A stretch of DNA of 64,000 nt from positions 62,001 to 126,000 of the forward strand of contig CAYMEV010000001.1 of NCBI GenBank assembly GCA_964389675.1. The letters are read 5' to 3'. This stretch comes from an uncultured Candidatus Sumerlaeota bacterium (lineage in GTDB: Bacteria; CAYMEV01). This document shows, in pieces, positions 1-64,000 of this stretch. Positions within the stretch are counted from its first letter, which is position 1; each line of letters begins with the position of its first letter. The position numbers and the translations under genes are program-made. The notes below the pieces were generated by a model. The model was not told where the DNA came from and searched no databases. It saw only the letters and a list, made by a program, of their open reading frames with translations.

Positions 1-1789
1 TATTGTTAAGCTCTGCCATCACACGAATGGCATATTCTGCAGTTTTAGTGCTGACAGCCCTCTTTTTCATTCCTGCACAGATGATGCCTGATCCAAGAGG
101 TTTTGTGATTGCCAGCAGATCACCATCCCTTGCAGTATTATTTTTAATTATTCTATCAGAATCTATAATTCCGGTCACGGCCATGCCGTATTTCAACTCA
201 CTATCCTCTACAGAGTGTCCTCCTATAATATTAATCCCTGCTTCCGCTGCTTTATCATGAGCTCCTTTCAGTACCCTCTCAAGAACATGCAAAGGAAGCT
301 TTGAGACAGGATAGCACAGGATGCTAAGCCCAAACAGGGGGGCTGCACCCATGGCATAAATATCGCTGAGAGCATTGGAGCAGGCAATCTGCCCATATGA
401 GTATGGATCGTCAACAATAGGGGTGAAAAAATCAACAGACCCTACAATTGCCTTATTGTTTCCAATTTCAAATACCGCTGAATCATCACTGCTGTCATTT
501 GAGACAAGTATTTTTTCCCCGGGCTTCACTATAAAGCTTTTCATAATACCTGCTAAAATATCCTGGTCTATCTTGCAGCTGCATCCCAGATGATTGCTGA
601 AGGCTGTCAGCCTGATCTCCGCCGGTTCCGAATTATCGCTTACAGCTATTTGCGTGTCTTTCATCAAATGATCAGCAGCTCTTTCAAGAATCAAACAGGC
701 AGCATCCGCTTCGCTCTTTTTCATCATAAGGCCGACCGATATCCTTATGGCCCCCATTATATAATCTGCAGAGATCCCCATGGCTTTCAGCACATGTGAT
801 GCTTCCTTGATATCAGCATGGCACGCTGAACCTGTGCTTACAGCAATACCTTCTGCAAGGGCAGTCAGCCTGTTTGCTGAGATGCCCTTGAAGGCAATGC
901 TCAGGGTATTCGGCAGGGAATTTTCCAGGTCTGTTATGATCAGAAGGTCCCTGATATTTTTTGAAAGCCTTTCAGCGATGTAATTTCTTAATTCCAGGAG
1001 GTATGCCGAGTTTCTTTCAAGGTCCCTTTTCATGATCTCACATGCTTTCCCCAGGCCTGCTATCTCAAGAAGGTTTTCAGTCCCCGGCCTCAGGTCTCTT
1101 TCATGGTTTGCCCCATGAATGATCTTATTAAGAACTGTCCCATTTCTAATATACAAAGCGCCAATACCCTTGGGGGCATAAAGCTTATGCCCGGCGATAG
1201 ACAGCAGGTCTATCCGGCTCTTTTCCACATCAACCCTGATCTTTCCCACGGATTGGGCAGCATCGCTGTGAAAAGCAATCCCAAAATTTTTTGCAGTTTC
1301 CCCAATTTCATCAACCGGCTGAATTGACCCTACCTCATTATTTGAATGCATAACAGTTATAAGGATAGTCTCTTCTGTTATTGCGTTTTTAAGGTCCGTC
1401 ACCGATATCACCCCATACCTGTCGACCGGCAGAAGGCTATGGGTAAATCCTATGTGGCTGAGGTGCTCAAGCACTTCCAATACTGCAGGATGCTCCACTT
1501 CTGTTGATATTATGTGTTTTCCTTTCTCTCTGTTTGCCATCGCATACCCTGCAATAGCAATATTATTTGATTCTGTGCCTCCGCTCGTAAATATAATTTC
1601 ATGCGGCTTTGCATTAATAATGGCGGCAGCCATTGCCCTTGAACCCTCAATTGCCTTTTTTGCTGTTCTGCCATAAAAATGATCACTTGATGGATTTCCA
1701 AATATATCATAAAGATAGGGCTTCATAGCATCAGCAACTTCCGGCAGTATGGGTGTCGTTGCATTATAGTCCAGGTAAATAGGTTTCAT
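1..1789 (-). CDS. selD: NifS/selenocysteine lyase-like PLP enzyme fused in frame to selenophosphate synthetase SelD (3' end outside window)
   Basis: Translated by hand from ATG 1789 (RBS GGAG): MKPIYLDYNATTP...FTSGGTESNN...IAGHKLYAPKGIG...VSTGSACHAD...AIRISVG, linker, then RLTAFSNHLGCSCKI...DDSAV...VDFFTPIVDDPYSYGQIACSNALSDIYAMG...TKPLGSG. Both domains are in the same frame. It is absent from the ORF track, consistent with no stop before position 1. Confidence 0.93.
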   Translation of the reverse strand, partial: MKPIYLDYNATTPILPEVADAMKPYLYDIFGNPSSDHFYGRTAKKAIEGSRAMAAAIINAKPHEIIFTSGGTESNNIAIAGYAMANREKGKHIISTEVEHPAVLEVLEHLSHIGFTHSLLPVDRYGVISVTDLKNAITEETILITVMHSNNEVGSIQPVDEIGETAKNFGIAFHSDAAQSVGKIRVDVEKSRIDLLSIAGHKLYAPKGIGALYIRNGTVLNKIIHGANHERDLRPGTENLLEIAGLGKACEIMKRDLERNSAYLLELRNYIAERLSKNIRDLLIITDLENSLPNTLSIAFKGISANRLTALAEGIAVSTGSACHADIKEASHVLKAMGISADYIMGAIRISVGLMMKKSEADAACLILERAADHLMKDTQIAVSDNSEPAEIRLTAFSNHLGCSCKIDQDILAGIMKSFIVKPGEKILVSNDSSDDSAVFEIGNNKAIVGSVDFFTPIVDDPYSYGQIACSNALSDIYAMGAAPLFGLSILCYPVSKLPLHVLERVLKGAHDKAAEAGINIIGGHSVEDSELKYGMAVTGIIDSDRIIKNNTARDGDLLAITKPLGSGIICAGMKKRAVSTKTAEYAIRVMAELNN

Positions 1790-1915
1790 GACAGATCTCC
1801 TGTTCTTAGTCCGTTCTAAAAAATATAATATGAACCATAATATTAATAAATAAATTTATGGACAAAATGAACCAAAAGCGATTATTTATTGTTATAATTC
1901 TGATGATAAATATTT

Positions 1916-2416
1916 ATGAAAGCTATTAATTCAGAAACAATTTTAAAAATTTCGGTAATTATATTGCTGTGTATAGCATTTTCAATCTTTTTCAACCATT
2001 TAACCCAGAAAATGCCTCTCTTTGGATACACAGCACCCTATAAAAGGGCTGTAAAACAAGCAGGCCCGGATGAGGAAGATATCTACATAACATTTGACAG
2101 CTTGATCAGAATGATCGATGATGAAGAGATTATAATAGTGGATGTCAGAGAAAATAAGAGCTACAATGAAGGGCATATACCCCGGGCAGTATCCCTTCCC
2201 CTTTATGAATTTGATGACTATATCGGTCAATTTCTTGCAGAATACCCTCCATTCTATACGCTGGTCCTCTATTGCTCGGATATTTACTGCGATATGGCAG
2301 ATGAGATGTATTACAGGCTGTCCAATATTGCAGATTATGAGAAAATCTATATTTATAAAGGAGGGTTTTATGAATGGATGGACAGGCAGAAACACACGGG
2401 GAATCAGGATGGATAA
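1916..2416 (+). CDS. Membrane-anchored rhodanese-like domain protein
   Basis: N-terminal hydrophobic helix; IVDVRE, YNEGHIPRA, LYCSDIYC, YKGGFYEW rhodanese motifs. Confidence 0.85.
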   Translation: MKAINSETILKISVIILLCIAFSIFFNHLTQKMPLFGYTAPYKRAVKQAGPDEEDIYITFDSLIRMIDDEEIIIVDVRENKSYNEGHIPRAVSLPLYEFDDYIGQFLAEYPPFYTLVLYCSDIYCDMADEMYYRLSNIADYEKIYIYKGGFYEWMDRQKHTGNQDG

Positions 2417-2882
2417 AAGAAATAGATGCACTATAGTCCTCTTTCTTCTGATAAGGCTGTTTATAGGCAGTTTTTTCCTTTATACAGGTTCTTCCAAGAT
2501 TTTTTTCATATCCGGCTTTGCTGATGAGATCTATAATTACAGACTATTTCCAGAATTCATTATAGGTTTTGCAGCCGTTTTCATGCCCTTTCTTGAAATT
2601 ATTGCAGGCCTGTTCCTGATCTTAGGTTTATGGCTGAAAGAGTCAATGCTGATTATCATGCTCAGCCTTGCCAGCTTCATTTTGCTTATATCATCAGCTC
2701 TGATCAGGGGGCTTGACATATCATGCGGCTGCATGGGCTATGGAAAAGGCAACCTAGAGACAACCCTTATTCTGGATATTATTATGCTTTTTCTTCTTTT
2801 AACCGCTTTTTTTTCTGAAAGGCATCTTTTTACTGTGGACAGCCTGTTTCAGGCCAAAACCGGCAAAATTAAAAATTCATAA
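2409..2882 (+). CDS. MauE/DoxX family membrane protein
   Basis: Likely start ATG 2409 overlapping the rhodanese stop (ORF-track start 2142 is too far upstream); about 4 TM helices, LEIIAGLFLILG, RGLDISCGCMG. Confidence 0.85.
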   Translation: MDKRNRCTIVLFLLIRLFIGSFFLYTGSSKIFFISGFADEIYNYRLFPEFIIGFAAVFMPFLEIIAGLFLILGLWLKESMLIIMLSLASFILLISSALIRGLDISCGCMGYGKGNLETTLILDIIMLFLLLTAFFSERHLFTVDSLFQAKTGKIKNS

Positions 2883-3387
2883 GTATTGTCGTAACGACCC
2901 TGTCTGCTATCTCTTCTGATATCTCCTCCAATGCCTGGTTTTCGTATTCAGCAGAGTTGAAGATGGTCTGGGAGACATCCAGGTCCTTATAAAAGTAAAG
3001 ATTATCATCCCTCCAGATATCCTCATTTGTGCCAATTCGGGTAAGCTGCATCTGAAGTGAAATATTAACCTGGTATTTTGTTACATAGCCTCCCTGGTCT
3101 ATCTCAATAGGCTTTAGCACATAGTTTTTGATCCTTCCTTTGAGAACAGCATCTGCCTTGCCTTTAGTAAGGACCTTAAGATCCGATGCAGCAGACAGCC
3201 TGTCAATCAGAGCATTGGTTATCCCGCTTTCAATCCCGTATTTGTATGACAGATTCTCAATAATATCGACCCTTACGGACTTAATATCCGGAGGAAGGTA
3301 ATTGCCTTTACCCATAAGGTTATACCCGCATGAGACAAAACAGATCAAAGCAATTGAAAGTAAGCAGAACCGTAATTTAAATTTCAT
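2869..3387 (-). CDS. lptE: LPS assembly lipoprotein LptE-like
   Basis: Signal peptide with lipobox VSC followed by GYNLMG; ADAVLKGRI; terminal helix EEISEEIADRVV; 172 aa. Confidence 0.75.
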   Translation of the reverse strand: MKFKLRFCLLSIALICFVSCGYNLMGKGNYLPPDIKSVRVDIIENLSYKYGIESGITNALIDRLSAASDLKVLTKGKADAVLKGRIKNYVLKPIEIDQGGYVTKYQVNISLQMQLTRIGTNEDIWRDDNLYFYKDLDVSQTIFNSAEYENQALEEISEEIADRVVTTILMNF

Positions 3388-3743
3388 AAGTAATTCCTTA
3401 ATGCCTGTCTTAATTTTTCGCGATCCACAGGTTTCTGCAATACCTCAGAAACTCCCATGGAATATATTTTATTTATATCCTCAGCCCCTGCAGCAGTTGA
3501 TGATATTACTATGATGGGCAAATCTGTAAGCTTTTTCATATTCCTGATATAATGAATCAATTTCAGGCCATCCATTTGAGGCATAATTATATCACATATG
3601 ATCAGTGAAACATCTGACAGGTCCTTTAACATGACCTCCATACCATTGTTGGCTTCAATAACCTCATCATTTGTGAGTTCTTTTATAACGCTCACAATAA
3701 TCTTTCTGTGAGCATAGCTGTCATCTGCTACTATAATTGACAT
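3384..3743 (-). CDS. cheY: CheY-like single-domain response regulator
   Basis: VADDS, ICDIIMPQMDG, ISST, LQKP receiver motifs. Confidence 0.85.
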   Translation of the reverse strand: MSIIVADDSYAHRKIIVSVIKELTNDEVIEANNGMEVMLKDLSDVSLIICDIIMPQMDGLKLIHYIRNMKKLTDLPIIVISSTAAGAEDINKIYSMGVSEVLQKPVDREKLRQALRNYL

Positions 3744-3746
3744 AAC

Positions 3747-4607
3747 TTAAAGCTTCTTCTTTTGATATACCATATCATACTGAAAGTGCCTCAGTTCAAA
3801 TTTTGTACTGATATTAGCCAGGGATTCTGAATGCCCGAGAAGCAAAAAACCGTCAGGTTTAAGGCAGTCGTAGAGCGATTCTATAACCTTCTTTTTTGCC
3901 TCAAGATCAAAATATATTATAACATTCCTGCAGAATATTACATCCATATTCCTTATAAGATTAAGGCGGTTCTTGTCAAGTAGATTTAACCTGGCAAAAT
4001 CGACATATTTCTTCACTGAATCCTTAATTCTACGGCCAAATTCATCTTTTGTGAAATACTTTTCCATAAAATAGGGATCACATGACCTGAACGAGCTTTT
4101 TGAATATATTCCTTTTCTGCCGATGGAAAGCACCCTTGGGCTGATATCTGTTGCAAGAATATCAATATCCCAGCCTAAGAACTGATTGGTCTCAAGTATC
4201 AGCATTGCAATAGTGTATGCTTCCTCACCGGTCGAGCACCCGGCACTCCATATATTAAGGTCAGGCGATATCACGCCCATTCTGTTTTTTCTAATAATAG
4301 GAAGTATCTCCTCTGAAAATGCCTTCAGCTGGTTCTTCTCCCTGAAAAAGTATGTCTCATTTGTTGTCAGCAGATCTGTAATATTTAAAAATTCATCATC
4401 CCTGTTTTTATCATATAGAAGGTAATAATAGTACTTGTTAAAAGACGTTATATCCAGGGTTTTCAACCTTTCAACAAGCTTGTTCTTAAAAAAATTCATC
4501 TGCGAATCATCAAACCAGAGGCCGCACTGTCTATAGATAAAATCCCTTAAAAGCCTGAATTGTATGGGATTCATCCTGTAAAGAAACTGATCAGCATCCT
4601 GGATCAT
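3747..4607 (-). CDS. cheR: Chemotaxis methyltransferase CheR
   Basis: TTNETYFFRE, IWSAGCSTGEEAYTIAM, DVIFCRNVIIYFD, LLGHSESL. Confidence 0.97.
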   Translation of the reverse strand: MIQDADQFLYRMNPIQFRLLRDFIYRQCGLWFDDSQMNFFKNKLVERLKTLDITSFNKYYYYLLYDKNRDDEFLNITDLLTTNETYFFREKNQLKAFSEEILPIIRKNRMGVISPDLNIWSAGCSTGEEAYTIAMLILETNQFLGWDIDILATDISPRVLSIGRKGIYSKSSFRSCDPYFMEKYFTKDEFGRRIKDSVKKYVDFARLNLLDKNRLNLIRNMDVIFCRNVIIYFDLEAKKKVIESLYDCLKPDGFLLLGHSESLANISTKFELRHFQYDMVYQKKKL

Positions 4608-6820
4608 ATTCTTTCTAAGCTCTTTGTAATATCCTTGGATTTAATATTCTGAATTATTGCACTGTATTTTGAATTATCCGTGTATTTCAGGTTTCTAAGC
4701 CCTTCAATTATATCATTGTAATAATTGGTATCCATGACCAGATGAATAATGCTCTGTATCACATCCTCATCCCTGGAATTAATTATGTACATTATAGCCA
4801 GTTTTCGAATCTGTACGTCTTCAGTCCTGTCATTCGCAATATTTGATATTATCATCAGGGATTCAAGGGTATTGATATTATATAAGATCTCTATTATAGA
4901 TGCTTTAAGGTCCCATGGTGCATCACTGAGAGTCTGTTTGATAAGGACGAGGGATTCTTCTCCCTTAAGCCTGTAATAAGCTGAAAGGGCTGCTTTTTTT
5001 ACCTCAGCATCTTCATGTTCGATAAGCTCCAGAACTGTTTTCAGAAAAATCTGACATTCCTTTTGCGTAAGGTCTTCAAGAAGTGTTATGATTACAAAGG
5101 GATTTTCTGAATTAATTTTACCCTTCAGCTCCTTATGGATTTCATCTGTTCCAATAAGAAACAGGCTTCTGAAGATTTGAGCCCTTACTATAGGGTCCTC
5201 CTCATTCAATGATGACCTTAATATTCTCAGGCTCTCTTCCTTCTTCCCGTAAAGAAGGCCCTTTGAGGCTATGATCCTGATCTGCCTGTCTTCATCTGTG
5301 ATCCCAAGCTCAAAAAACCTGTTGAAATCCATTTTCTGATTCTCAGATATATGCAGAAGAGCCTTAATAGCTTCCCGGCGGACCTCCATTACATCATCCT
5401 TCATAAGCAGCTTCAGTATCTCTATGTTTTTTTCCTGCGGAAAATGCTTCAGTATCTTTGCTGCATTAGCCCTGAAAACAGGGTCCGGACTGCTGCTTAT
5501 CTGCTTTATCAGCATAAAAGCAAATTCTTTTATATCATCTTTCTTATTAATAACTTCAATCAATGTTTCTATGGCAAATTCCTGGACATCTGAATAACGA
5601 TCATTCAAGAGGGGGACTATTTTTATTATGTCATTTTTATTATCAATCAGGTGCTTCAGTACAGAGACGGAAGTACCCCTGATATATCCATAGGGATGGG
5701 TTAAAAGCTCAATTATATGATTCTTAAGGGTTTTTGAATTACTGAAATATGGAGCAAAATCCAGTATGTTCCTTTTTATATGGTAATCCTGTATGGAAAG
5801 AAGGTCAAGGTAATCTATTTCAGTAAGCATTGATACCTTATAGCTGATCACCTCTATGACTGTCTCATGCAGTTCCATATCCTCAACAAACCCAAGAATG
5901 AACTTAAGATCTTCATAATTGGCAAAGTAGCCCAGGAGCAGTACTGCATCTCTTCTCTCACTTATGTTTTCCGAAGAATTTATGAATTCACGGAAAATCA
6001 TGGATGTTTTGCCGTTACATCCGGATATCTTCTCTATAAAATCATCAAGCTTTCCCTGCTTCTCCAGCCTGGCCTTAATCCCTATCAGGGCCTGGATACA
6101 GCTTCTTATATGCCTTTCTTCTCCCTTCTTTAAAACGCTGATTATCCTGGGTATATGGTTGGAATCACCCAGTTTGGAATAAAGGTGCATGATTGATTTT
6201 ACCAGAATGGGGATCTCAAGGAATTCATCTATCTTTTCAAAAATATTATGATCCTTCAGGTTTCCAATTGCTTCAATAATTCCAAACCTGAGCCAGTCAT
6301 TTTCTGTTGATTTTAACAGCTTTATAAAAGGGTCAATTACACCTCTGTCCCCTATAACTCCAAGAGCTTCAACAGCTGAAAGCTGAATGTTTGGATTAGG
6401 GTCATCAAGCATAGCTATAAGAAAACTGACACTGCTGCGGCTTTTAATATGACCAAGAATATCAACAACAAATTTGCGTACATCTTCATCATTATTTTTC
6501 AGTTCTTTATGCAGGTATGGAAGGACATCTTCTCCCAGAAAAGCCAGAGCCTCCTGCGCAGAGTTCCTTTTGCCTGCATTTGTATCGTTTCCCAATGCGG
6601 AAATAAGCTCTTTAATATCCTTTTGACAGGGATTGTATGTTATAAGTTCGACAGCCTTTTTTCTGACCCTCCAGTCACTATCTCCCAAAGCAAGAAAATA
6701 CAGCTTCCTTATATCCCCTTCAGAAATAACAGCTGATTTTTTTACTGTATCAAGCGTTTTAAGCTTACTTTCTGAATCATAGTCTTCAAACATGTTCAGA
6801 ATAGAAATAAAGTCAGACAT
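4604..6820 (-). CDS. HEAT/PBS-lyase repeat protein
   Basis: Repeated helical units LGDSDWRVRKKAVE, NEDVRKFVVDILG, DPNPNIQLSAVEALG; 738 aa. Confidence 0.9.
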   Translation of the reverse strand: MSDFISILNMFEDYDSESKLKTLDTVKKSAVISEGDIRKLYFLALGDSDWRVRKKAVELITYNPCQKDIKELISALGNDTNAGKRNSAQEALAFLGEDVLPYLHKELKNNDEDVRKFVVDILGHIKSRSSVSFLIAMLDDPNPNIQLSAVEALGVIGDRGVIDPFIKLLKSTENDWLRFGIIEAIGNLKDHNIFEKIDEFLEIPILVKSIMHLYSKLGDSNHIPRIISVLKKGEERHIRSCIQALIGIKARLEKQGKLDDFIEKISGCNGKTSMIFREFINSSENISERRDAVLLLGYFANYEDLKFILGFVEDMELHETVIEVISYKVSMLTEIDYLDLLSIQDYHIKRNILDFAPYFSNSKTLKNHIIELLTHPYGYIRGTSVSVLKHLIDNKNDIIKIVPLLNDRYSDVQEFAIETLIEVINKKDDIKEFAFMLIKQISSSPDPVFRANAAKILKHFPQEKNIEILKLLMKDDVMEVRREAIKALLHISENQKMDFNRFFELGITDEDRQIRIIASKGLLYGKKEESLRILRSSLNEEDPIVRAQIFRSLFLIGTDEIHKELKGKINSENPFVIITLLEDLTQKECQIFLKTVLELIEHEDAEVKKAALSAYYRLKGEESLVLIKQTLSDAPWDLKASIIEILYNINTLESLMIISNIANDRTEDVQIRKLAIMYIINSRDEDVIQSIIHLVMDTNYYNDIIEGLRNLKYTDNSKYSAIIQNIKSKDITKSLERI

Positions 6821-6837
6821 ATAAGGCCTCCATATAA

Positions 6838-7842
6838 TTATAGCTTCATATCCGAGAAGTAATCATTTAACCCATCAAAAATATCCCGTTTTATCAGGTT
6901 TGTTATATCAAGTATTGAAAAAACCATATTCTTATATCTTACAATCCCTGTAATAAATTCTGAGTCAATTGAACCCACTATTGTTGTTGATTTCTCAATA
7001 TCCGATGCCTTGATCTCCTTGACCCCAACAACAAAATCTATCAAAACTCCTACATTCTGCTCATTGAGTATAATTATGGTGGGCTTTTTCTGCCCCTTGT
7101 AATCCTTGATAAGCAGCTTTTTCTTTAAATCAAGTATGGGAATTATCTCGCCCCTGAGGGAAATAATACCCAGTACGAAAGGAGGGGTGTTCGGAACTCT
7201 GGTGATTTCATCAATGGGATCTATCTTTTTTATCTTCATAATATCTATGCTGTAAAGCTCTTTCCCCATCCTAAAAATAAGGAATTTGATGGTTTCTTGA
7301 GGCTTCAAGGTTTTTGTGCCTTTCTGATCCTCAATCCCGGTCTCTTCTAAATCCATGGCTTTTTCCGGAAGATCAGCAGGTTTTGCTCCTGCTTTTTTAC
7401 TGCCTGGTGTATATTCATCTGTTAAAGAAGGCTTCTCTGACGCTATCTTTTTCGGCTTTTTTCCGTATCCAGCTGCAGAAGGAGCTCCATTATCCTTTGA
7501 GTCTTTCAATGAGGTATCAGTTTCTGCTTTTGCTTTATCTTCTTCCTCCAGTTCCTTCAGGATCTGCCTCCTGAACTGCTCTTCTTCTTCAACATTCCTT
7601 ATATACTGCTTTTTTTCAGGAACAGGTTTTTCTTTTATTTCTTTTACTGTTTTAGGCTTTGGTTCAGGTTTTTTTGCAGGGGTTTTCTTTTTGGCATCCT
7701 TTCTGGAATCAGCATCTTTTCCGGGTGATTCATCCTTTTTATCACCCTTTGGGCTTTTTAACTCAAGAGCATCATCTGCTGGCTTTTTATGCCTGTCTTT
7801 CTTCATTTCCTTTGCTTTTTTTCTGGCCTTTAGTATATCCAT
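6838..7842 (-). CDS. cheW: CheW with long low-complexity K/E/P-rich N-terminal extension
   Basis: C-terminal ITRVPNTPPFVLGIISLRGEIIPILDL; about 180 aa charged, probably disordered N-terminus. Confidence 0.92.
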   Translation of the reverse strand: MDILKARKKAKEMKKDRHKKPADDALELKSPKGDKKDESPGKDADSRKDAKKKTPAKKPEPKPKTVKEIKEKPVPEKKQYIRNVEEEEQFRRQILKELEEEDKAKAETDTSLKDSKDNGAPSAAGYGKKPKKIASEKPSLTDEYTPGSKKAGAKPADLPEKAMDLEETGIEDQKGTKTLKPQETIKFLIFRMGKELYSIDIMKIKKIDPIDEITRVPNTPPFVLGIISLRGEIIPILDLKKKLLIKDYKGQKKPTIIILNEQNVGVLIDFVVGVKEIKASDIEKSTTIVGSIDSEFITGIVRYKNMVFSILDITNLIKRDIFDGLNDYFSDMKL

Positions 7843-7853
7843 TTATTCACCTG

Positions 7854-8660
7854 CTACAGATTGAGTTCTCTGGCGACATCCTTTACAATGTCCGTCGTTA
7901 TGACCTTCTTATCCAGACTGAAGGCATTTAAAAGAGCAAGGGACATAATATTGTTGATTATCCTTGGAATGCCCTTTGAATATCGGAACAGGCTTTCGAA
8001 GATGGATGGGTCAACCATGCCATTATGCCCTCCGGCTATGGAAAGCCTGTAACTTACATATTCCTTTATTTCAGCCTTATTCAGGGGCCTTAGGCAGTAT
8101 CTTACGCCGATTCGCTGTTTGAACGCTTCCATATCGGCGGAATCTATTTTGGCTTCCAGCTCCTTCTGCCCCAGTATTATCAGGGTAAAAAGGTTCTCAT
8201 CATCAAGCTGGAAATTAGTGAGCAGCCTTAGCTCTTCATAGGTGTCCTTTTTCTTGATAAGCTGGCTTTCATCCAGTATTATGACACATGAGATATCGTT
8301 TTCATAAAAGCTGAAAAAGGCATCCTGTATCTGTTCAAGCAATGCAGATTTACCCCTCTTCTTCTTTTCAATGCCGAGACTCGATGCAATAAGCTTCAAA
8401 AGCTGTGTTACAGGCAGGTTGGGATTGAGTATAAGCGCAAACCTGTAGGATTCCTGGGGTTCAAGCCTGTCAATAAGGTACCTGCTCAGTGTCGTCTTGC
8501 CTACACCGACTCCTCCTGTTAAGAGCATTATCTCCTTTTCTTCAATGGCATACATCATCCTCTCATATGCCTCACGGTGGGAATTTGATAGATAAAGAAA
8601 ATCCGGATCCGGAGTCTTTTTGAATGGATTCTTTTTCAGCCTGAAATATTTCTCAAACAT
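7854..8660 (-). CDS. ExeA/GspA-family AAA ATPase
   Basis: MFEKYFRLKKNPF..TPDP; Walker A GGVGVGKT; Walker B IILDESQ; ILGQ; SKGIPRIINN. Start 8660 overlaps the cheA stop. Confidence 0.92.
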   Translation of the reverse strand: MFEKYFRLKKNPFKKTPDPDFLYLSNSHREAYERMMYAIEEKEIMLLTGGVGVGKTTLSRYLIDRLEPQESYRFALILNPNLPVTQLLKLIASSLGIEKKKRGKSALLEQIQDAFFSFYENDISCVIILDESQLIKKKDTYEELRLLTNFQLDDENLFTLIILGQKELEAKIDSADMEAFKQRIGVRYCLRPLNKAEIKEYVSYRLSIAGGHNGMVDPSIFESLFRYSKGIPRIINNIMSLALLNAFSLDKKVITTDIVKDVARELNL

Positions 8661-10716
8661 TAGGGACATTTCCCTTTGATATTAGATCAGAGATAAGAAT
8701 GCCTACGTCAACAACCAATATGGGCTTTTTATCTCCGAGGTCTGTAGCCCCTGATATACCCGGCACATTCATAAGCAGATCCCCGATAGACTTGATGACA
8801 ATCTCCTCCTGGCCCAGCATTTCAGTTACAACCAGCCCTATCATTATATCTCCTGACTGGACATATATAATGAACTGCTCATCGCTGTCGTCATCCTGCG
8901 GGCTGGGAATATTAAAAACCTCCTTAAGCCTAAGTATGGGATAAGGCTTCCCTCTCAGGAATATAACCTCTTTGTTCTCTATGGTAGATATATCATCATT
9001 GTCAAGCACAGAGCTTTCAATTACGGAAGACATGGGAAGAGCATACTTTTCATCATTAACCCTCACCAGCAGAGCCTGGATTATTGCCATTGTAATCGGC
9101 AGGACAAGTCTTACAGTAGTTCCTTTGCCTTTTTCTGAGTTTATCTCAATGGTTCCCCTCAGGTCCGTTATGTTCTTTTTTACCACATCCATTCCAACAC
9201 CTCTGCCTGATATTGCATTAACATCATTCTTGGTGCTGAATCCCGGCATGAAAAGCAGATTAAAAACCTCTCTGTCATTGAGTATATTAAGCTCCTCTGA
9301 AAGGCCCTTTTTCTTTGCTGCTTCAAGGATCTTTTCCTTATCAATACCCCTTCCGTCATCTATAATATCGATTATTACATTGTTTCCCTTCTGATATGCA
9401 TTGAGGCTGATCTGCCCTTCACTGTCCTTTCCAATGGCAATTCTTTCATCGGAGGGTTCAATCCCATGATCAATGGAATTTCGGATAATATGGAGAAGAG
9501 GATCTGCAATTTCTTCTACCACAACCTTATCAAGCTCAGTCTCCTCTCCGGTGATCTTGAATGAGATCTTTTTATTAAGCTCCCTGGCAGTTTTCCTGAC
9601 TATTCTTGAAAGCTTGTTGATTTTCTGCCCGATAGGCACCATCCTGATTTCAATAACACTTTTCTGAAGCTCATTGAACCTTCTTTCAAGTATCTTTGAT
9701 GCCTTATGCAGTTCATCAGCTATTGCAGAATAACCCTCAACAGCAATAAGGTTTTTTGCTATCCTGGCTATCTGAGTCTTGGAGAGTATAAGGTCTCCAA
9801 TAATATTCATCACTGTGTCCAGTTTTTTTATATCAACTCTTACTGTCTGGCTGATACTGCGCAGATCAACAATATCTTCTGAGTATATGCCGGAAGCTGC
9901 TCTCTCCGTTTCCTCTTTATCGGCTGTAATATGGGCAGGCATAGTTTTTGCTTTTTTTTCAATACCCTCCGGCTGTTTATAATTAATCCTTTCTATATGA
10001 TGCCTTGTATTTTTGCATATCTCTTCAAGCTCTGCTTCATCCAGGGCTGTTGAGAATATTATTATAAAATTGATATTGTCTGTATCTTCACTATGGATAT
10101 TCGGCAAAGTAGTTATTATTTCACCCTTGGTCTTAAGGACATCATTTGTCTGAGTTAATTCCTGGTCAAATGTGTCAAAGGAGAAGGAAAGGTGTATCTT
10201 GTAGATATTGTTTCTCTGGTTTGTGTTTTCCTTTAGCCTGTGCTCTTCATATTCAGTCAGGACATTAAGGTAATCAGGTTCGATGTCTATAATATTCTGT
10301 ATATTTGAGTCATCTATATTTGAGCTTTTGCTTGATATATTGTGTATCTTAACCAGTATGGGGGCTATTGAATACTCATCCTTATCAAGCTTGATCTCTT
10401 CAAGAAGCTTATTAAATATATCAGTTGTCTGGAACATAATATCTACAACCTCCTGATATAGCTCAATCTTGCCCATTCTTAGATTATCCAGGAGGCTTTC
10501 AAAATCATGGCTTAAGTCCATAATTTTCTTATACCCCAGCATTCCGCTCAGGCCCTTGAGGCTATGGGCAGCCCGGAATACCGTATTTATCATTTCAAAT
10601 GATTTATGGCTCTGATCAGGGGTTAAAAGGTCAAGTGAATTTATATTTGAATAAAGGTCCTCTGTAAGCGACTCTGCCTCGGCTAAAAATTCCTTCTTTG
10701 TATTTTCATCGATCAT
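8653..10716 (-). CDS. cheA: Chemotaxis histidine kinase CheA
   Basis: Hpt FRAAHSLKG; HIIRNSIDHGIE; DDGRG; FMPGFST; SGRGVGMDVV; C-terminal CheW-like domain. Confidence 0.97.
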   Translation of the reverse strand: MIDENTKKEFLAEAESLTEDLYSNINSLDLLTPDQSHKSFEMINTVFRAAHSLKGLSGMLGYKKIMDLSHDFESLLDNLRMGKIELYQEVVDIMFQTTDIFNKLLEEIKLDKDEYSIAPILVKIHNISSKSSNIDDSNIQNIIDIEPDYLNVLTEYEEHRLKENTNQRNNIYKIHLSFSFDTFDQELTQTNDVLKTKGEIITTLPNIHSEDTDNINFIIIFSTALDEAELEEICKNTRHHIERINYKQPEGIEKKAKTMPAHITADKEETERAASGIYSEDIVDLRSISQTVRVDIKKLDTVMNIIGDLILSKTQIARIAKNLIAVEGYSAIADELHKASKILERRFNELQKSVIEIRMVPIGQKINKLSRIVRKTARELNKKISFKITGEETELDKVVVEEIADPLLHIIRNSIDHGIEPSDERIAIGKDSEGQISLNAYQKGNNVIIDIIDDGRGIDKEKILEAAKKKGLSEELNILNDREVFNLLFMPGFSTKNDVNAISGRGVGMDVVKKNITDLRGTIEINSEKGKGTTVRLVLPITMAIIQALLVRVNDEKYALPMSSVIESSVLDNDDISTIENKEVIFLRGKPYPILRLKEVFNIPSPQDDDSDEQFIIYVQSGDIMIGLVVTEMLGQEEIVIKSIGDLLMNVPGISGATDLGDKKPILVVDVGILISDLISKGNVPNV

Positions 10717-10874
10717 AGCTATGGTTTTTACACACCCTTACCTGATTTTAACCCAATATAGCATAATGGTCAAATTAAATAAGGATTCATTCAACCGGCT
10801 TCATTTACGTCAGTAGTTTTAATCTCGCGGTAATATAATGACTTTTCAGCTTTTTAAATACTCCATATAAATTA

Positions 10875-10905
10875 TTGACAAAATTTCAAAACTTTTTATT
10901 ATACT
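10875..10905 (+). promoter_or_regulatory. Putative sigma70 promoter of the histidine kinase gene
   Basis: TTGACA at 10875-10880, then TATTAT (16-nt spacer) or TATACT (19-nt spacer), about 30 bp before ATG 10935. Confidence 0.5.
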
Positions 10906-10934
10906 AATGAATATTTATTTTGTAAGGTGTCTGG

Positions 10935-12119
10935 ATGATAAATCAGGATGAGATTATTAGCAGGCTGAAGAATGTTTCATTCTTTTATGAAATGGAACCC
11001 GGCTTCTACAAAGACCTTATCAATATAAGCAAGATCGTTACCCTGCCGGAAAATACTACTATTTTTAATGAAAATGATGAAGCAGATAACCTATATATAA
11101 TACTAAAAGGCTCTATCAAGATATTTAAGGATTTTGAGGATAAATCCCATAAAGAAATAGCAAAAAGAACCGAAAACGAGATCCTCGGAGAGATGGCGAT
11201 CTTCAATAATAAGCCAAGGTCCGCATCTGCAGTGACCGATACAGAAACCACCATGATAGAGATAAAAAAGAATGATTTTAATAAGCTTCTTGAAGACAAG
11301 CCATCCTTCTGGAGATCAATTGCACTGTCCCTTTCCTCAAAACTGAGGGAAACTGATATATCATTGATAAATGACCTGCAGAGGAAGAATATCGAGCTTC
11401 AGAAAGCATATGATGAGCTGAAGAACACACAGCAGGAGCTTATAAAGGCTGAGCGGCTCTCAACAATTGGCGATCTTGCTTCAAGGATTATCCATGATAT
11501 CAAGAACCCCATGACAACCATAAGAGGCTTTGGAGAAATGCTAAGCAGGGATAATCTTCCCCAGGAAAAGAGGAGGATATTCTCGCAGACAATTACCAAT
11601 TCCATCGACCAGCTCGTTGACATGACCCAGGAGATCCTTGATTTTGCAAGGGGAGTGTCCATTACATCGCTTGAACCAGTCAATATGGCGGAATTTATAC
11701 AAAGCCTCTCCTCTGTAATTCAGGTAGAATTTGAATTGAGGGGAATATGCTATCAGGGATCATGCACATATGAAGGCACCATGAAAATGGATAAGGGCAA
11801 GCTGAAAAGAGCAATATACAATATTATCAATAATGCAAGGGATATCATGAAAAGCGGGGACTGCTTCTATCTGAACTGCTACCCGGAGGATGAAAACCAT
11901 TTTGTAATTTCCCTCAGGGATACCGGCTGCGGGATACCTGAAAAGATAAGAAACAAGATATTTGACCCCTTCTTCACCTACAATAAGTCAAGAGGGACAG
12001 GCCTGGGCCTGGCTATTGTCAAAAAGATCGTGGAAGACCACAAAGGTTCAATCTCTTTTGAAACAGAGATAGGCAAAGGCACAACATTCTTCTTAAGGTT
12101 CCCCATTCCAAAGGATTAA
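10935..12119 (+). CDS. Cyclic-nucleotide-binding domain sensor histidine kinase (soluble)
   Basis: GEMAIFNNKPRSASA cNMP motif; coiled coil; HDIKNPMT H-box; NIINNA; DTGCG; GTGLGL. Confidence 0.93.
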   Translation: MINQDEIISRLKNVSFFYEMEPGFYKDLINISKIVTLPENTTIFNENDEADNLYIILKGSIKIFKDFEDKSHKEIAKRTENEILGEMAIFNNKPRSASAVTDTETTMIEIKKNDFNKLLEDKPSFWRSIALSLSSKLRETDISLINDLQRKNIELQKAYDELKNTQQELIKAERLSTIGDLASRIIHDIKNPMTTIRGFGEMLSRDNLPQEKRRIFSQTITNSIDQLVDMTQEILDFARGVSITSLEPVNMAEFIQSLSSVIQVEFELRGICYQGSCTYEGTMKMDKGKLKRAIYNIINNARDIMKSGDCFYLNCYPEDENHFVISLRDTGCGIPEKIRNKIFDPFFTYNKSRGTGLGLAIVKKIVEDHKGSISFETEIGKGTTFFLRFPIPKD

Positions 12120-12147
12120 AAAACCATTTCCCTCAAAATATCAGGAG

Positions 12148-13629
12148 TCATTTCTTCAGTTTTTCGAGCATTTGTTTTGCATTATCGTTATCCGGATTGA
12201 TACTTAAAGATTTCATATAATACTTGATCGCCTTTTCAGTATCGTTGTTCTTCATAAAGGCTTCAGCAAGGCTGTCATAAACATTCCAGGAATCGGGAAA
12301 GAGCTTCACATTCTCCTGAAATATCCTGATGGCATCATCAATTCTGTTCCTGTTGATTAAATGATATCCCAATGCATTCAACTGAGATTCCGAAAAATCA
12401 TAATGATCAGGTTTACCATTCTTCAAAGCATAATATTTTGCCAGAGCATGGCCAATATCATGACCTTTTATTTCTTTAGCCATCAATGCAGCAATAGATC
12501 CTTTCGGCATTTTGCACTCATCTCCGTGGAGGATGTCATAAACGGTAAAAGCCAGCTTTCCCGGGCGGAAGCCAGCCTTGTTTGTGAGAATAATGACCGT
12601 ATTGCCATGCTGATAATCCCTTAAGAAGAAGGAATTAAACCCGAGCCAGCCGCCGCCATGAGCGACAAAATCACCTCTGCTGTCCTGAATAACAGACCAG
12701 CCGAATCCATAATCCACCTTCTCTCCGTTCTTCAGTGTTGGACAGGAGAATGCTTCACTCAATAACTGCTGTTTGACAAGCTTTTCTCCATACAGGATCT
12801 GGTCATACTTAAACATATCATCAACTGTCGAGTATATACCGCCATCACCGTACATGCCATTCTGGTAATGCCAGTCGAATTCTGTGTAACCCTGCCCGGA
12901 CTGGTCATCCTTAAAACCATGTGCCCGAAGTTTATCAGGAAGCTTTCCATTCGCGGGATTTACAAATGTATTCTCCATACCAGAAGGCTTAAAAACTCGT
13001 GTCTTCATGAATTCCTGAAATGTCTTTCCTGTAATACGCTCAACAATAAGGGCCAGCAGGATGTACCCAGTATTGCAGTACTGATGACGCGTTCCAGGCT
13101 GGAACAGCAATAGTGGCTTATGTTTAACGAAGAGTTCCAAAACATCATGGTTCGTGGCAACCTTTTGCCTTCTGCCTTCATCACCCTCTTTCTCACAGTA
13201 TTGGTCAAGAAGTGGCCCGTAATCCGGCAAACCGGATGTATGCGTTAACAGCTGCCTAATTGTGATGCTGTTATAAGGAAGCTCCGGCAGATGCTTTGTT
13301 ATACTATCACTGTAGTTAAGATCACCATCCTGCTTCAGGAGCATTACTGCAAGACCGGTGAACTGTTTTGAAACTGATGCCAGCCTGAACCGATGCCCGG
13401 CTGTCAAAAGCTCTCCTGTCGCTGGATCAGCTATCCCATGCACACGCTGATAGAGGATATCATGATCATAGGCTACAAGTATGCACCCGTTGAATGCTTC
13501 AAGCTCAATATATCTATCTACCACACAATCAATCGCCTTGATCATCGTCTCGCGATCTTCCGCCATAATAGAAACGGAATAAAATATTGACAGCACAACA
13601 ATCAAATTTTTAAATAGACCTCTTCTCAT
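12148..13629 (-). CDS. Secreted serine hydrolase (beta-lactamase/S12 family) with C-terminal TPR
   Basis: Signal peptide; ASVSKQF (SxxK), LLTHTSG, YCN, HGGG; TPR LNALGY...WNVYDSLAEA. Confidence 0.92.
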   Translation of the reverse strand: MRRGLFKNLIVVLSIFYSVSIMAEDRETMIKAIDCVVDRYIELEAFNGCILVAYDHDILYQRVHGIADPATGELLTAGHRFRLASVSKQFTGLAVMLLKQDGDLNYSDSITKHLPELPYNSITIRQLLTHTSGLPDYGPLLDQYCEKEGDEGRRQKVATNHDVLELFVKHKPLLLFQPGTRHQYCNTGYILLALIVERITGKTFQEFMKTRVFKPSGMENTFVNPANGKLPDKLRAHGFKDDQSGQGYTEFDWHYQNGMYGDGGIYSTVDDMFKYDQILYGEKLVKQQLLSEAFSCPTLKNGEKVDYGFGWSVIQDSRGDFVAHGGGWLGFNSFFLRDYQHGNTVIILTNKAGFRPGKLAFTVYDILHGDECKMPKGSIAALMAKEIKGHDIGHALAKYYALKNGKPDHYDFSESQLNALGYHLINRNRIDDAIRIFQENVKLFPDSWNVYDSLAEAFMKNNDTEKAIKYYMKSLSINPDNDNAKQMLEKLKK

Positions 13630-13724
13630 CCCCCAAACCTCCTTTACATAATAAAAACAAAAATCATTCTGCTCTTCCTTCTTTCAAAGCCGTTAGATAC
13701 ATTATGACAGTCAAACCCAGCAAT

Positions 13725-14693
13725 CTAAAAGGGCCAGGAAAAAGACCTCTTTATCCGCTTCACCTTATATCCCCTATCTCTCAATATATCTATAATACTG
13801 TCCTCAGCTATAAAATGGCTGACACCTGCCATGGCAAATACTGTCTTATATTCTTTATCCATGATATATTCTTCAATGCTGTCTGCCATATTCAGGTTTC
13901 TTTTCTCATTCACCTTCTTCAGAGATTTATTTATATCAACAGTAAGTTCATCATTGCTGTCTTCGATATAGCCCTCATACTTTTCTTTTCTATTATTCTG
14001 ATGCAACACATAAGTACCTTTGATCCAGTGATCTATTAATTCTTCAATAGCCTCCTCATAACCAAAATCCTCCACGAATCTGGACTGCACGGATTTAACA
14101 AGATAATAACCAGTCTCTTCCTCTGACATTTCCTGCTCCATCAATTCATATTGATAGTCAGAATATTCCAGGCCATCCCATGGAATTCCGCTTTCCACGC
14201 ACTTATCCAGAAAATACCAGTCTATTCCGTTGTTTATGCTATCATCATACCCATATCGTGCCTGGCTGATTTTTCCCATTTCATAAAGGAAATAGAAGGG
14301 CCGGAACAGCTTGTAATCTTCGATTTCCAGGATATTCTCTTCAAGGATTCCTGTCAATTCTTTGTAATAGGACTCAGGTATATGGTTCTGCAAATTATCA
14401 TCAGGTGGATATAAAGCAAACTCATAATATGATCGTCCTTTTCTGCCTGTGCCTTTTTTTTCAATTAAAACTATATCTGAACTGGAAAAAGCACCAAATA
14501 TCTTTCTGTCAATTTTATCCAGTAGTTCAGGTTTAAATGCATGGATTGTACCAAGAAGATATATGGTTTTGCCATTTGATTCAATCTTCCAGAAATACAG
14601 ATACGGCCTGAATACACAGGATGATATAAAGAGCAGAGTTGATAAGAACAATAGAATTGCTGGTATTAAATATATGCACTTTTTTCTGATCAT
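13725..14693 (-). CDS. TraB/GumN family protein
   Basis: FWKIE...IYLLGTIH, GIDWYF, GLE, KRNLNMA, AMAGVSH. Confidence 0.88.
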   Translation of the reverse strand: MIRKKCIYLIPAILLFLSTLLFISSCVFRPYLYFWKIESNGKTIYLLGTIHAFKPELLDKIDRKIFGAFSSSDIVLIEKKGTGRKGRSYYEFALYPPDDNLQNHIPESYYKELTGILEENILEIEDYKLFRPFYFLYEMGKISQARYGYDDSINNGIDWYFLDKCVESGIPWDGLEYSDYQYELMEQEMSEEETGYYLVKSVQSRFVEDFGYEEAIEELIDHWIKGTYVLHQNNRKEKYEGYIEDSNDELTVDINKSLKKVNEKRNLNMADSIEEYIMDKEYKTVFAMAGVSHFIAEDSIIDILRDRGYKVKRIKRSFSWPF

Positions 14694-15190
14694 ATCAGAT
14701 ATAGCCTCTTTTATTTTGTAATAGTAAATTTTAATTTATTCAAGCATTATAAAGCAACAAAATGCTTTCTCGATTTTTATATTAATCTTGACCTTTTTAA
14801 AAACTGATATAGGAATACAGCCATTACTGTGAAATATAAAACTGATATAGTCCAGAGCATCAGCAATATTTTTAGTCTCTTTGCCATATGGACTGAGCTC
14901 AAAAGCTATATTAATACTTAAAATGCAGATTATTGCATTATGGCTTTTCTACAGGAAATTATATTAAATCTTAAAACATATTGTTATGTGCCTGTTATAA
15001 ACGGTAATGCAAGAAAGCACGCAGTTTTGCTGTCGAGGCAAAGCACTGTGCGGTATGCTGTGAATCATCTTCATGCAGTATTTATCAGAAGAATTGGACC
15101 AGACATGGGGATTCTTAGTATACTGAGATAATATTTTACTTGAGAATTCTTTTTCTGTGGCTGGGCATGGGCCTGCCTTTTGGTGTTTAA

Positions 15191-15622
15191 ATGGATAGAA
15201 AAGAGCTTGCTGTAAGGAGATTTTATGAAGAGCTTAACTGCTGTCAGGCAGTTATATCTGTATTCTGTAAGGACCATGATATTGATGAAAATACAGCTTT
15301 AAGACTTGCGGTCGGTTTTGGAGGAGGCATCGGCAATACACAGGATATTTGCGGAGCTGTTACAGGAGGCATAATGGTTTTAGGGTTTATATATGGCTTA
15401 TCTTTCTTTGATAAGCGAAATGTATATGAAAAATCCAGAGATTTTTTAAGCGAATTTAAAAAGGAGAATAAAACCATAAGATGCGCTGACCTTACAGGAT
15501 GCAACCTCCTAAGCCATGAAGGGAAACAGAAATATATAAGAGAAAATATACAGAGGAATATTTGTTCAAAGTGTATCAGGGATTCAGTCAGGATAATTGA
15601 GGAGCTTATCAGCAGGAATTAG
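15191..15622 (+). CDS. C-GCAxxG-C-C family putative redox protein
   Basis: NCCQAV, GFGGGIG, ICGAVTGG, RCADL, CSKC. Confidence 0.9.
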   Translation: MDRKELAVRRFYEELNCCQAVISVFCKDHDIDENTALRLAVGFGGGIGNTQDICGAVTGGIMVLGFIYGLSFFDKRNVYEKSRDFLSEFKKENKTIRCADLTGCNLLSHEGKQKYIRENIQRNICSKCIRDSVRIIEELISRN

Positions 15623-15628
15623 TATCTT

Positions 15629-16153
15629 TTATTTTGTTACCTCAATTTGTGGATTTTCCAGGGTTCTCATTGACATCTCAAGACCCTGGGTACCATCGCC
15701 TACCCCGCTTATTATATCTATCCCTGAACTATTTTCCAGGAACTCGCATTGCCTCCAGAAATGGTAGCCTGAGGCTATTTTAGAATCCTTGGTATTTGTT
15801 TTGAACCTTAATGCCTGTTTCCCTTGCTTCCATAGCTTTAGGTCAAATTGAAAAGATTGAAGATCTACTATCCCATGGGTGATCTTTGGGAGAGTCTCAG
15901 GGGTAAAGGATTTTTTCCATCCCGCCTGCATGCTGAACTCGAAGTCCAGGGGGCATTCCTCAGTAAAGGACTTCAGCTCGCTTTTATCTATAATCCCGTC
16001 TTTGTTCATATCACTGCCTGAAAAGCTCCCGGATATGATAACAGGGCCGTCTTCATCAGAGATCTTAAAGCTGTAATCACTGCCTGAAGAATTACAGGAA
16101 AAAACAAAAAATGCCAGAATGCAAAAAGCCAAGAATTTTGTAAAGTTATGCAT
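15629..16153 (-). CDS. Hypothetical lipoprotein with EF-hand-like loop
   Basis: Start ATG 16153 after AGGAGA; lipobox VFSC; DMNKDGIIDKSEL. Confidence 0.65.
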   Translation of the reverse strand: MHNFTKFLAFCILAFFVFSCNSSGSDYSFKISDEDGPVIISGSFSGSDMNKDGIIDKSELKSFTEECPLDFEFSMQAGWKKSFTPETLPKITHGIVDLQSFQFDLKLWKQGKQALRFKTNTKDSKIASGYHFWRQCEFLENSSGIDIISGVGDGTQGLEMSMRTLENPQIEVTK

Positions 16154-16429
16154 ATTCTCCTCCTGAATTGATGATAATTCCATTTTATACTATTATTATT
16201 GCAAATTTCAATGGGAAATTAAAATTTTTTATATCAAATTTTATATTGCCGTCTTTGTTCTTATTCTTTAATTTGTTGAATGCCGAATACTTGCGATTAT
16301 TAAAATTAGCAGATCAGAATGCAAAAATAAGGGACATTTCTATTTTGTTTTGACACAAATTCATTCATTTCTTGACATTTTTTTTATATTAGTACATATT
16401 ACCAGATGCAGAATTTTAGGAGGATGAAA

Positions 16430-16735
16430 ATGCCAATTTACGAGTACAGGTGCAATAAGTGCAAACGGAAATTCGAAGTAATGCAGAAAATATCAGACCC
16501 TCCTGTTTCATCCTGTAAATACTGCGATTCAAATGATGTCACAAGGCTTGTATCACTGGCATCCTTCTCTCTAAAAGGAAGCGGCTGGTATATGACAGAT
16601 TACAGCAACAGCAAAAAAAGCTCCAGTACTGCCTCAGGTACATCAAAAACCAAGACACCTCCCAAAAAAGATGCACCAGCTGAAAGCACTGCCAAAAAGG
16701 ACTCCTCTAAAGATAACCCTACACCAGCAGCCTGA
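16430..16735 (+). CDS. FmdB family zinc-ribbon protein
   Basis: MPIYEYRCNKC...CKYC...FSLKGSGWY.TDY; S/K-rich tail; RBS AGGAGG. Confidence 0.92.
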   Translation: MPIYEYRCNKCKRKFEVMQKISDPPVSSCKYCDSNDVTRLVSLASFSLKGSGWYMTDYSNSKKSSSTASGTSKTKTPPKKDAPAESTAKKDSSKDNPTPAA

Positions 16736-16770
16736 CCCTCTTTTCTATCAGGTCAGCAATCTGATTTATC

Positions 16771-16799
16771 TTGACATTTGTCACCAATTTTAATATAAG
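16771..16799 (+). promoter_or_regulatory. Putative sigma70 promoter of acyP-apt, overlapping the palindrome TGACA-TT-TGTCA
   Basis: TTGACA-N17-TATAAG immediately upstream of acyP. Confidence 0.45.
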
Positions 16800-16808
16800 C
16801 TTCAAGAT

Positions 16809-17084
16809 ATGGAAAACAATGCTGTACAAGTTACGGTAAAAGGAATAGTGCAGGGGGTCGGGTTTCGGTTCTTTGCTTCAAGAAGGGCGATGTATTATAA
16901 ACTGACCGGCTATGTCAAGAACAATTATGATGGTAGTGTTGAGATCTGGGCAGAAGGCCCGGGAGACCAGCTTAATTCTTATATACTGGATTTAAGAAAA
17001 GGCCCCTCAAGTGCTGTTGTTGAAGATGCTGAAATTAGCCATGTCAAAGCCAGGGGATACAGGTCCTTTGATATAAAATTCTAA
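16809..17084 (+). CDS. acyP: Acylphosphatase
   Basis: GIVQGVGFR, GYVKNNYDGSVE, KGPSSA. Confidence 0.96.
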   Translation: MENNAVQVTVKGIVQGVGFRFFASRRAMYYKLTGYVKNNYDGSVEIWAEGPGDQLNSYILDLRKGPSSAVVEDAEISHVKARGYRSFDIKF

Positions 17085-17102
17085 TGGTTCAGGAGATAAT
17101 TA

Positions 17103-17624
17103 ATGGATATTAATAAACTTAGATCAATAATTAGAGATATAAAAGATTTTCCCAAGGAAGGCATAATATTTAAGGATATTACCCCTTTGCTTTCAGATTA
17201 TGAGGCTTTCAGTTTCGTAATTGACCTGATGTATGATTATTATAAGGATAAGAACATCGATAAGATTCTCGCCATTGAATCAAGAGGGTTTATTTTTGCA
17301 TCCCCCCTGGCATACAAGCTTAAATGCGGCTTGAATATCTTCCGAAAGCCCGGAAAGCTGCCCTATAAAACAATATCCCATACTTATGAGCTGGAATACG
17401 GAACAGACAGCATAGAGATACATCAGGATGCTGTCAGGAAAAATGAAAAGGTAGCAATCATTGATGACCTTCTTGCAACCGGAGGCACAGCAAGGGCAGC
17501 CGTACATCTTGCAAAGGAAATGGGTGCAAAAAGCATATCAACAGGCTTTGTCATTGAGCTTTCTTTCTTAAATGGAAGAGAAAAGCTGAAAGATTACGAT
17601 ATTTTTAAGATTCTGGATTATTAA
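17103..17624 (+). CDS. apt: Adenine phosphoribosyltransferase
   Basis: DFPKEGIIFKDITPLL, ESRGF, RKPGKLP, LEYG, IIDDLLATGGT. Confidence 0.97.
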   Translation: MDINKLRSIIRDIKDFPKEGIIFKDITPLLSDYEAFSFVIDLMYDYYKDKNIDKILAIESRGFIFASPLAYKLKCGLNIFRKPGKLPYKTISHTYELEYGTDSIEIHQDAVRKNEKVAIIDDLLATGGTARAAVHLAKEMGAKSISTGFVIELSFLNGREKLKDYDIFKILDY

Positions 17625-17630
17625 ATAAGT

Positions 17631-17704
17631 GCGCCTGTAGCTCAGAAGGATAGAGCGAAGGATTCCTAATCCTTAGGTCGCAGGTTCGACTCCTGCCAGG
17701 CGTA
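17631..17704 (+). tRNA. tRNA-Arg (anticodon CCT); CCA not encoded
   Basis: Acceptor stem GCGCCTG/CAGGCGT, D arm GCTC..GAGC, anticodon arm AAGGA-TTCCTAA-TCCTT, T arm GCAGG-TTCGACT-CCTGC. Confidence 0.97.
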
Positions 17705-17727
17705 TTAACCCCTAATAGAGAGAAAAT

Positions 17728-19209
17728 ATGAATAGTGCGCTGAATGTTTTATTTCTTAGCAGTGAGGTATATCCATTCTCAAAAACCGGAGGGCTTGGTG
17801 ATGTTGCCGGATTTCTTCCCCCATGCATAAAATCTGCCGGAATAGATATCATCATAACAACTCCATTATACTCTTCAATTGACAGGAACAAATATCACCT
17901 GAGAAAGCTTGATTTCCGTTTAAACGTGCCAATGTTCTACTGGACTGAATATGCGAGCGTTTATCTGGGATTTCTTGCCAATTACACCCCTGTTTTTTTT
18001 ATTGAAAATAATTCTTTTTTTGACAGGCACGGCCTCTATCACGATCAAAACGGAGATTTTGGAGATAATCTAAAGAGGTTTTCTTTCTTTTCAAGAGCTT
18101 CCCTGGAACTGGCAAGACATCTTAACTTTAGGGCTGATATTATACATTGTAATGACTGGCAGACTGCATTAGCACCCGTACAGCTGAAGATGCTCTATAA
18201 TAATGATCCCATGCTTGGAGCCTGCGGATCCCTCATGACAATACATAATCTGGGTTATCAGGGCATTTTCCAGAAGGATAAGATATATGAAACAGGCTTC
18301 GGATGGGATATATTTAAGGACCAGTATATAGAGTATTATGATCAGATAAACCTCCTCAAAGGCGGCATAGTATTCTCAGAGATCATAAATACAGTGAGCC
18401 ACAGGTATGCCTATGAGATCCAGACTCCTGAATTTGGCTATAATCTTGACAGCCTTCTCTACAGCAGAAGAAAGGACCTGTATGGGATAATAAACGGAGC
18501 GGATTATTCAGAATGGAACCCCAGAACTGACAGGTTTATCCCTGCTGACTATGATGAAACAAGCCTGGATAAAAAGTATTTGTGCAAAAAGGAACTTCAG
18601 AAGCATTTTTATCTGAACGAGGACCCTGAGACACCTGTTATCGGCATCGTATCAAGGCTTGTGCACCAAAAGGGGTTTGACCTGCTTGCAAAAATAATGG
18701 AGAAGCTTAATAAGCATAATGTGCAGTTTGCAATACTGGGCACAGGGGATGAATGGGCGAATAACTACTTCAGCGCTCTTCCATTTATCTATCCAGGCAG
18801 GATAGGCTCAAAGGTCCTCTATAATGAAGCATATGCCCACCTTGTTGTAGCAGGCTCTGATTTTCTGCTTATGCCTTCAAGGTATGAACCCTGCGGGCTT
18901 AACCAGATGTATGCAATGAAATATGGCACTCTTCCAATAGTAAGGTCTGTAGGGGGCCTTGACGATACTGTAGATGATTACCATGAGCATTCAGGAAGCG
19001 GAACCGGATTCAAATTCCAGCATTTTACGCCCCTTGACCTGTACAATACTATAAAAAGGGCACTATATACATATATTGACAGAAAAGACCATTATAAGAA
19101 AATGCAGAGGACAGCCATGAAAAGGGAATTTTTATGGGAAGATGCAGCCTCTGATTATATTGCTTTATACGGTTTTGCAAAAGAAAAAAGACTTAAAGGA
19201 TGGTATTAA
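17728..19209 (+). CDS. glgA: Glycogen synthase
   Basis: KTGGLGDV, HCNDWQT, TIHNLGYQG, SRLVHQKG, MPSRYEPCGLNQMYAM. Confidence 0.97.
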   Translation: MNSALNVLFLSSEVYPFSKTGGLGDVAGFLPPCIKSAGIDIIITTPLYSSIDRNKYHLRKLDFRLNVPMFYWTEYASVYLGFLANYTPVFFIENNSFFDRHGLYHDQNGDFGDNLKRFSFFSRASLELARHLNFRADIIHCNDWQTALAPVQLKMLYNNDPMLGACGSLMTIHNLGYQGIFQKDKIYETGFGWDIFKDQYIEYYDQINLLKGGIVFSEIINTVSHRYAYEIQTPEFGYNLDSLLYSRRKDLYGIINGADYSEWNPRTDRFIPADYDETSLDKKYLCKKELQKHFYLNEDPETPVIGIVSRLVHQKGFDLLAKIMEKLNKHNVQFAILGTGDEWANNYFSALPFIYPGRIGSKVLYNEAYAHLVVAGSDFLLMPSRYEPCGLNQMYAMKYGTLPIVRSVGGLDDTVDDYHEHSGSGTGFKFQHFTPLDLYNTIKRALYTYIDRKDHYKKMQRTAMKREFLWEDAASDYIALYGFAKEKRLKGWY

Positions 19210-19211
19210 AT

Positions 19212-19490
19212 ATGGATATGAACTGCATAGAAGGCAAAAACAGAGGAAAAGTAGTCCTGTATGCATTAAGTACCTGTGTATGGTGCAAAGAGACAAAAAA
19301 ACTGCTTGATAGTCTCGGGGTCGAATACTGCTTTATTGATGTTGACCTGATTGACAAGGAAGAGGAAGCAGAAGTAAAGAAAACCGTTACGAAATTTAAC
19401 CCATCCTACAGCTTTCCTACATTAATAATCAATGATGAGTATGCAATACTCGGATTTAAGAAAAGACAGATAACTGAAGCGCTCGGGTAA
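19212..19490 (+). CDS. Glutaredoxin/NrdH-like redoxin
   Basis: YALSTCVWCKETK, SFPT cis-Pro loop, ILGF; start uncertain (19200/19212/19218). Confidence 0.9.
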   Translation: MDMNCIEGKNRGKVVLYALSTCVWCKETKKLLDSLGVEYCFIDVDLIDKEEEAEVKKTVTKFNPSYSFPTLIINDEYAILGFKKRQITEALG

Positions 19491-19984
19491 TGGAAAAGAA
19501 AATATTGAAGAAAAAAGCTGAAGAGCTCTATAATAAGCTAAATTCTGAGGCTGAGTCATCGGGTTATTTCCTTAACCCGGACAGAGAATTTACCATGGCC
19601 CTTATGGAAGGCCTTACCATAAACCTCGAAAGATATGGCTATCTTTCCTGCCCCTGCAGGCTTTCTTCAGGAGACAGAAGTAAAGACATGGATATAATCT
19701 GTCCCTGTGATTATAGGGATCAGGATGTAGAAGAGTACGGCAACTGCTATTGTGCCTTATATGTCTCTAAGGATATAGCAGAAAAAAACAGAGAACCTGG
19801 GCCTATTCCGGAAAGAAGGAATACAGAAAAGAAGGCTGCTGGAAATGACAGCCTGAGATCCGCCAGTCTTTCCTATCCTGTATGGAGATGCAAAGTATGC
19901 GGCTATCTCTGTGCAAGGGAAAATCCTCCAGGGATATGCCCCATATGCAAGGCTGATAAAGAAAGGTTTGAAAGGTTTATATAA
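19490..19984 (+). CDS. Ferredoxin:thioredoxin reductase catalytic-type subunit with C-terminal rubredoxin-like domain
   Basis: SCPCR, ICPCD, NCYCALY; C-terminal WRCKVCGY...CPICKA. Confidence 0.92.
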   Translation: MEKKILKKKAEELYNKLNSEAESSGYFLNPDREFTMALMEGLTINLERYGYLSCPCRLSSGDRSKDMDIICPCDYRDQDVEEYGNCYCALYVSKDIAEKNREPGPIPERRNTEKKAAGNDSLRSASLSYPVWRCKVCGYLCARENPPGICPICKADKERFERFI

Positions 19985-19993
19985 TCTTTATCA

Positions 19994-20917
19994 ATGCATC
20001 ATCACCATCACCATAATGCCAATAAGACGGATATAAGCCTTTCAAGGCTTCTTATAATAATCCTGTTAAATTTTTCAATTACAGCAGCAGAAACCGCAGG
20101 TGGCCTGATATCAGGCAGCCTCTCTCTTTTATCTGATGCCCTTCACAATTTAAGTGATGGAATTGCCATTATAATCAGCTATATAGCACTCAAACTGAGT
20201 AAAAAACCCAATACTCTCAGAAACACCTTCGGTTTGAAGAGAGCTGAGATAATTGCTGCATTATTCAATACATCCTTTCTTGTGATAATTATATTCTTCC
20301 TTTTGAAAGAGGCTGTTATAAGGCTGACAGATCCGTCGGATATCATGACAGAACTCATGATAGCCGTTGCATCAATAGGCTTTACTGCAAATCTTGTATC
20401 AGTGCTCCTGCTTAAAAGATATTCTTCAGATAATATAAACCTTAAATCCGCTTACCTCCACCTTTTTGCAGATACCTTAAGCTCCATTGCTGTAATTATA
20501 GGAGGGGTGTTCATACATTTCTATCATATATACTGGCTGGATCCTGTAATTACAATACTGATATGCTTCTATATCCTGAAAGAGGGGTATTATATCATTA
20601 AAAAGGCCCTTGGAATTCTTATGCATACAACACCAGAGGGCATTGACATTCTAAGGATAGAGGAAATGCTTCTGGATATACCTGATATTCTGAATGTTCA
20701 TCATATCCATATATGGCAGCTTAATGAGGATAGCATATTCTTTGAATGCCACATAGACCTTGAAAAGGATATGAAGCTGAGCGAGACTGCCACAATCAGG
20801 AAAAGAATAGCAAAAATACTTAAAGAAAGGCTTAATATCAGCCATATTACCATACAGGCGGAATTCAATTCATGCAAAGACAAGGACCTTGTAAATGAAG
20901 GAAATTGCATCAATTAA
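19994..20917 (+). CDS. Cation diffusion facilitator (CzcD/ZitB-like) metal exporter
   Basis: N-terminal His6; SLLSDALHNLSD; TFGLKRAE; AYLHLFAD; HHIHIW; HITIQ. Confidence 0.93.
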   Translation: MHHHHHHNANKTDISLSRLLIIILLNFSITAAETAGGLISGSLSLLSDALHNLSDGIAIIISYIALKLSKKPNTLRNTFGLKRAEIIAALFNTSFLVIIIFFLLKEAVIRLTDPSDIMTELMIAVASIGFTANLVSVLLLKRYSSDNINLKSAYLHLFADTLSSIAVIIGGVFIHFYHIYWLDPVITILICFYILKEGYYIIKKALGILMHTTPEGIDILRIEEMLLDIPDILNVHHIHIWQLNEDSIFFECHIDLEKDMKLSETATIRKRIAKILKERLNISHITIQAEFNSCKDKDLVNEGNCIN

Positions 20918-22568
20918 ATCGATTATGAGATCAAAGAAGCTGGCAGAGTATTCATCCAGGACAATACTGATATTTTTACTGCTAATAATTCTATCTTTTT
21001 CAGATATTAATGCAAAAGAGAAATTCCTGATAATACATCTTGACGGAATATCGTCAAAAAGCTTCCATGATGAACTGAATGAAGGGAAAATCCCTAATAT
21101 TTCTGCTTTTATAAGACAAGGGGCAATTATACCTTATTGTTTAAGCCTGTTCCCCGGGGCCACGGAGGTCATAGTTCCAAGGCTCAGAGAAGGGATTGAC
21201 AACAGCAGAGGCGAGCTTATCGGATGGGGCAACTATTACAGGGATACAGGCAGAAGAACAGGAAAGCCCACTGTATTCGTAAAGCTCAATCAGGCTATGC
21301 CAAGAAGGAGCCGAATCAGCTTTCTGTTTGGGATCCCGGGATTGCACTATATTAATGGATATGCCCTGCTCAATACTGCAGGGCTCTTTGAACTCTATGA
21401 CATAGTCTATTATTACTGGTTCAGCACCGATACTTTAGGACATCTCCTGGGCAAGCACTATCAGTTTAGTGACCTTGAGAGGTTTGACAAATTCTTCGGA
21501 AGATTATTAAAACTGCTGGATGAAGACATAAATATCATCATATACATGGATCACGGAATGTCATTTGAAATTACTGACACACTAAAACCCAGGGATGAGA
21601 TCCGCAGATATATACCAGAAGACAAAATTCTTGCCATTATCACTCCTAATATTTACCTTAAAGACAGCAGCATTGAGAATAAGGACAGGATAAGCCTGGA
21701 ATTAATCCAAAAGAGCCGGTACGATTTTATCTTCTACAGGATTGATGAACATACTGTAAAGGGTTTTCACAAGGAATCAGCCTTTTTCTTCAGTGAAAGG
21801 GACGGGAAATTTGCATACCATTTTACCCAAAAAGATGTGATGGGATATTCTGAAACAGGATACAGGGGAGAATACCTGTCAGCCGATGAATGGCTTGGGC
21901 TTACCAGAGAACATAAGTTCCCGGGGACGGCTGTAAATATTTTTCGATACCTTCAGAATCCATTTACAGGCGATATAGTCGCTGTGATAAACCCCCCGGT
22001 AATACCTGTCGACCTTCATGCAGTCAGGGCGCATCATGCCGGAATAACGGACACGGACCTGCTGGTACCTGTTATGCTAAAAGGGCCTGCTCTAAGACAT
22101 CTGTATGATAAAGAATACCTGTGGCTTCATACACTGTTTCAGAAGATACCTCTTCTGGACTTCAATGATAATGTTCCGGAAAGAGAGATGAATCAGATTG
22201 CCTACTCTTACAGCTTAAGGGATGATGAAGACCGGAACAATATCTTTCTTTCCATGTCCCCCTCATACAGGTGGAGATTCAATGCAAGCTCAGCTGAATG
22301 TAATTCCTTCTGGATAGACAGGGATATATTTTCAGGCTATTTTTTAAGATTATGGCTCGGCTCAGGTATCAGAAGATTTGAATCCGAAACAGGGCCAATT
22401 CTGTCCCTGTCCTGCGAATTCAGGATCCAGAAGCTTTCTTTCAATGCATATACATTCTATCCAAATGAAAAATCCGCAAATATATATTCACTAAGCTGCA
22501 GGTTATCCAGGAATATCTCTCTATGCTGGACATTCCCAAAGAAAATCGGTATTTCCTTTGTATGGTAG
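20895..22568 (+). CDS. Alkaline phosphatase superfamily (nucleotide pyrophosphatase/phosphodiesterase-like) exported protein
   Basis: Signal-like N-terminus; HLDG, TDTLGH, MDHG, HHAG metal-ligand motifs; start uncertain. Confidence 0.7.
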   Translation: MKEIASIKSIMRSKKLAEYSSRTILIFLLLIILSFSDINAKEKFLIIHLDGISSKSFHDELNEGKIPNISAFIRQGAIIPYCLSLFPGATEVIVPRLREGIDNSRGELIGWGNYYRDTGRRTGKPTVFVKLNQAMPRRSRISFLFGIPGLHYINGYALLNTAGLFELYDIVYYYWFSTDTLGHLLGKHYQFSDLERFDKFFGRLLKLLDEDINIIIYMDHGMSFEITDTLKPRDEIRRYIPEDKILAIITPNIYLKDSSIENKDRISLELIQKSRYDFIFYRIDEHTVKGFHKESAFFFSERDGKFAYHFTQKDVMGYSETGYRGEYLSADEWLGLTREHKFPGTAVNIFRYLQNPFTGDIVAVINPPVIPVDLHAVRAHHAGITDTDLLVPVMLKGPALRHLYDKEYLWLHTLFQKIPLLDFNDNVPEREMNQIAYSYSLRDDEDRNNIFLSMSPSYRWRFNASSAECNSFWIDRDIFSGYFLRLWLGSGIRRFESETGPILSLSCEFRIQKLSFNAYTFYPNEKSANIYSLSCRLSRNISLCWTFPKKIGISFVW

Positions 22569-22569
22569 A

Positions 22570-25383
22570 TTACTGCCAGTTAAGCCTTATTCTCCACTCC
22601 TGAGACTGCCCGTCAATAAATACCGCCTTAAGGACATAGAAATATATTCCGCCTGGCTTCACATTATCATCCCATTGATATAGATATCCCTGTGAAGGCC
22701 CTCCCTGTCCAGGAATCAGGCTGGAATTAAGCTTAACAGGGGCATATGATACAAAGGGGCTTACCTTCTTGCCTACTATCCTGTAGAGATTATAACCGAG
22801 CAGGTTGACTTCAGATAATGTATGCCATTCAATATCCACAATACCCCCGGAACCCAGAGCGCTAAAATAATCCAGCTGAACTTCATTGGGCAGGGTCTCA
22901 GCCTCAAAGAAGAACTCAATATTAAGAATGTCAGAGGCTGAATAAAAGTAGGACATCGAAGATCCAGACCAGTCAAGAGGATCCCCATCATAGGAGTCTG
23001 AATAGGCATATACAGTCCTTATGTCTGCGGAGGCTGTCCAGTAGCATTTTCCGTATTGAGATGTCCAGGCATTATTGTTAAAGGACAGATCAAGCATTAT
23101 GTTATCCTGCCCATTATATTCAAAGGGAGTGTCGAAACAGAAGCTGTTTATCCCGGTGGCAGATATTGTTTCATTATTCTGATATACTACAGTCCAGCCG
23201 GTATTTTCAAAACTGGCATTGCTGTTATAGTTATCCTTTGATGTGTGCTTAAGCCTGATAGTCCAGTTATCGAGCTGTCTGCCAGGCAGGCTTGTGACAT
23301 TTATCGACAGCCCCTTCAGTGTCTGCGGCTGATCCCCCATTTCAGAGGCAGCATAAATAATCTGTGTCCTGTTATCATGATAATAGGTGTATAGGGGAGC
23401 TTTATCCAGGATCACGGTGCCATCACCAATATGAATCCCGCCCATTGTTTTGAAGGAAAGGCAGTCTGTATTTGCTGTATTGCCTGCAATATCCATTGCA
23501 TAAATACTGAAATAATAGCTTGTATCCCCTTCCAGGCCGTTTATTTGCCCGCTGTGATCAGTACAGAAGCTGTCCTCAATCAATGTATACATATTAAGGT
23601 CATCACAGGATAATCCGTAATATATATATGATATTGATTCCTCATTTGTCTGGAATGTAAATCTTGCACTGCTTCCAGTTATTTCAGTTATAACAGGATC
23701 GGACACAGCAGGCCCTGTACAGTCTATAAGGGCTTCAGCAGTCTTGTATTCAGAAGATCCGCCTCCTGTGTCCTCGTCAAAATACGATACAGTAAGGATA
23801 TTATTATGGTTTACTTCATAATCAGTTCCAAGCAGTACACTTCCCTCAAAAAATCCGGGCATGGATGCAGGATATAGATCAGTATTAATTCCGGCGGTAT
23901 CCTGATCATGCTTTACATTCACAGAGATATACTCCTGGCCGGCCAGATCAGTGTCGATTACCTGTATATTCACCTCCGAGCTGCAGCTGTAAATATCGCT
24001 GTCAAGCAGGACCATTCCGTCAGAAGTACTGCTTATTATGCCTGCAAGATGCGCGATCGATGCAATAGATGCTCTTGCAAAATCCCTGAAATAGTCAAGG
24101 TTCAGATACATCAGCCTGTCATTCACGGTATGGTAGTAGGGGTTAAAATCCCCGTCATCCTCTTCAATGCCCAGGATCGCAGAATACCCGTAATCCCAGA
24201 ATGATGCGTGATCACTGTATGTAAGACCGTTGGATACTATCTCCGGTACCAGGTTCAGGCTGTAGATATCTATTATATCTGCCATAGTATCTGCAAGTAC
24301 CATGGTGGAGGGTATCTGGCTTTCTTTTGCATGAATCCTGATAACAGGATCCCCGGTTGAATCCCATGCTATCATATCAAGATTAATAACACCTTCTATA
24401 TCCATTCCTGAATTATAAGCATCCTGGGCATAATATCCGCTCCCGATCAGCCCCTGTTCCTCTCCGGTCCAGAGAGCATATATGATTGAATAATCAAAAA
24501 GGTAATCAGAGAAAAGCTCCGCAGCAAGCATAACAGCTACAGACCCGCTTGCATTGTCATCAGCACCGGGGCTTGTTGCACCCGATGGCATGCTGTCAAT
24601 GTGGGCACATATTATATAGTATTTATCAGGATAGAGGGACCCTTCCTGTTTTGCGATTACATTTCTCTGTCCGGGTCCTGAAAAATAATGGTACTCCGCA
24701 TCCAGCCCAAGGCTGGAAAAGAACTCATATGCATACTGGGTAGCCTTTTGTATCCCTTCGGTATAATTGGAATTTCTGCTGGTAATAGTATAATCAGACC
24801 CTCCTATGCTTACGGGCCATTCCCCGCTAAGGCCGCCGCAGTAGTTATAGACTGCATCATTGTCAACTGAGCTTATCAGGTCATTTACAACAGGATCAAA
24901 CTCAACAGTTCTCTCACTGCAGTATTCCGAAGGAATGCTTACAGGTTTTTGAACAAGGAATATTTTGGCTATCATTATCCCTGTTTCAGGGAGCTTTTCA
25001 GCTTCCTGAGCAGTTGAAACAATAATATGATCATCATGGTCTGAAAATATTATATCATAATCCCTCAGAACTGATGCCCATCCATCCGACCTGGATACAT
25101 TGAGAATATAATATTCCTTATTTTCTATATTACTGTCAATGATCTCAAATTCAATCCCTTTATTCCTTAACACGGTGCATTGTTCTGCATTTATGCCAAT
25201 TACAGCATAATTATTTATATAATCAAAAACAGCAATAGAGCTTTTTTCAATCAGCTCCAGGTACTTTAATTCAATTACCGCCATATCGTTATGGATGCAG
25301 TTTTCAGCATTAATTGAATAATTCAGGCATGAAAATACCATTAGAAGCATTATAGCGGATAACAATATTTTTTTAATTTTCAT
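22570..25383 (-). CDS. Protease A: secreted M28 peptidase + linker L1 + FN3 + Y-domain + tail T1
   Basis: Signal peptide; CAHIDS, GADDNASG, GEEQGL, NLDM, SDH, YYHT (M28 Zn ligands); DGMVLLDSDIYSCS; APLYTYYHDNRTQ; VQLDYF tail. Confidence 0.92.
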   Translation of the reverse strand: MKIKKILLSAIMLLMVFSCLNYSINAENCIHNDMAVIELKYLELIEKSSIAVFDYINNYAVIGINAEQCTVLRNKGIEFEIIDSNIENKEYYILNVSRSDGWASVLRDYDIIFSDHDDHIIVSTAQEAEKLPETGIMIAKIFLVQKPVSIPSEYCSERTVEFDPVVNDLISSVDNDAVYNYCGGLSGEWPVSIGGSDYTITSRNSNYTEGIQKATQYAYEFFSSLGLDAEYHYFSGPGQRNVIAKQEGSLYPDKYYIICAHIDSMPSGATSPGADDNASGSVAVMLAAELFSDYLFDYSIIYALWTGEEQGLIGSGYYAQDAYNSGMDIEGVINLDMIAWDSTGDPVIRIHAKESQIPSTMVLADTMADIIDIYSLNLVPEIVSNGLTYSDHASFWDYGYSAILGIEEDDGDFNPYYHTVNDRLMYLNLDYFRDFARASIASIAHLAGIISSTSDGMVLLDSDIYSCSSEVNIQVIDTDLAGQEYISVNVKHDQDTAGINTDLYPASMPGFFEGSVLLGTDYEVNHNNILTVSYFDEDTGGGSSEYKTAEALIDCTGPAVSDPVITEITGSSARFTFQTNEESISYIYYGLSCDDLNMYTLIEDSFCTDHSGQINGLEGDTSYYFSIYAMDIAGNTANTDCLSFKTMGGIHIGDGTVILDKAPLYTYYHDNRTQIIYAASEMGDQPQTLKGLSINVTSLPGRQLDNWTIRLKHTSKDNYNSNASFENTGWTVVYQNNETISATGINSFCFDTPFEYNGQDNIMLDLSFNNNAWTSQYGKCYWTASADIRTVYAYSDSYDGDPLDWSGSSMSYFYSASDILNIEFFFEAETLPNEVQLDYFSALGSGGIVDIEWHTLSEVNLLGYNLYRIVGKKVSPFVSYAPVKLNSSLIPGQGGPSQGYLYQWDDNVKPGGIYFYVLKAVFIDGQSQEWRIRLNWQ

Positions 25384-25590
25384 ATGAATTAACCTCCAAT
25401 AATCCAGGCCATTTTAGCTGAACCAAATGCAGATGCCCCTGTCTTGCTGATATATTAATGGTCATTTACTTGCAATCAAAAAGATCATAGATTAAAAGCA
25501 ATATGCTATTATTAAAAAAGCCGGTAAAAATCAAAATAGCACAGGCTTTTCAAACCAGTATAAATCAAATTTCAGTGTCAGCCAGTTCCC

Positions 25591-27520
25591 CTACAGGCCA
25601 ACCACATAAAATGATATACCCTCATAGGTCCAGTTTGGAAGCTGAATAACAGTATCCCTTTCTGNNNNNNNNNNNNNNNNNNNNNNNNNNNNNNNNNNNN
25701 NNNNNNNNNNNNNNNNNNNNNNNNNNNNNNNNNNNNNNNNNNNNNNNNNNNNNNNNNNNNNNNNATTCGCTTATCGTATAGAGATGGCCTCCCCTGACAT
25801 GGTTGAAAAAACGGTAGACAGGAGTTGTTCCCTCAGCCTGAGCAGTAAATACATAGAATTTTACACCCTCGTAATTATAGTGAGGCAGTTCCATGACATC
25901 ATCCCTCTCAGCTTCACTGATTGTATAGAAATGAATACCTGTACGGGTATTGAAAAAGCGGTAGACAGCTGTTGTGTCAGGCACTTCCAGATCATACACA
26001 TTAAATACAATCCCCTCATAGTCCCATTGAGGCAGGTTTTCCTCTATATAATCCCTTTCTGATTCGCTTATCGTATAGAGATGGCCTCCCCTGACATGGT
26101 TGAAAAAACGGTAGACGGGCACAGGTACATACTGGGGCGAAGTAGATTCCATATAGACATTACCCATAAAGGTGCTTGTATTCCAGTCAGTACCTACCAC
26201 AACTCCGCTTACTGTTTTATCATAATAGCCTTCAGCTGTGAAGTTAACCGTATATGTCCCCGGAAGGAGCATCTTATGAAAAAGCCCGCTTTCCGGATCG
26301 CTTTCAAATTCCCAGTTCAGGCCTGTTATTGTGTACTGCGCGCTTACAGGCTGATGTGTTACAGAATCAAGCACATAACCCTGGACCCCCCTTCTCAGTG
26401 CGCCTGCATAATAAAGCATGGAATATTTATTGTCCTGCCAGAGCTGCGGGAGGGTATTCGAAGGCGGGGCAAAAGAATCTGAAAGTTCAATGGTAACCTG
26501 TGTATTGCTGTGATAATAGGTTGAATAATCCTGCATCCCCCCGTGCACTATATACCAGTCTGCACCATTCGTAATCCCATTGTCAAAATAATAGGAATTA
26601 TACATGGGGTCGTTAAAGCTTGAATACCTAAGGGAAAGCTGGACGAGCAGGTCATTTTCAGGATGGTTGGCATAGGTCGTATCCCAGGGATAGTTTACGA
26701 CAAGGGCGCCAGTATGGAAATTTGCTGAGAGGACTCCCCTTCTGTCATGATAAAACTGCATCAGTGCAGCTGTCTCCACCTGCTTTCCTGAGGGTGTATC
26801 TTCAGGGTCTGTTACGAAATCAGGGAAATTCCTGTTGAGGTCATAACCGTTTGCATTTTCCCTTGAGCTGTCTACAAATCCATCAGGGTTCATTACCGGC
26901 ATGACATATATGTCAAGGTCATCAAGAAGGTTTGTAGCATAATCATCCGTGCCATAATTATATACCAGGTAATTGATGAATTCCATGCACATCTCTGTTC
27001 CGACAGGCTCATTGCCGTGCATGGTGGATATATAATGGAATTCAGGCTTGACAGGATCAAACTGCACATTGCTGGTTATCCTGATAAAATAAAGCGGCCT
27101 GCCTTCCACGCTGTTACCTATATTGATAAGCTGTGCAAGAGACGGATAGGTCTGAACAACAGATTGCAGTTCATTAACAATTTGAGTGAATGTCCTGTAT
27201 GCCAGCCTTTCTTTTCTGTATGAGGGATCTTTATATAGTTCAGCAGTAGTAGGTATATCAATATAATCAAGCCCGAGAGATTCGAAGAACATAATGTGTT
27301 CTTTCTCTGCATAGCATGAGAAAGCCTTTTCAGCAGGTATGAATCTGTCAATGATAAGGTTTGTTCCTGTAACCGCTTTCAGCTCAGCCGGTGTCTGGTA
27401 TTCAACCCTGAGATAACGGGAATCCCCTATATATCCATTATCATAGCTATTATTACCGAATATCGAGCCTGAAAATAACATAATAGCTATGCTTATTAAT
27501 ATGAAAAGCCTGAATTTCAT
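25591..27520 (-). CDS. Protease B: secreted M14 (carboxypeptidase D/N/E-like) + regulatory beta-sandwich + tail T3 (three VYRFFN..HLYT repeats, DUF5648-like); spans the N gap
   Basis: MHGNE, NPDG, DLNRNFPD, SANFHTGALVVNYPWD, GGMQD, TIELS. Removing the 100 N gives an in-frame end ...SERDTVIQLPNWTYEGISFYVVGL*, with TAG at 25591-25593. Confidence 0.9.
25665..25764. other. 100-N assembly gap inside protease B repeats
   Basis: Run of exactly 100 N. Confidence 0.99.
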
Positions 27521-27586
27521 CTATAACTCCTCTTATTATTTATTAACCTGTAAAATTAATAATATGCCTGTTTTAATTTTTGTAAA

Positions 27587-27611
27587 GAGGCAGCAAGATC
27601 TTTACTGCCTC
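27587..27611 (-). terminator. Hairpin, probable intrinsic terminator after protease C
   Basis: GAGGCAG...CTGCCTC inverted repeat 33 bp past the stop; short T tract; related to the 34610 hairpin. Confidence 0.6.
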
Positions 27612-27644
27612 AATTATATTTGCTCTTTCCGATAATTCGGCATA

Positions 27645-30600
27645 TTAGTTCCATACAAGCCGGACACGCCATGTTTCCGTTTCCGAGCCTGCGTTTATTG
27701 CTTCAAGGATGTAAAAATAACCTCTGCCATTAACCACCATATCGCTGTAGTAATATACATGCTCCTGTGATGGCCCCCCCTGGCCTGCAATAAGTTCAGA
27801 ATTGAGCTTTACCGGGATATACGATATAAAGGGGCTTTCTTTTAATGCCCTTTGCCTGTAGACATTAAAACCAAGGTTATTCACCTCTGAGAGTGTTTTC
27901 CATTCAATATCCACCTGGTTTCCAGTACCCTGGGCTGTGAGGTAATCAAGCAGGACACCATCAGGCGGAGGCGTCTCAGATTCAATCCCTAGCTTTATAT
28001 TAATTATGCTGTTGGCTGAATAGACTGTGGGAGCATTCCCTGAAGACCAGTCAAGGGGATCGCCGTTATAAGAGTCTGTATATGCATATATTGTTCTTTT
28101 GTTTGAGGTCGATGTCCAGTAGCATTTGCCATATTCATAGACCCATGAGGAATTATTAAATGATATATCAAGCATCAGATTATCAGTTCCATTATATTCA
28201 AAAGCCTCAGCAAGATCAAAATCAATCCATCCAGTCTGGCTTATATTCTGATTTGCCTGATATACAACTGTCCATCCAGTATTTTCAAATACTGCTGATG
28301 TCTCATAATCCTCCTTTGATGTATGCTTCATGCGTATCGTAAAGCTGTTCATTACAGAACCGGGAAGATCAGTAACATTAATTCCTATTGTATTGATGGT
28401 AAAAGGGACATTTCCCAGATCTGAAGTCTGGTATATTACCTGTGTGCGGTTGTCGTGGTAATATGTATAAAATGGAGCATAATTTATCATAGAGGTTCCG
28501 TCACCCACTATAAATTCATTTAAGGTTGTAAAGCTATAGCATGAGCTCAGGCTTGTATTGCCCGATACATCCGTTGCTTCCACCTTGTAATAATATGTTG
28601 TGTTCGGCAGAAGGCTGTGGATTGTACCCTCATGCTCCAGAACATAGCTCGTGCTTATATCAGCTGAATTGATAAGGTCCATGCACGAAGGCCCCCAGAA
28701 AACCTTGGAGATCGCTGGTTCCCCTGTCTGAAAGGCTATATCTGCAAAATTGCCTCCCAGTGTCTGGATCTCCGTTCCTGTTATTGCCGGCCCCTGGCAG
28801 TCTATGGATGCATTTGCTGTTTTTGTCTGCGATGTCCCGTTGCCAATATTAACATCGTAATATGACACGGTCAGGCTATCGCCGTCAGCTGTAGAAATAT
28901 CACTGCCTAAAATTACAGAACCTTCAAACAGGCCATCTACTTCAGTTTCAGCAAGAAAGATATTTATACCTGTCGGGTCGGAGCTTGTAAATACATTTAC
29001 CATCTGTGTACCCTGGCCTTCAAGGCCTGCATCAATTAAAGCTATAACTGCAGTATCGCTGCAGGAATAAACATCTTTATTCAGTGAGACTATGCCGTCC
29101 TGTGTTGCCCCGGCCATTATAGTTGACTGATATACGGTTGTATTATAGCCTGTAACTGTTATATAAAGCTCATCTGTAGGCATTATAGGGTTTTCAAAGC
29201 TTAAAGAGGCAACACCCATAAAATTTGTATAGCCGGAGGCGTATATAGCTGGATTATTCTGTGCAAGGATACATACAAGAGCCCCTTCAAATGAAGAGCC
29301 GTCTGCCTGCACGCCAACATTGACAGAGGTCGACCCTGAAGGTATCAGGGCAGGATGGTTTACTGTCAGTATAGCAGGATTAGCAGTCCTGACTGTTAGC
29401 GAAGGATCGCCAAAAAGATTATACCATTCGAAATTATCCTCTGTGGATGAATTCCATCCGTCTTCCGCGACCAGATACATCTGTCCTGCCAGGCAGCTTC
29501 CGCCGAAGGAATAGACCGGATCCTCAAAATGGTGCTTTGCAATACCTGTTGCCATGATGGCGGGAGGATCCCAGCTGACGCTTACGGAACCCCCGTAATA
29601 GCCGACAGCTCCCTTTGGGGCTTCTGGTGTCCCTGCCCACATCCATGCTTCTCCGAAACACTCAGATATATCATCAAACTGGCCGTTCATACATGCCACA
29701 TCTATGAGTACAGGGAGTTTGAAACCATTGGAAAGCGCATGTACCTGTGTATTGCTGAAAGTAGTATTGACGCTCCCCCATGATGTTCCGCTTCCGTGTC
29801 CTATATAGGTAGCCCATGTCCTTCCGTCGTTTATGGCAGCACTGATGTTTGCTGCCGTTGCATTGCCGTCCCCCTGAAAGAAATAATCATGGTAGGTGTA
29901 TGTACCATTAAGCAAATATGTGGCAATACCGTTAATATAGTCCTCATCTGACGGGTTTGAGCCCTCATTGCTCGCAATGCCGAAAGCCTTGCTGTAGAAT
30001 TCTCCAGCAGTTCCTGTAAAGGGATTCTGTTCGTAATTAACTATCTTGGATACCTGTATGTCAACATGCCCTGTGTTTTTGGCAAGAATCCTGCCAATGA
30101 GTATATCAGGGTAGTTATCACCATCCATTAATGTATAGGGATAATCTGAAGCTGCACTCCCGTATGCCGTCGATCTGTAGTTAGGAGGTATACCGGTGGT
30201 ATGGCCTACAAAAAGCACATAAGAAGGTTTTGGTACATAGGTATCATATGCATTATCAATTGCGTTCTGTATTGCTGTAGTAGTGCTTCCGACACTGCTC
30301 ATAAGCAGCTTGTAAACCTTGATGCCCTTGCTGTTCTTCCAGTCTATGAAGGGCTGTATTGATGATTCAAGTGCATCCTCGACAAAAAGAAGCATGGATT
30401 CTGCTTCAACCCGGACACCTCTGCTATTAGTATTATAGTTCAGGACAGTTCCTTCATAAAGGGCATCAAATGTCCTGGATACTGAACCATCCTTAAACAT
30501 GCGGCTTTCAGAGCCTGATTTAATATCAACAGCAACTGTGATCCTCTTATGTACATCAAGCCTTCTTTCTGCAGGATTATACTGGAAAGGGTAGATCCCG

Positions 30601-31133
30601 AGCCTTCCTACATAAATGTCTCGTAATGTCCCGGTATCACCCAGAGTAATGATACTTCCTGGATATGTTTCACTGCTCCTGTAGAATTCGCTGTCAGCAA
30701 AGAACGGATACCTGAATCCGGGGTTTGACCTGTTCGGCATCTTCTGGGTCGGATATAACAGGACATTCTCATAGCTGACTGTTTCTTTGTCAATTATGCG
30801 GTACCTGAGATCCGAATCAAATGGAAACTGCAGGAGCTTCCCGAAATGGGGAAGCTCTGCTTTTCCTATATCTGTCATGCTGACAGAGTCAGGCATGGAA
30901 AGCCTTGTATATTCAATCCCGCTTTCATCCTTTGTATCAGCATAAAAGCCAGGGATAGATATCTCTAATATCAGAATGTCATCTTTGGCCTCGATAATAT
31001 TGACAGAAGGATTGCTCCCCTCTGAATCATTTTCGAGACTTACCCAGCCTTCCTGAGGCATATTGCCTGCTGTAAGGATTGTGAAGAAGGCTGTGATGAA
31101 GATGACAACCAGAAATAACTGAAATCTCTTCAT
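27645..31133 (-). CDS. Protease C: secreted C25 gingipain-like (Rgp-type) + Ig + L1 + FN3 + Y-domain + tail T1
   Basis: Propeptide GKAELP, PFQYNP; SDYPY, IGRI, GIASNEG, catalytic YIGHG and DVAC, LFGDP. Confidence 0.93.
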   Translation of the reverse strand: MKRFQLFLVVIFITAFFTILTAGNMPQEGWVSLENDSEGSNPSVNIIEAKDDILILEISIPGFYADTKDESGIEYTRLSMPDSVSMTDIGKAELPHFGKLLQFPFDSDLRYRIIDKETVSYENVLLYPTQKMPNRSNPGFRYPFFADSEFYRSSETYPGSIITLGDTGTLRDIYVGRLGIYPFQYNPAERRLDVHKRITVAVDIKSGSESRMFKDGSVSRTFDALYEGTVLNYNTNSRGVRVEAESMLLFVEDALESSIQPFIDWKNSKGIKVYKLLMSSVGSTTTAIQNAIDNAYDTYVPKPSYVLFVGHTTGIPPNYRSTAYGSAASDYPYTLMDGDNYPDILIGRILAKNTGHVDIQVSKIVNYEQNPFTGTAGEFYSKAFGIASNEGSNPSDEDYINGIATYLLNGTYTYHDYFFQGDGNATAANISAAINDGRTWATYIGHGSGTSWGSVNTTFSNTQVHALSNGFKLPVLIDVACMNGQFDDISECFGEAWMWAGTPEAPKGAVGYYGGSVSVSWDPPAIMATGIAKHHFEDPVYSFGGSCLAGQMYLVAEDGWNSSTEDNFEWYNLFGDPSLTVRTANPAILTVNHPALIPSGSTSVNVGVQADGSSFEGALVCILAQNNPAIYASGYTNFMGVASLSFENPIMPTDELYITVTGYNTTVYQSTIMAGATQDGIVSLNKDVYSCSDTAVIALIDAGLEGQGTQMVNVFTSSDPTGINIFLAETEVDGLFEGSVILGSDISTADGDSLTVSYYDVNIGNGTSQTKTANASIDCQGPAITGTEIQTLGGNFADIAFQTGEPAISKVFWGPSCMDLINSADISTSYVLEHEGTIHSLLPNTTYYYKVEATDVSGNTSLSSCYSFTTLNEFIVGDGTSMINYAPFYTYYHDNRTQVIYQTSDLGNVPFTINTIGINVTDLPGSVMNSFTIRMKHTSKEDYETSAVFENTGWTVVYQANQNISQTGWIDFDLAEAFEYNGTDNLMLDISFNNSSWVYEYGKCYWTSTSNKRTIYAYTDSYNGDPLDWSSGNAPTVYSANSIINIKLGIESETPPPDGVLLDYLTAQGTGNQVDIEWKTLSEVNNLGFNVYRQRALKESPFISYIPVKLNSELIAGQGGPSQEHVYYYSDMVVNGRGYFYILEAINAGSETETWRVRLVWN

Positions 31134-32607
31134 AATAAAATCTCCTTATATCTTCTTAAAATAATTATTGCTCGTCAAACAGTATGACAGCCATGTCTGA
31201 AGCATATGCTCCCATCATGATCCTTTCAAAGCTTGCTGTATCACTCTTGTAAAGATAGATGAATTCGCCTGCCTTGCTTGAAAGAATTATGTCATCAACC
31301 TGGTCCTGACTGAATTTGCCGAGTATCATCCTGTCGAATGAAGCTGCTACAAGGCTGTTCCATGTCTGGCCGGACGGCTGATAATAATATGTCCTTCCTG
31401 CTATTACTGTAAATATCTCATCTATTGAATCAGATGTTATATTGCCTGTGGCTATCTCTGTATCTGCATCAGGAGCGACTATGAGTATCCTCATCCACTG
31501 GAATGCCTTATTACCGCCCTTTGATGTCCAGACAAAGCTCTCCTTTATGTCATTCTCAAGGTCAATACATGGAATGCTCTTTGCCTGGCCGGCTTTTGCC
31601 GTATAGCTCATAAGATAGATCCCAAGGCCCTCAAATGCTGAAACAAGCTCTGCATATCCATCTCCGTCAATATCAGCCTTTGCAAGATTGACAGGTGATA
31701 CTGTCACTGCCTTTGTAAACAGGTCTTCTGCAAACTGATAGATATAACCGCCGTCAAGGCCGTTAAAAGCTACAAAAAGCTCATCTACACCGTTCTTGAA
31801 TATGTCAACGGCCAGTATTATATCTGCAAGCTGTGTGTTTATCCTCTCCCATGTGCTCTTTGCCTGGTCAAACTGCCAGGTTGACCTGTCCTTTGAATAT
31901 ATCCACTTGTAAATGCCAAATCCATCCAGTGAGGCAATAAGGGTCTTTACACCTGTGCCGTCAATGTCTGCAAGGCAGAAATCATTAATTACACCTGTAG
32001 TTATCTGGCTGAAGCTTTCAAAATCATAAAGGTAAAGCCCCTGTCCGGCAAAATAGGCTATTGCCTCGGCAATACCGTCGCCTGTTATGTCGCCTGTCAC
32101 TACCTTGTCTGCATAATTGCCGTTCATTACAATCGTCCATGTGGAGCCCTTCTCTTCAAATACAAAGGGCTTTGATTCGCTGTATTCCCACTGGTAAATG
32201 GCAGGAAGGTCAGGATTAAGGCTTACTATTGCCCTGTCAAGGTTCATTGGAGGATTGTCTGCAACCAGGCCAAGCTTCAGGTTTATGAAATTATCGCTTG
32301 CATATACCGTCGGATGTGTTGATGATGACCAGTCAAGCGGGTCACCGTATCCTGAGTCTGTATATCCGTATATTGACTGCGCTGTTGAAGTTCCGGTCCA
32401 GTAGACCTTTCCGCCGGGGGATGCCCATTCATCATTGTTGAACGAGAAGTCAACCATAAGGTTCTGGCTTCCGTCATATTCAAAAGGTGCTGCAAATACA
32501 AATTCATTCCAGCCTGTTGCGCTTATGGTGGTATTTGCCTGGTAAACGACTGTCCAGCCCGTGTTCTCAAATACGGCTGATGATTCATAATCAGCCTTTG
32601 TTGTATG
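30262..32607. repeat. 2,346-bp direct repeat, copy 1 (3' part of D + spacer + 5' part of C)
   Basis: Matches 38026-40371 at constant offset 7764. Protein segments and three shadow ORFs (30608/38372, 32198/39962, 32283/40047) are identical. Flanking mismatches at 30261/38025 and 32608/40372; near-identity continues to about 32794/40558. Confidence 0.92.
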
Positions 32608-34548
32608 TTTCATCCTTATAGTCCAGTTGGTCAATGTAAGGGAGGGAGCGGTGGTTACATTAATGGAGAGTGAATTAATGGAAAGAGGTACATTCCCCAT
32701 GTCATCGGCTGTATATATGACCTGTGTCCTGTTGTCTTCATAATATGTGTATAAAGGTGCATTGGTAACCTCTGTGGTGCCGTCCCCTATCTCAGTGAAA
32801 TTTGTGCTTTTGACCTGTATATCTACATAAAAAGCCCCTGATAACTTAGCATATGACCAGTCAAACCTGATTCTTACAATCTCATCATGAGGGCAGTCAT
32901 TTGAAACACTTATTGCATATGGTGTGGTATTGTCAGCACTTCCACCCGATAATATATCAGGGTAGGCAGAATAGTCCTGTGATATGCCCAGGTAAGAGCT
33001 TTCAGATGATATAGTAGCAGTAAGCCCTGTTATAGTGGATGCAGAATTATTATTAATATTGATTGTAAGGCCTGCGCTTTCACCCGGGTTAAGTATCCCA
33101 TCCCCATTGTATCCGGAGTCATTAATTACATAATGATTGAGGCTGACATAGCTGGATGTATCCTGCTCCATATAAATATTTCCCAGGAATGTTGTAGTAT
33201 CCCAGTCTGAACCTACAACAACACCGCTGATAATCTGGTCAAGGTAGCCGTCAGCAGAAATATTTACTGTATATGTCCCGGGAAGAAGCATTTTGTGGAA
33301 CATGCCGCTTGCAGGATCATTTTCAAAGACCCAGTTTATTCCATCCACTGTTATTTCAGCCGAAACAGGAGCATATGTGGATGAATCAAGTACATATCCC
33401 TGCACTCCCCTTCTCAGTGCTCCTGCATAATAAAGCATGGAATACTTGTTCTCCAGCCAATATTGAGGCAGCTCGCTCGGATCCGGTGCAAATTCATCAG
33501 AAAGCTCAACAGTTACCTGTGTATTGCTGTGGTAATAACAGGCATAATCCTGCATTCCGCCGTCAATGATATACCAGTCTGCTCCGTTTGTAATGCCGTC
33601 CTGGAATGTGCTGGAATTATACATTGGGGAATTCTGCTCAGAATAACGCAGAGAAAGCTCAATAAGCATATCATTCTCCGGGTGGTTATCATATGTTGTA
33701 TCCCATGGATAATTGACCACAAGGGCCCCTGTATGAAAATTTGCTGAAAGTACACCCCTTCTTTCTGCATAAAACTGCATAAGTTCTGCAGTTTCTGTCT
33801 GCTTGCCGGAGGGATCATCTTCAGGGTCATTTATAAAATCAGGAAAATTCCTGTTAAGGTCATAGCCGTTTGCATTATACCTTGTATTGGCTACAAAACC
33901 GTCGGGGTTCATAACCGGCATTATATAAAAATCAATCTCATCAAGAAGGTCAGTGACATATGTATCTGTTCCATAATTATCAATAAGATAATGGATGAAC
34001 TCCATGCACATTTCTGTACCTACGGGTTCATCGCCATGCATGGTCGAGATATAATGGAATTCAGGTTTTACCGGGTCTGACTGTATATTGGAGGTAATAC
34101 GCAGAAAATAGAGGTTTCTTCCCTGCACGCTTGTGCCTATGGTAATGAGTTCCGCCATATCCGGGTCAGCTGATGCAATACCGGAAAGCTCAGTCTCAAC
34201 CTCAGGGAATGTCCTGTATGCTTCCCTTGATTTTCTGTATTCAGGGTCCTTGAGCATTTCTGCATATGTTGGGATATCAGAATATTTTAGCGATAAAGAT
34301 TCAAACATGGCAATATGTTCGGGTTCTGCATAACATGAAAATGCATTTTCCATGGAAAGTATCCTGTCTATTATAAGGCCTTTTTCAGCAAAATATTTAA
34401 TATCGTTTTCTGTTCTGTAATAGACCTTAAGATACCTTGAATCCCTGATATAACCATTTTGATATTCATTATTATATGCATGTACCTGGACTGTCAGAAA
34501 AAGTAGAATCAGGAAAATGAAAAGAAAAACAATTCTTTTATAACTCAT
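31165..34548 (-). CDS. Protease D: secreted M14 carboxypeptidase + beta-sandwich + linker L2 + Y-domain + tail T2 (FG-GAP-like propeller)
   Basis: MHGDE, DLNRNFPD, SANFHTG, TVELS; NGDGILNPGE; YTYYEDNRTQ; GDITGDG/ADIDGTG/ADIDGDG repeats. Confidence 0.92.
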   Translation of the reverse strand: MSYKRIVFLFIFLILLFLTVQVHAYNNEYQNGYIRDSRYLKVYYRTENDIKYFAEKGLIIDRILSMENAFSCYAEPEHIAMFESLSLKYSDIPTYAEMLKDPEYRKSREAYRTFPEVETELSGIASADPDMAELITIGTSVQGRNLYFLRITSNIQSDPVKPEFHYISTMHGDEPVGTEMCMEFIHYLIDNYGTDTYVTDLLDEIDFYIMPVMNPDGFVANTRYNANGYDLNRNFPDFINDPEDDPSGKQTETAELMQFYAERRGVLSANFHTGALVVNYPWDTTYDNHPENDMLIELSLRYSEQNSPMYNSSTFQDGITNGADWYIIDGGMQDYACYYHSNTQVTVELSDEFAPDPSELPQYWLENKYSMLYYAGALRRGVQGYVLDSSTYAPVSAEITVDGINWVFENDPASGMFHKMLLPGTYTVNISADGYLDQIISGVVVGSDWDTTTFLGNIYMEQDTSSYVSLNHYVINDSGYNGDGILNPGESAGLTININNNSASTITGLTATISSESSYLGISQDYSAYPDILSGGSADNTTPYAISVSNDCPHDEIVRIRFDWSYAKLSGAFYVDIQVKSTNFTEIGDGTTEVTNAPLYTYYEDNRTQVIYTADDMGNVPLSINSLSINVTTAPSLTLTNWTIRMKHTTKADYESSAVFENTGWTVVYQANTTISATGWNEFVFAAPFEYDGSQNLMVDFSFNNDEWASPGGKVYWTGTSTAQSIYGYTDSGYGDPLDWSSSTHPTVYASDNFINLKLGLVADNPPMNLDRAIVSLNPDLPAIYQWEYSESKPFVFEEKGSTWTIVMNGNYADKVVTGDITGDGIAEAIAYFAGQGLYLYDFESFSQITTGVINDFCLADIDGTGVKTLIASLDGFGIYKWIYSKDRSTWQFDQAKSTWERINTQLADIILAVDIFKNGVDELFVAFNGLDGGYIYQFAEDLFTKAVTVSPVNLAKADIDGDGYAELVSAFEGLGIYLMSYTAKAGQAKSIPCIDLENDIKESFVWTSKGGNKAFQWMRILIVAPDADTEIATGNITSDSIDEIFTVIAGRTYYYQPSGQTWNSLVAASFDRMILGKFSQDQVDDIILSSKAGEFIYLYKSDTASFERIMMGAYASDMAVILFDEQ

Positions 34549-34576
34549 TAAAGTCTCCTTGCTTTATTATGGTCAG

Positions 34577-34604
34577 ATTATATACTTAATTATCTTGTTT
34601 TCAA
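34577..34604 (-). promoter_or_regulatory. Putative sigma70 promoter for D-C
   Basis: Minus strand TTGAAA-N16-TATAAT (context AAGTATATAAT), then RBS AAGGAG. Confidence 0.6.
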
Positions 34605-34609
34605 AATGA

Positions 34610-34642
34610 AAAGAGGGCAGCAAAATATGTGCTGCCCTCTTT
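34610..34642 (-). terminator. Intrinsic terminator after protease E
   Basis: 13-bp stem AAAGAGGGCAGCA/TGCTGCCCTCTTT with T tracts. Confidence 0.85.
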
Positions 34643-34658
34643 ATGTTTTTATCAGCTA

Positions 34659-37600
34659 TTAATATCCGGTAATACCGGAAGAATACATGCCTTCAAGGAT
34701 CTTTTCAAAGCTCTGTGTTTCAGATATGAACAGAAAGATCCTGTCAAGCTGGCTGCAGGATACGATCAGGTCCTCATTTGCTCCACCTGTAAAGTATCCG
34801 GCACCTACCCGCTCAAATGCGATATCTGCAAGTTTTGTCCATGTTGCTGCTGATGGATTGTAATAATATGTTCTTCCCTGAATAACTGCAACAAGCTCAT
34901 CCATTGAATCGCCTGCTATATCTCCTGTCGCAAGCTTTGAATCAGTATCTGAAGCTACAACCAGAAGCCTCATCCATGAATAATCACGTCCCTTATACCA
35001 TACATTATCAGTATCTATCCTGCTGATATCATCCAGGCCTTCCTTGTTTGTGGCAAGCTTCAATGGAGTTGAATCAAGGCCTTTGGAATAGCTCATGACA
35101 TAGATTCCATAACCCTCAAATGTTACTATAAGTTCTTTATAGCCGTCACCTGTGAAATCTCCTGCTGTGGCATCGGTCAGGCTTATAGTAAGGATCTTGT
35201 TGAATTCGCTTGTCGTGCAGTTATATACATAGGTTCCCGCAATTGAATCAAAGGACATAACTACATCCTCTGTATCATTCTTATCAACATCAATTGCAAG
35301 GATAAGATATGCAGGAGTTGCTATGATAGCTGTCCAGTCCTTTGAGTTTAATACATTGTTCTCATATTCTATGCCCTTTGCATAGTTCCATTTATATACG
35401 CCCTGGCCTGCAAATGATGCATAGATCTGTTTCTGAGTTGATCCAGGCATCTCTACAAGGTCAAAATCAAGAATTGTGCTGTCTATAATAGATACCCATT
35501 CTGTGAGATTATAATAATACAGGCCAAATCCAGGAAAATAGCCCACGACTTCGTTGTTGCCATCACCAGTGATATCGCCTGCTACAAGTTTTTCAGCATA
35601 GGCACCGTTCATTACAGGAACCCATGTTGAACCCTTCATACCAAACTCTATCGGTTTTGAGAATGAATATTCCCAGGAGTAAACTGCAGGAGAGTCAGCA
35701 TTGAAGCTTACAAGAGCAGGCTCTGTTTCTGGATTTTCCTCAGCTACAAGGCCGAGTTTCAGGTTTACATAGTTATCTGATGTATAAACAGTAGGATGTG
35801 TGGAAGATGACCAGTCAAGCGGGTCTCCGTAACCTGAGTCTGTATATCCGTATATTGCCTGTGCTGTGCTTGTGCCGGTCCAGTAAACCTTTCCTCCGGG
35901 AGATTCCCAGGCGGTATTGTTGAATGAGAAATCCACCATCAGGTTCTGTGTGCCGTCATATTCAAAATTTGCTGAAAATACAAATTCATTCCAGCCTGTT
36001 GTGCTTATTGTCGTATCAGCCTGGTATACAACAGTCCATCCCGTATTTTCAAATACAGCAGATGATTCATAATCATCCTTTGTTGTGTGTTTCATCCGGA
36101 TAGTCCAGTTGGTCATCGGCAGTGATGGCAGAGATGAAACATTTATAGCAAGAGAGCTTATTGTGAGCGGTGCATTACCAAGGTCATCAGCAGTATATAT
36201 GACCTGAGTCCTGTTGTCATGGTAATAGGTATATATAGGTGCCGGGCTTACCTCGACTGTGCCGTTGCCTATTATAAGCTCGCTTACTGTTGTAAAGTTC
36301 AGGCATGCACTCGTTGTTGTATTACCGTATTCATCTGTTGCCTGTACCTTATAGTAGTATTTTGTGCTGGTTGTCAGCCCGTCAATTGTCCCTTCATGAG
36401 AGGTATTATAACTTGTGCTTGCATCTGCTGAGTATGGCATGCTTGAGCATGATGAACCCCAAAGCAGGACTGATGTGGCAGGTTCACTTGTTGTAAATCC
36501 GATCTCTGCATAATTTCCGCCGAGGGCCACGACATTAATGCCTGATATGACAGGCCCTGAACAGTCAATTGATGCTGTATCAGTCTTATATTCCGAAGCA
36601 CGTTTGCCTGTATTTGCATCATAGTATGTGACAGTAAGTGTATCACCGTTTGATACTGCTATATCCGAACCCAGCACGACTGATCCTTCAAACATTCCTG
36701 CTGTTGCTGTCTCAGTAAGCACAACATCTATCCCTGATGGATATGTTGTTGAAGAGACTTCAACAATATGCGTTCCCTGGCCTTCCAGGTCACCGTCAAG
36801 CAGTGTAATATCAGCTGTGGCACTGCATGAATAGGCATCACTGTCAAAGGATATAATGCCGTCACTTGTAGAGCCTGCAAGGATGGTTGATTCATATACA
36901 GTTGTATTATAGCCTGTAACCGTTATATGAAGCTCATCTGTCGGTGTGATGCCTGTATCAAATGTCAGGGTGGCATCACCTGATGCATCTGTGAATGCTG
37001 AAGCATAAATATCATCATTGTTTGATGCATATATGCAGACCAGTGCCTGCTCAAAAGGAGCCTTGCTTACTGATACATTAACTTCAGCTGATGTCGAGCC
37101 TGAAGCTATCATTGTGGGATGCGTAACACTTATGGTCTCCGGGCTTGCTGTCCTGAGCATAAGTGAAGGATCGCCGAAAATATTATACCATTCGAAATTA
37201 TCCTCAACATCACTTCCCCATCCTTCCTGGGCCACCAGATACATCTGGCCTGCCAGGCAGCTTCCGCCGAATGAATAGACCGGATCTTCAAAATGGTGCT
37301 TTGCAATACCTGTTGCCATAATGGCCGGAGGATGCCATGAAATGCTTACAGATCCGCCGTAATATGCTACAGCACCCTTCGGTACTGATGCAGTTCCTGC
37401 CCACATCCATGCTTCTCCGAAACACTCTGATATATCATCAAACTGGCCGTTCAGACAGGCAACATCTATAAGGGCAAGAAGCTTAAAACCATTGGAAAGG
37501 GCATGCACCTGTGTATTGCTGAATGTGTCATTTGTGCTTCCCCATGATGTACCGCTTCCATGGCCTATGTATGTAGCATATGTCCTTCCGTTATTTATGG

Positions 37601-38897
37601 CAGCGCTGATGTTTGCTGCTGTTGCATTATAATCTCCCTGGAAGAAATAATCATGGTATGTGTATGTACCATTAAGCAGGTAGTTTGCAATGCCGTTAAT
37701 ATAATCCTCATCTGACGGGCTTGAACCCTCATTGCTTGCAATACCGAAAGCCTTGCTGTAAAATTCTGCCGCTGTCCCTGTAAATGGGTTCTGTTCATAG
37801 TTTACTATCTTTGATACCTGGACATCAACCTGTGTTGTATTGTTTGCAAGTATCCTTCCAATAAGCAGGTCCGGGTAATTATCACCGTCCATCAGTGTAT
37901 ATGGGTAATCGGACGCAGCATTTCCATCTGAAGTTGACCTGTAGTTTGGCGGTATTCCCGACACATGGCCTACAAAAAGGACATAAGTCGGTGTCGGTGT
38001 ATATGTGGCGTATGCATTATCAATAGCGTTCTGTATTGCTGTAGTAGTGCTTCCGACACTGCTCATAAGCAGCTTGTAAACCTTGATGCCCTTGCTGTTC
38101 TTCCAGTCTATGAAGGGCTGTATTGATGATTCAAGTGCATCCTCGACAAAAAGAAGCATGGATTCTGCTTCAACCCGGACACCTCTGCTATTAGTATTAT
38201 AGTTCAGGACAGTTCCTTCATAAAGGGCATCAAATGTCCTGGATACTGAACCATCCTTAAACATGCGGCTTTCAGAGCCTGATTTAATATCAACAGCAAC
38301 TGTGATCCTCTTATGTACATCAAGCCTTCTTTCTGCAGGATTATACTGGAAAGGGTAGATCCCGAGCCTTCCTACATAAATGTCTCGTAATGTCCCGGTA
38401 TCACCCAGAGTAATGATACTTCCTGGATATGTTTCACTGCTCCTGTAGAATTCGCTGTCAGCAAAGAACGGATACCTGAATCCGGGGTTTGACCTGTTCG
38501 GCATCTTCTGGGTCGGATATAACAGGACATTCTCATAGCTGACTGTTTCTTTGTCAATTATGCGGTACCTGAGATCCGAATCAAATGGAAACTGCAGGAG
38601 CTTCCCGAAATGGGGAAGCTCTGCTTTTCCTATATCTGTCATGCTGACAGAGTCAGGCATGGAAAGCCTTGTATATTCAATCCCGCTTTCATCCTTTGTA
38701 TCAGCATAAAAGCCAGGGATAGATATCTCTAATATCAGAATGTCATCTTTGGCCTCGATAATATTGACAGAAGGATTGCTCCCCTCTGAATCATTTTCGA
38801 GACTTACCCAGCCTTCCTGAGGCATATTGCCTGCTGTAAGGATTGTGAAGAAGGCTGTGATGAAGATGACAACCAGAAATAACTGAAATCTCTTCAT
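34659..38897 (-). CDS. Protease E: secreted C25 (Rgp-type) + Ig + L1 + FN3 + Y-domain + tail T2
   Basis: First about 295 aa identical to C; YIGHG, DVAC; GDITGDG, GDFTGDG, GDIAGDS propeller repeats. Confidence 0.93.
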   Translation of the reverse strand: MKRFQLFLVVIFITAFFTILTAGNMPQEGWVSLENDSEGSNPSVNIIEAKDDILILEISIPGFYADTKDESGIEYTRLSMPDSVSMTDIGKAELPHFGKLLQFPFDSDLRYRIIDKETVSYENVLLYPTQKMPNRSNPGFRYPFFADSEFYRSSETYPGSIITLGDTGTLRDIYVGRLGIYPFQYNPAERRLDVHKRITVAVDIKSGSESRMFKDGSVSRTFDALYEGTVLNYNTNSRGVRVEAESMLLFVEDALESSIQPFIDWKNSKGIKVYKLLMSSVGSTTTAIQNAIDNAYATYTPTPTYVLFVGHVSGIPPNYRSTSDGNAASDYPYTLMDGDNYPDLLIGRILANNTTQVDVQVSKIVNYEQNPFTGTAAEFYSKAFGIASNEGSSPSDEDYINGIANYLLNGTYTYHDYFFQGDYNATAANISAAINNGRTYATYIGHGSGTSWGSTNDTFSNTQVHALSNGFKLLALIDVACLNGQFDDISECFGEAWMWAGTASVPKGAVAYYGGSVSISWHPPAIMATGIAKHHFEDPVYSFGGSCLAGQMYLVAQEGWGSDVEDNFEWYNIFGDPSLMLRTASPETISVTHPTMIASGSTSAEVNVSVSKAPFEQALVCIYASNNDDIYASAFTDASGDATLTFDTGITPTDELHITVTGYNTTVYESTILAGSTSDGIISFDSDAYSCSATADITLLDGDLEGQGTHIVEVSSTTYPSGIDVVLTETATAGMFEGSVVLGSDIAVSNGDTLTVTYYDANTGKRASEYKTDTASIDCSGPVISGINVVALGGNYAEIGFTTSEPATSVLLWGSSCSSMPYSADASTSYNTSHEGTIDGLTTSTKYYYKVQATDEYGNTTTSACLNFTTVSELIIGNGTVEVSPAPIYTYYHDNRTQVIYTADDLGNAPLTISSLAINVSSLPSLPMTNWTIRMKHTTKDDYESSAVFENTGWTVVYQADTTISTTGWNEFVFSANFEYDGTQNLMVDFSFNNTAWESPGGKVYWTGTSTAQAIYGYTDSGYGDPLDWSSSTHPTVYTSDNYVNLKLGLVAEENPETEPALVSFNADSPAVYSWEYSFSKPIEFGMKGSTWVPVMNGAYAEKLVAGDITGDGNNEVVGYFPGFGLYYYNLTEWVSIIDSTILDFDLVEMPGSTQKQIYASFAGQGVYKWNYAKGIEYENNVLNSKDWTAIIATPAYLILAIDVDKNDTEDVVMSFDSIAGTYVYNCTTSEFNKILTISLTDATAGDFTGDGYKELIVTFEGYGIYVMSYSKGLDSTPLKLATNKEGLDDISRIDTDNVWYKGRDYSWMRLLVVASDTDSKLATGDIAGDSMDELVAVIQGRTYYYNPSAATWTKLADIAFERVGAGYFTGGANEDLIVSCSQLDRIFLFISETQSFEKILEGMYSSGITGY

Positions 38898-40371
38898 AAT
38901 AAAATCTCCTTATATCTTCTTAAAATAATTATTGCTCGTCAAACAGTATGACAGCCATGTCTGAAGCATATGCTCCCATCATGATCCTTTCAAAGCTTGC
39001 TGTATCACTCTTGTAAAGATAGATGAATTCGCCTGCCTTGCTTGAAAGAATTATGTCATCAACCTGGTCCTGACTGAATTTGCCGAGTATCATCCTGTCG
39101 AATGAAGCTGCTACAAGGCTGTTCCATGTCTGGCCGGACGGCTGATAATAATATGTCCTTCCTGCTATTACTGTAAATATCTCATCTATTGAATCAGATG
39201 TTATATTGCCTGTGGCTATCTCTGTATCTGCATCAGGAGCGACTATGAGTATCCTCATCCACTGGAATGCCTTATTACCGCCCTTTGATGTCCAGACAAA
39301 GCTCTCCTTTATGTCATTCTCAAGGTCAATACATGGAATGCTCTTTGCCTGGCCGGCTTTTGCCGTATAGCTCATAAGATAGATCCCAAGGCCCTCAAAT
39401 GCTGAAACAAGCTCTGCATATCCATCTCCGTCAATATCAGCCTTTGCAAGATTGACAGGTGATACTGTCACTGCCTTTGTAAACAGGTCTTCTGCAAACT
39501 GATAGATATAACCGCCGTCAAGGCCGTTAAAAGCTACAAAAAGCTCATCTACACCGTTCTTGAATATGTCAACGGCCAGTATTATATCTGCAAGCTGTGT
39601 GTTTATCCTCTCCCATGTGCTCTTTGCCTGGTCAAACTGCCAGGTTGACCTGTCCTTTGAATATATCCACTTGTAAATGCCAAATCCATCCAGTGAGGCA
39701 ATAAGGGTCTTTACACCTGTGCCGTCAATGTCTGCAAGGCAGAAATCATTAATTACACCTGTAGTTATCTGGCTGAAGCTTTCAAAATCATAAAGGTAAA
39801 GCCCCTGTCCGGCAAAATAGGCTATTGCCTCGGCAATACCGTCGCCTGTTATGTCGCCTGTCACTACCTTGTCTGCATAATTGCCGTTCATTACAATCGT
39901 CCATGTGGAGCCCTTCTCTTCAAATACAAAGGGCTTTGATTCGCTGTATTCCCACTGGTAAATGGCAGGAAGGTCAGGATTAAGGCTTACTATTGCCCTG
40001 TCAAGGTTCATTGGAGGATTGTCTGCAACCAGGCCAAGCTTCAGGTTTATGAAATTATCGCTTGCATATACCGTCGGATGTGTTGATGATGACCAGTCAA
40101 GCGGGTCACCGTATCCTGAGTCTGTATATCCGTATATTGACTGCGCTGTTGAAGTTCCGGTCCAGTAGACCTTTCCGCCGGGGGATGCCCATTCATCATT
40201 GTTGAACGAGAAGTCAACCATAAGGTTCTGGCTTCCGTCATATTCAAAAGGTGCTGCAAATACAAATTCATTCCAGCCTGTTGCGCTTATGGTGGTATTT
40301 GCCTGGTAAACGACTGTCCAGCCCGTGTTCTCAAATACGGCTGATGATTCATAATCAGCCTTTGTTGTATG
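38026..40371. repeat. 2,346-bp direct repeat, copy 2 (3' part of F + spacer + 5' part of E)
   Basis: See copy 1 at 30262-32607. Confidence 0.92.
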
Positions 40372-43179
40372 CTTCATCCTTATAGTCCAGTTGGTCATTG
40401 TAAGAGATGGGACAGTGCTTACATTAATGGAGAGTGAATTAATGGAAAGAGGTGAATTCCCCAGGTCATCGGCTGTATATATGACCTGTGTCCTGTTGTC
40501 CTCATAATATGTGTATAAAGGTGCATTGGTAACCTCTGTGGTGCCATCCCCTATCTCAAGGATGTTTAATGTTGAAAAGTTATAGCATCCTGTAGTTACA
40601 CTGTTATCTGATGCATCCTCTGCTGTTACCTTGAAATAGTATGTGGTATTTGTATCAAGGCCTGTAATTGTGCCGCTGTGGCTTGTAACATAAGATGTGC
40701 TGATGTCTGCTGTATTTGGAAGACTTGAACATGAAAGGCCATAGCTTACAGAAGATACTGCACTTTCATCTGTACTGAATGATATCTGTGCTGAATTTCC
40801 GGAGATATTTGTGATCGTAACACCTGAAACTACCGGTGCAGCGCAGTCTATTGCTGCAGTATCTGTCTTGTAGGCTGCCTTTTTGCCCTTGCTTCCTGTA
40901 TTCTCATCATAATAGCTTACAGTAAGTGTATCACCGTCGGATACAGCAATATCTGTCCCCAGTATTACAGAACCCTCAAAAACGCCGTCAGTAGCAGTTT
41001 CATAAAGGGTAACCGTTATCCCTGAAGGATTTGTAGTTGATGTTACATCCACATTCTGGGTCCCTTCACCTGAAAGGTCGGAATCAGAAAGTGTGATTAC
41101 GGCTGTTGATGTACAGTTGTATAAATCATCATCAAAATTTACTATTCCATCAGATGAAGAACCTATTAGAATTGTTTTTTCATAATTAATAATATTCGGG
41201 TGAGTTACTACAAGCAGGAAATCCCCTGATGAGCTAAGAGGGGAATCCAGCGTAACTGTGGCGCTTCCGGTAGCATCGGTCCTTGCTGCTCCTCTGATTC
41301 CAAGTGAGGGGTTGTAGGCACTTACTATGGCATCTTCAACAGGGCCTTTTGAATCGCTTACAGTTGCCTCAAAGCTTGCTGTACCTACAGGAAGCAGGTC
41401 AGGCGATGTCACAGAAGGATCAACAGGTGATGCAGATGGCAAAAATGATGTACCGTCACCTAAAAGGTTATACATATCCATGTAGTATTGTGACTGCCCG
41501 CCACCGGAATAATAGTTCCAGAGAAGAACCTTTGAATAATTCGTGTTCTGGTCAAGCACATGCATTCCATCGAAGAATGCATCCCATGAACGCCTTGCAA
41601 GATAGTCATCCTCATCCCAGTATGATGAGTTGGATGCGCCCCAGTAAGCAAAAGCTGCATTGTCTGCCCTGATAAAGGCCTCAGCTATACATGGTTCATA
41701 GCTTGAGCTGTTAAATTGAGTACTCAGACAGCAGTTTCCTATTGCAAAAAAATACATGTACTGATTTGTAAGGGAAGTAACATTTGAGACAGATATTGAC
41801 GTACTGCTTCCGAAAGCCCAGGATGTCTGGCTGCAGTGAGCAGAATAGTTTGCCGCAACCTTGCCTGCATTCATGGAAGCAATTACATCCGATGCAGTAT
41901 GGCCTAATGAATAGGCATAAAGCTTGTCATAATCCCAGCCATTGGGGTCAAGATGTGTGGAGGCGACATAATCAAATGTGCCTTCCCCTACATCGGAGTA
42001 GTTTGAATCATAACCTGCTGCAAGCGCAACATCCGTCATCCAGGTAAGGTCAGAATTCTGATACTGCTCATAATAAAGCAGTTTCCCCAGATATGTGCTC
42101 AGGTCTGAAGTTGTCCTTAAGGATATTCTGCTTATTCCTGCATCAGGAAAATAATCAGAACCGGCAAGGTAAACATAGTATACATCGGCTGCTGTGCCTG
42201 AATCCTCGCCTGTATATGTTGGGATCGTATTTGAATCGCCAACAAGTATTATGCTTGAAGGCGGGACATCCCATGTATCGTATGCATCCTGGATATACGC
42301 ATGAATACCTGCTGTGGTAGAACCGTTCGTAATATCTGACTGCTGTGTCAGAGTAACGATATATCCCTTCTTTTCTTTCCATTCAACAAATGAGGAAAGG
42401 CCTGAATATAGCGCATCTGCTGTAATTATCAGGATACCTTCATCAGAGAATCCTTTTGCATTGACAGACTGCTTCAGCTCTTCACTGCCCAATGAGGCAA
42501 GGTCATATACCCTGCTGAAGCTTGAGTCATACCTGTTTATCTTTTGAGCTGTCTTTGCCATATCTGAATTCTTAAGCTCGATCTTAATATCGATCTCTGT
42601 ATATACCATAAGCCTTTCTGTTGAAGGATTGTATTTCACTGGGAATATGGTAACAGGCAGAAGCCTTTTCTCTCTTGCCCTTATCTCATCATTTACCTTA
42701 ATGAACTCCTCAGGCAGAAAAGATTTGCTCTTATAGACCTCTTTATTGATTATAAATTCTGGTGTCTCAGCTTCCGGGTCTTTTGGCACAGGAAACTGAA
42801 CAGGATACAGGAGCTCTGCTCCAGTTTCAACCAGAATATCAATCTCCACTGCCTTGCCAAGAGTATATGATATCTTGTAATCTGCAGATTCAGGAATCTG
42901 TATCAGCTTATAAAAAACCGGGAGTTTGGGATCCCCATACTCTCCAAATACCGATCCATCCTCGAAATAAAGATCGGAATATACTACACCCTCCTTTATG
43001 TGGGTCTTGTAGAACATTCCCTTTACATTTGTCTTCAGCCTTATCTCTTCAGGCGAATAGGATTCGACGATTACACCTTCCTCCAGCTTGCTGTCAGCTG
43101 AAATGAAACCGTCATAGGAATAACCTGAAAGAGAAAAGCAGAGTATTACTAAGATAACGACTAAGTGAACCTTTTTCAT
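38929..43179 (-). CDS. Protease F: secreted C25 (Kgp-type) + Ig + L1 + FN3 + Y-domain + tail T2
   Basis: Start ATG 43179 after CAGGAGG; GDPKLP, PVKYNP; ANYSAHC, AIGNCC, SYWDED, NLLGDG; tail identical to D. Confidence 0.93.
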   Translation of the reverse strand: MKKVHLVVILVILCFSLSGYSYDGFISADSKLEEGVIVESYSPEEIRLKTNVKGMFYKTHIKEGVVYSDLYFEDGSVFGEYGDPKLPVFYKLIQIPESADYKISYTLGKAVEIDILVETGAELLYPVQFPVPKDPEAETPEFIINKEVYKSKSFLPEEFIKVNDEIRAREKRLLPVTIFPVKYNPSTERLMVYTEIDIKIELKNSDMAKTAQKINRYDSSFSRVYDLASLGSEELKQSVNAKGFSDEGILIITADALYSGLSSFVEWKEKKGYIVTLTQQSDITNGSTTAGIHAYIQDAYDTWDVPPSSIILVGDSNTIPTYTGEDSGTAADVYYVYLAGSDYFPDAGISRISLRTTSDLSTYLGKLLYYEQYQNSDLTWMTDVALAAGYDSNYSDVGEGTFDYVASTHLDPNGWDYDKLYAYSLGHTASDVIASMNAGKVAANYSAHCSQTSWAFGSSTSISVSNVTSLTNQYMYFFAIGNCCLSTQFNSSSYEPCIAEAFIRADNAAFAYWGASNSSYWDEDDYLARRSWDAFFDGMHVLDQNTNYSKVLLWNYYSGGGQSQYYMDMYNLLGDGTSFLPSASPVDPSVTSPDLLPVGTASFEATVSDSKGPVEDAIVSAYNPSLGIRGAARTDATGSATVTLDSPLSSSGDFLLVVTHPNIINYEKTILIGSSSDGIVNFDDDLYNCTSTAVITLSDSDLSGEGTQNVDVTSTTNPSGITVTLYETATDGVFEGSVILGTDIAVSDGDTLTVSYYDENTGSKGKKAAYKTDTAAIDCAAPVVSGVTITNISGNSAQISFSTDESAVSSVSYGLSCSSLPNTADISTSYVTSHSGTITGLDTNTTYYFKVTAEDASDNSVTTGCYNFSTLNILEIGDGTTEVTNAPLYTYYEDNRTQVIYTADDLGNSPLSINSLSINVSTVPSLTMTNWTIRMKHTTKADYESSAVFENTGWTVVYQANTTISATGWNEFVFAAPFEYDGSQNLMVDFSFNNDEWASPGGKVYWTGTSTAQSIYGYTDSGYGDPLDWSSSTHPTVYASDNFINLKLGLVADNPPMNLDRAIVSLNPDLPAIYQWEYSESKPFVFEEKGSTWTIVMNGNYADKVVTGDITGDGIAEAIAYFAGQGLYLYDFESFSQITTGVINDFCLADIDGTGVKTLIASLDGFGIYKWIYSKDRSTWQFDQAKSTWERINTQLADIILAVDIFKNGVDELFVAFNGLDGGYIYQFAEDLFTKAVTVSPVNLAKADIDGDGYAELVSAFEGLGIYLMSYTAKAGQAKSIPCIDLENDIKESFVWTSKGGNKAFQWMRILIVAPDADTEIATGNITSDSIDEIFTVIAGRTYYYQPSGQTWNSLVAASFDRMILGKFSQDQVDDIILSSKAGEFIYLYKSDTASFERIMMGAYASDMAVILFDEQ

Positions 43180-43396
43180 TGATTCCTCCTGTTTTTTGTT
43201 TTTTTTCATTTATATATGCATAAATAAAAATATTATTCTTCTGGATTTTTGTTTCATATATGAAGTTTTTTCGATAAAGAAGGAAAGGTTTTCATAATAA
43301 TGGAGAGAAATAAAAAATTGTGTGTAAATAACATCCTTAATCAACAAACTGCACTATATAACTTTATTCCAATAATATGGACCTTTGACATTAATG

Positions 43397-43424
43397 ATTG
43401 TATCACAATATTAAATGCTTTCAA
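43397..43424 (-). promoter_or_regulatory. Possible sigma70 promoter for F-E
   Basis: Minus strand TTGAAA-N16-TACAAT with upstream TG, in an AT-rich intergenic region. Confidence 0.4.
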
Positions 43425-43663
43425 GAATAAATTTTAAATATTGCCTGCATTATTATATTTTTTTTGAAATCTTGCCATATCTGCATGACTTTATGAACCT
43501 GAACAGATATCATGTCCTCAATCAGCAAGGATGAAACAGCAAAATACTATAATTCATCACGGGCATCTCACATATAAAATGGAAGTGGATGTCTAAAAGC
43601 CTTTAAACCAAAAACAAAAAGCTATCTGATCTGAATAATTAAATTTCTTTTGTTAAGGGGAAT

Positions 43664-43698
43664 AAAAAAAGGCAGGGATTTCTTCCCTGCCTTTTTTT
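43664..43698 (-). terminator. Intrinsic (bidirectional-type) terminator after protease G
   Basis: AAAAAAAGGCAGGGA-loop-TCCCTGCCTTTTTTT. Confidence 0.9.
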
Positions 43699-43712
43699 CT
43701 CTGATATTCCTA

Positions 43713-46178
43713 TCACAGGCTTATAACATAAAAACAGACTCCCTCATATGTCCAGTTTGGAAGCTCCATTACGGTATCTCTTTCATGCTCGCTTATGGTG
43801 TAAAGATGTCCGCCTCTTGCATGGTTGAAAAACCGGTAAACAGGCGTAGTACCTGTAATCTGGGTATTAAAGACATAAAACTTAACACCCTCGTAATTCC
43901 ACTGAGGTAGCTGCATAATAGCGTCTCTTTCACTTTCATCAATGGTATAAAGGTGAATTCCTGTATTTGTATTGAAGAAGCGGTACACAGCACGGCTATC
44001 CTGAACCTGGCCGGCATATACATTAAACTTAATACCCTCATATGTCCAGCTGGGAAGCTGCATGACTGCATCCCTCTCAGCTTCGCTAATGGTATAAAGA
44101 TGGCCTCCCCTGACATGGTTGAAGAAACGGTAGACAGGAACCGGGACATCTCCGGATCCGCTTATGTTTATGGTTTTTTCATAATTTATAATATTCGGAT
44201 GCGTAACAACAAGAAGGAATGTGCCGGCAGTATTCAGGGCCGAATCGAGAATTACCGTTGCATTTCCTGATGAATCAGTCCTGGCTGCACCCCTGACCCC
44301 CAGGCTTGGGTTATATGCACTCACTATTGCGCCTTCAACAGGGGATCCAGATGCAGTCACATTTACCTGGAAACTTGTTGTGCCAAGGCTTACAGAATCT
44401 GGAGAATCAACTGAGGGGTTTACAGGGCTTTTTGAGGGAACAAATGATGTACCGTCACCGAACACATTATACATATCCATATAGTACCTGGATTGCCCTC
44501 CCCCTGAATAGTGGTTCCAGAGCAGGACCTTTGAATAATTTGTATTCTGGTCAATTGCATGCATTCCATCAAAAAATGCATCCCATGAACGCCTTGCAAG
44601 GTAGTCATCCTCATCCCAGTATGATGAGTTGGATGCTCCCCAGTATGCAAAAGCAGCATTGTCTGCCCTGATGAATGCCTCACCGATGCATTCGTCGTAT
44701 GTGTTGAACTGAGCACTTAAACAGCAGTTCCCGACAGCAAAGAAATACATGTTCTGATTTGTAAGTGAATTGACATGGCTGTTATAGATATCCCCTCCAT
44801 TGCCGAAAGCCCATGATGTCTGGTTGCAGTGGGCAGAATAGTTTGCTACAACCTTTCCGGCATTCATGGAGGCAATGACCTCTGATGCTGTTGAATCCAG
44901 TGCATCTGCATACAGCTTGTCATAATCCCACCCATTGGGGTCAAGATGTGTAGATGCGACATAGTTGAAGGTCCCCTCCCCAATATAGGAATAATACCAG
45001 TCATATCCGGCAGCGAGTGTAGCATCCGTCATCCAGGAAAGATCGGAGTTCTGGTACTGCTCGTAATAAAGCAGTTTGCCCAGATAAGTGCTGAGCTGGC
45101 CTGTTGTCCTGACAGAGATCCTGCTTATTCCTGCATCAGGAAAATAATCAGAGCCATCAAGGTATACATAGTAAACATCAGCAGCTGTGCCTGAATCCCC
45201 TCCTGTATATGTGGGAATGGTATTTGAATCACCGACAAGTATTACGCTTGATGGAGGGATATCCCATGTATCGTAGGCATTCTGTATATAGTTGTGTATT
45301 CCTGTTGTGGAACTTCCGTTAGTTATATCAGACTGCCTTGTAAGAGTAACCCTGTAGCCCTTTTTCTCCTTCCATTCTACAAAGGTTGAAAGCCCGCTGT
45401 AAAGCGTATCTGCAGTAATTATAAGGATGCCTTCATCAGAAAAACCCTTTGCATTAACCGAATTTTTAAGCTCGCTGCTTCCAACAGATACAAGGTCATA
45501 CATAATGCTGAAGCTTGAATCATATCGGTTGATCCTTTGTGCAGTCTTTGCCATATCAGCATTTTTAAGCTCAATTCTTATATCAATCTCTGTATAAACC
45601 ATCAGCCTTTCAGTAGAAGGATTGTACTTTACAGGGAATATTGTTAAAGGCAGCAGCCTTTTCCCCCTGGCCCTTATTTCATCATTAACCTTGATGAATT
45701 CTTCCGGCAGAAAAGATCTGCTTTTGTATACCTTTTTATTGATTATGAATTCCGGAATTTTTGCTTCCGGGTCCTTTGGCACAGGAAGCTGAACAGGGTA
45801 TATAAATCCTGCCCCGGTCTCTGCCAGCATGTCCACTTCCACAGCCTTCCCAAGGGTAAAAGATACCCTGTAATCAGCAGATTCAGGGATCTGTACAAGC
45901 TTGTAAAAGACTGGAAGCTTCGGATCTCCATAATCGCCATACACAGACCCATCCTGAAAGTTCAGATCAGAATATACCCTGTCCTTTTTAATATGGTTTT
46001 TATAGAAAATCCCGTTTACATTAGCCTTGAGAATTATCTCTTCCGGCGAATAGCCAATAATTATCACTCCTTCTTCAAGGTCGGTATCAGCTGAAATAAA
46101 ACCGTCATATGAATAGCCTGAAATAGAAAAAAACATCATAATCAGTATAATACCCAAACCCAAATGAAACTTTTTCAT
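43713..46178 (-). CDS. Protease G: secreted C25 (Kgp-type) + Ig + tail T3 (three DUF5648-like repeats)
   Basis: Start ATG 46178 after CAGGAGG; close paralog of the F head (YSAHC, GNCC, SYWDED); VYRFFNHVRGGHLYTISE repeats as in B. Confidence 0.93.
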   Translation of the reverse strand: MKKFHLGLGIILIMMFFSISGYSYDGFISADTDLEEGVIIIGYSPEEIILKANVNGIFYKNHIKKDRVYSDLNFQDGSVYGDYGDPKLPVFYKLVQIPESADYRVSFTLGKAVEVDMLAETGAGFIYPVQLPVPKDPEAKIPEFIINKKVYKSRSFLPEEFIKVNDEIRARGKRLLPLTIFPVKYNPSTERLMVYTEIDIRIELKNADMAKTAQRINRYDSSFSIMYDLVSVGSSELKNSVNAKGFSDEGILIITADTLYSGLSTFVEWKEKKGYRVTLTRQSDITNGSSTTGIHNYIQNAYDTWDIPPSSVILVGDSNTIPTYTGGDSGTAADVYYVYLDGSDYFPDAGISRISVRTTGQLSTYLGKLLYYEQYQNSDLSWMTDATLAAGYDWYYSYIGEGTFNYVASTHLDPNGWDYDKLYADALDSTASEVIASMNAGKVVANYSAHCNQTSWAFGNGGDIYNSHVNSLTNQNMYFFAVGNCCLSAQFNTYDECIGEAFIRADNAAFAYWGASNSSYWDEDDYLARRSWDAFFDGMHAIDQNTNYSKVLLWNHYSGGGQSRYYMDMYNVFGDGTSFVPSKSPVNPSVDSPDSVSLGTTSFQVNVTASGSPVEGAIVSAYNPSLGVRGAARTDSSGNATVILDSALNTAGTFLLVVTHPNIINYEKTINISGSGDVPVPVYRFFNHVRGGHLYTISEAERDAVMQLPSWTYEGIKFNVYAGQVQDSRAVYRFFNTNTGIHLYTIDESERDAIMQLPQWNYEGVKFYVFNTQITGTTPVYRFFNHARGGHLYTISEHERDTVMELPNWTYEGVCFYVISL

Positions 46179-46235
46179 CTGTTCCTCCTGTAATCGGCAC
46201 TCGTTAAAATTGATGCCTATTTTTATTCTAATATA

Positions 46236-46264
46236 ATTATATACTTCAGGCAAAAATGTTTCAA
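46236..46264 (-). promoter_or_regulatory. Putative sigma70 promoter for protease G
   Basis: Minus strand TTGAAA-N17-TATAAT (context AAGTATATAAT, as upstream of D). Confidence 0.65.
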
Positions 46265-46462
46265 TTTATTTATTTTTAATTTTTGTGCCAAGCATTAATA
46301 AAGATCGATAATACTTAAATATTTATCCTGCCAGATGGGCTGTATAAATAATTATTATTGACTTGCAGGGAAGCTGTAATAATATTTATTAATCAGATGA
46401 TGATTGGAATATCGGAAATATACATTGAATTCATATGATCTTAATTCTGTTTGTATAGTAAA

Positions 46463-47566
46463 ATGTACAGCATAACACTATTTGCACTTCTTTTTTTTAT
46501 ATCAACTCTGATTTCAACGGTTACGATGCCTTTGGTAATCAGATTCAGCAGGTCTGTCGATATATTCGATACACCCAATTCAAGGAAGGAACACAAGGAC
46601 AAAATCAGCCGCCTCGGGGGTATAGGAATATTCATATCCTTCATTATTACCTTTTTTCTGTTTTACCGCGGTATGGATTTTACTTTTGATATTGATATTT
46701 ACCTTATAGCTGTCTTTGTGGTATTTTTTATGGGCATATATGATGATATCAAAGACCTCAAGCCAAAATACAAGCTTGCTGTCCAGATCCTTGCAGGCAT
46801 TATTGTCAGCTTTTCAGGCCTGAGGTTTGACCAGCTTAACTTCCTCGGCTTGTTTACGATAGAATTCGGGATATTTTCCTTTGTCGTAACATCCCTCTGG
46901 ATAGTTTCCTTCATTAATGCCATAAACCTCATTGATGGCATAGACGGCCTTGCATCAGGGATTGTCATTATTGCATCGGCTTTTATTTTTGTTATAGCAG
47001 TAATGCAGGGAATTACTGTTGCCGCCTTCTTTTCACTTCTGCTTGTAGGGGCCACAGCAGGCTTTTATATCTTTAATTTCCCCCCGGCAAGGATATTCAT
47101 GGGGGACGGGGGGTCCTACCTTCTTGGATTTATCTGTGCAACAATACCATTAATGGGCATTAAGAAGGCATCTGTCATAAATATGCTCCTGGTCCCTTTC
47201 ATACTTCTTATTATACCGATATCAGATACAGTAAATGTAATACTATCAAGAATAAAGCACAGGAAGCATATCTTCACGGCGGACAAAAGCCATATTCACC
47301 ACAGGCTTCGCCAGCTCGGTTTTTCAAATAAACAAATACTTATTCTGATCTATACAATGAACGTACTTCTGGGCTTGCTTTCTGTCCTTTTAGTCCAGAT
47401 ACACCCTCTTCTGGGTGTATATATACTTATTATCGTATTTCTCGGCCTTTTAATGGGGTTCTATATAATATATATAATAGAAAAGAACCTCAGCAGTGCA
47501 GATAATAAGAAGAGCAATGATATGCCTGCAATTGATAATATAAATATAAAAAAAATCAGCAGATGA
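46463..47566 (+). CDS. wecA: WecA/TagO-type undecaprenyl-phosphate HexNAc-1-phosphate transferase
   Basis: PNSRKEH, RLGGI, GIYDD, INAINLIDGIDGLASG, FNFPPARIFMGDGG, HIHHRL. Confidence 0.92.
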   Translation: MYSITLFALLFFISTLISTVTMPLVIRFSRSVDIFDTPNSRKEHKDKISRLGGIGIFISFIITFFLFYRGMDFTFDIDIYLIAVFVVFFMGIYDDIKDLKPKYKLAVQILAGIIVSFSGLRFDQLNFLGLFTIEFGIFSFVVTSLWIVSFINAINLIDGIDGLASGIVIIASAFIFVIAVMQGITVAAFFSLLLVGATAGFYIFNFPPARIFMGDGGSYLLGFICATIPLMGIKKASVINMLLVPFILLIIPISDTVNVILSRIKHRKHIFTADKSHIHHRLRQLGFSNKQILILIYTMNVLLGLLSVLLVQIHPLLGVYILIIVFLGLLMGFYIIYIIEKNLSSADNKKSNDMPAIDNINIKKISR

Positions 47567-48717
47567 AGAACCTCCTGATCATAGCATCGCATTCAACATC
47601 AAAGGCCGGGGCAAGGGGAATACAGGCCCAGAGGCTGATAAAAGCCCTCTCTGAACTGTACAATGTCTACCTTATAACATCTGAAAATTCATATTCTGAT
47701 CAAATCACGGATTTCATGAAGCTTAAGAAAATATTCATTATGCCTGATCTGAGCCATATTATTCAGGGAATCATGAGGAGGGCCTGGTTCTTCCTTTCTC
47801 AAAGAGACTTCAGATACTGCCATTATGCAAAGAAAAAGGCTTCAAGCATTATCAGAAAATATGAAATTGATACTGTGCTCACCCTTTCCACTTTCTATTC
47901 AAATGCTGATACAGGCATGCACCTGAAAGAGCTTTTCAGCAAAAAAAAGCTGATCTCATTTCTATCAGACCCTTTATCTATCAATCCTCTTTTTTACAGC
48001 AAAAACTGGCAGAAAACCTATTTAGTGAGATATGAAAGGAAGATATTCTCAAGATCAGATATAACAGTATTCCCCTCAGGAAGAATGCTGGAGATGTACT
48101 CAGATATCTATCCTGAATATGCCGGGAAAATGACGGTAATCCCCCACAGCTACTCAAAACAGGAAAATGGAATGGCAGTAAAGGATAAAGCCATTATGCC
48201 CGTAAAAAAGATCAGCCATTTCGGCCTTTTGTATAAAAAGAGGAATCCGATGGCAATGCTGGAATTTATATCAGGGAATAGGGATTATTTTATAAAAAAT
48301 TCCTTTGAATTCCATTTTTACGGGACAATAGAAAGAAGCCTGAAGAAAAAAATGGCCTGCTATGAATCAGACCTGATACACCTGCATTCTCAAATACCGT
48401 ACAGGGATGTTGAACAAAGGATGCTTGAATCATTTGCCCTTCTGGTAATAGATGCAAATTTCAGGCATAGCCCCTTTCTTCCATCAAAGCTTGTAGAATA
48501 TCTCCCCTATAATATACCTGTAATAGGCATAACCCCTGATAACAGTGAATCACAGCGGGTTCTTGAAGAAACAGGGAATTATTTTGTGAACTACAGCCAT
48601 ATGGATTCATTTATTGATGTTCTGGATAGTATTATTTGTAATTATGAGCCATCAATGAATAATATTTCCCGTTATGAGATCGGAAATGTGATAAATCAGT
48701 GGAAAGAGATTATATAA
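47563..48717 (+). CDS. Glycosyltransferase (GT-B fold)
   Basis: SDP motif, HFGLLYKKRNP, PSKLVEYL; coupled to wecA. Confidence 0.75.
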   Translation: MKNLLIIASHSTSKAGARGIQAQRLIKALSELYNVYLITSENSYSDQITDFMKLKKIFIMPDLSHIIQGIMRRAWFFLSQRDFRYCHYAKKKASSIIRKYEIDTVLTLSTFYSNADTGMHLKELFSKKKLISFLSDPLSINPLFYSKNWQKTYLVRYERKIFSRSDITVFPSGRMLEMYSDIYPEYAGKMTVIPHSYSKQENGMAVKDKAIMPVKKISHFGLLYKKRNPMAMLEFISGNRDYFIKNSFEFHFYGTIERSLKKKMACYESDLIHLHSQIPYRDVEQRMLESFALLVIDANFRHSPFLPSKLVEYLPYNIPVIGITPDNSESQRVLEETGNYFVNYSHMDSFIDVLDSIICNYEPSMNNISRYEIGNVINQWKEII

Positions 48718-49807
48718 ACAGCTTATAATACTTTTCTGAGATAAGGTCCCATTTATATCTTCTTTCTGCAATCTCAGCAAGCCTGTGGCCGGGCTTTTTA
48801 ATTTTCTGCCCTGTAAATTCCCTCAGCAGCAGGATGAGGCTATCCCTGTCATTAAAATAAAATGCCTTATTCTCCGTTGTTTCCCTGTTATAGCATACAT
48901 CAAAGGCTATTACAGGTACATCGTAAAACATTATCTCCACAAGGGAAGGGTTTGTCCCCCCGGCGCTATGTCCGTGTATATAAAGGGATGACCTTTTTCT
49001 TATCTCACACAGGATGCTTCTGTCATATATGGCATCAGTAAGGTATATATTGCCGGAAGATGAATATTTTTCCCTGAGCTTCTGAGAATAGGAAGATGAA
49101 TCCCAGTTCCCTATTACTGCAATATTCAAATCCTTTTCAGATAAGAAAGCTTCAAGTATCATCTCTATATTATTCTCAGGTTCTATCCTGCATATCGATA
49201 ATGCATATGTTTTATTAATAAAAGGAAAGTCCTCCTCGCTGAGGGCTGTTTTCCTTCCAGCAATGATATCCCCGCCGTATTCAATTAGTTTGCTTTTTTT
49301 CCCAAACTCCTGGTTGATATAATCCCTTATGCATCGGTTATCGGATATAATAATGCTTGAGAACCTTATAGCCGATAGCCATGATAAATATAAAAACCAC
49401 TTTGCCGGCGTGCTCCATTTTGACCTTTTCCATTCCATTCCGTCAACATTGACAATTATCCTTTTCCGGGAGATGATCCGTATCAGGGGCAGTATCAGGC
49501 ATCCGGAAACACCGAGAATAAGGAGTACATCGCTTGCAAATACCGCATGAAATATAGAGACAATATCATAGAGGATACTGAATATACCGTTTGCTTTCAG
49601 CGGCAGGAATACAAGCCGGGTATCAGGGTAGGGCACTTTATCAGCCCTTTTATTTTTCATACCGCTGGCATACCTGCTGCAGTACACAACAAAGCTGATA
49701 CGGCTGTTCAGCCTTTCCACAAGGTTCTCGGCAACAGTTTCAAATCCTCCATAAGATGAAGGAATACCAGCTGTTCCAATAATACTAACCCTTTTTTTCT
49801 TTGACAT
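48710..49807 (-). CDS. GT4 glycosyltransferase with DUF1972 domain
   Basis: IIGTAGIPSSYGGFET, NVDGMEWKRSKW, RIEPENN, HGHSAGGTNPSLVE. Confidence 0.92.
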   Translation of the reverse strand: MSKKKRVSIIGTAGIPSSYGGFETVAENLVERLNSRISFVVYCSRYASGMKNKRADKVPYPDTRLVFLPLKANGIFSILYDIVSIFHAVFASDVLLILGVSGCLILPLIRIISRKRIIVNVDGMEWKRSKWSTPAKWFLYLSWLSAIRFSSIIISDNRCIRDYINQEFGKKSKLIEYGGDIIAGRKTALSEEDFPFINKTYALSICRIEPENNIEMILEAFLSEKDLNIAVIGNWDSSSYSQKLREKYSSSGNIYLTDAIYDRSILCEIRKRSSLYIHGHSAGGTNPSLVEIMFYDVPVIAFDVCYNRETTENKAFYFNDRDSLILLLREFTGQKIKKPGHRLAEIAERRYKWDLISEKYYKLFI

Positions 49808-51098
49808 CTAAGGATCCATCCCCTTCTTTAGAGAAAATAAGACCGAATACAGTAAAGTAAAAGATATTATTAACAACAAAATAGTACTGGTTTGCATTGA
49901 AATTCGAGACAACTGTCTTTGTCATGAAAAGGGCTGCCATATACCATCCGTAGTCTCTGTATTTCCTGAATAATATCAGAAAAAGCGTCAGATCAAGCAT
50001 GATAAATACAGCCAGGGCGATTGCCCCTTCTTCTGTCAGAATGCTCAGCCACTGGCTATGAATGGAAAGGTCTATCTTATCAAACCTTTTTCCCAGTACA
50101 TAGCTGTACTGGCCGGCTCCAACCCCTGTAAGAGGCGACTCTCTTATAAATATCCATACATCCTGGAACTGGTCGATCCTATGCTGATGTGTAGCCCCCC
50201 TTGCGGAAAATATATAATCATACAGATCAAAAACAAAGGTCTGAAATGAAAAATAAAGAATGATGGCGCAGATTATAACGATAAGCCCCTTCTTAAAAAG
50301 ATTTATAAGATCCAGCCCCCTCCTTCTGTTTTTGCCCTGGAAAAAGAAGATCACCAATAATCCAAAGCCTGCACCAAGATAGGCAATTCTTGTAAATGTA
50401 AAGACAAGGAATATAAAATTCAGGATGAATACTGCAGTATTCCAGGCGGACCGCCTTTTAATAAGAATATACAAGGTGATAATAAACAGTATTGCTCCGA
50501 GATTCCCGGCACCGTTCACACCGCCCCCGAACCCGTATGCCCTCCTTAAGCCTGCTTCAAGGACATCCTCCCCGAGTTTCCCCGGCAAAAACCGTTTATT
50601 GAAAATTACCTGTATAATCCCAAAAAAAGCATTGAAGAAAGCAAAATATGAGATGATGGAGAGGATGGTATTCTGTTTTATATGCATTGAATTGTTTTTT
50701 ATGGTCAGGAAAAGAAGAAAGATTATAAATGCATTAAATAGAAGCGAGGCATAGAAATTAAGGCTGTAGATCTCCATGTAGAACAGCTGCAGGATCATGG
50801 CGATTACAGGGAAAATAAGCATAAACCTTATAAAAAGGTATCTTTTTTGATTTACGCCTGATATGCGGTTGCTTCTAAAAACAATGAAGTTGTTCAGGCA
50901 TAGAAGAAACAGAACAGGAATATAGAATTCAAATACCCTCGCATTAAAATGGAGGTTCAGAGCTATAACTGCAACTGTCAAAGCTAGCATCAATATGATA
51001 AGAGGCCTTTTTTTCTCTGATACCATGTATAGAATATCCATCACAAAGAGAGAAAAGATAAAATAAAAGCCTAACAGGATCTTGATAATGAGCGTCAT
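49785..51098 (-). CDS. O-antigen polymerase/ligase (Wzy_C family) membrane protein
   Basis: Many TM helices; RAYG, TFTRIA, PLTGVGAGQY, IHSQWLSILTEEG. Confidence 0.85.
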   Translation of the reverse strand: MTLIIKILLGFYFIFSLFVMDILYMVSEKKRPLIILMLALTVAVIALNLHFNARVFEFYIPVLFLLCLNNFIVFRSNRISGVNQKRYLFIRFMLIFPVIAMILQLFYMEIYSLNFYASLLFNAFIIFLLFLTIKNNSMHIKQNTILSIISYFAFFNAFFGIIQVIFNKRFLPGKLGEDVLEAGLRRAYGFGGGVNGAGNLGAILFIITLYILIKRRSAWNTAVFILNFIFLVFTFTRIAYLGAGFGLLVIFFFQGKNRRRGLDLINLFKKGLIVIICAIILYFSFQTFVFDLYDYIFSARGATHQHRIDQFQDVWIFIRESPLTGVGAGQYSYVLGKRFDKIDLSIHSQWLSILTEEGAIALAVFIMLDLTLFLILFRKYRDYGWYMAALFMTKTVVSNFNANQYYFVVNNIFYFTVFGLIFSKEGDGSLDVKEKKG

Positions 51099-52567
51099 TG
51101 CCTTCTCATGCTCCCCAGATATTTCCTCGAATAATCAATGAAGAACTGCACAAAGGATGCTATTTCGGCCCTTCTTATAAACCGGCTGCCGATTGCAAAG
51201 ATTACGAAGATGATCAGCATTAGAACCTTAAGAAAGATGCCCTGGTAAAACCCTTTAAAAATAAACGATGTCAGGTAATATGAACCTGCATATACAAGGC
51301 CTGATGCCATAAATATACTTATATAACCTGCATAATTAAACCCTATGGGATAAAGAAGCCTGATGACAGCAAATTTTACTGTCAATACGATGAAAAATGA
51401 TGTCATTGTTGCAATTGAGGCACCTACTATTCCATATTCAGGTACAAGGAAATAATTTAATATTATATTGATTATTGCAGCACCAGCCATAATTATGGAC
51501 ATAATCCATGTCTTTTTTATTATATGAAATACAAAGCTTGTTATGGCATGCAATCCGTAAAAAACATATGAAATACATAATAAATATACTATATACTGAG
51601 CATTTATATAATTTTCATTTGCAAGGACCATTATTAATTCTTTTGAAAATAGTGACAGAAAAAGGGCCATGGAGAGTGCAAACATCAAATAATACCTCAT
51701 GAATCTTCTGAATGAATCCTTCAGCTGTCCGGGGGATTTGATAAGCGAAAATATATATGGCCCGAAAGCCCTGGTAATAGGAAAAACCGTAAGTATAAGC
51801 AGTATCGAGGAGATCTTGTATCCAAGCGAATAAACACCAACATCCTCCAGGGTTTTAAACTCTTTAAGAAATACCCTGTCTGAATAGTTGAGCAAAAAGG
51901 CGGCTAACTGGCCAGGTATTAATGGAGCTGAAAATTTCAGCATATCAAGTATAAAAGAGCCTGAGAAGCTGATCGATATTTCCCTGCCTGACACCAGGAT
52001 AAGCATGAGAAATTCCAATAAAGCCCCGATAAGCTTGGCGTATAAAATACCTTCAAGCCCGAGATCAAAAACAACTACGAAAGATATGGTGATCCCGATG
52101 GTGCTGATCAGGGTGATGATGCTGATCATCATATACATAAATGCCTTCTGCCTTACCTGCAGGTGGCTGTACAGGCTTATGCTTACAGCATGTATCGCTG
52201 TAGCAGTTATAATCAGCCTGAAAAGAAATTTGCCATTGGAAAAATCAAAGATATGAACGCTGAAGAACTCTGCAAAATATAAAAACAGCAGGCACATAAA
52301 AAGGGAACTGGACAGTGAAAACCAGAAAGCAGTACTGAAAGCGCTCCCTTTTGAATCCTCATCAAAATACTTCCTTATGTATCCGCTGCTTATATTAAAG
52401 CAGAAGAACATCAGGCTGATCGCTGCAACCATATTTATAAGCTCGAGGATGCCGAAGGATTCTACGGCAAGATATGCGGTATAGACAGGTACAAGGAGGA
52501 TATTTATGCTTTTTGAAAGAATATTGCCAATGCCGTAGATAGACAGGTTTTTATAGAGAGATCTCAT
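51095..52567 (-). CDS. wzx: Wzx-type polysaccharide flippase
   Basis: IYGIGNILSK..LLVPVYT, MLKFSAP, SDR, VGVYS..YKI, NIILNYFLVPEYGIVGASIAT. Confidence 0.9.
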   Translation of the reverse strand: MRSLYKNLSIYGIGNILSKSINILLVPVYTAYLAVESFGILELINMVAAISLMFFCFNISSGYIRKYFDEDSKGSAFSTAFWFSLSSSLFMCLLFLYFAEFFSVHIFDFSNGKFLFRLIITATAIHAVSISLYSHLQVRQKAFMYMMISIITLISTIGITISFVVVFDLGLEGILYAKLIGALLEFLMLILVSGREISISFSGSFILDMLKFSAPLIPGQLAAFLLNYSDRVFLKEFKTLEDVGVYSLGYKISSILLILTVFPITRAFGPYIFSLIKSPGQLKDSFRRFMRYYLMFALSMALFLSLFSKELIMVLANENYINAQYIVYLLCISYVFYGLHAITSFVFHIIKKTWIMSIIMAGAAIINIILNYFLVPEYGIVGASIATMTSFFIVLTVKFAVIRLLYPIGFNYAGYISIFMASGLVYAGSYYLTSFIFKGFYQGIFLKVLMLIIFVIFAIGSRFIRRAEIASFVQFFIDYSRKYLGSMRRQ

Positions 52568-53181
52568 ATCTTCTTCAGGAGGTTCTTAATTTTTCTTGAA
52601 AATGCATAATATTTGAGTCTGTAGATGGTTTTTTTTACACGGTACCCTACCTGGTTCATTACATTAATGGCATACTGATTGGTGTAAAGGACACCTCCGT
52701 ATATCCTTTTGATATTCATGGATTTGCAGTAATCAGCTGTCCTGAACATCATGAACTTGTGAAGCCCCCTGGAACGGTATTTAGGCACCGTGAAGGAATC
52801 AATCAAATATGCATCATTTTCCCTGAGATCAACCATGTACCTCATCATCTCAGAGTAATTGGGGGAGAACTGTATCCATCTCAGATAGGCAATTTCTCCT
52901 GTACTCCTGTCTAAAAGCACCAGCCCTGTAAATTCATCTTTCCTGCATAAACGGTCCAGTGAAATCGCATAATAATCAACTTTATCATCCAGAAATCCCC
53001 TGCTTCTGTAGGATGAATAATCTCTGATGCGCTTAAGGTCATCTTCACTGTCAGTCAGTTCCCTGAATTCAAAATTCTCGCCGGCACCCTTGTAAAGAGG
53101 GTTGAAATTGTCCACATCCAGCTCAAAATAATAGAATTTATCAAAGAGCCTGTAAAACAGCCTTTTTATTAATGCTTTCAT
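52564..53181 (-). CDS. GNAT family acetyltransferase
   Basis: YLIDSFTVPKYRSRGL motif A; N..A...VGY. Confidence 0.8.
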   Translation of the reverse strand: MKALIKRLFYRLFDKFYYFELDVDNFNPLYKGAGENFEFRELTDSEDDLKRIRDYSSYRSRGFLDDKVDYYAISLDRLCRKDEFTGLVLLDRSTGEIAYLRWIQFSPNYSEMMRYMVDLRENDAYLIDSFTVPKYRSRGLHKFMMFRTADYCKSMNIKRIYGGVLYTNQYAINVMNQVGYRVKKTIYRLKYYAFSRKIKNLLKKI

Positions 53182-53189
53182 CTAAGTCT

Positions 53190-54305
53190 TTATATATCCT
53201 CCAGTTGTTTATAAAGCTCTCTTTCCTGTGCAATGGCTTTTCTATTCAATAAATACCTGCAGATACCTGACCTGAGTGTATTGCCGGGATAGATGAAACT
53301 CCTCAGATAATTCAGTTTTCTGCTGAAGTGAAACTTATAGCTGTCAGCACCGGGGCCGAGGCATAATGAATTATACTTTCCTGAATAGTGATAGACTGTC
53401 CGGTCAATTACAAGGGAACCAAATGATATATTCATGGGATTCTCATAGTTTCTGTCATAGCTTCCATCAATGGCATAGACCACACCGTTATATAAAAAAC
53501 CTGTATTGTAGGCAATACATATTTCTTTTTCAAAATATGCGACACAGTATGGGTTTTCAACATTCATGATGATATCAGACATAAATTTGCCTTTGTCTTT
53601 ATCTTCATAGTTGCTGTGCTTATTGGAGAGAAGCTTGGTGCCTGAGACAGCCTTGAGGTCATCCATGATTTTTATAATATCACCCGGGTCCTGCAGGACC
53701 TTATAATTGATCAGAATACCCGATCTTGACAGTTTATTATTATATTTCTTCAAGTTTTTCTTAAGGTTCTTTGAATAGCTTTCTTTTATTATCTCAGGAT
53801 AGTCTGCTCCGATTGGTAATTCCGTGCATGTCGAAACATCATGCATATACCTCTCAAAACCATTAAAATTCTTTGAAAAATCCGGTATGTATAAAAGCTT
53901 GAGAATGTCAAAATCCTCATTCTCATCCAGGTAATCCAGAAACAGCCCGAGGCAGCTTTCCCTCCTGCTACTGATCAGGTCAGAGTATATGCATGCCCAT
54001 TGCTGTCCCAGAAATTCAATATATCTCAACCTGAGCTTTTTTCCTGCTATTTTCCTGATCCGGTCTACCCTGATAAATGGAGCAGCAGCGGTCAGTACTC
54101 CGTCTTCTCTCAGCAGCAGTACGCATAGCCTCTTGTTAAAACCGAATATACTGTCTTCAACATCCCTGAAACTTTCCCAGTAAGTCTTGAGCCATTCATG
54201 ATTAATTGTCAATATTCTGTTATTGCATTTATTTTCCAGGTTTTTCCATTCAAGGTTAATTGAGCAAAATTCTTCTGAACTTTCTATCTTTTCTATTTCC
54301 AACAT
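53190..54305 (-). CDS. GNAT acyltransferase (CelD/BcsL-like)
   Basis: EWLKTYW, AAAPF, SFGSL, LGPGADSYK. Confidence 0.8.
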   Translation of the reverse strand: MLEIEKIESSEEFCSINLEWKNLENKCNNRILTINHEWLKTYWESFRDVEDSIFGFNKRLCVLLLREDGVLTAAAPFIRVDRIRKIAGKKLRLRYIEFLGQQWACIYSDLISSRRESCLGLFLDYLDENEDFDILKLLYIPDFSKNFNGFERYMHDVSTCTELPIGADYPEIIKESYSKNLKKNLKKYNNKLSRSGILINYKVLQDPGDIIKIMDDLKAVSGTKLLSNKHSNYEDKDKGKFMSDIIMNVENPYCVAYFEKEICIAYNTGFLYNGVVYAIDGSYDRNYENPMNISFGSLVIDRTVYHYSGKYNSLCLGPGADSYKFHFSRKLNYLRSFIYPGNTLRSGICRYLLNRKAIAQERELYKQLEDI

Positions 54306-55471
54306 CAGATCAGTCTGTACTTTCCGGGTTTAAGGCCATTATAGACCCAGTAGCCGTTTTTATAAAGGCCATGCTGTCTTTCATTATTTTCCAGATTAAG
54401 GATTTCATTTTTATCATGCCTGATTGATATTTCAGGTTCAGAACAACTGCCTGTGTTTATGATCTCAAATCTGTTCTCATCTACCTCTTTGATCTCGATA
54501 CTTTTATAATTGTTAAAATATTCAGCTAATTCACCGCATTTAGTATGCCAGACATCATAGCCCCGCAATATCCCGTATATTTCATCAATGGAATTCAGAT
54601 CGTCATAAATATTATATCTTTGCCTCCTGCCGTCAGTCCTGCTGTTTTGACAGTGTTCCTGAATTGTTATCGGAAGCCCTTTCTCATAAAGGTAGGACAG
54701 AAAAGCCCTGTTTTTATAAAGGGAGTAACCGGTTTTAATATATTTCAGGACAGGAAAGCGATATTTATCAAGTGAAAGGCTGTATTTTCTGAAAATATCT
54801 CCGCTGACATTTGCAGGTATATTTACAATATTGCAGCCATCCCCGATATAACTGCATTCATTCCCTCCTGATTTCCTGTTCATCATATCTGCTGATGATA
54901 CCCACCATTTAAAACCCAGTTCCTTTATAATGCCTGTCAGGAATTCATTGTTTTTGTATCCGGGTGTCTTGCCTCCTCTCATCCTGATACCTGAAATTTT
55001 TTCAAAGCTGTCCAATGCCTGCCTTATAGCCCCGGTATCCCCGAAGTTAAAGTATTCAAATTCATTCTCCCATACTGAAAAGGAAGGATTATCAGGATCC
55101 TTGTACCTTCCATGGTGTATGCCATGAAATGCAAACTCAAACCTGTCTGACAGCATTCCGGAAAACGTAATGAAATCTTCATCATATTCCCTGAAGAAGA
55201 CCCTGTATCCCGCATTTCTGTTCTGGGCTCCATGCTTTTCCAGAGGCATAAAGACAGTCCCCCTTATCTCCGGGTATTTATCAAACAGGTTTTTGTACAG
55301 GTAGGCAAACAGTGAATCCTGATCCATCATACCGTACCCCCAGTCATTTGAAGGGTTCAGGGTACCGTCGATGCTTGTATATGTCAGAGAAAGATCATCA
55401 AGGAATAATATGCAGCATGTTTTATGGTCATTGAAATACCTGCATTTTTCTATTCTATTCATTCTTTTCAT
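54305..55471 (-). CDS. Polysaccharide deacetylase-like protein
   Basis: LFLDD, EFAFHGIHH, GGKTPGY (NodB-like metal motifs). Confidence 0.6.
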   Translation of the reverse strand: MKRMNRIEKCRYFNDHKTCCILFLDDLSLTYTSIDGTLNPSNDWGYGMMDQDSLFAYLYKNLFDKYPEIRGTVFMPLEKHGAQNRNAGYRVFFREYDEDFITFSGMLSDRFEFAFHGIHHGRYKDPDNPSFSVWENEFEYFNFGDTGAIRQALDSFEKISGIRMRGGKTPGYKNNEFLTGIIKELGFKWWVSSADMMNRKSGGNECSYIGDGCNIVNIPANVSGDIFRKYSLSLDKYRFPVLKYIKTGYSLYKNRAFLSYLYEKGLPITIQEHCQNSRTDGRRQRYNIYDDLNSIDEIYGILRGYDVWHTKCGELAEYFNNYKSIEIKEVDENRFEIINTGSCSEPEISIRHDKNEILNLENNERQHGLYKNGYWVYNGLKPGKYRLI

Positions 55472-56456
55472 TCAGCACTTCCAATACCTTATTTTCCAGA
55501 TCATCAATATTCCTGTTCTCAAAAAGCACAGCATCCCTGTGCCTTTTACAGCAATTGCTCGCAATAGCCGGGCAGTTAAAGTATAAAGCCTCATCGATGC
55601 TGATGCCGTAACCATCCTTATAGGTAGGCCTGATAAATATATCGGCCTTTTTCAGCAAAGGCCAGTATTCATCTTTGTTTATCAAAAAGAAGAGATTATT
55701 TTCTATATTTGATTCGCCTGCACTTTTTTTGATCTTTTCATAATAATCCCTGTCATTTATCTCAGCCAGCGCAAAAATCAAGCCTGCAGAAGGGAATTTT
55801 GCAGTCAGCCTTTTCATTAGCATAAGGCACAGGTCAATCCCGTACAGGTCTATACCGTCTCTGAACAAAATCCTTGATGCATTCGCAATGATCAGAGGAG
55901 AATGGTTTTCTATGAAATCAGTTATATCCGCACTCAATGATCTTATAAGATTTTCCTCACTCTTATATGGAGGTATAAAGGCATTTTGTATGACAGGCTG
56001 CAGGGGAAGGTTAAAGCCCTGTTTCTCCATCTCTTTCAAAATAGCATCTCCCACAAGGACAAGACGTGAAAGAGATACAGCGGATATATCCTTCCTGACC
56101 CATCTCAAATTATGGTTATTATGGACAATAAGTATGATTTCCAGTCTGAGGGCAGATTTCAGGCATTTTATGAGAAATCGGGACAGGCCCCCCACATAGC
56201 TGTTAAAAAGTATAACCCTGTATCTCCTGAATAGAATAAAGTATACAAGTTTCAGTGCATTGATAATTTTTTGATATAAATTATGAGGATATCTTAAAAA
56301 CCTGAGATCAATTCTCTTTCTGGAGAGGAGATTGATTAATCTGTCGCAAAAAACGGACACTCCTCCGATTGGAGGCGGAAGCGGGCCTGAAATAATTATT
56401 TTGTTTACCGGGTATTTTCCAAAAAGGGATTTTATAAGTTCATTCTCATCAAACAT
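55455..56456 (-). CDS. GT4 glycosyltransferase
   Basis: GPLPPPIGGVS, ADIFIRPTYKDGYGISIDEAL. Confidence 0.88.
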   Translation of the reverse strand: MFDENELIKSLFGKYPVNKIIISGPLPPPIGGVSVFCDRLINLLSRKRIDLRFLRYPHNLYQKIINALKLVYFILFRRYRVILFNSYVGGLSRFLIKCLKSALRLEIILIVHNNHNLRWVRKDISAVSLSRLVLVGDAILKEMEKQGFNLPLQPVIQNAFIPPYKSEENLIRSLSADITDFIENHSPLIIANASRILFRDGIDLYGIDLCLMLMKRLTAKFPSAGLIFALAEINDRDYYEKIKKSAGESNIENNLFFLINKDEYWPLLKKADIFIRPTYKDGYGISIDEALYFNCPAIASNCCKRHRDAVLFENRNIDDLENKVLEVLNEKNE

Positions 56457-56628
56457 TGTTCATACTCTGTTTCATATGCGATATAATCATTAATCATTTG
56501 CTTTTGTCAAGTTTTTTTGATAAAGAGAGTATTCGGATCATAATAATAATCATGTTTTGTGATTTTATTTGCTTTATTTGAAATTTTGGATACCATCTGA
56601 AACTGAAAAAAAATAACGGGAATTTAAT

Positions 56629-58185
56629 ATGGAAAATGAAAAAAAACCTGACTCCGGCAATATTATAGAGCCCTCTGCAAACCTTCTGATACTCTATGAG
56701 ACTCTTAAGAAAAAAAAGAGGCTGATTATCAGATGCTTCATATTTTTAAGTATACTGCTTTTCGGCCTGGCATATTTTCTCTATATCTGCCAGATAAAGA
56801 AATATACAACCGAGGCAGAATTCACACTGGCTTTTGATGGCGTCACAAGCGGAAGGTATCCAAACAATGCAGCCTTTGATGAGGCAGATATCCTGGATTT
56901 ATCGATATTAACAGAGGTATACAGGAATAATTTCCTGGAACCGGTTATGGATTTTACAGAATTTAAGGATGCCATTACAATAACTCAGACAAATGATAAT
57001 ATTGCCATGCTTGAGATGGAATATTCATACAAATATTATGAACCAAAGCTTTCTCTGAGTGAAAAGATGAAACTGGAAGAGCTTTTCAGAAGCCGGAAGG
57101 AAAGCATGCAGAAACCTGTTTTCAAAATATCCTTTTCCCGGGAGTCAAGGTTTGAAAAGCTGGCGCATGTGCAGAAAGCAAAGATCATAAATGACATATT
57201 GAGAGAATATTCAGTATTTGCTGCAAAGCTGAAGGGAGCTAATCAGTACAGAGCTTCCCTAATAAGTACAGAGATCCTCAAGGATCTAAAAAACTACGAA
57301 AACCAGCCTCTGATACATCTGGACAAGGTCCAGACAATAATTGATGAACTCCTTGAAGACATAGATTTTATAAAGAATATGCCCGGGGCATCACTTATCA
57401 GGATCAAGGATGGAATTACCATTTTTGACCTTGAATATTATATCAAGCATCTGCAATTCAATGAATTAATGCCTTCAGCACTGATTGCAAAGGAGATCAT
57501 GGATTCAGATGAGATCCTTCTGAATATTAATTATATCAAGATCCGGCTTAACACACTCGAGCTGGAAAAAGAAAAGCTTGACTCGCAATATGAATCATAT
57601 AAGCAGAACCTTTTCAGTTATGTTAAAAGCTCCAACCCAGCAGCCAGGCTGTTTGATACTGAATCCCCGTATATGACGGAAAGTGAATATCCGAGAGAAC
57701 CTTCTTACATGATACCTCAGTTCAGCTCATCCTTTGTAGAGACAATAATGGATCTTTTCAAAGAAGAATATGATTCAAAGTTCATACAGGAGCTTATATC
57801 GAAGATATCCTCAGTCGGGATAGATAAAACGATGATCGACAACAGGATCAACAAATACAATTCACTGCTCAAAAACCTCAATGATTACAAGGCTTTACTG
57901 CCTGAATCCCTTATCCCGGCAGAACCGGAAGCATCATTCCTGCTTACAAAGGATCAGATAGTGACCAACCTGCGTAATATTATTAATGATATGAATGCTA
58001 TCTATAGTCAGTTGACACGGCTTAATACAAAGTCCGAAAGCATAATCTACCGCTTTACAAAACCTGCCTTTACAAAAATCCAGATAGATTATATGGGATA
58101 TCAGATATTCATTATTGCATTGCTTGTACTGGTATTGATAATGTCTGTTCTTCTGGCATCTATCCTGTTCATATATCACAGGTGA
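56629..58185 (+). CDS. Wzz/polysaccharide co-polymerase-like protein (2 TM, long helical periplasmic region)
   Basis: TM near each end, coiled-coil middle, FDGVTSGRYPN motif; context. Confidence 0.55.
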   Translation: MENEKKPDSGNIIEPSANLLILYETLKKKKRLIIRCFIFLSILLFGLAYFLYICQIKKYTTEAEFTLAFDGVTSGRYPNNAAFDEADILDLSILTEVYRNNFLEPVMDFTEFKDAITITQTNDNIAMLEMEYSYKYYEPKLSLSEKMKLEELFRSRKESMQKPVFKISFSRESRFEKLAHVQKAKIINDILREYSVFAAKLKGANQYRASLISTEILKDLKNYENQPLIHLDKVQTIIDELLEDIDFIKNMPGASLIRIKDGITIFDLEYYIKHLQFNELMPSALIAKEIMDSDEILLNINYIKIRLNTLELEKEKLDSQYESYKQNLFSYVKSSNPAARLFDTESPYMTESEYPREPSYMIPQFSSSFVETIMDLFKEEYDSKFIQELISKISSVGIDKTMIDNRINKYNSLLKNLNDYKALLPESLIPAEPEASFLLTKDQIVTNLRNIINDMNAIYSQLTRLNTKSESIIYRFTKPAFTKIQIDYMGYQIFIIALLVLVLIMSVLLASILFIYHR

Positions 58186-58192
58186 CCTGAGA

Positions 58193-59701
58193 TTATCTGC
58201 CTTTCTTTTTTTTGGAAGCCTCGCTGATAATAAAAAGGACGGCAAACCAGGCAAACATACACAAAAGAAAGACCCTTCTGAAGCCTATTTTCCTGCTTAT
58301 GACAGTGGAAGGCTCTGTCTTAACGGCATACAGGCTTCCTTCACTGTTTACAAGGTCGGTTATGCTTATCTTTCTGTAGAGATTATTCAGCTCGCCTATT
58401 ATGTATGTAAGCTCACTGGAAATATCCTCTATGCTTTCGGTTACATATTCCCTGGTCACAAGCCTCTTGGAGGGATCCTTTGAAAAATTGACATTTTCCT
58501 TTATGATCTTCTGCAGCTCAAGATAGCCTTCAAGGTCCTTTTCAGCTTCTGTTATCGACAGGGATGAATTTATTATTTTATTTATGATGTTCTGCCTGAA
58601 CTCATAATCAACATTGTTCCTTGCAATGCTGATTATATTATCAAGGAAGGAAATTCCAACCCTTGACGGAACATTTTTGCTACCCGGCCTGTCATCGCCT
58701 GCCTTACTGATCATTGCCCCTTCATCTGTATATATGCTTAGATAGAGGCTGAATGATGTGTCATATATCTCCTTGATATTGTAAAGAAGGGCCATATTGG
58801 TATTAAGGTAGGAAATAATATTGCTCAGATAGATGTCTATGTAAAAGTGTTCTGCCTTATCCTCTGTAGTGATTAAAAATGACAGGGGCGTTATTTTATG
58901 GCTTTCAAGCGCATTCAGCATATATTCCATATCGCTGATACCCAGGCCTTCATCTGTATATGCAGTTCTTACGGAAGGAATAGAACCCAGTGACCTTATA
59001 TTATCCCGGACATAGCTTACCATACTTTTTGTTTTATCCAGGAATACAAACCAGTTATCATTTGTATCCAGATAATCATTATATTTCAGTATATTCTCAG
59101 TTGTTATAGGGAACTGGTACAGGCATATGCTCCTTTCGTCAATCGATACTTCCCTCCAGCATTCCAGAATATCCGTAAATATTTTTGAGGCTGTATCCAG
59201 TGGCAGGCTGTTATCCCTCCTCAGGAAAATAAAGGTATAATTAGGGTCAAAGGCTGTATTCAGTTTTGATTTATACTCATCTTCCAGCCATATTCTTTCC
59301 CTGGGATCAATATCATGGCTCTTCAGCCTGCCGAAGTATTCGGCCTGAAGCTTATGTGGGGTGTCATTCTTCTGAATGATGGCAATGGAGTTTACAAAAT
59401 CCCTGTAATCAATATAACTCTCAAGCCTGTTCTTCTCATAGACCTTCTCCAGTATTTCCCCGGAGATTATATCATTAGCATTGAAAAGCAGTCCGTTAGG
59501 GTATTCCCCTCTTGATATCCCGCTGAATAAAAGCTCAAAATCCATCTCGTAATAGGCAGTTGTACCCTGCATAAAAAAAATCAGGATTGCAGCAATGATA
59601 AAGACCGTTAAGCTGATCAGAAAAGCCCCTGCTGAACAGTTTAACCTCATTGGAAAATCCTTTATCAGATCCTTAAATTTCCCTTTAAAAAAAATGGACA
59701 A
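58193..59701 (-). CDS. Wzz-like protein, paralog of 56629-58185
   Basis: Same architecture; FSGISRGEYPN motif; start uncertain. Confidence 0.55.
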   Translation of the reverse strand: MSIFFKGKFKDLIKDFPMRLNCSAGAFLISLTVFIIAAILIFFMQGTTAYYEMDFELLFSGISRGEYPNGLLFNANDIISGEILEKVYEKNRLESYIDYRDFVNSIAIIQKNDTPHKLQAEYFGRLKSHDIDPRERIWLEDEYKSKLNTAFDPNYTFIFLRRDNSLPLDTASKIFTDILECWREVSIDERSICLYQFPITTENILKYNDYLDTNDNWFVFLDKTKSMVSYVRDNIRSLGSIPSVRTAYTDEGLGISDMEYMLNALESHKITPLSFLITTEDKAEHFYIDIYLSNIISYLNTNMALLYNIKEIYDTSFSLYLSIYTDEGAMISKAGDDRPGSKNVPSRVGISFLDNIISIARNNVDYEFRQNIINKIINSSLSITEAEKDLEGYLELQKIIKENVNFSKDPSKRLVTREYVTESIEDISSELTYIIGELNNLYRKISITDLVNSEGSLYAVKTEPSTVISRKIGFRRVFLLCMFAWFAVLFIISEASKKKKGR

Positions 59702-59804
59702 AATAAATCTCCCGTCTAATTTCTGTTTTTATATCTCAAGTGCAAATCGATACAATTATTGCAGAGAATCAAAAAATATCAAGTGAAAAAAGATTTGCAT
59801 TTTA

Positions 59805-61043
59805 TTATTTTACAGCTTTCCTGATTACCTGGTCATATACTTTTATAATATCTTTATAATATCTCTCCCTGCTGAATTTTTCAGACACGGTCTTTACAGC
59901 ATTATCTGATAAAAGCCTGTATATCTCATCAGTGATACTGGCTGTTTTTTCAATAGCTGATGAAAGCGATCTTTTATCACCGGGCTTGAAGAGATAACCG
60001 TTAAAACCATCCTTTATTATTTCCGGTATTCCGCCAATATCTGCACCAATAGCTGGCTTTCCGGATGCCATGGCCTCTATGAGCGACATGGGATTATTCT
60101 CATACCATTCAGACGGTATGACAAGAAATCCCGCCTCCCTTACCAGTTTTTTCAGCAGGTCAGATCTGACATACCCGAGGACTTCAATGTTTTTTATATT
60201 GTCCCGGCTGATCCTTCCTTTTACCATGCCCATAAGAGGGCCATCCCCCGCTATCTTCAAGCTCAAATTGCCGAAATCACGGAATGCATCAATAAGGGTC
60301 AATAAGCCCTTTTCCTTTGAAATCCTTCCAGCATAAAGGTAGTATTTGCCGCGGGTGCTGACTGGCTTATATTGATTTATATCCACAAAGTTATTTATGA
60401 CCTTTGTCTTTTCAGTCATCTGCTTCCTGTACTGCAGGTGCTTCTTCATTATAAAACTGCTGGGCATGATGAACATATCAATATTCTTTTCATATGAAAA
60501 GAAAAGGTCCCTTATATAGGATTCCAATGACTGTAATATGCTGTAAGGGATATTCCCTTTACAGCATTTACTGGTTATGCAGTGAAAATAGCCCTTATTA
60601 CAGCATTTTTCACATATATTGCCCTTATTATCCAGAAGTGAATAGACAGGGCAAAGCATCTTGTATTCGTGAACTGTCATCACAATGGGAATGCCATGTT
60701 TCCTGATTACCGGGATGATTGAAGATGTCAGCCTTCCGTAAAATATATGCAGATGCACGATATCAGGCCTAAAGTCATAAAGAAGCTTGTCAAGCTTCTT
60801 CCTGCTCTCGCTGGAAAAGATAAATCTGAAGCCTTTTCCCAATCCGGAAAGTAAACCCTGGTTATTGTAGCTGACCGGCCTGATGAAATAATTGCTGTAA
60901 CTGCTTCCAGGGGATTCAGGATCGCTTACGCTGAAACTTGCAACATCATGCCCCTTATCCTCAAGAAGGTTTATGGTGTCAAGATAGACCCTTTCAGAAC
61001 CTCCCTTTATATAGTGGTAATTATTTGCCTGAAGAATCTTCAT
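59805..61043 (-). CDS. GT4 glycosyltransferase
   Basis: KGGSERV, PDIVHLH, YAGRISKEKG, PSEWYENNPMSLIEAM. Confidence 0.92.
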   Translation of the reverse strand: MKILQANNYHYIKGGSERVYLDTINLLEDKGHDVASFSVSDPESPGSSYSNYFIRPVSYNNQGLLSGLGKGFRFIFSSESRKKLDKLLYDFRPDIVHLHIFYGRLTSSIIPVIRKHGIPIVMTVHEYKMLCPVYSLLDNKGNICEKCCNKGYFHCITSKCCKGNIPYSILQSLESYIRDLFFSYEKNIDMFIMPSSFIMKKHLQYRKQMTEKTKVINNFVDINQYKPVSTRGKYYLYAGRISKEKGLLTLIDAFRDFGNLSLKIAGDGPLMGMVKGRISRDNIKNIEVLGYVRSDLLKKLVREAGFLVIPSEWYENNPMSLIEAMASGKPAIGADIGGIPEIIKDGFNGYLFKPGDKRSLSSAIEKTASITDEIYRLLSDNAVKTVSEKFSRERYYKDIIKVYDQVIRKAVK

Positions 61044-61096
61044 AATGTTCTATTTTTCCCCGGAAGCCGGGCCTAAGCCGACTTCCGTACTCAATA

Positions 61097-64000
61097 TCAG
61101 TTATAAACCATCCTTATCTTCCATGTCTCTGAGCCTGAACCTGCATAAACTGCCTCAAGTATATAAAAAAACGGTCTCCCCGCAACTATCAAATCACTGT
61201 ACTGATAGTCAAAAGGCTCTGAAGGGCCTCCCTGACCTGGAAGCAATGATGAATTAAGCTTTACAGGGGGATAGGAAACAAAAGGACTGACCTTTCTTGC
61301 AGACTGCCTGTAGATATTCCACCCCAGAAGGTCAACCTCTGACAGGGTTCCCCAGGAAATGCTGACCTGTGATCCTGAAGCTTCAGCTGTAAAATAATCA
61401 AGTTCCACGCCCTCAGGAGGATTATCCAGGGTAATGATTATCTCCATATTAATTATACTGCTTAGTGAATAGACTGAAGGCGAGTTGCCGGATGCCCAAT
61501 CCAGCGGGTCACCATTATAGGAATCCGTATAGGCATATATTGACCTTTTATTCGATGTCGAACTCCAGTAGCACTCGCCATACTCATATGTCCATGAAGA
61601 ATTGTTAAAGGAGAGGTCAACCATAAGGTTATCTGTGCCGTTATATTCAAAAGGAGTTGAGAAGATAAACTCTACCCATCCTGTCTGTGATATGGTTTCA
61701 TTATTCTGATATACTACAGTCCAGCCGGTACTCTCAAATACAGCACTTGTGTCATAATCCTGCTTTGAAGTATGTTTAAGCCTTATTGTCCAGTTATTGA
61801 GCACCATCCCTGGCAGCTCAGCCACATAAATGCTTAAGGCATGCATTGTACTGGGAAAGCCTCCAAGCTCAGATGCCCGGTAGATTACCTGTGTCCTGTT
61901 ATCATGATAGTAGGTGTATAATGGGGCATAATCCACAGTGGAGTTACCACTGCCAATACTCAGTATATTTTCTGATGTAATCCTCATATCAAAATCAAAA
62001 GTCCCGCTTCCCAGGGTACATGTCCAGTCAAGTGTGAACTGAACATTAGTGCCATGAGGGCAATCCCCTGAGATCTGTATCTTATAGGGGGAATTATTAT
62101 AAGCGTTTCCTCCTGAAGGGATACTGGGATAGTCTGAGTTATCCTGGAGGATGGTCACATATTGCGAGTCTGAAGATAGAACCCCGTTCAGGTTAATAGC
62201 GGCCTGGTTACCAAGGTTTTTCAGATTAATATCCAGGTCAAAGGTTTCCCCTATATTTGGAAGTCCATTATTATTCCCTTCGCTGTCATCGATACTGAAA
62301 TTATTATAAACCGGATGCGGGCCTTCTATCAGCACTGATGTATTTGCTTCAATGGATGGGTCCCCAAGAAGATTATGGCAGAAATGCACCCACCTGAATG
62401 AATAATCTGAATTTGCAGTCCCGACAAGCTGCACTTTGGATTGTGTAAATGCAGCACCGATATTATGCTGATATGTATCTTCGAGCACATACCTGAATAT
62501 CCAGTCATCATAGGAAAAAGATGGCCCGTGCTGATCATGGGCATATGTTCCTATACCATACCTTGAGGCACCTATATATATCACTGAGCCCCCGTTTGCA
62601 TTACGCACAAAAGCCTCCCCCATGCATGGATCGGAAGGGCTTGAGACCTCCGGGTCAAAGGCATTTGATGTACAGGCTATTGTAATTATAATTCCGGGGG
62701 TATTGTCTAAGGCAAGGGCATCACTCGAGTAAAAGTCAGCCCCTGACTCCATGCCCCAGACTGTGACACCGCCGTGGGTAGCCATGTGAAAAAGGTTCAT
62801 ACCCTGGTTGAGCAGGTTTGAGAGAGTCGAAACCGAAACAGTTGTAACAGAATCATAAAGTGTGTACTTATTATGGACCGGCCAGTATGGCTGTATAAAT
62901 TCACTGTACATCATCTCGCTTTTTGCTTCAGCATCCCCGCTTGTCCAGAGCATAACCCCGCTTAACAGCATATTTTCTGCAAATTCCGGGAGATGTACTG
63001 ATTCATTATATTCATCTACCTTGCTTAAATAATCAAGTATCTGCTGCTGGGTCCTCACTGCAAGCCTTCCAATAATTACATCAGGTGAAATATCAGCATT
63101 ATCCACATTCATCTCACCCAGCCTGCCGTCATTATCTGCATCCCAGTCAAACTGGCTGTCAAAACAGGTGTAGAAAACATCACCAGGCAATGTATTATCA
63201 GATTCCTTCTTAAAATCCAAATATCCATATACATTCTGGTCCGGAACGCTGTATGTCGAATTATCCCCTCCATCGCCTACAAGAAAGACATATGTAATAT
63301 TATTGTTCTGGACATACTGGGATATGCAGTTCTTGATCTTCAGCTGGACTGTTTCACCGGAATAGGAAGAGCTGATATCAGATACGGTCAGGATAACACT
63401 GCTTATTCCCGACTCCTCCCTGAAGGAAGCATATGTTTCAACTGCAGGCTTTAAGGAATCAGTGGTTATAATAAGCATATCATAATCAGTAGCTTTTCTG
63501 TTAAGGTCCAGTTTAGAGGGATAAAAAAGCTCAAGATCCTCCGGATTCTCGACCAAAGACCTTACCATGCCGTTAAAGACACTATTTCCCCTGTACTTTG
63601 CCAGTTCCTTTTCATCCGCATATTCAAGGAAAATTTCAAAGCCAAGGTCCTTGTAAAGGTAAAGTTCATCAGCTGATGTATCATATTCAAATGGGCAGTA
63701 TGCAAAATAAAGCACATTGAATCCCCTTATCCTGCCGGTTGATTGCAGGATTATCCTCTCAGACGGATATACAAGCCCGCTGCCGTATACTCCCTTATTC
63801 GGCTGAATAAAGTTCCGCCCTGGTTTTGATATAATTTCATAACCCTGGAAGGGATACGGGGCAAACCTGCCGATAAAGGACCGTTCAGATTCATTTGCAG
63901 TTATACCTGAAACAGAAGTATTTTCAGGAATCAGGACCCTTAGCATAAATGCAGGAAGGTCAGGGTCCCCTTCTCTGGCAAAAGAAAACGCATTAATATC
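61097..64000 (-). CDS. Protease H: C25 gingipain-like (third type) + linker L2 + Y-domain + tail T1; 5' end outside window
   Basis: Frame is open from 64000 (DINAFSFAREGDPDLPAFMLRVLIP, propeptide motif); YVFLVGD, IIGRL, ATHG, TIAC, NLLGDP; NNNGLPNIGE; YTYYHDNRTQ; GVELDYF tail. Confidence 0.9.
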   Translation of the reverse strand, partial: DINAFSFAREGDPDLPAFMLRVLIPENTSVSGITANESERSFIGRFAPYPFQGYEIISKPGRNFIQPNKGVYGSGLVYPSERIILQSTGRIRGFNVLYFAYCPFEYDTSADELYLYKDLGFEIFLEYADEKELAKYRGNSVFNGMVRSLVENPEDLELFYPSKLDLNRKATDYDMLIITTDSLKPAVETYASFREESGISSVILTVSDISSSYSGETVQLKIKNCISQYVQNNNITYVFLVGDGGDNSTYSVPDQNVYGYLDFKKESDNTLPGDVFYTCFDSQFDWDADNDGRLGEMNVDNADISPDVIIGRLAVRTQQQILDYLSKVDEYNESVHLPEFAENMLLSGVMLWTSGDAEAKSEMMYSEFIQPYWPVHNKYTLYDSVTTVSVSTLSNLLNQGMNLFHMATHGGVTVWGMESGADFYSSDALALDNTPGIIITIACTSNAFDPEVSSPSDPCMGEAFVRNANGGSVIYIGASRYGIGTYAHDQHGPSFSYDDWIFRYVLEDTYQHNIGAAFTQSKVQLVGTANSDYSFRWVHFCHNLLGDPSIEANTSVLIEGPHPVYNNFSIDDSEGNNNGLPNIGETFDLDINLKNLGNQAAINLNGVLSSDSQYVTILQDNSDYPSIPSGGNAYNNSPYKIQISGDCPHGTNVQFTLDWTCTLGSGTFDFDMRITSENILSIGSGNSTVDYAPLYTYYHDNRTQVIYRASELGGFPSTMHALSIYVAELPGMVLNNWTIRLKHTSKQDYDTSAVFESTGWTVVYQNNETISQTGWVEFIFSTPFEYNGTDNLMVDLSFNNSSWTYEYGECYWSSTSNKRSIYAYTDSYNGDPLDWASGNSPSVYSLSSIINMEIIITLDNPPEGVELDYFTAEASGSQVSISWGTLSEVDLLGWNIYRQSARKVSPFVSYPPVKLNSSLLPGQGGPSEPFDYQYSDLIVAGRPFFYILEAVYAGSGSETWKIRMVYN

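Follow-up and report, generated by a model that had tools for sequence, protein, structure and literature searches.

Secreted peptidases with exchangeable C-terminal modules are encoded in a recombined gene array of an uncultured marine-sediment bacterium

A gene array in an uncultured marine-sediment bacterium of Candidatus Sumerlaeota is a cluster of presumably Sec-exported multidomain peptidases, namely gingipain-type C25 endopeptidases with propeptides, M14 carboxypeptidases and an M28 aminopeptidase, and modules have been swapped between its genes. We explain the whole as a recombined peptidase array in which the C-terminal tails would serve as binding or retention modules holding the enzymes on a surface, a reading to which we assign a probability of about 0.7. 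All coordinates refer to the window, the stretch of 64,000 nt that was analysed.

ARCHITECTURE OF THE ARRAY

Seven co-oriented ORFs (A to G) lie in tandem at 22570-46253 according to the ORF list, and these, like the separate gene H, are on the minus strand. Gene A (22570..25383, 937 aa) encodes a signal peptide and an M28 aminopeptidase head, followed by the modules L1 (23686-24036), FN3-type (23443-23685), Y (22891-23436) and T1 (22573-22887). Gene B (25622..27520, ~632 aa) consists of an M14 carboxypeptidase head, a CarboxypepD_reg-like domain and an incomplete T3 (25760-26125). In gene C (27645..31133, 1162 aa) a C25 propeptide, a head of the C25a type and an Ig-like C25_C domain precede L1 (28764-29117), FN3-type (28518-28760), Y (27966-28514) and T1 (27648-27959), while gene D (31165..34548, 1127 aa) joins an M14 head to L2 (32794-33138), Y (32248-32796) and T2 (31183-32238). 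Genes E (34659..38897, 1412 aa) and F (38929..43209, 1426 aa) both begin with a C25 propeptide and carry a C25a and a C25b head, respectively; the head is followed in E by L1 (36531-36878), FN3-type (36285-36524), Y (35730-36278) and a second subtype of T2 (34668-35723), and in F by L1 (40810-41166), FN3-type (40564-40809), Y (40012-40563) and T2 (38947-40002). Gene G (43713..46178, ~821 aa) has a C25 propeptide, a C25b head, an Ig-like domain and T3 (43719-44144); its most likely start codon is the ATG at 46178, the ORF itself extending to a TTG at 46253. Gene H (61097..64000, 1018 aa), whose start lies ~153 nt past the window end at 64000, combines a C25c head with L2 (61961-62305), Y (61415-61966) and T1 (61103-61411). 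The module orders that an earlier note on this DNA had claimed for A to H were the same in all eight genes (8/8) when searched with HMMs built from the window's modules. Between G and H lies a surface-polysaccharide gene cluster (46451..61043) with Glycos_transf_4, several GT1/GT4 glycosyltransferases, Wzy_C, a Polysacc_synt flippase and acetyltransferases, which may be tied to the tails.

The heads were assigned with Pfam. That of A matches Peptidase_M28 (PF04389; E 4.1e-32, 111.9 bits against a cut-off of 21.3), those of B and D match Peptidase_M14 (PF00246; E 7e-64 and 4e-63, 216.6 and 214.1 bits) and both keep the HxxE motif, and those of C, E, F, G and H match Peptidase_C25 (PF01364; E 1e-54 to 1e-56, 186-193 bits against a cut-off of 23), a family with 13 loci genome-wide. 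Propeptide_C25 (PF08126) was recognized in C, E, F and G at 63-84 bits but was not detected in H. Across the alignment of the five C25 heads, a single His (HG context) and two Cys are invariant, with Ala preceding the first Cys; a His/Cys pair presumably forms the catalytic dyad.

EXCHANGE OF MODULES BETWEEN GENES

In pairwise BLASTP comparisons of the heads, C and E are 77% identical over 1056 aa, F and G 80% over 685 aa, and B and D 70% over 448 aa. The corresponding values for the tails are 98.7% over 545 aa for D and F, 50% over 486 aa for A and C, 65% over 294 aa for C and H, and 76% over 121 aa for B and G. The identity of Y tracks the tail (81-97% among D, E and F, 56-67% among A, C and H, and 53-60% across these sets), whereas the heads pair C with E and F with G. 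In trees, too, the Y modules group by tail and by genome and not by head: the E copy of this genome falls with D and F (support 92/96), and in the genome of a sister species the D copy falls with its own F (84/78). The test for module-tree incongruence proposed in the earlier note was carried out: the Y modules group differently from the heads, and a Y tree that unites the C25a-headed genes in a clade is rejected (AU test, p = 0.0013; the group was named after the identity matrix had been seen). Gene E illustrates the point, being 77% identical to C over head, L1, FN3 and Y (1056 aa), yet having a Y that is 83% and a T2 that is only 41% identical to those of F. Plain whole-gene duplication and divergence without any exchange of modules would fit genes that are tandem, co-oriented paralogues, but it is ruled out by this incongruence, and the M14, M28 and C25 heads, which are unrelated folds, carry homologous tails; we give this explanation practically no credence. 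Homologous recombination and gene conversion among the tandem paralogues transfer cassettes from head to head, with the conserved ~180-aa Y module, together with L1 and FN3, acting as the shared joint.

A direct repeat of 4,767 bp (copy 1, 28042..32794; copy 2, 35806-40558; offset 7764; 86% identity) has both its ends inside Y modules, and copy 1 takes in the head, L1, FN3 and part of Y of gene C, a 31-nt spacer, and Y-T2 of gene D. Within it, a tract of 2,346 bp is identical between the copies (30262..32607 = 38026-40371) and holds the greater part of the Y-T2 region of D, which is the same as in F, then the spacer, and ~870 nt from the start of C, which are the same as in E; the spacers F-E and D-C, both 31 nt long, lie within this tract. 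Leftward of the tract, identity decays gradually from 93% to ~60%. We read the tract as the product of a recent gene conversion. The T2 tails of D and F are 100% identical in this genome and 67% identical in the sister genome. In the latest event, F-E sequence would have overwritten the Y-T2 tail of D, the spacer and the start of C; this direction, from F-E to D-C, is suggested by a slightly higher identity to the F tail of the sister than to its D tail (69% versus 64%).

Comparison with the sister (the two genomes, 94% and 91% complete, are both genomes of the phylum) extends the evidence for exchange. The sister array runs F-E-D-B and then into the flank, with no gene C between D and B, and no M28...T1 counterpart of gene A was found in that genome. 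Orthologues of D, E, F and H are 69, 75, 76 and 66% identical, respectively; that of B (606 aa) ends in one complete T3, and that of H adjoins a gene run of like lengths and order. Among database relatives, the arrangements M14-L2-Y-T3 and C25-L1-FN3-Y-T3 occur, and Y is joined to all three tails. The idea that the tails are interchangeable cassettes is borne out by these data: tails have been swapped between heads of the array, differ between the two species of the genus and enter further combinations in relatives. The related remark that no head-tail pair is repeated is true of the array, but it loses its force as a sign of design, given that 248 of 560 distinct tail arrangements (44%) satisfy it by chance.

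SOUNDNESS OF THE ASSEMBLY

The head-tail combinations might instead be assembly chimeras, formed where short-read contigs were joined across repeated modules. The DNA comes from a metagenome-assembled genome built of scaffolds, in which a 100-N scaffold gap (25665-25764) falls inside a repeated module, at the 3' end of gene B, owing to which T3 and the stop codon of B are incomplete; an exact 2.3-kb repeat is hard for short-read assembly, and two other C25 genes end at contig ends right after the Ig-like domain. The assembly was checked against contigs of public runs from three studies (X1, X2 and X3), of which X1 may be the source sample of the genome and X2 and X3 gave short contigs. These contigs are tangled at 25790-26110 in gene B, and those of X1 depart from the genome record where the identical tract begins and where it ends, one of them differing from both tract copies at 12 positions (30381-30450); the left end of the tract may be a partial assembly collapse. 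The junctions of C, D and E, on the other hand, are bridged by contigs from another assembler. One X1 contig of 3,451 bp (26087-29537) runs from the head of B through T1, Y, FN3 and L1 of C into the head of C with 0 differences, a second of 6,202 bp (31226-37427) spans the tail, junction and head of D and then the tail of E into its head, and an X2 contig of 1,582 bp (35738-37319) leads from the Y of E into its head. The repeat encloses the complete tails of D and F as far as their stop codons, and resolving it the other way would therefore leave the architecture of every gene unchanged. Moreover, the architectures of D, E, F, B and H are present in the independently assembled sister genome, and identity at the repeat edges falls gradually and not abruptly, all of which makes chimeric joining a very improbable source of the combinations.

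IDENTITY OF THE TAIL AND JOINT MODULES

T3 is DUF5648 (PF18885), matched at 141 bits in B and 149 bits in G against a cut-off of 25 (E 1e-41 to 1e-43). A preprint describes DUF5648 as a three-bladed propeller and a widespread bacterial binding domain for which glycan or O-antigen binding is proposed (bioRxiv 10.1101/2025.01.06.631476). T2 falls into two subtypes, that of D and F being identical and that of E 41% identical to it. The T2 of D alone reached 28.0 bits with FG-GAP_3 (cut-off 26.9) and 23.3 bits with FG-GAP (cut-off 22.1), and T2 repeats DxxGDG-type motifs in ~6-7 units; these features suggest a lineage-specific FG-GAP-type domain with a propeller fold. T2 matched 27 times in the sister genome versus 0 in four T9SS-bearing comparison genomes.

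The T1 alignment has 13 columns without variation, and its last strand is conserved; T1 matched nothing in Pfam and showed no profile similarity to the FN3 module of the array (probability 0.7%). It ends within 3 aa of the end of the ORF in 20 of 22 ORFs, while in other phyla 66 of 83 ORFs continue for 70-140 aa downstream of the T1-like domain. This stretch was matched by T9SS CTD models (Por_Secre_tail and/or FlgD_ig) in eight of ten cases tested, some of them below the curated cut-off, and relatives of T1 directly before a CTD were found in metagenome-assembled genomes of Calditrichota, Cloacimonadota, KSB1, Neomarinimicrobiota, Poribacteria, Latescibacterota and Fermentibacteria. In the T1 tree, the 30 copies from this genus lie on one side of a branch and the 85 others on the opposite side (SH-aLRT 100). 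T1 is a pre-CTD domain of T9SS phyla that in this lineage is the last domain, and in a comparison with 20 T9SS CTDs it had no detectable homology to them (hhalign probability 1.8%). Y gave only chance-level Pfam matches at E <= 10, its profile found nothing below E 0.9 among all PDB chains, and no PDB chain was matched by sequence with Y, T1 or T2. In our searches, Pfam, NCBIfam and the PDB had no entry for T2, for the widespread Y module or for T1 as a terminal domain.

TAILS ACROSS THE GENOME

The tails are not confined to the array and form the C terminus of many unrelated exported proteins. A search of the whole genome and of relatives with HMMs of the tail modules, which the earlier note had recommended, yielded 73 module-bearing ORFs of the 8,419 in this genome (T2 in 35, T1 in 22 and T3 in 15), in addition to the further combinations in database relatives; by a crude rule, 55 of the 73 have a signal-peptide-like N terminus. 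Heads joined to tails include S8, M12, C10, C25, M28, PAD_porph, GHL10, Amidase_2/SpoIID, Kelch, SBBP, beta-helix, MAM and Lcl_C. Genome-wide, related heads tend toward the same tail (29 of 48 nearest-head pairs versus 16.7 expected). T3 is N-terminal in five Lcl_C proteins and T2 is internal in two ORFs, so these modules are not strictly C-terminal signals. Recurrent neighbours of tail-bearing genes are STAND regulators, ABC ATPases, sulfatases and FtsX/MacB-type permeases.

EXPORT AND POSSIBLE ROLES OF THE TAILS

T9SS is the usual secretion system of such enzymes. Its CTD (Por_Secre_tail, TIGR04183/PF18962) was matched in none of the eight array proteins and had 0 matches in this genome and in the sister, as against 119, at least 150, 73 and 122 in the four comparison genomes. 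SprA, PorV and GldM were likewise not found in either genome (SprA is present in all four comparison genomes), and the best PorU match here scores 162.8 bits versus a cut-off of 420. The genome encodes a T2SS-like locus (T2SSE, T2SSF, a secretin and a pseudopilin); in a lineage without T9SS, export would therefore proceed by Sec and then possibly by the T2SS-like machine.

An address or anchor role for the tails is plausible, the one functional lead being the glycan or O-antigen binding proposed for DUF5648 in the preprint cited above. Within the reading that we favour, they would be non-catalytic binding or retention modules, T3 a lectin-like propeller and T2 a lineage-specific FG-GAP-type propeller, which would keep endo- and exopeptidases on a surface, be it the cell's own envelope glycans or particulate substrate, and digestion products would as a result remain near the cell. 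A different and in our opinion unlikely view, a strong form of the interpretation in the earlier note, is that the tails serve an undescribed envelope pathway as signals for sorting or attachment. This pathway would have taken over from T9SS in the phylum, each tail class having its own machinery and destination. T1 at the extreme C terminus of 20/22 ORFs, with its invariant columns and last strand, is in keeping with such signals, as are the confinement of T2 to the lineage, the persistence of a PorU-like C25 protein without T9SS, and the number of tail-bearing ORFs here (at least 72), which is comparable to the CTD matches in the T9SS-bearing genomes (73 to at least 150). However, no candidate receptor or processing gene recurs beside the tail-bearing genes, T1 resembles no T9SS CTD in the profile comparison given above, T3 and T2 are found away from the C terminus as well, and DUF5648 has its precedent as a binding domain. 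T1-like matches in the T9SS-bearing genomes are moreover few beside the CTD matches (5-21 versus 73 to at least 150), so the T1-like domain is not itself part of the CTD signal. Doubtful, too, is the proposal that T1, T2 and T3, as lectin-like or docking domains, display the exoproteome by binding different glycans of the cell's own envelope, one of which the polysaccharide cluster between G and H could encode, with the same activities placed at different layers or released; were it true, recombination at the Y joint would re-address an enzyme in one step.

COMPARISON WITH KNOWN SYSTEMS

Like the gingipains of Porphyromonas gingivalis, proteins of the array have C25 heads followed by long non-catalytic regions common to several genes. 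An M14 carboxypeptidase, a C10 peptidase and a peptidyl-arginine deiminase are companions of the gingipains in the P. gingivalis exoproteome, and M14, C10 and peptidyl-arginine deiminase heads occur with tails in this genome. The differences are that the array contains no Cleaved_Adhesin or other gingipain adhesin domain (Pfam) and no T9SS CTD, in a lineage without T9SS, and that it has three alternative tail families and not one, the tails being found also on many non-peptidase proteins. In RgpA, Kgp and HagA, recombination and domain shuffling maintain the similarity of the shared non-catalytic C-terminal regions or rearrange them (PMC13390158). In the light of such recombining shared regions, the statement in the earlier note that the system is not one recognized as described was too broad; uncatalogued are terminal T1, T2 and Y.

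The tail-bearing proteins resemble T9SS cargo in that one small domain forms the C terminus of about a hundred otherwise unrelated exported proteins in each genome. T9SS cargo with a type A CTD is cleaved by PorU and anchored to anionic LPS. For RgpB, contact of the CTD with the preceding domain matters for secretion (PMC11285876). Unlike the situation in T9SS cargo, CTD, SprA, PorV and GldM were not found here and T1 shows no detectable homology to the CTD. In BSAP pore-forming toxins of Bacteroidales and in GH70 enzymes, a swappable C-terminal DUF5648, the same family as T3 (PF18885), has been proposed to recognize O-antigen or glycan (bioRxiv 10.1101/2025.01.06.631476). T3 differs here in being attached to peptidases and to beta-propeller or Lcl_C proteins, sometimes at the N terminus. 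Many catalytic heads with one common type of non-catalytic module, and module shuffling, are also reminiscent of cellulosome kits. In cellulosomes, catalytic modules with dockerins are docked on cohesin scaffolds, and modules are shuffled within gene families. No dockerin was detected in the eight array proteins (Pfam, E <= 0.01), no scaffold protein was identified, and the genome as a whole has two dockerin and three cohesin matches, the dockerins lying outside the array.

The lineage offers a natural experiment, in that a peptidase repertoire typical of T9SS-bearing bacteria is found without T9SS. The array also documents how tails are exchanged: the joint module is conserved, the paralogues stand in tandem and a 2.3-kb conversion tract is still fresh. 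This case of tail swapping should be useful in annotating or assembling repeat-rich loci. Retention of enzymes near the cell decides who gains from protein breakdown in sediment. In metagenomes of one estuarine subsurface sediment, C25 genes made up >40% of predicted exported peptidase genes, and zinc carboxypeptidases and M28 enzymes were also abundant (PMC6752024).

Consensus scans placed a promoter-like site before gene G (46264-46236), a terminator-like 13-bp stem after gene E (34642-34610, minus strand) and a promoter-like site before gene D (34604-34577, minus strand); the latter two suggest that F-E and D-C are separate transcription units.

Module architectures of the array

Seven ORFs on the minus strand fill positions 22570–46253, and an eighth runs from 61097 past the end of the window, its start lying ~153 nt outside. 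We refer to these exported peptidase genes as A to H; gene G probably starts at 46178. Pfam placed an M28 catalytic head in A, M14 heads in B and D, and C25 heads in C, E, F, G and H, the same assignment that an earlier note had reached from the sequence alone. All C25 genes except H also showed the C25 propeptide, B and G had DUF5648 as their tail, and weak matches were obtained to FG-GAP (tails of D, E, F) and to FN3 or Pur_ac_phosph_N (A, C, E, F); NCBIfam contributed only a resemblance, below threshold, between the C25 heads and PorU models. Blocks common to the array proteins were visible in all-against-all BLASTP, and HMMs made from the window modules recovered exactly the eight architectures that the note had proposed, namely M28-L1-FN3-Y-T1 (A), M14-T3 (B), C25a-L1-FN3-Y-T1 (C), M14-L2-Y-T2 (D), C25a-L1-FN3-Y-T2 (E), C25b-L1-FN3-Y-T2 (F), C25b-T3 (G) and C25c-L2-Y-T1 (H), where L1 and L2 are linkers, Y is a joint module and T1, T2 and T3 are tails. 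T2 falls into two subtypes and T3 is DUF5648. The array enzymes look active, as judged by one invariant His and two invariant Cys in the C25 heads and by the HxxE motif kept in the M14 heads, and their N-termini resemble Sec signal peptides.

Three public runs, each of a different study and labelled as a marine sediment or sediment metagenome, were compared with the source genome (3.57 Mb, 58 contigs, 93.8 % complete); they contained 94, 51 and 42 % of the sampled words of a 2.4-kb test stretch. Contigs produced with a different assembler came from these three runs (X1–X3), those of X2 and X3 covering the stretch in part and carrying no information on the remainder; two further runs (X4, X5) contained small shares only. 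The suspicion that the head–tail junctions might be assembly chimeras is answered for C, D and E, whose junctions are contiguous in these contigs. One X1 contig of 3451 bp spans 26087–29537 with zero differences, another of 6202 bp spans 31226–37427, and an X2 contig of 1582 bp spans 35738–37319; X1 may be the sample from which the genome was assembled. Since the sister-species genome also encodes, independently, the D, E, F, B and H architectures, we take the architectures as real. The 3' end of gene B runs across a 100-N scaffold gap (25665–25764), which is explained by the neighbouring DUF5648 repeat area, itself tangled in the public-run contigs.

Recombination between array genes

A direct repeat of 4767 bp with 86 % identity (28042–32794 and 35806–40558, offset 7764) has both ends within Y modules and encloses an identical tract of 2346 bp (30262–32607 and 38026–40371), to the left of which identity drops gradually from 93 to ~60 %. 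One copy of the tract comprises the Y-T2 part of D, a spacer of 31 nt and ~870 nt at the start of C; the other takes in the tail of F, the spacer between F and E, and the beginning of E. The sister species has D and F tails with no more than 67 % identity to each other, and the tail common to D and F in the source genome is slightly nearer to the sister F (69 %) than to the sister D (64 %); these comparisons point to a recent gene conversion that would have run from F–E to D–C. The exact ends of the tract are uncertain, because the X1 contig departs from the record, with the letters of F at 11 of 11 positions in 32608–32700 and 12 positions in 30381–30450 unlike either copy. Consensus scans located, in the E–D interval, a stem resembling a terminator and a site resembling a promoter, which would fit two-gene units F–E and D–C.

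Simple whole-gene duplication would predict congruent module trees. Y identities, however, track the tail and not the head, and in the Y tree E of the source genome groups with D and F of the same genome, while the sister D groups with the sister F. A clade of C25a-headed genes was rejected for Y (AU test, log-likelihood lower by 55.4, P=0.0013, the group having been named after the identity matrix had been seen). Modules have thus been exchanged by recombination. The sister array has the order F-E-D-B followed by the flank, with C and A missing, and no M28...T1 gene was found anywhere in that genome, which has instead an apparently frameshifted C25a-L1-FN3-Y...T3 gene. At this locus (L161:7704–12618; G001:C41) a C25a-L1-FN3-Y frame overlaps a second frame ending in T3, owing either to a frameshift in the gene or to an error in sequencing; the locus would join a C25a head to a T3 tail, a combination not present in the source genome. 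Relatives in the databases add M14-L2-Y-T3 and C25-L1-FN3-Y-T3, so that Y with either linker occurs with all three tails.

Tail use across the genome

Among 8419 stop-to-stop ORFs of at least 80 aa in the source genome, 73 bear modules (T2 in 35, T1 in 22, T3 in 15 and Y in 8), and 55 of the 73 have a signal-peptide-like N-terminus by a crude rule. The tails are used genome-wide. In 20 of its 22 ORFs T1 stops no more than 3 aa short of the ORF end. T2 occupies the end of nearly every complete ORF that has it, with two exceptions, and T3 is C-terminal in 10 ORFs and N-terminal, ahead of Lcl_C, in five. Heads joined to T2 include S8, M12, C25, M14, PAD_porph, GHL10, Amidase_2/SpoIID, SH3, beta-helix and MAM; those joined to T1 are Kelch, SBBP, beta-helix, MAM, GLUG, C25 and M28, and those joined to T3 are M28, C10, C25, M14, Lcl_C, SBBP and BNR. 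Individual examples are a Porphyromonas-type peptidyl-arginine deiminase with T2 (L031, contig C14), a C10 peptidase that has its inhibitor-like propeptide and T3 (L008, C3) and a second M28 peptidase with T3 (L006, C2), and in its enzyme families the exoproteome is similar to that of P. gingivalis. A further two propeptide-bearing C25 genes (L185 and L186; G000:C10:124292–126424 and C50:2960–5035) are cut by contig ends as soon as the Ig-like C25_C domain is complete; the assembly seems to break at repeated tails, which makes the tail counts lower bounds.

That no head–tail pair is repeated might be read as a sign of design, but within the window this has a chance expectation of 44 %. Genome-wide, 29 of 48 nearest-head pairs carry the same tail where 16.7 would be expected (probability of at least that many, 0.004). 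Where heads are at least 60 % identical the tails differ in 8 of 12 pairs, close to the random expectation of ~7.5; tail swapping is accordingly frequent among recent peptidase paralogues, and there is no sign, in the window or genome-wide, of a rule against repeated pairs.

[quoted passage not shown]

The 22 T1 copies are 35–62 % identical to the copy in C and have 13 invariant columns in common. A profile search of 1.84 billion representatives returned 21 316 proteins at E≤1e-3, of which no more than 44 reached E≤1e-30; of the best 150 matches, 143 were redetected by HMM, and in these T1 was terminal in 39 and followed by 70–140 aa in 29. In species-representative genomes the closest matches (55–62 % identity) all came from one genome, in which 8 of 9 ORFs end within 2 aa after T1. 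The next-closest came from metagenome-assembled genomes of Fermentibacteria, KSB1, Poribacteria, Calditrichota, Cloacimonadota, Neomarinimicrobiota, Latescibacterota and others, and in these other phyla 66 of 83 ORFs continue for 70–140 aa beyond the T1-like domain. [quoted passage not shown]

T9SS markers are absent from both genomes of the window's phylum, which in the taxonomy used consists of these two genomes of one genus: CTD matches numbered zero and SprA was not found in either, nor were PorV, SprA_N and GldM found in the source genome. Four comparison genomes contain SprA and 119, at least 150, 73 and 122 CTD matches, beside which their T1-like matches (5, 14, 16 and 21) are few. The 30 T1 copies of the genus lie on one side of a branch and 85 others on the other (SH-aLRT 100, quick tree, 101 columns), which suggests a single origin of terminal T1 and subsequent spread, or homogenization within the lineage. 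T1 matched nothing in Pfam at E≤10 and had no profile similarity to the FN3 module of the array or to T9SS CTDs (hhalign probabilities 0.7 and 1.8 %). The source genome also encodes a PorU-like protein of 937 aa (L172:6290–9103; contig C4), with a C25 domain at residues 580–931 and lacking a CTD and T1, T2 or T3; its score against the model of the T9SS sortase is 162.8 bits (cut-off 420), the genome otherwise lacks T9SS markers, and the neighbouring genes encode a lipid A acyltransferase and an FHA protein.

For T2, the sister genome gave 27 matches and the four comparison genomes gave zero. A word-based search returned only five proteins: D and F of the window, two close relatives whose architectures are those of E/F type and of D (identities of 69 and 63 %), and a weak FG-GAP protein. 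The T2 repeats contain DxxGDG-type motifs; a match to TcdB_toxin_midN (~18 bits, cut-off 24.8) overlaps the FG-GAP region and was discarded. Y is a widespread, uncatalogued module of ~180 aa, with only chance-level Pfam matches at E≤10; its 95 matches are mostly in exported peptidases (C10, S8, C25, M14, M28, C1, C13 and M6) and some in dockerin proteins. Against PDB sequences the Y, T1 and T2 profiles gave nothing meaningful, and L1 alone matched a chain, 8c8k, titled 'Cell surface protein' (E 3.8e-8). No description of the tails or the lineage was found in the main texts searched.

Tail function and export

Among known systems the array comes closest to the set formed by gingipain, Kgp and HagA, in which recombination shuffles the adhesin regions (PMC13390158); T9SS cargo is a second analogue (PMC11285876; PMC4804311). 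Of specific interest here are three tail classes coexisting in one genome, a pre-CTD domain turned terminal in a T9SS-less lineage, and what appears to be a freshly converted tract, the swapping mechanism caught at work.

We infer that the tails bind something and thereby retain or target the enzymes. For a stronger form of the earlier note's proposal, in which dedicated machinery would deliver the enzymes to different destinations, we found no direct support, and a recurrent-neighbour search gave no candidate machinery gene. This covered 303 neighbour ORFs within 4 kb of the 73 module-bearing ORFs, with members of all five largest families scanned (kinase/cyclase-STAND-TPR proteins, ABC ATPases, sulfatases, FtsX/MacB-type permeases and a hybrid sensor kinase) and one smaller family, whose scanned member is a PQQ-type propeller protein; no receptor- or sortase-like gene was found among the scanned families. 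Docking by cohesin and dockerin was likewise set aside, the genome having only three cohesin and two dockerin matches.

Eight large paralogues that begin with a kinase or cyclase region and continue with STAND (AAA_16) and TPR regions, three of them scanned with Pfam, are encoded within 4 kb of tail-bearing exoprotein genes (contigs C8, C13, C15, C19, C30 and C32; e.g. L175, L176 and L177), and may be regulators of the exoproteome.

Besides a type IV pilus locus, the source genome has a further locus comprising T2SSF, T2SSE, a PilN-like gene, a pseudopilin and a secretin of 796 aa; the array proteins may be exported via this second, T2SS-like machine. The secretin (L187:7668–10058; G000:C5:53667–56054), in a T2SS/T4P-like locus, has N-terminal TPR repeats and a C-terminal Cohesin domain (PF00963, E 9e-8), and the 797-aa secretin of the sister species shares the cohesin match.

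Between G and H (46451–61043) lies a surface-polysaccharide cluster (Glycos_transf_4, glycosyltransferases, Wzy_C, a flippase and acetyltransferases), and the H orthologue in the sister genome is flanked by a gene run of similar lengths and order. Elsewhere in the window, an Aminotran_5 domain fused to an AIR-synthase-related N-terminal domain (2–1789) is cut by the window end, and a chemotaxis cluster (CheR, CheW and CheA; 3747–10716) includes a 738-aa HEAT-repeat protein and an AAA_22 ATPase.
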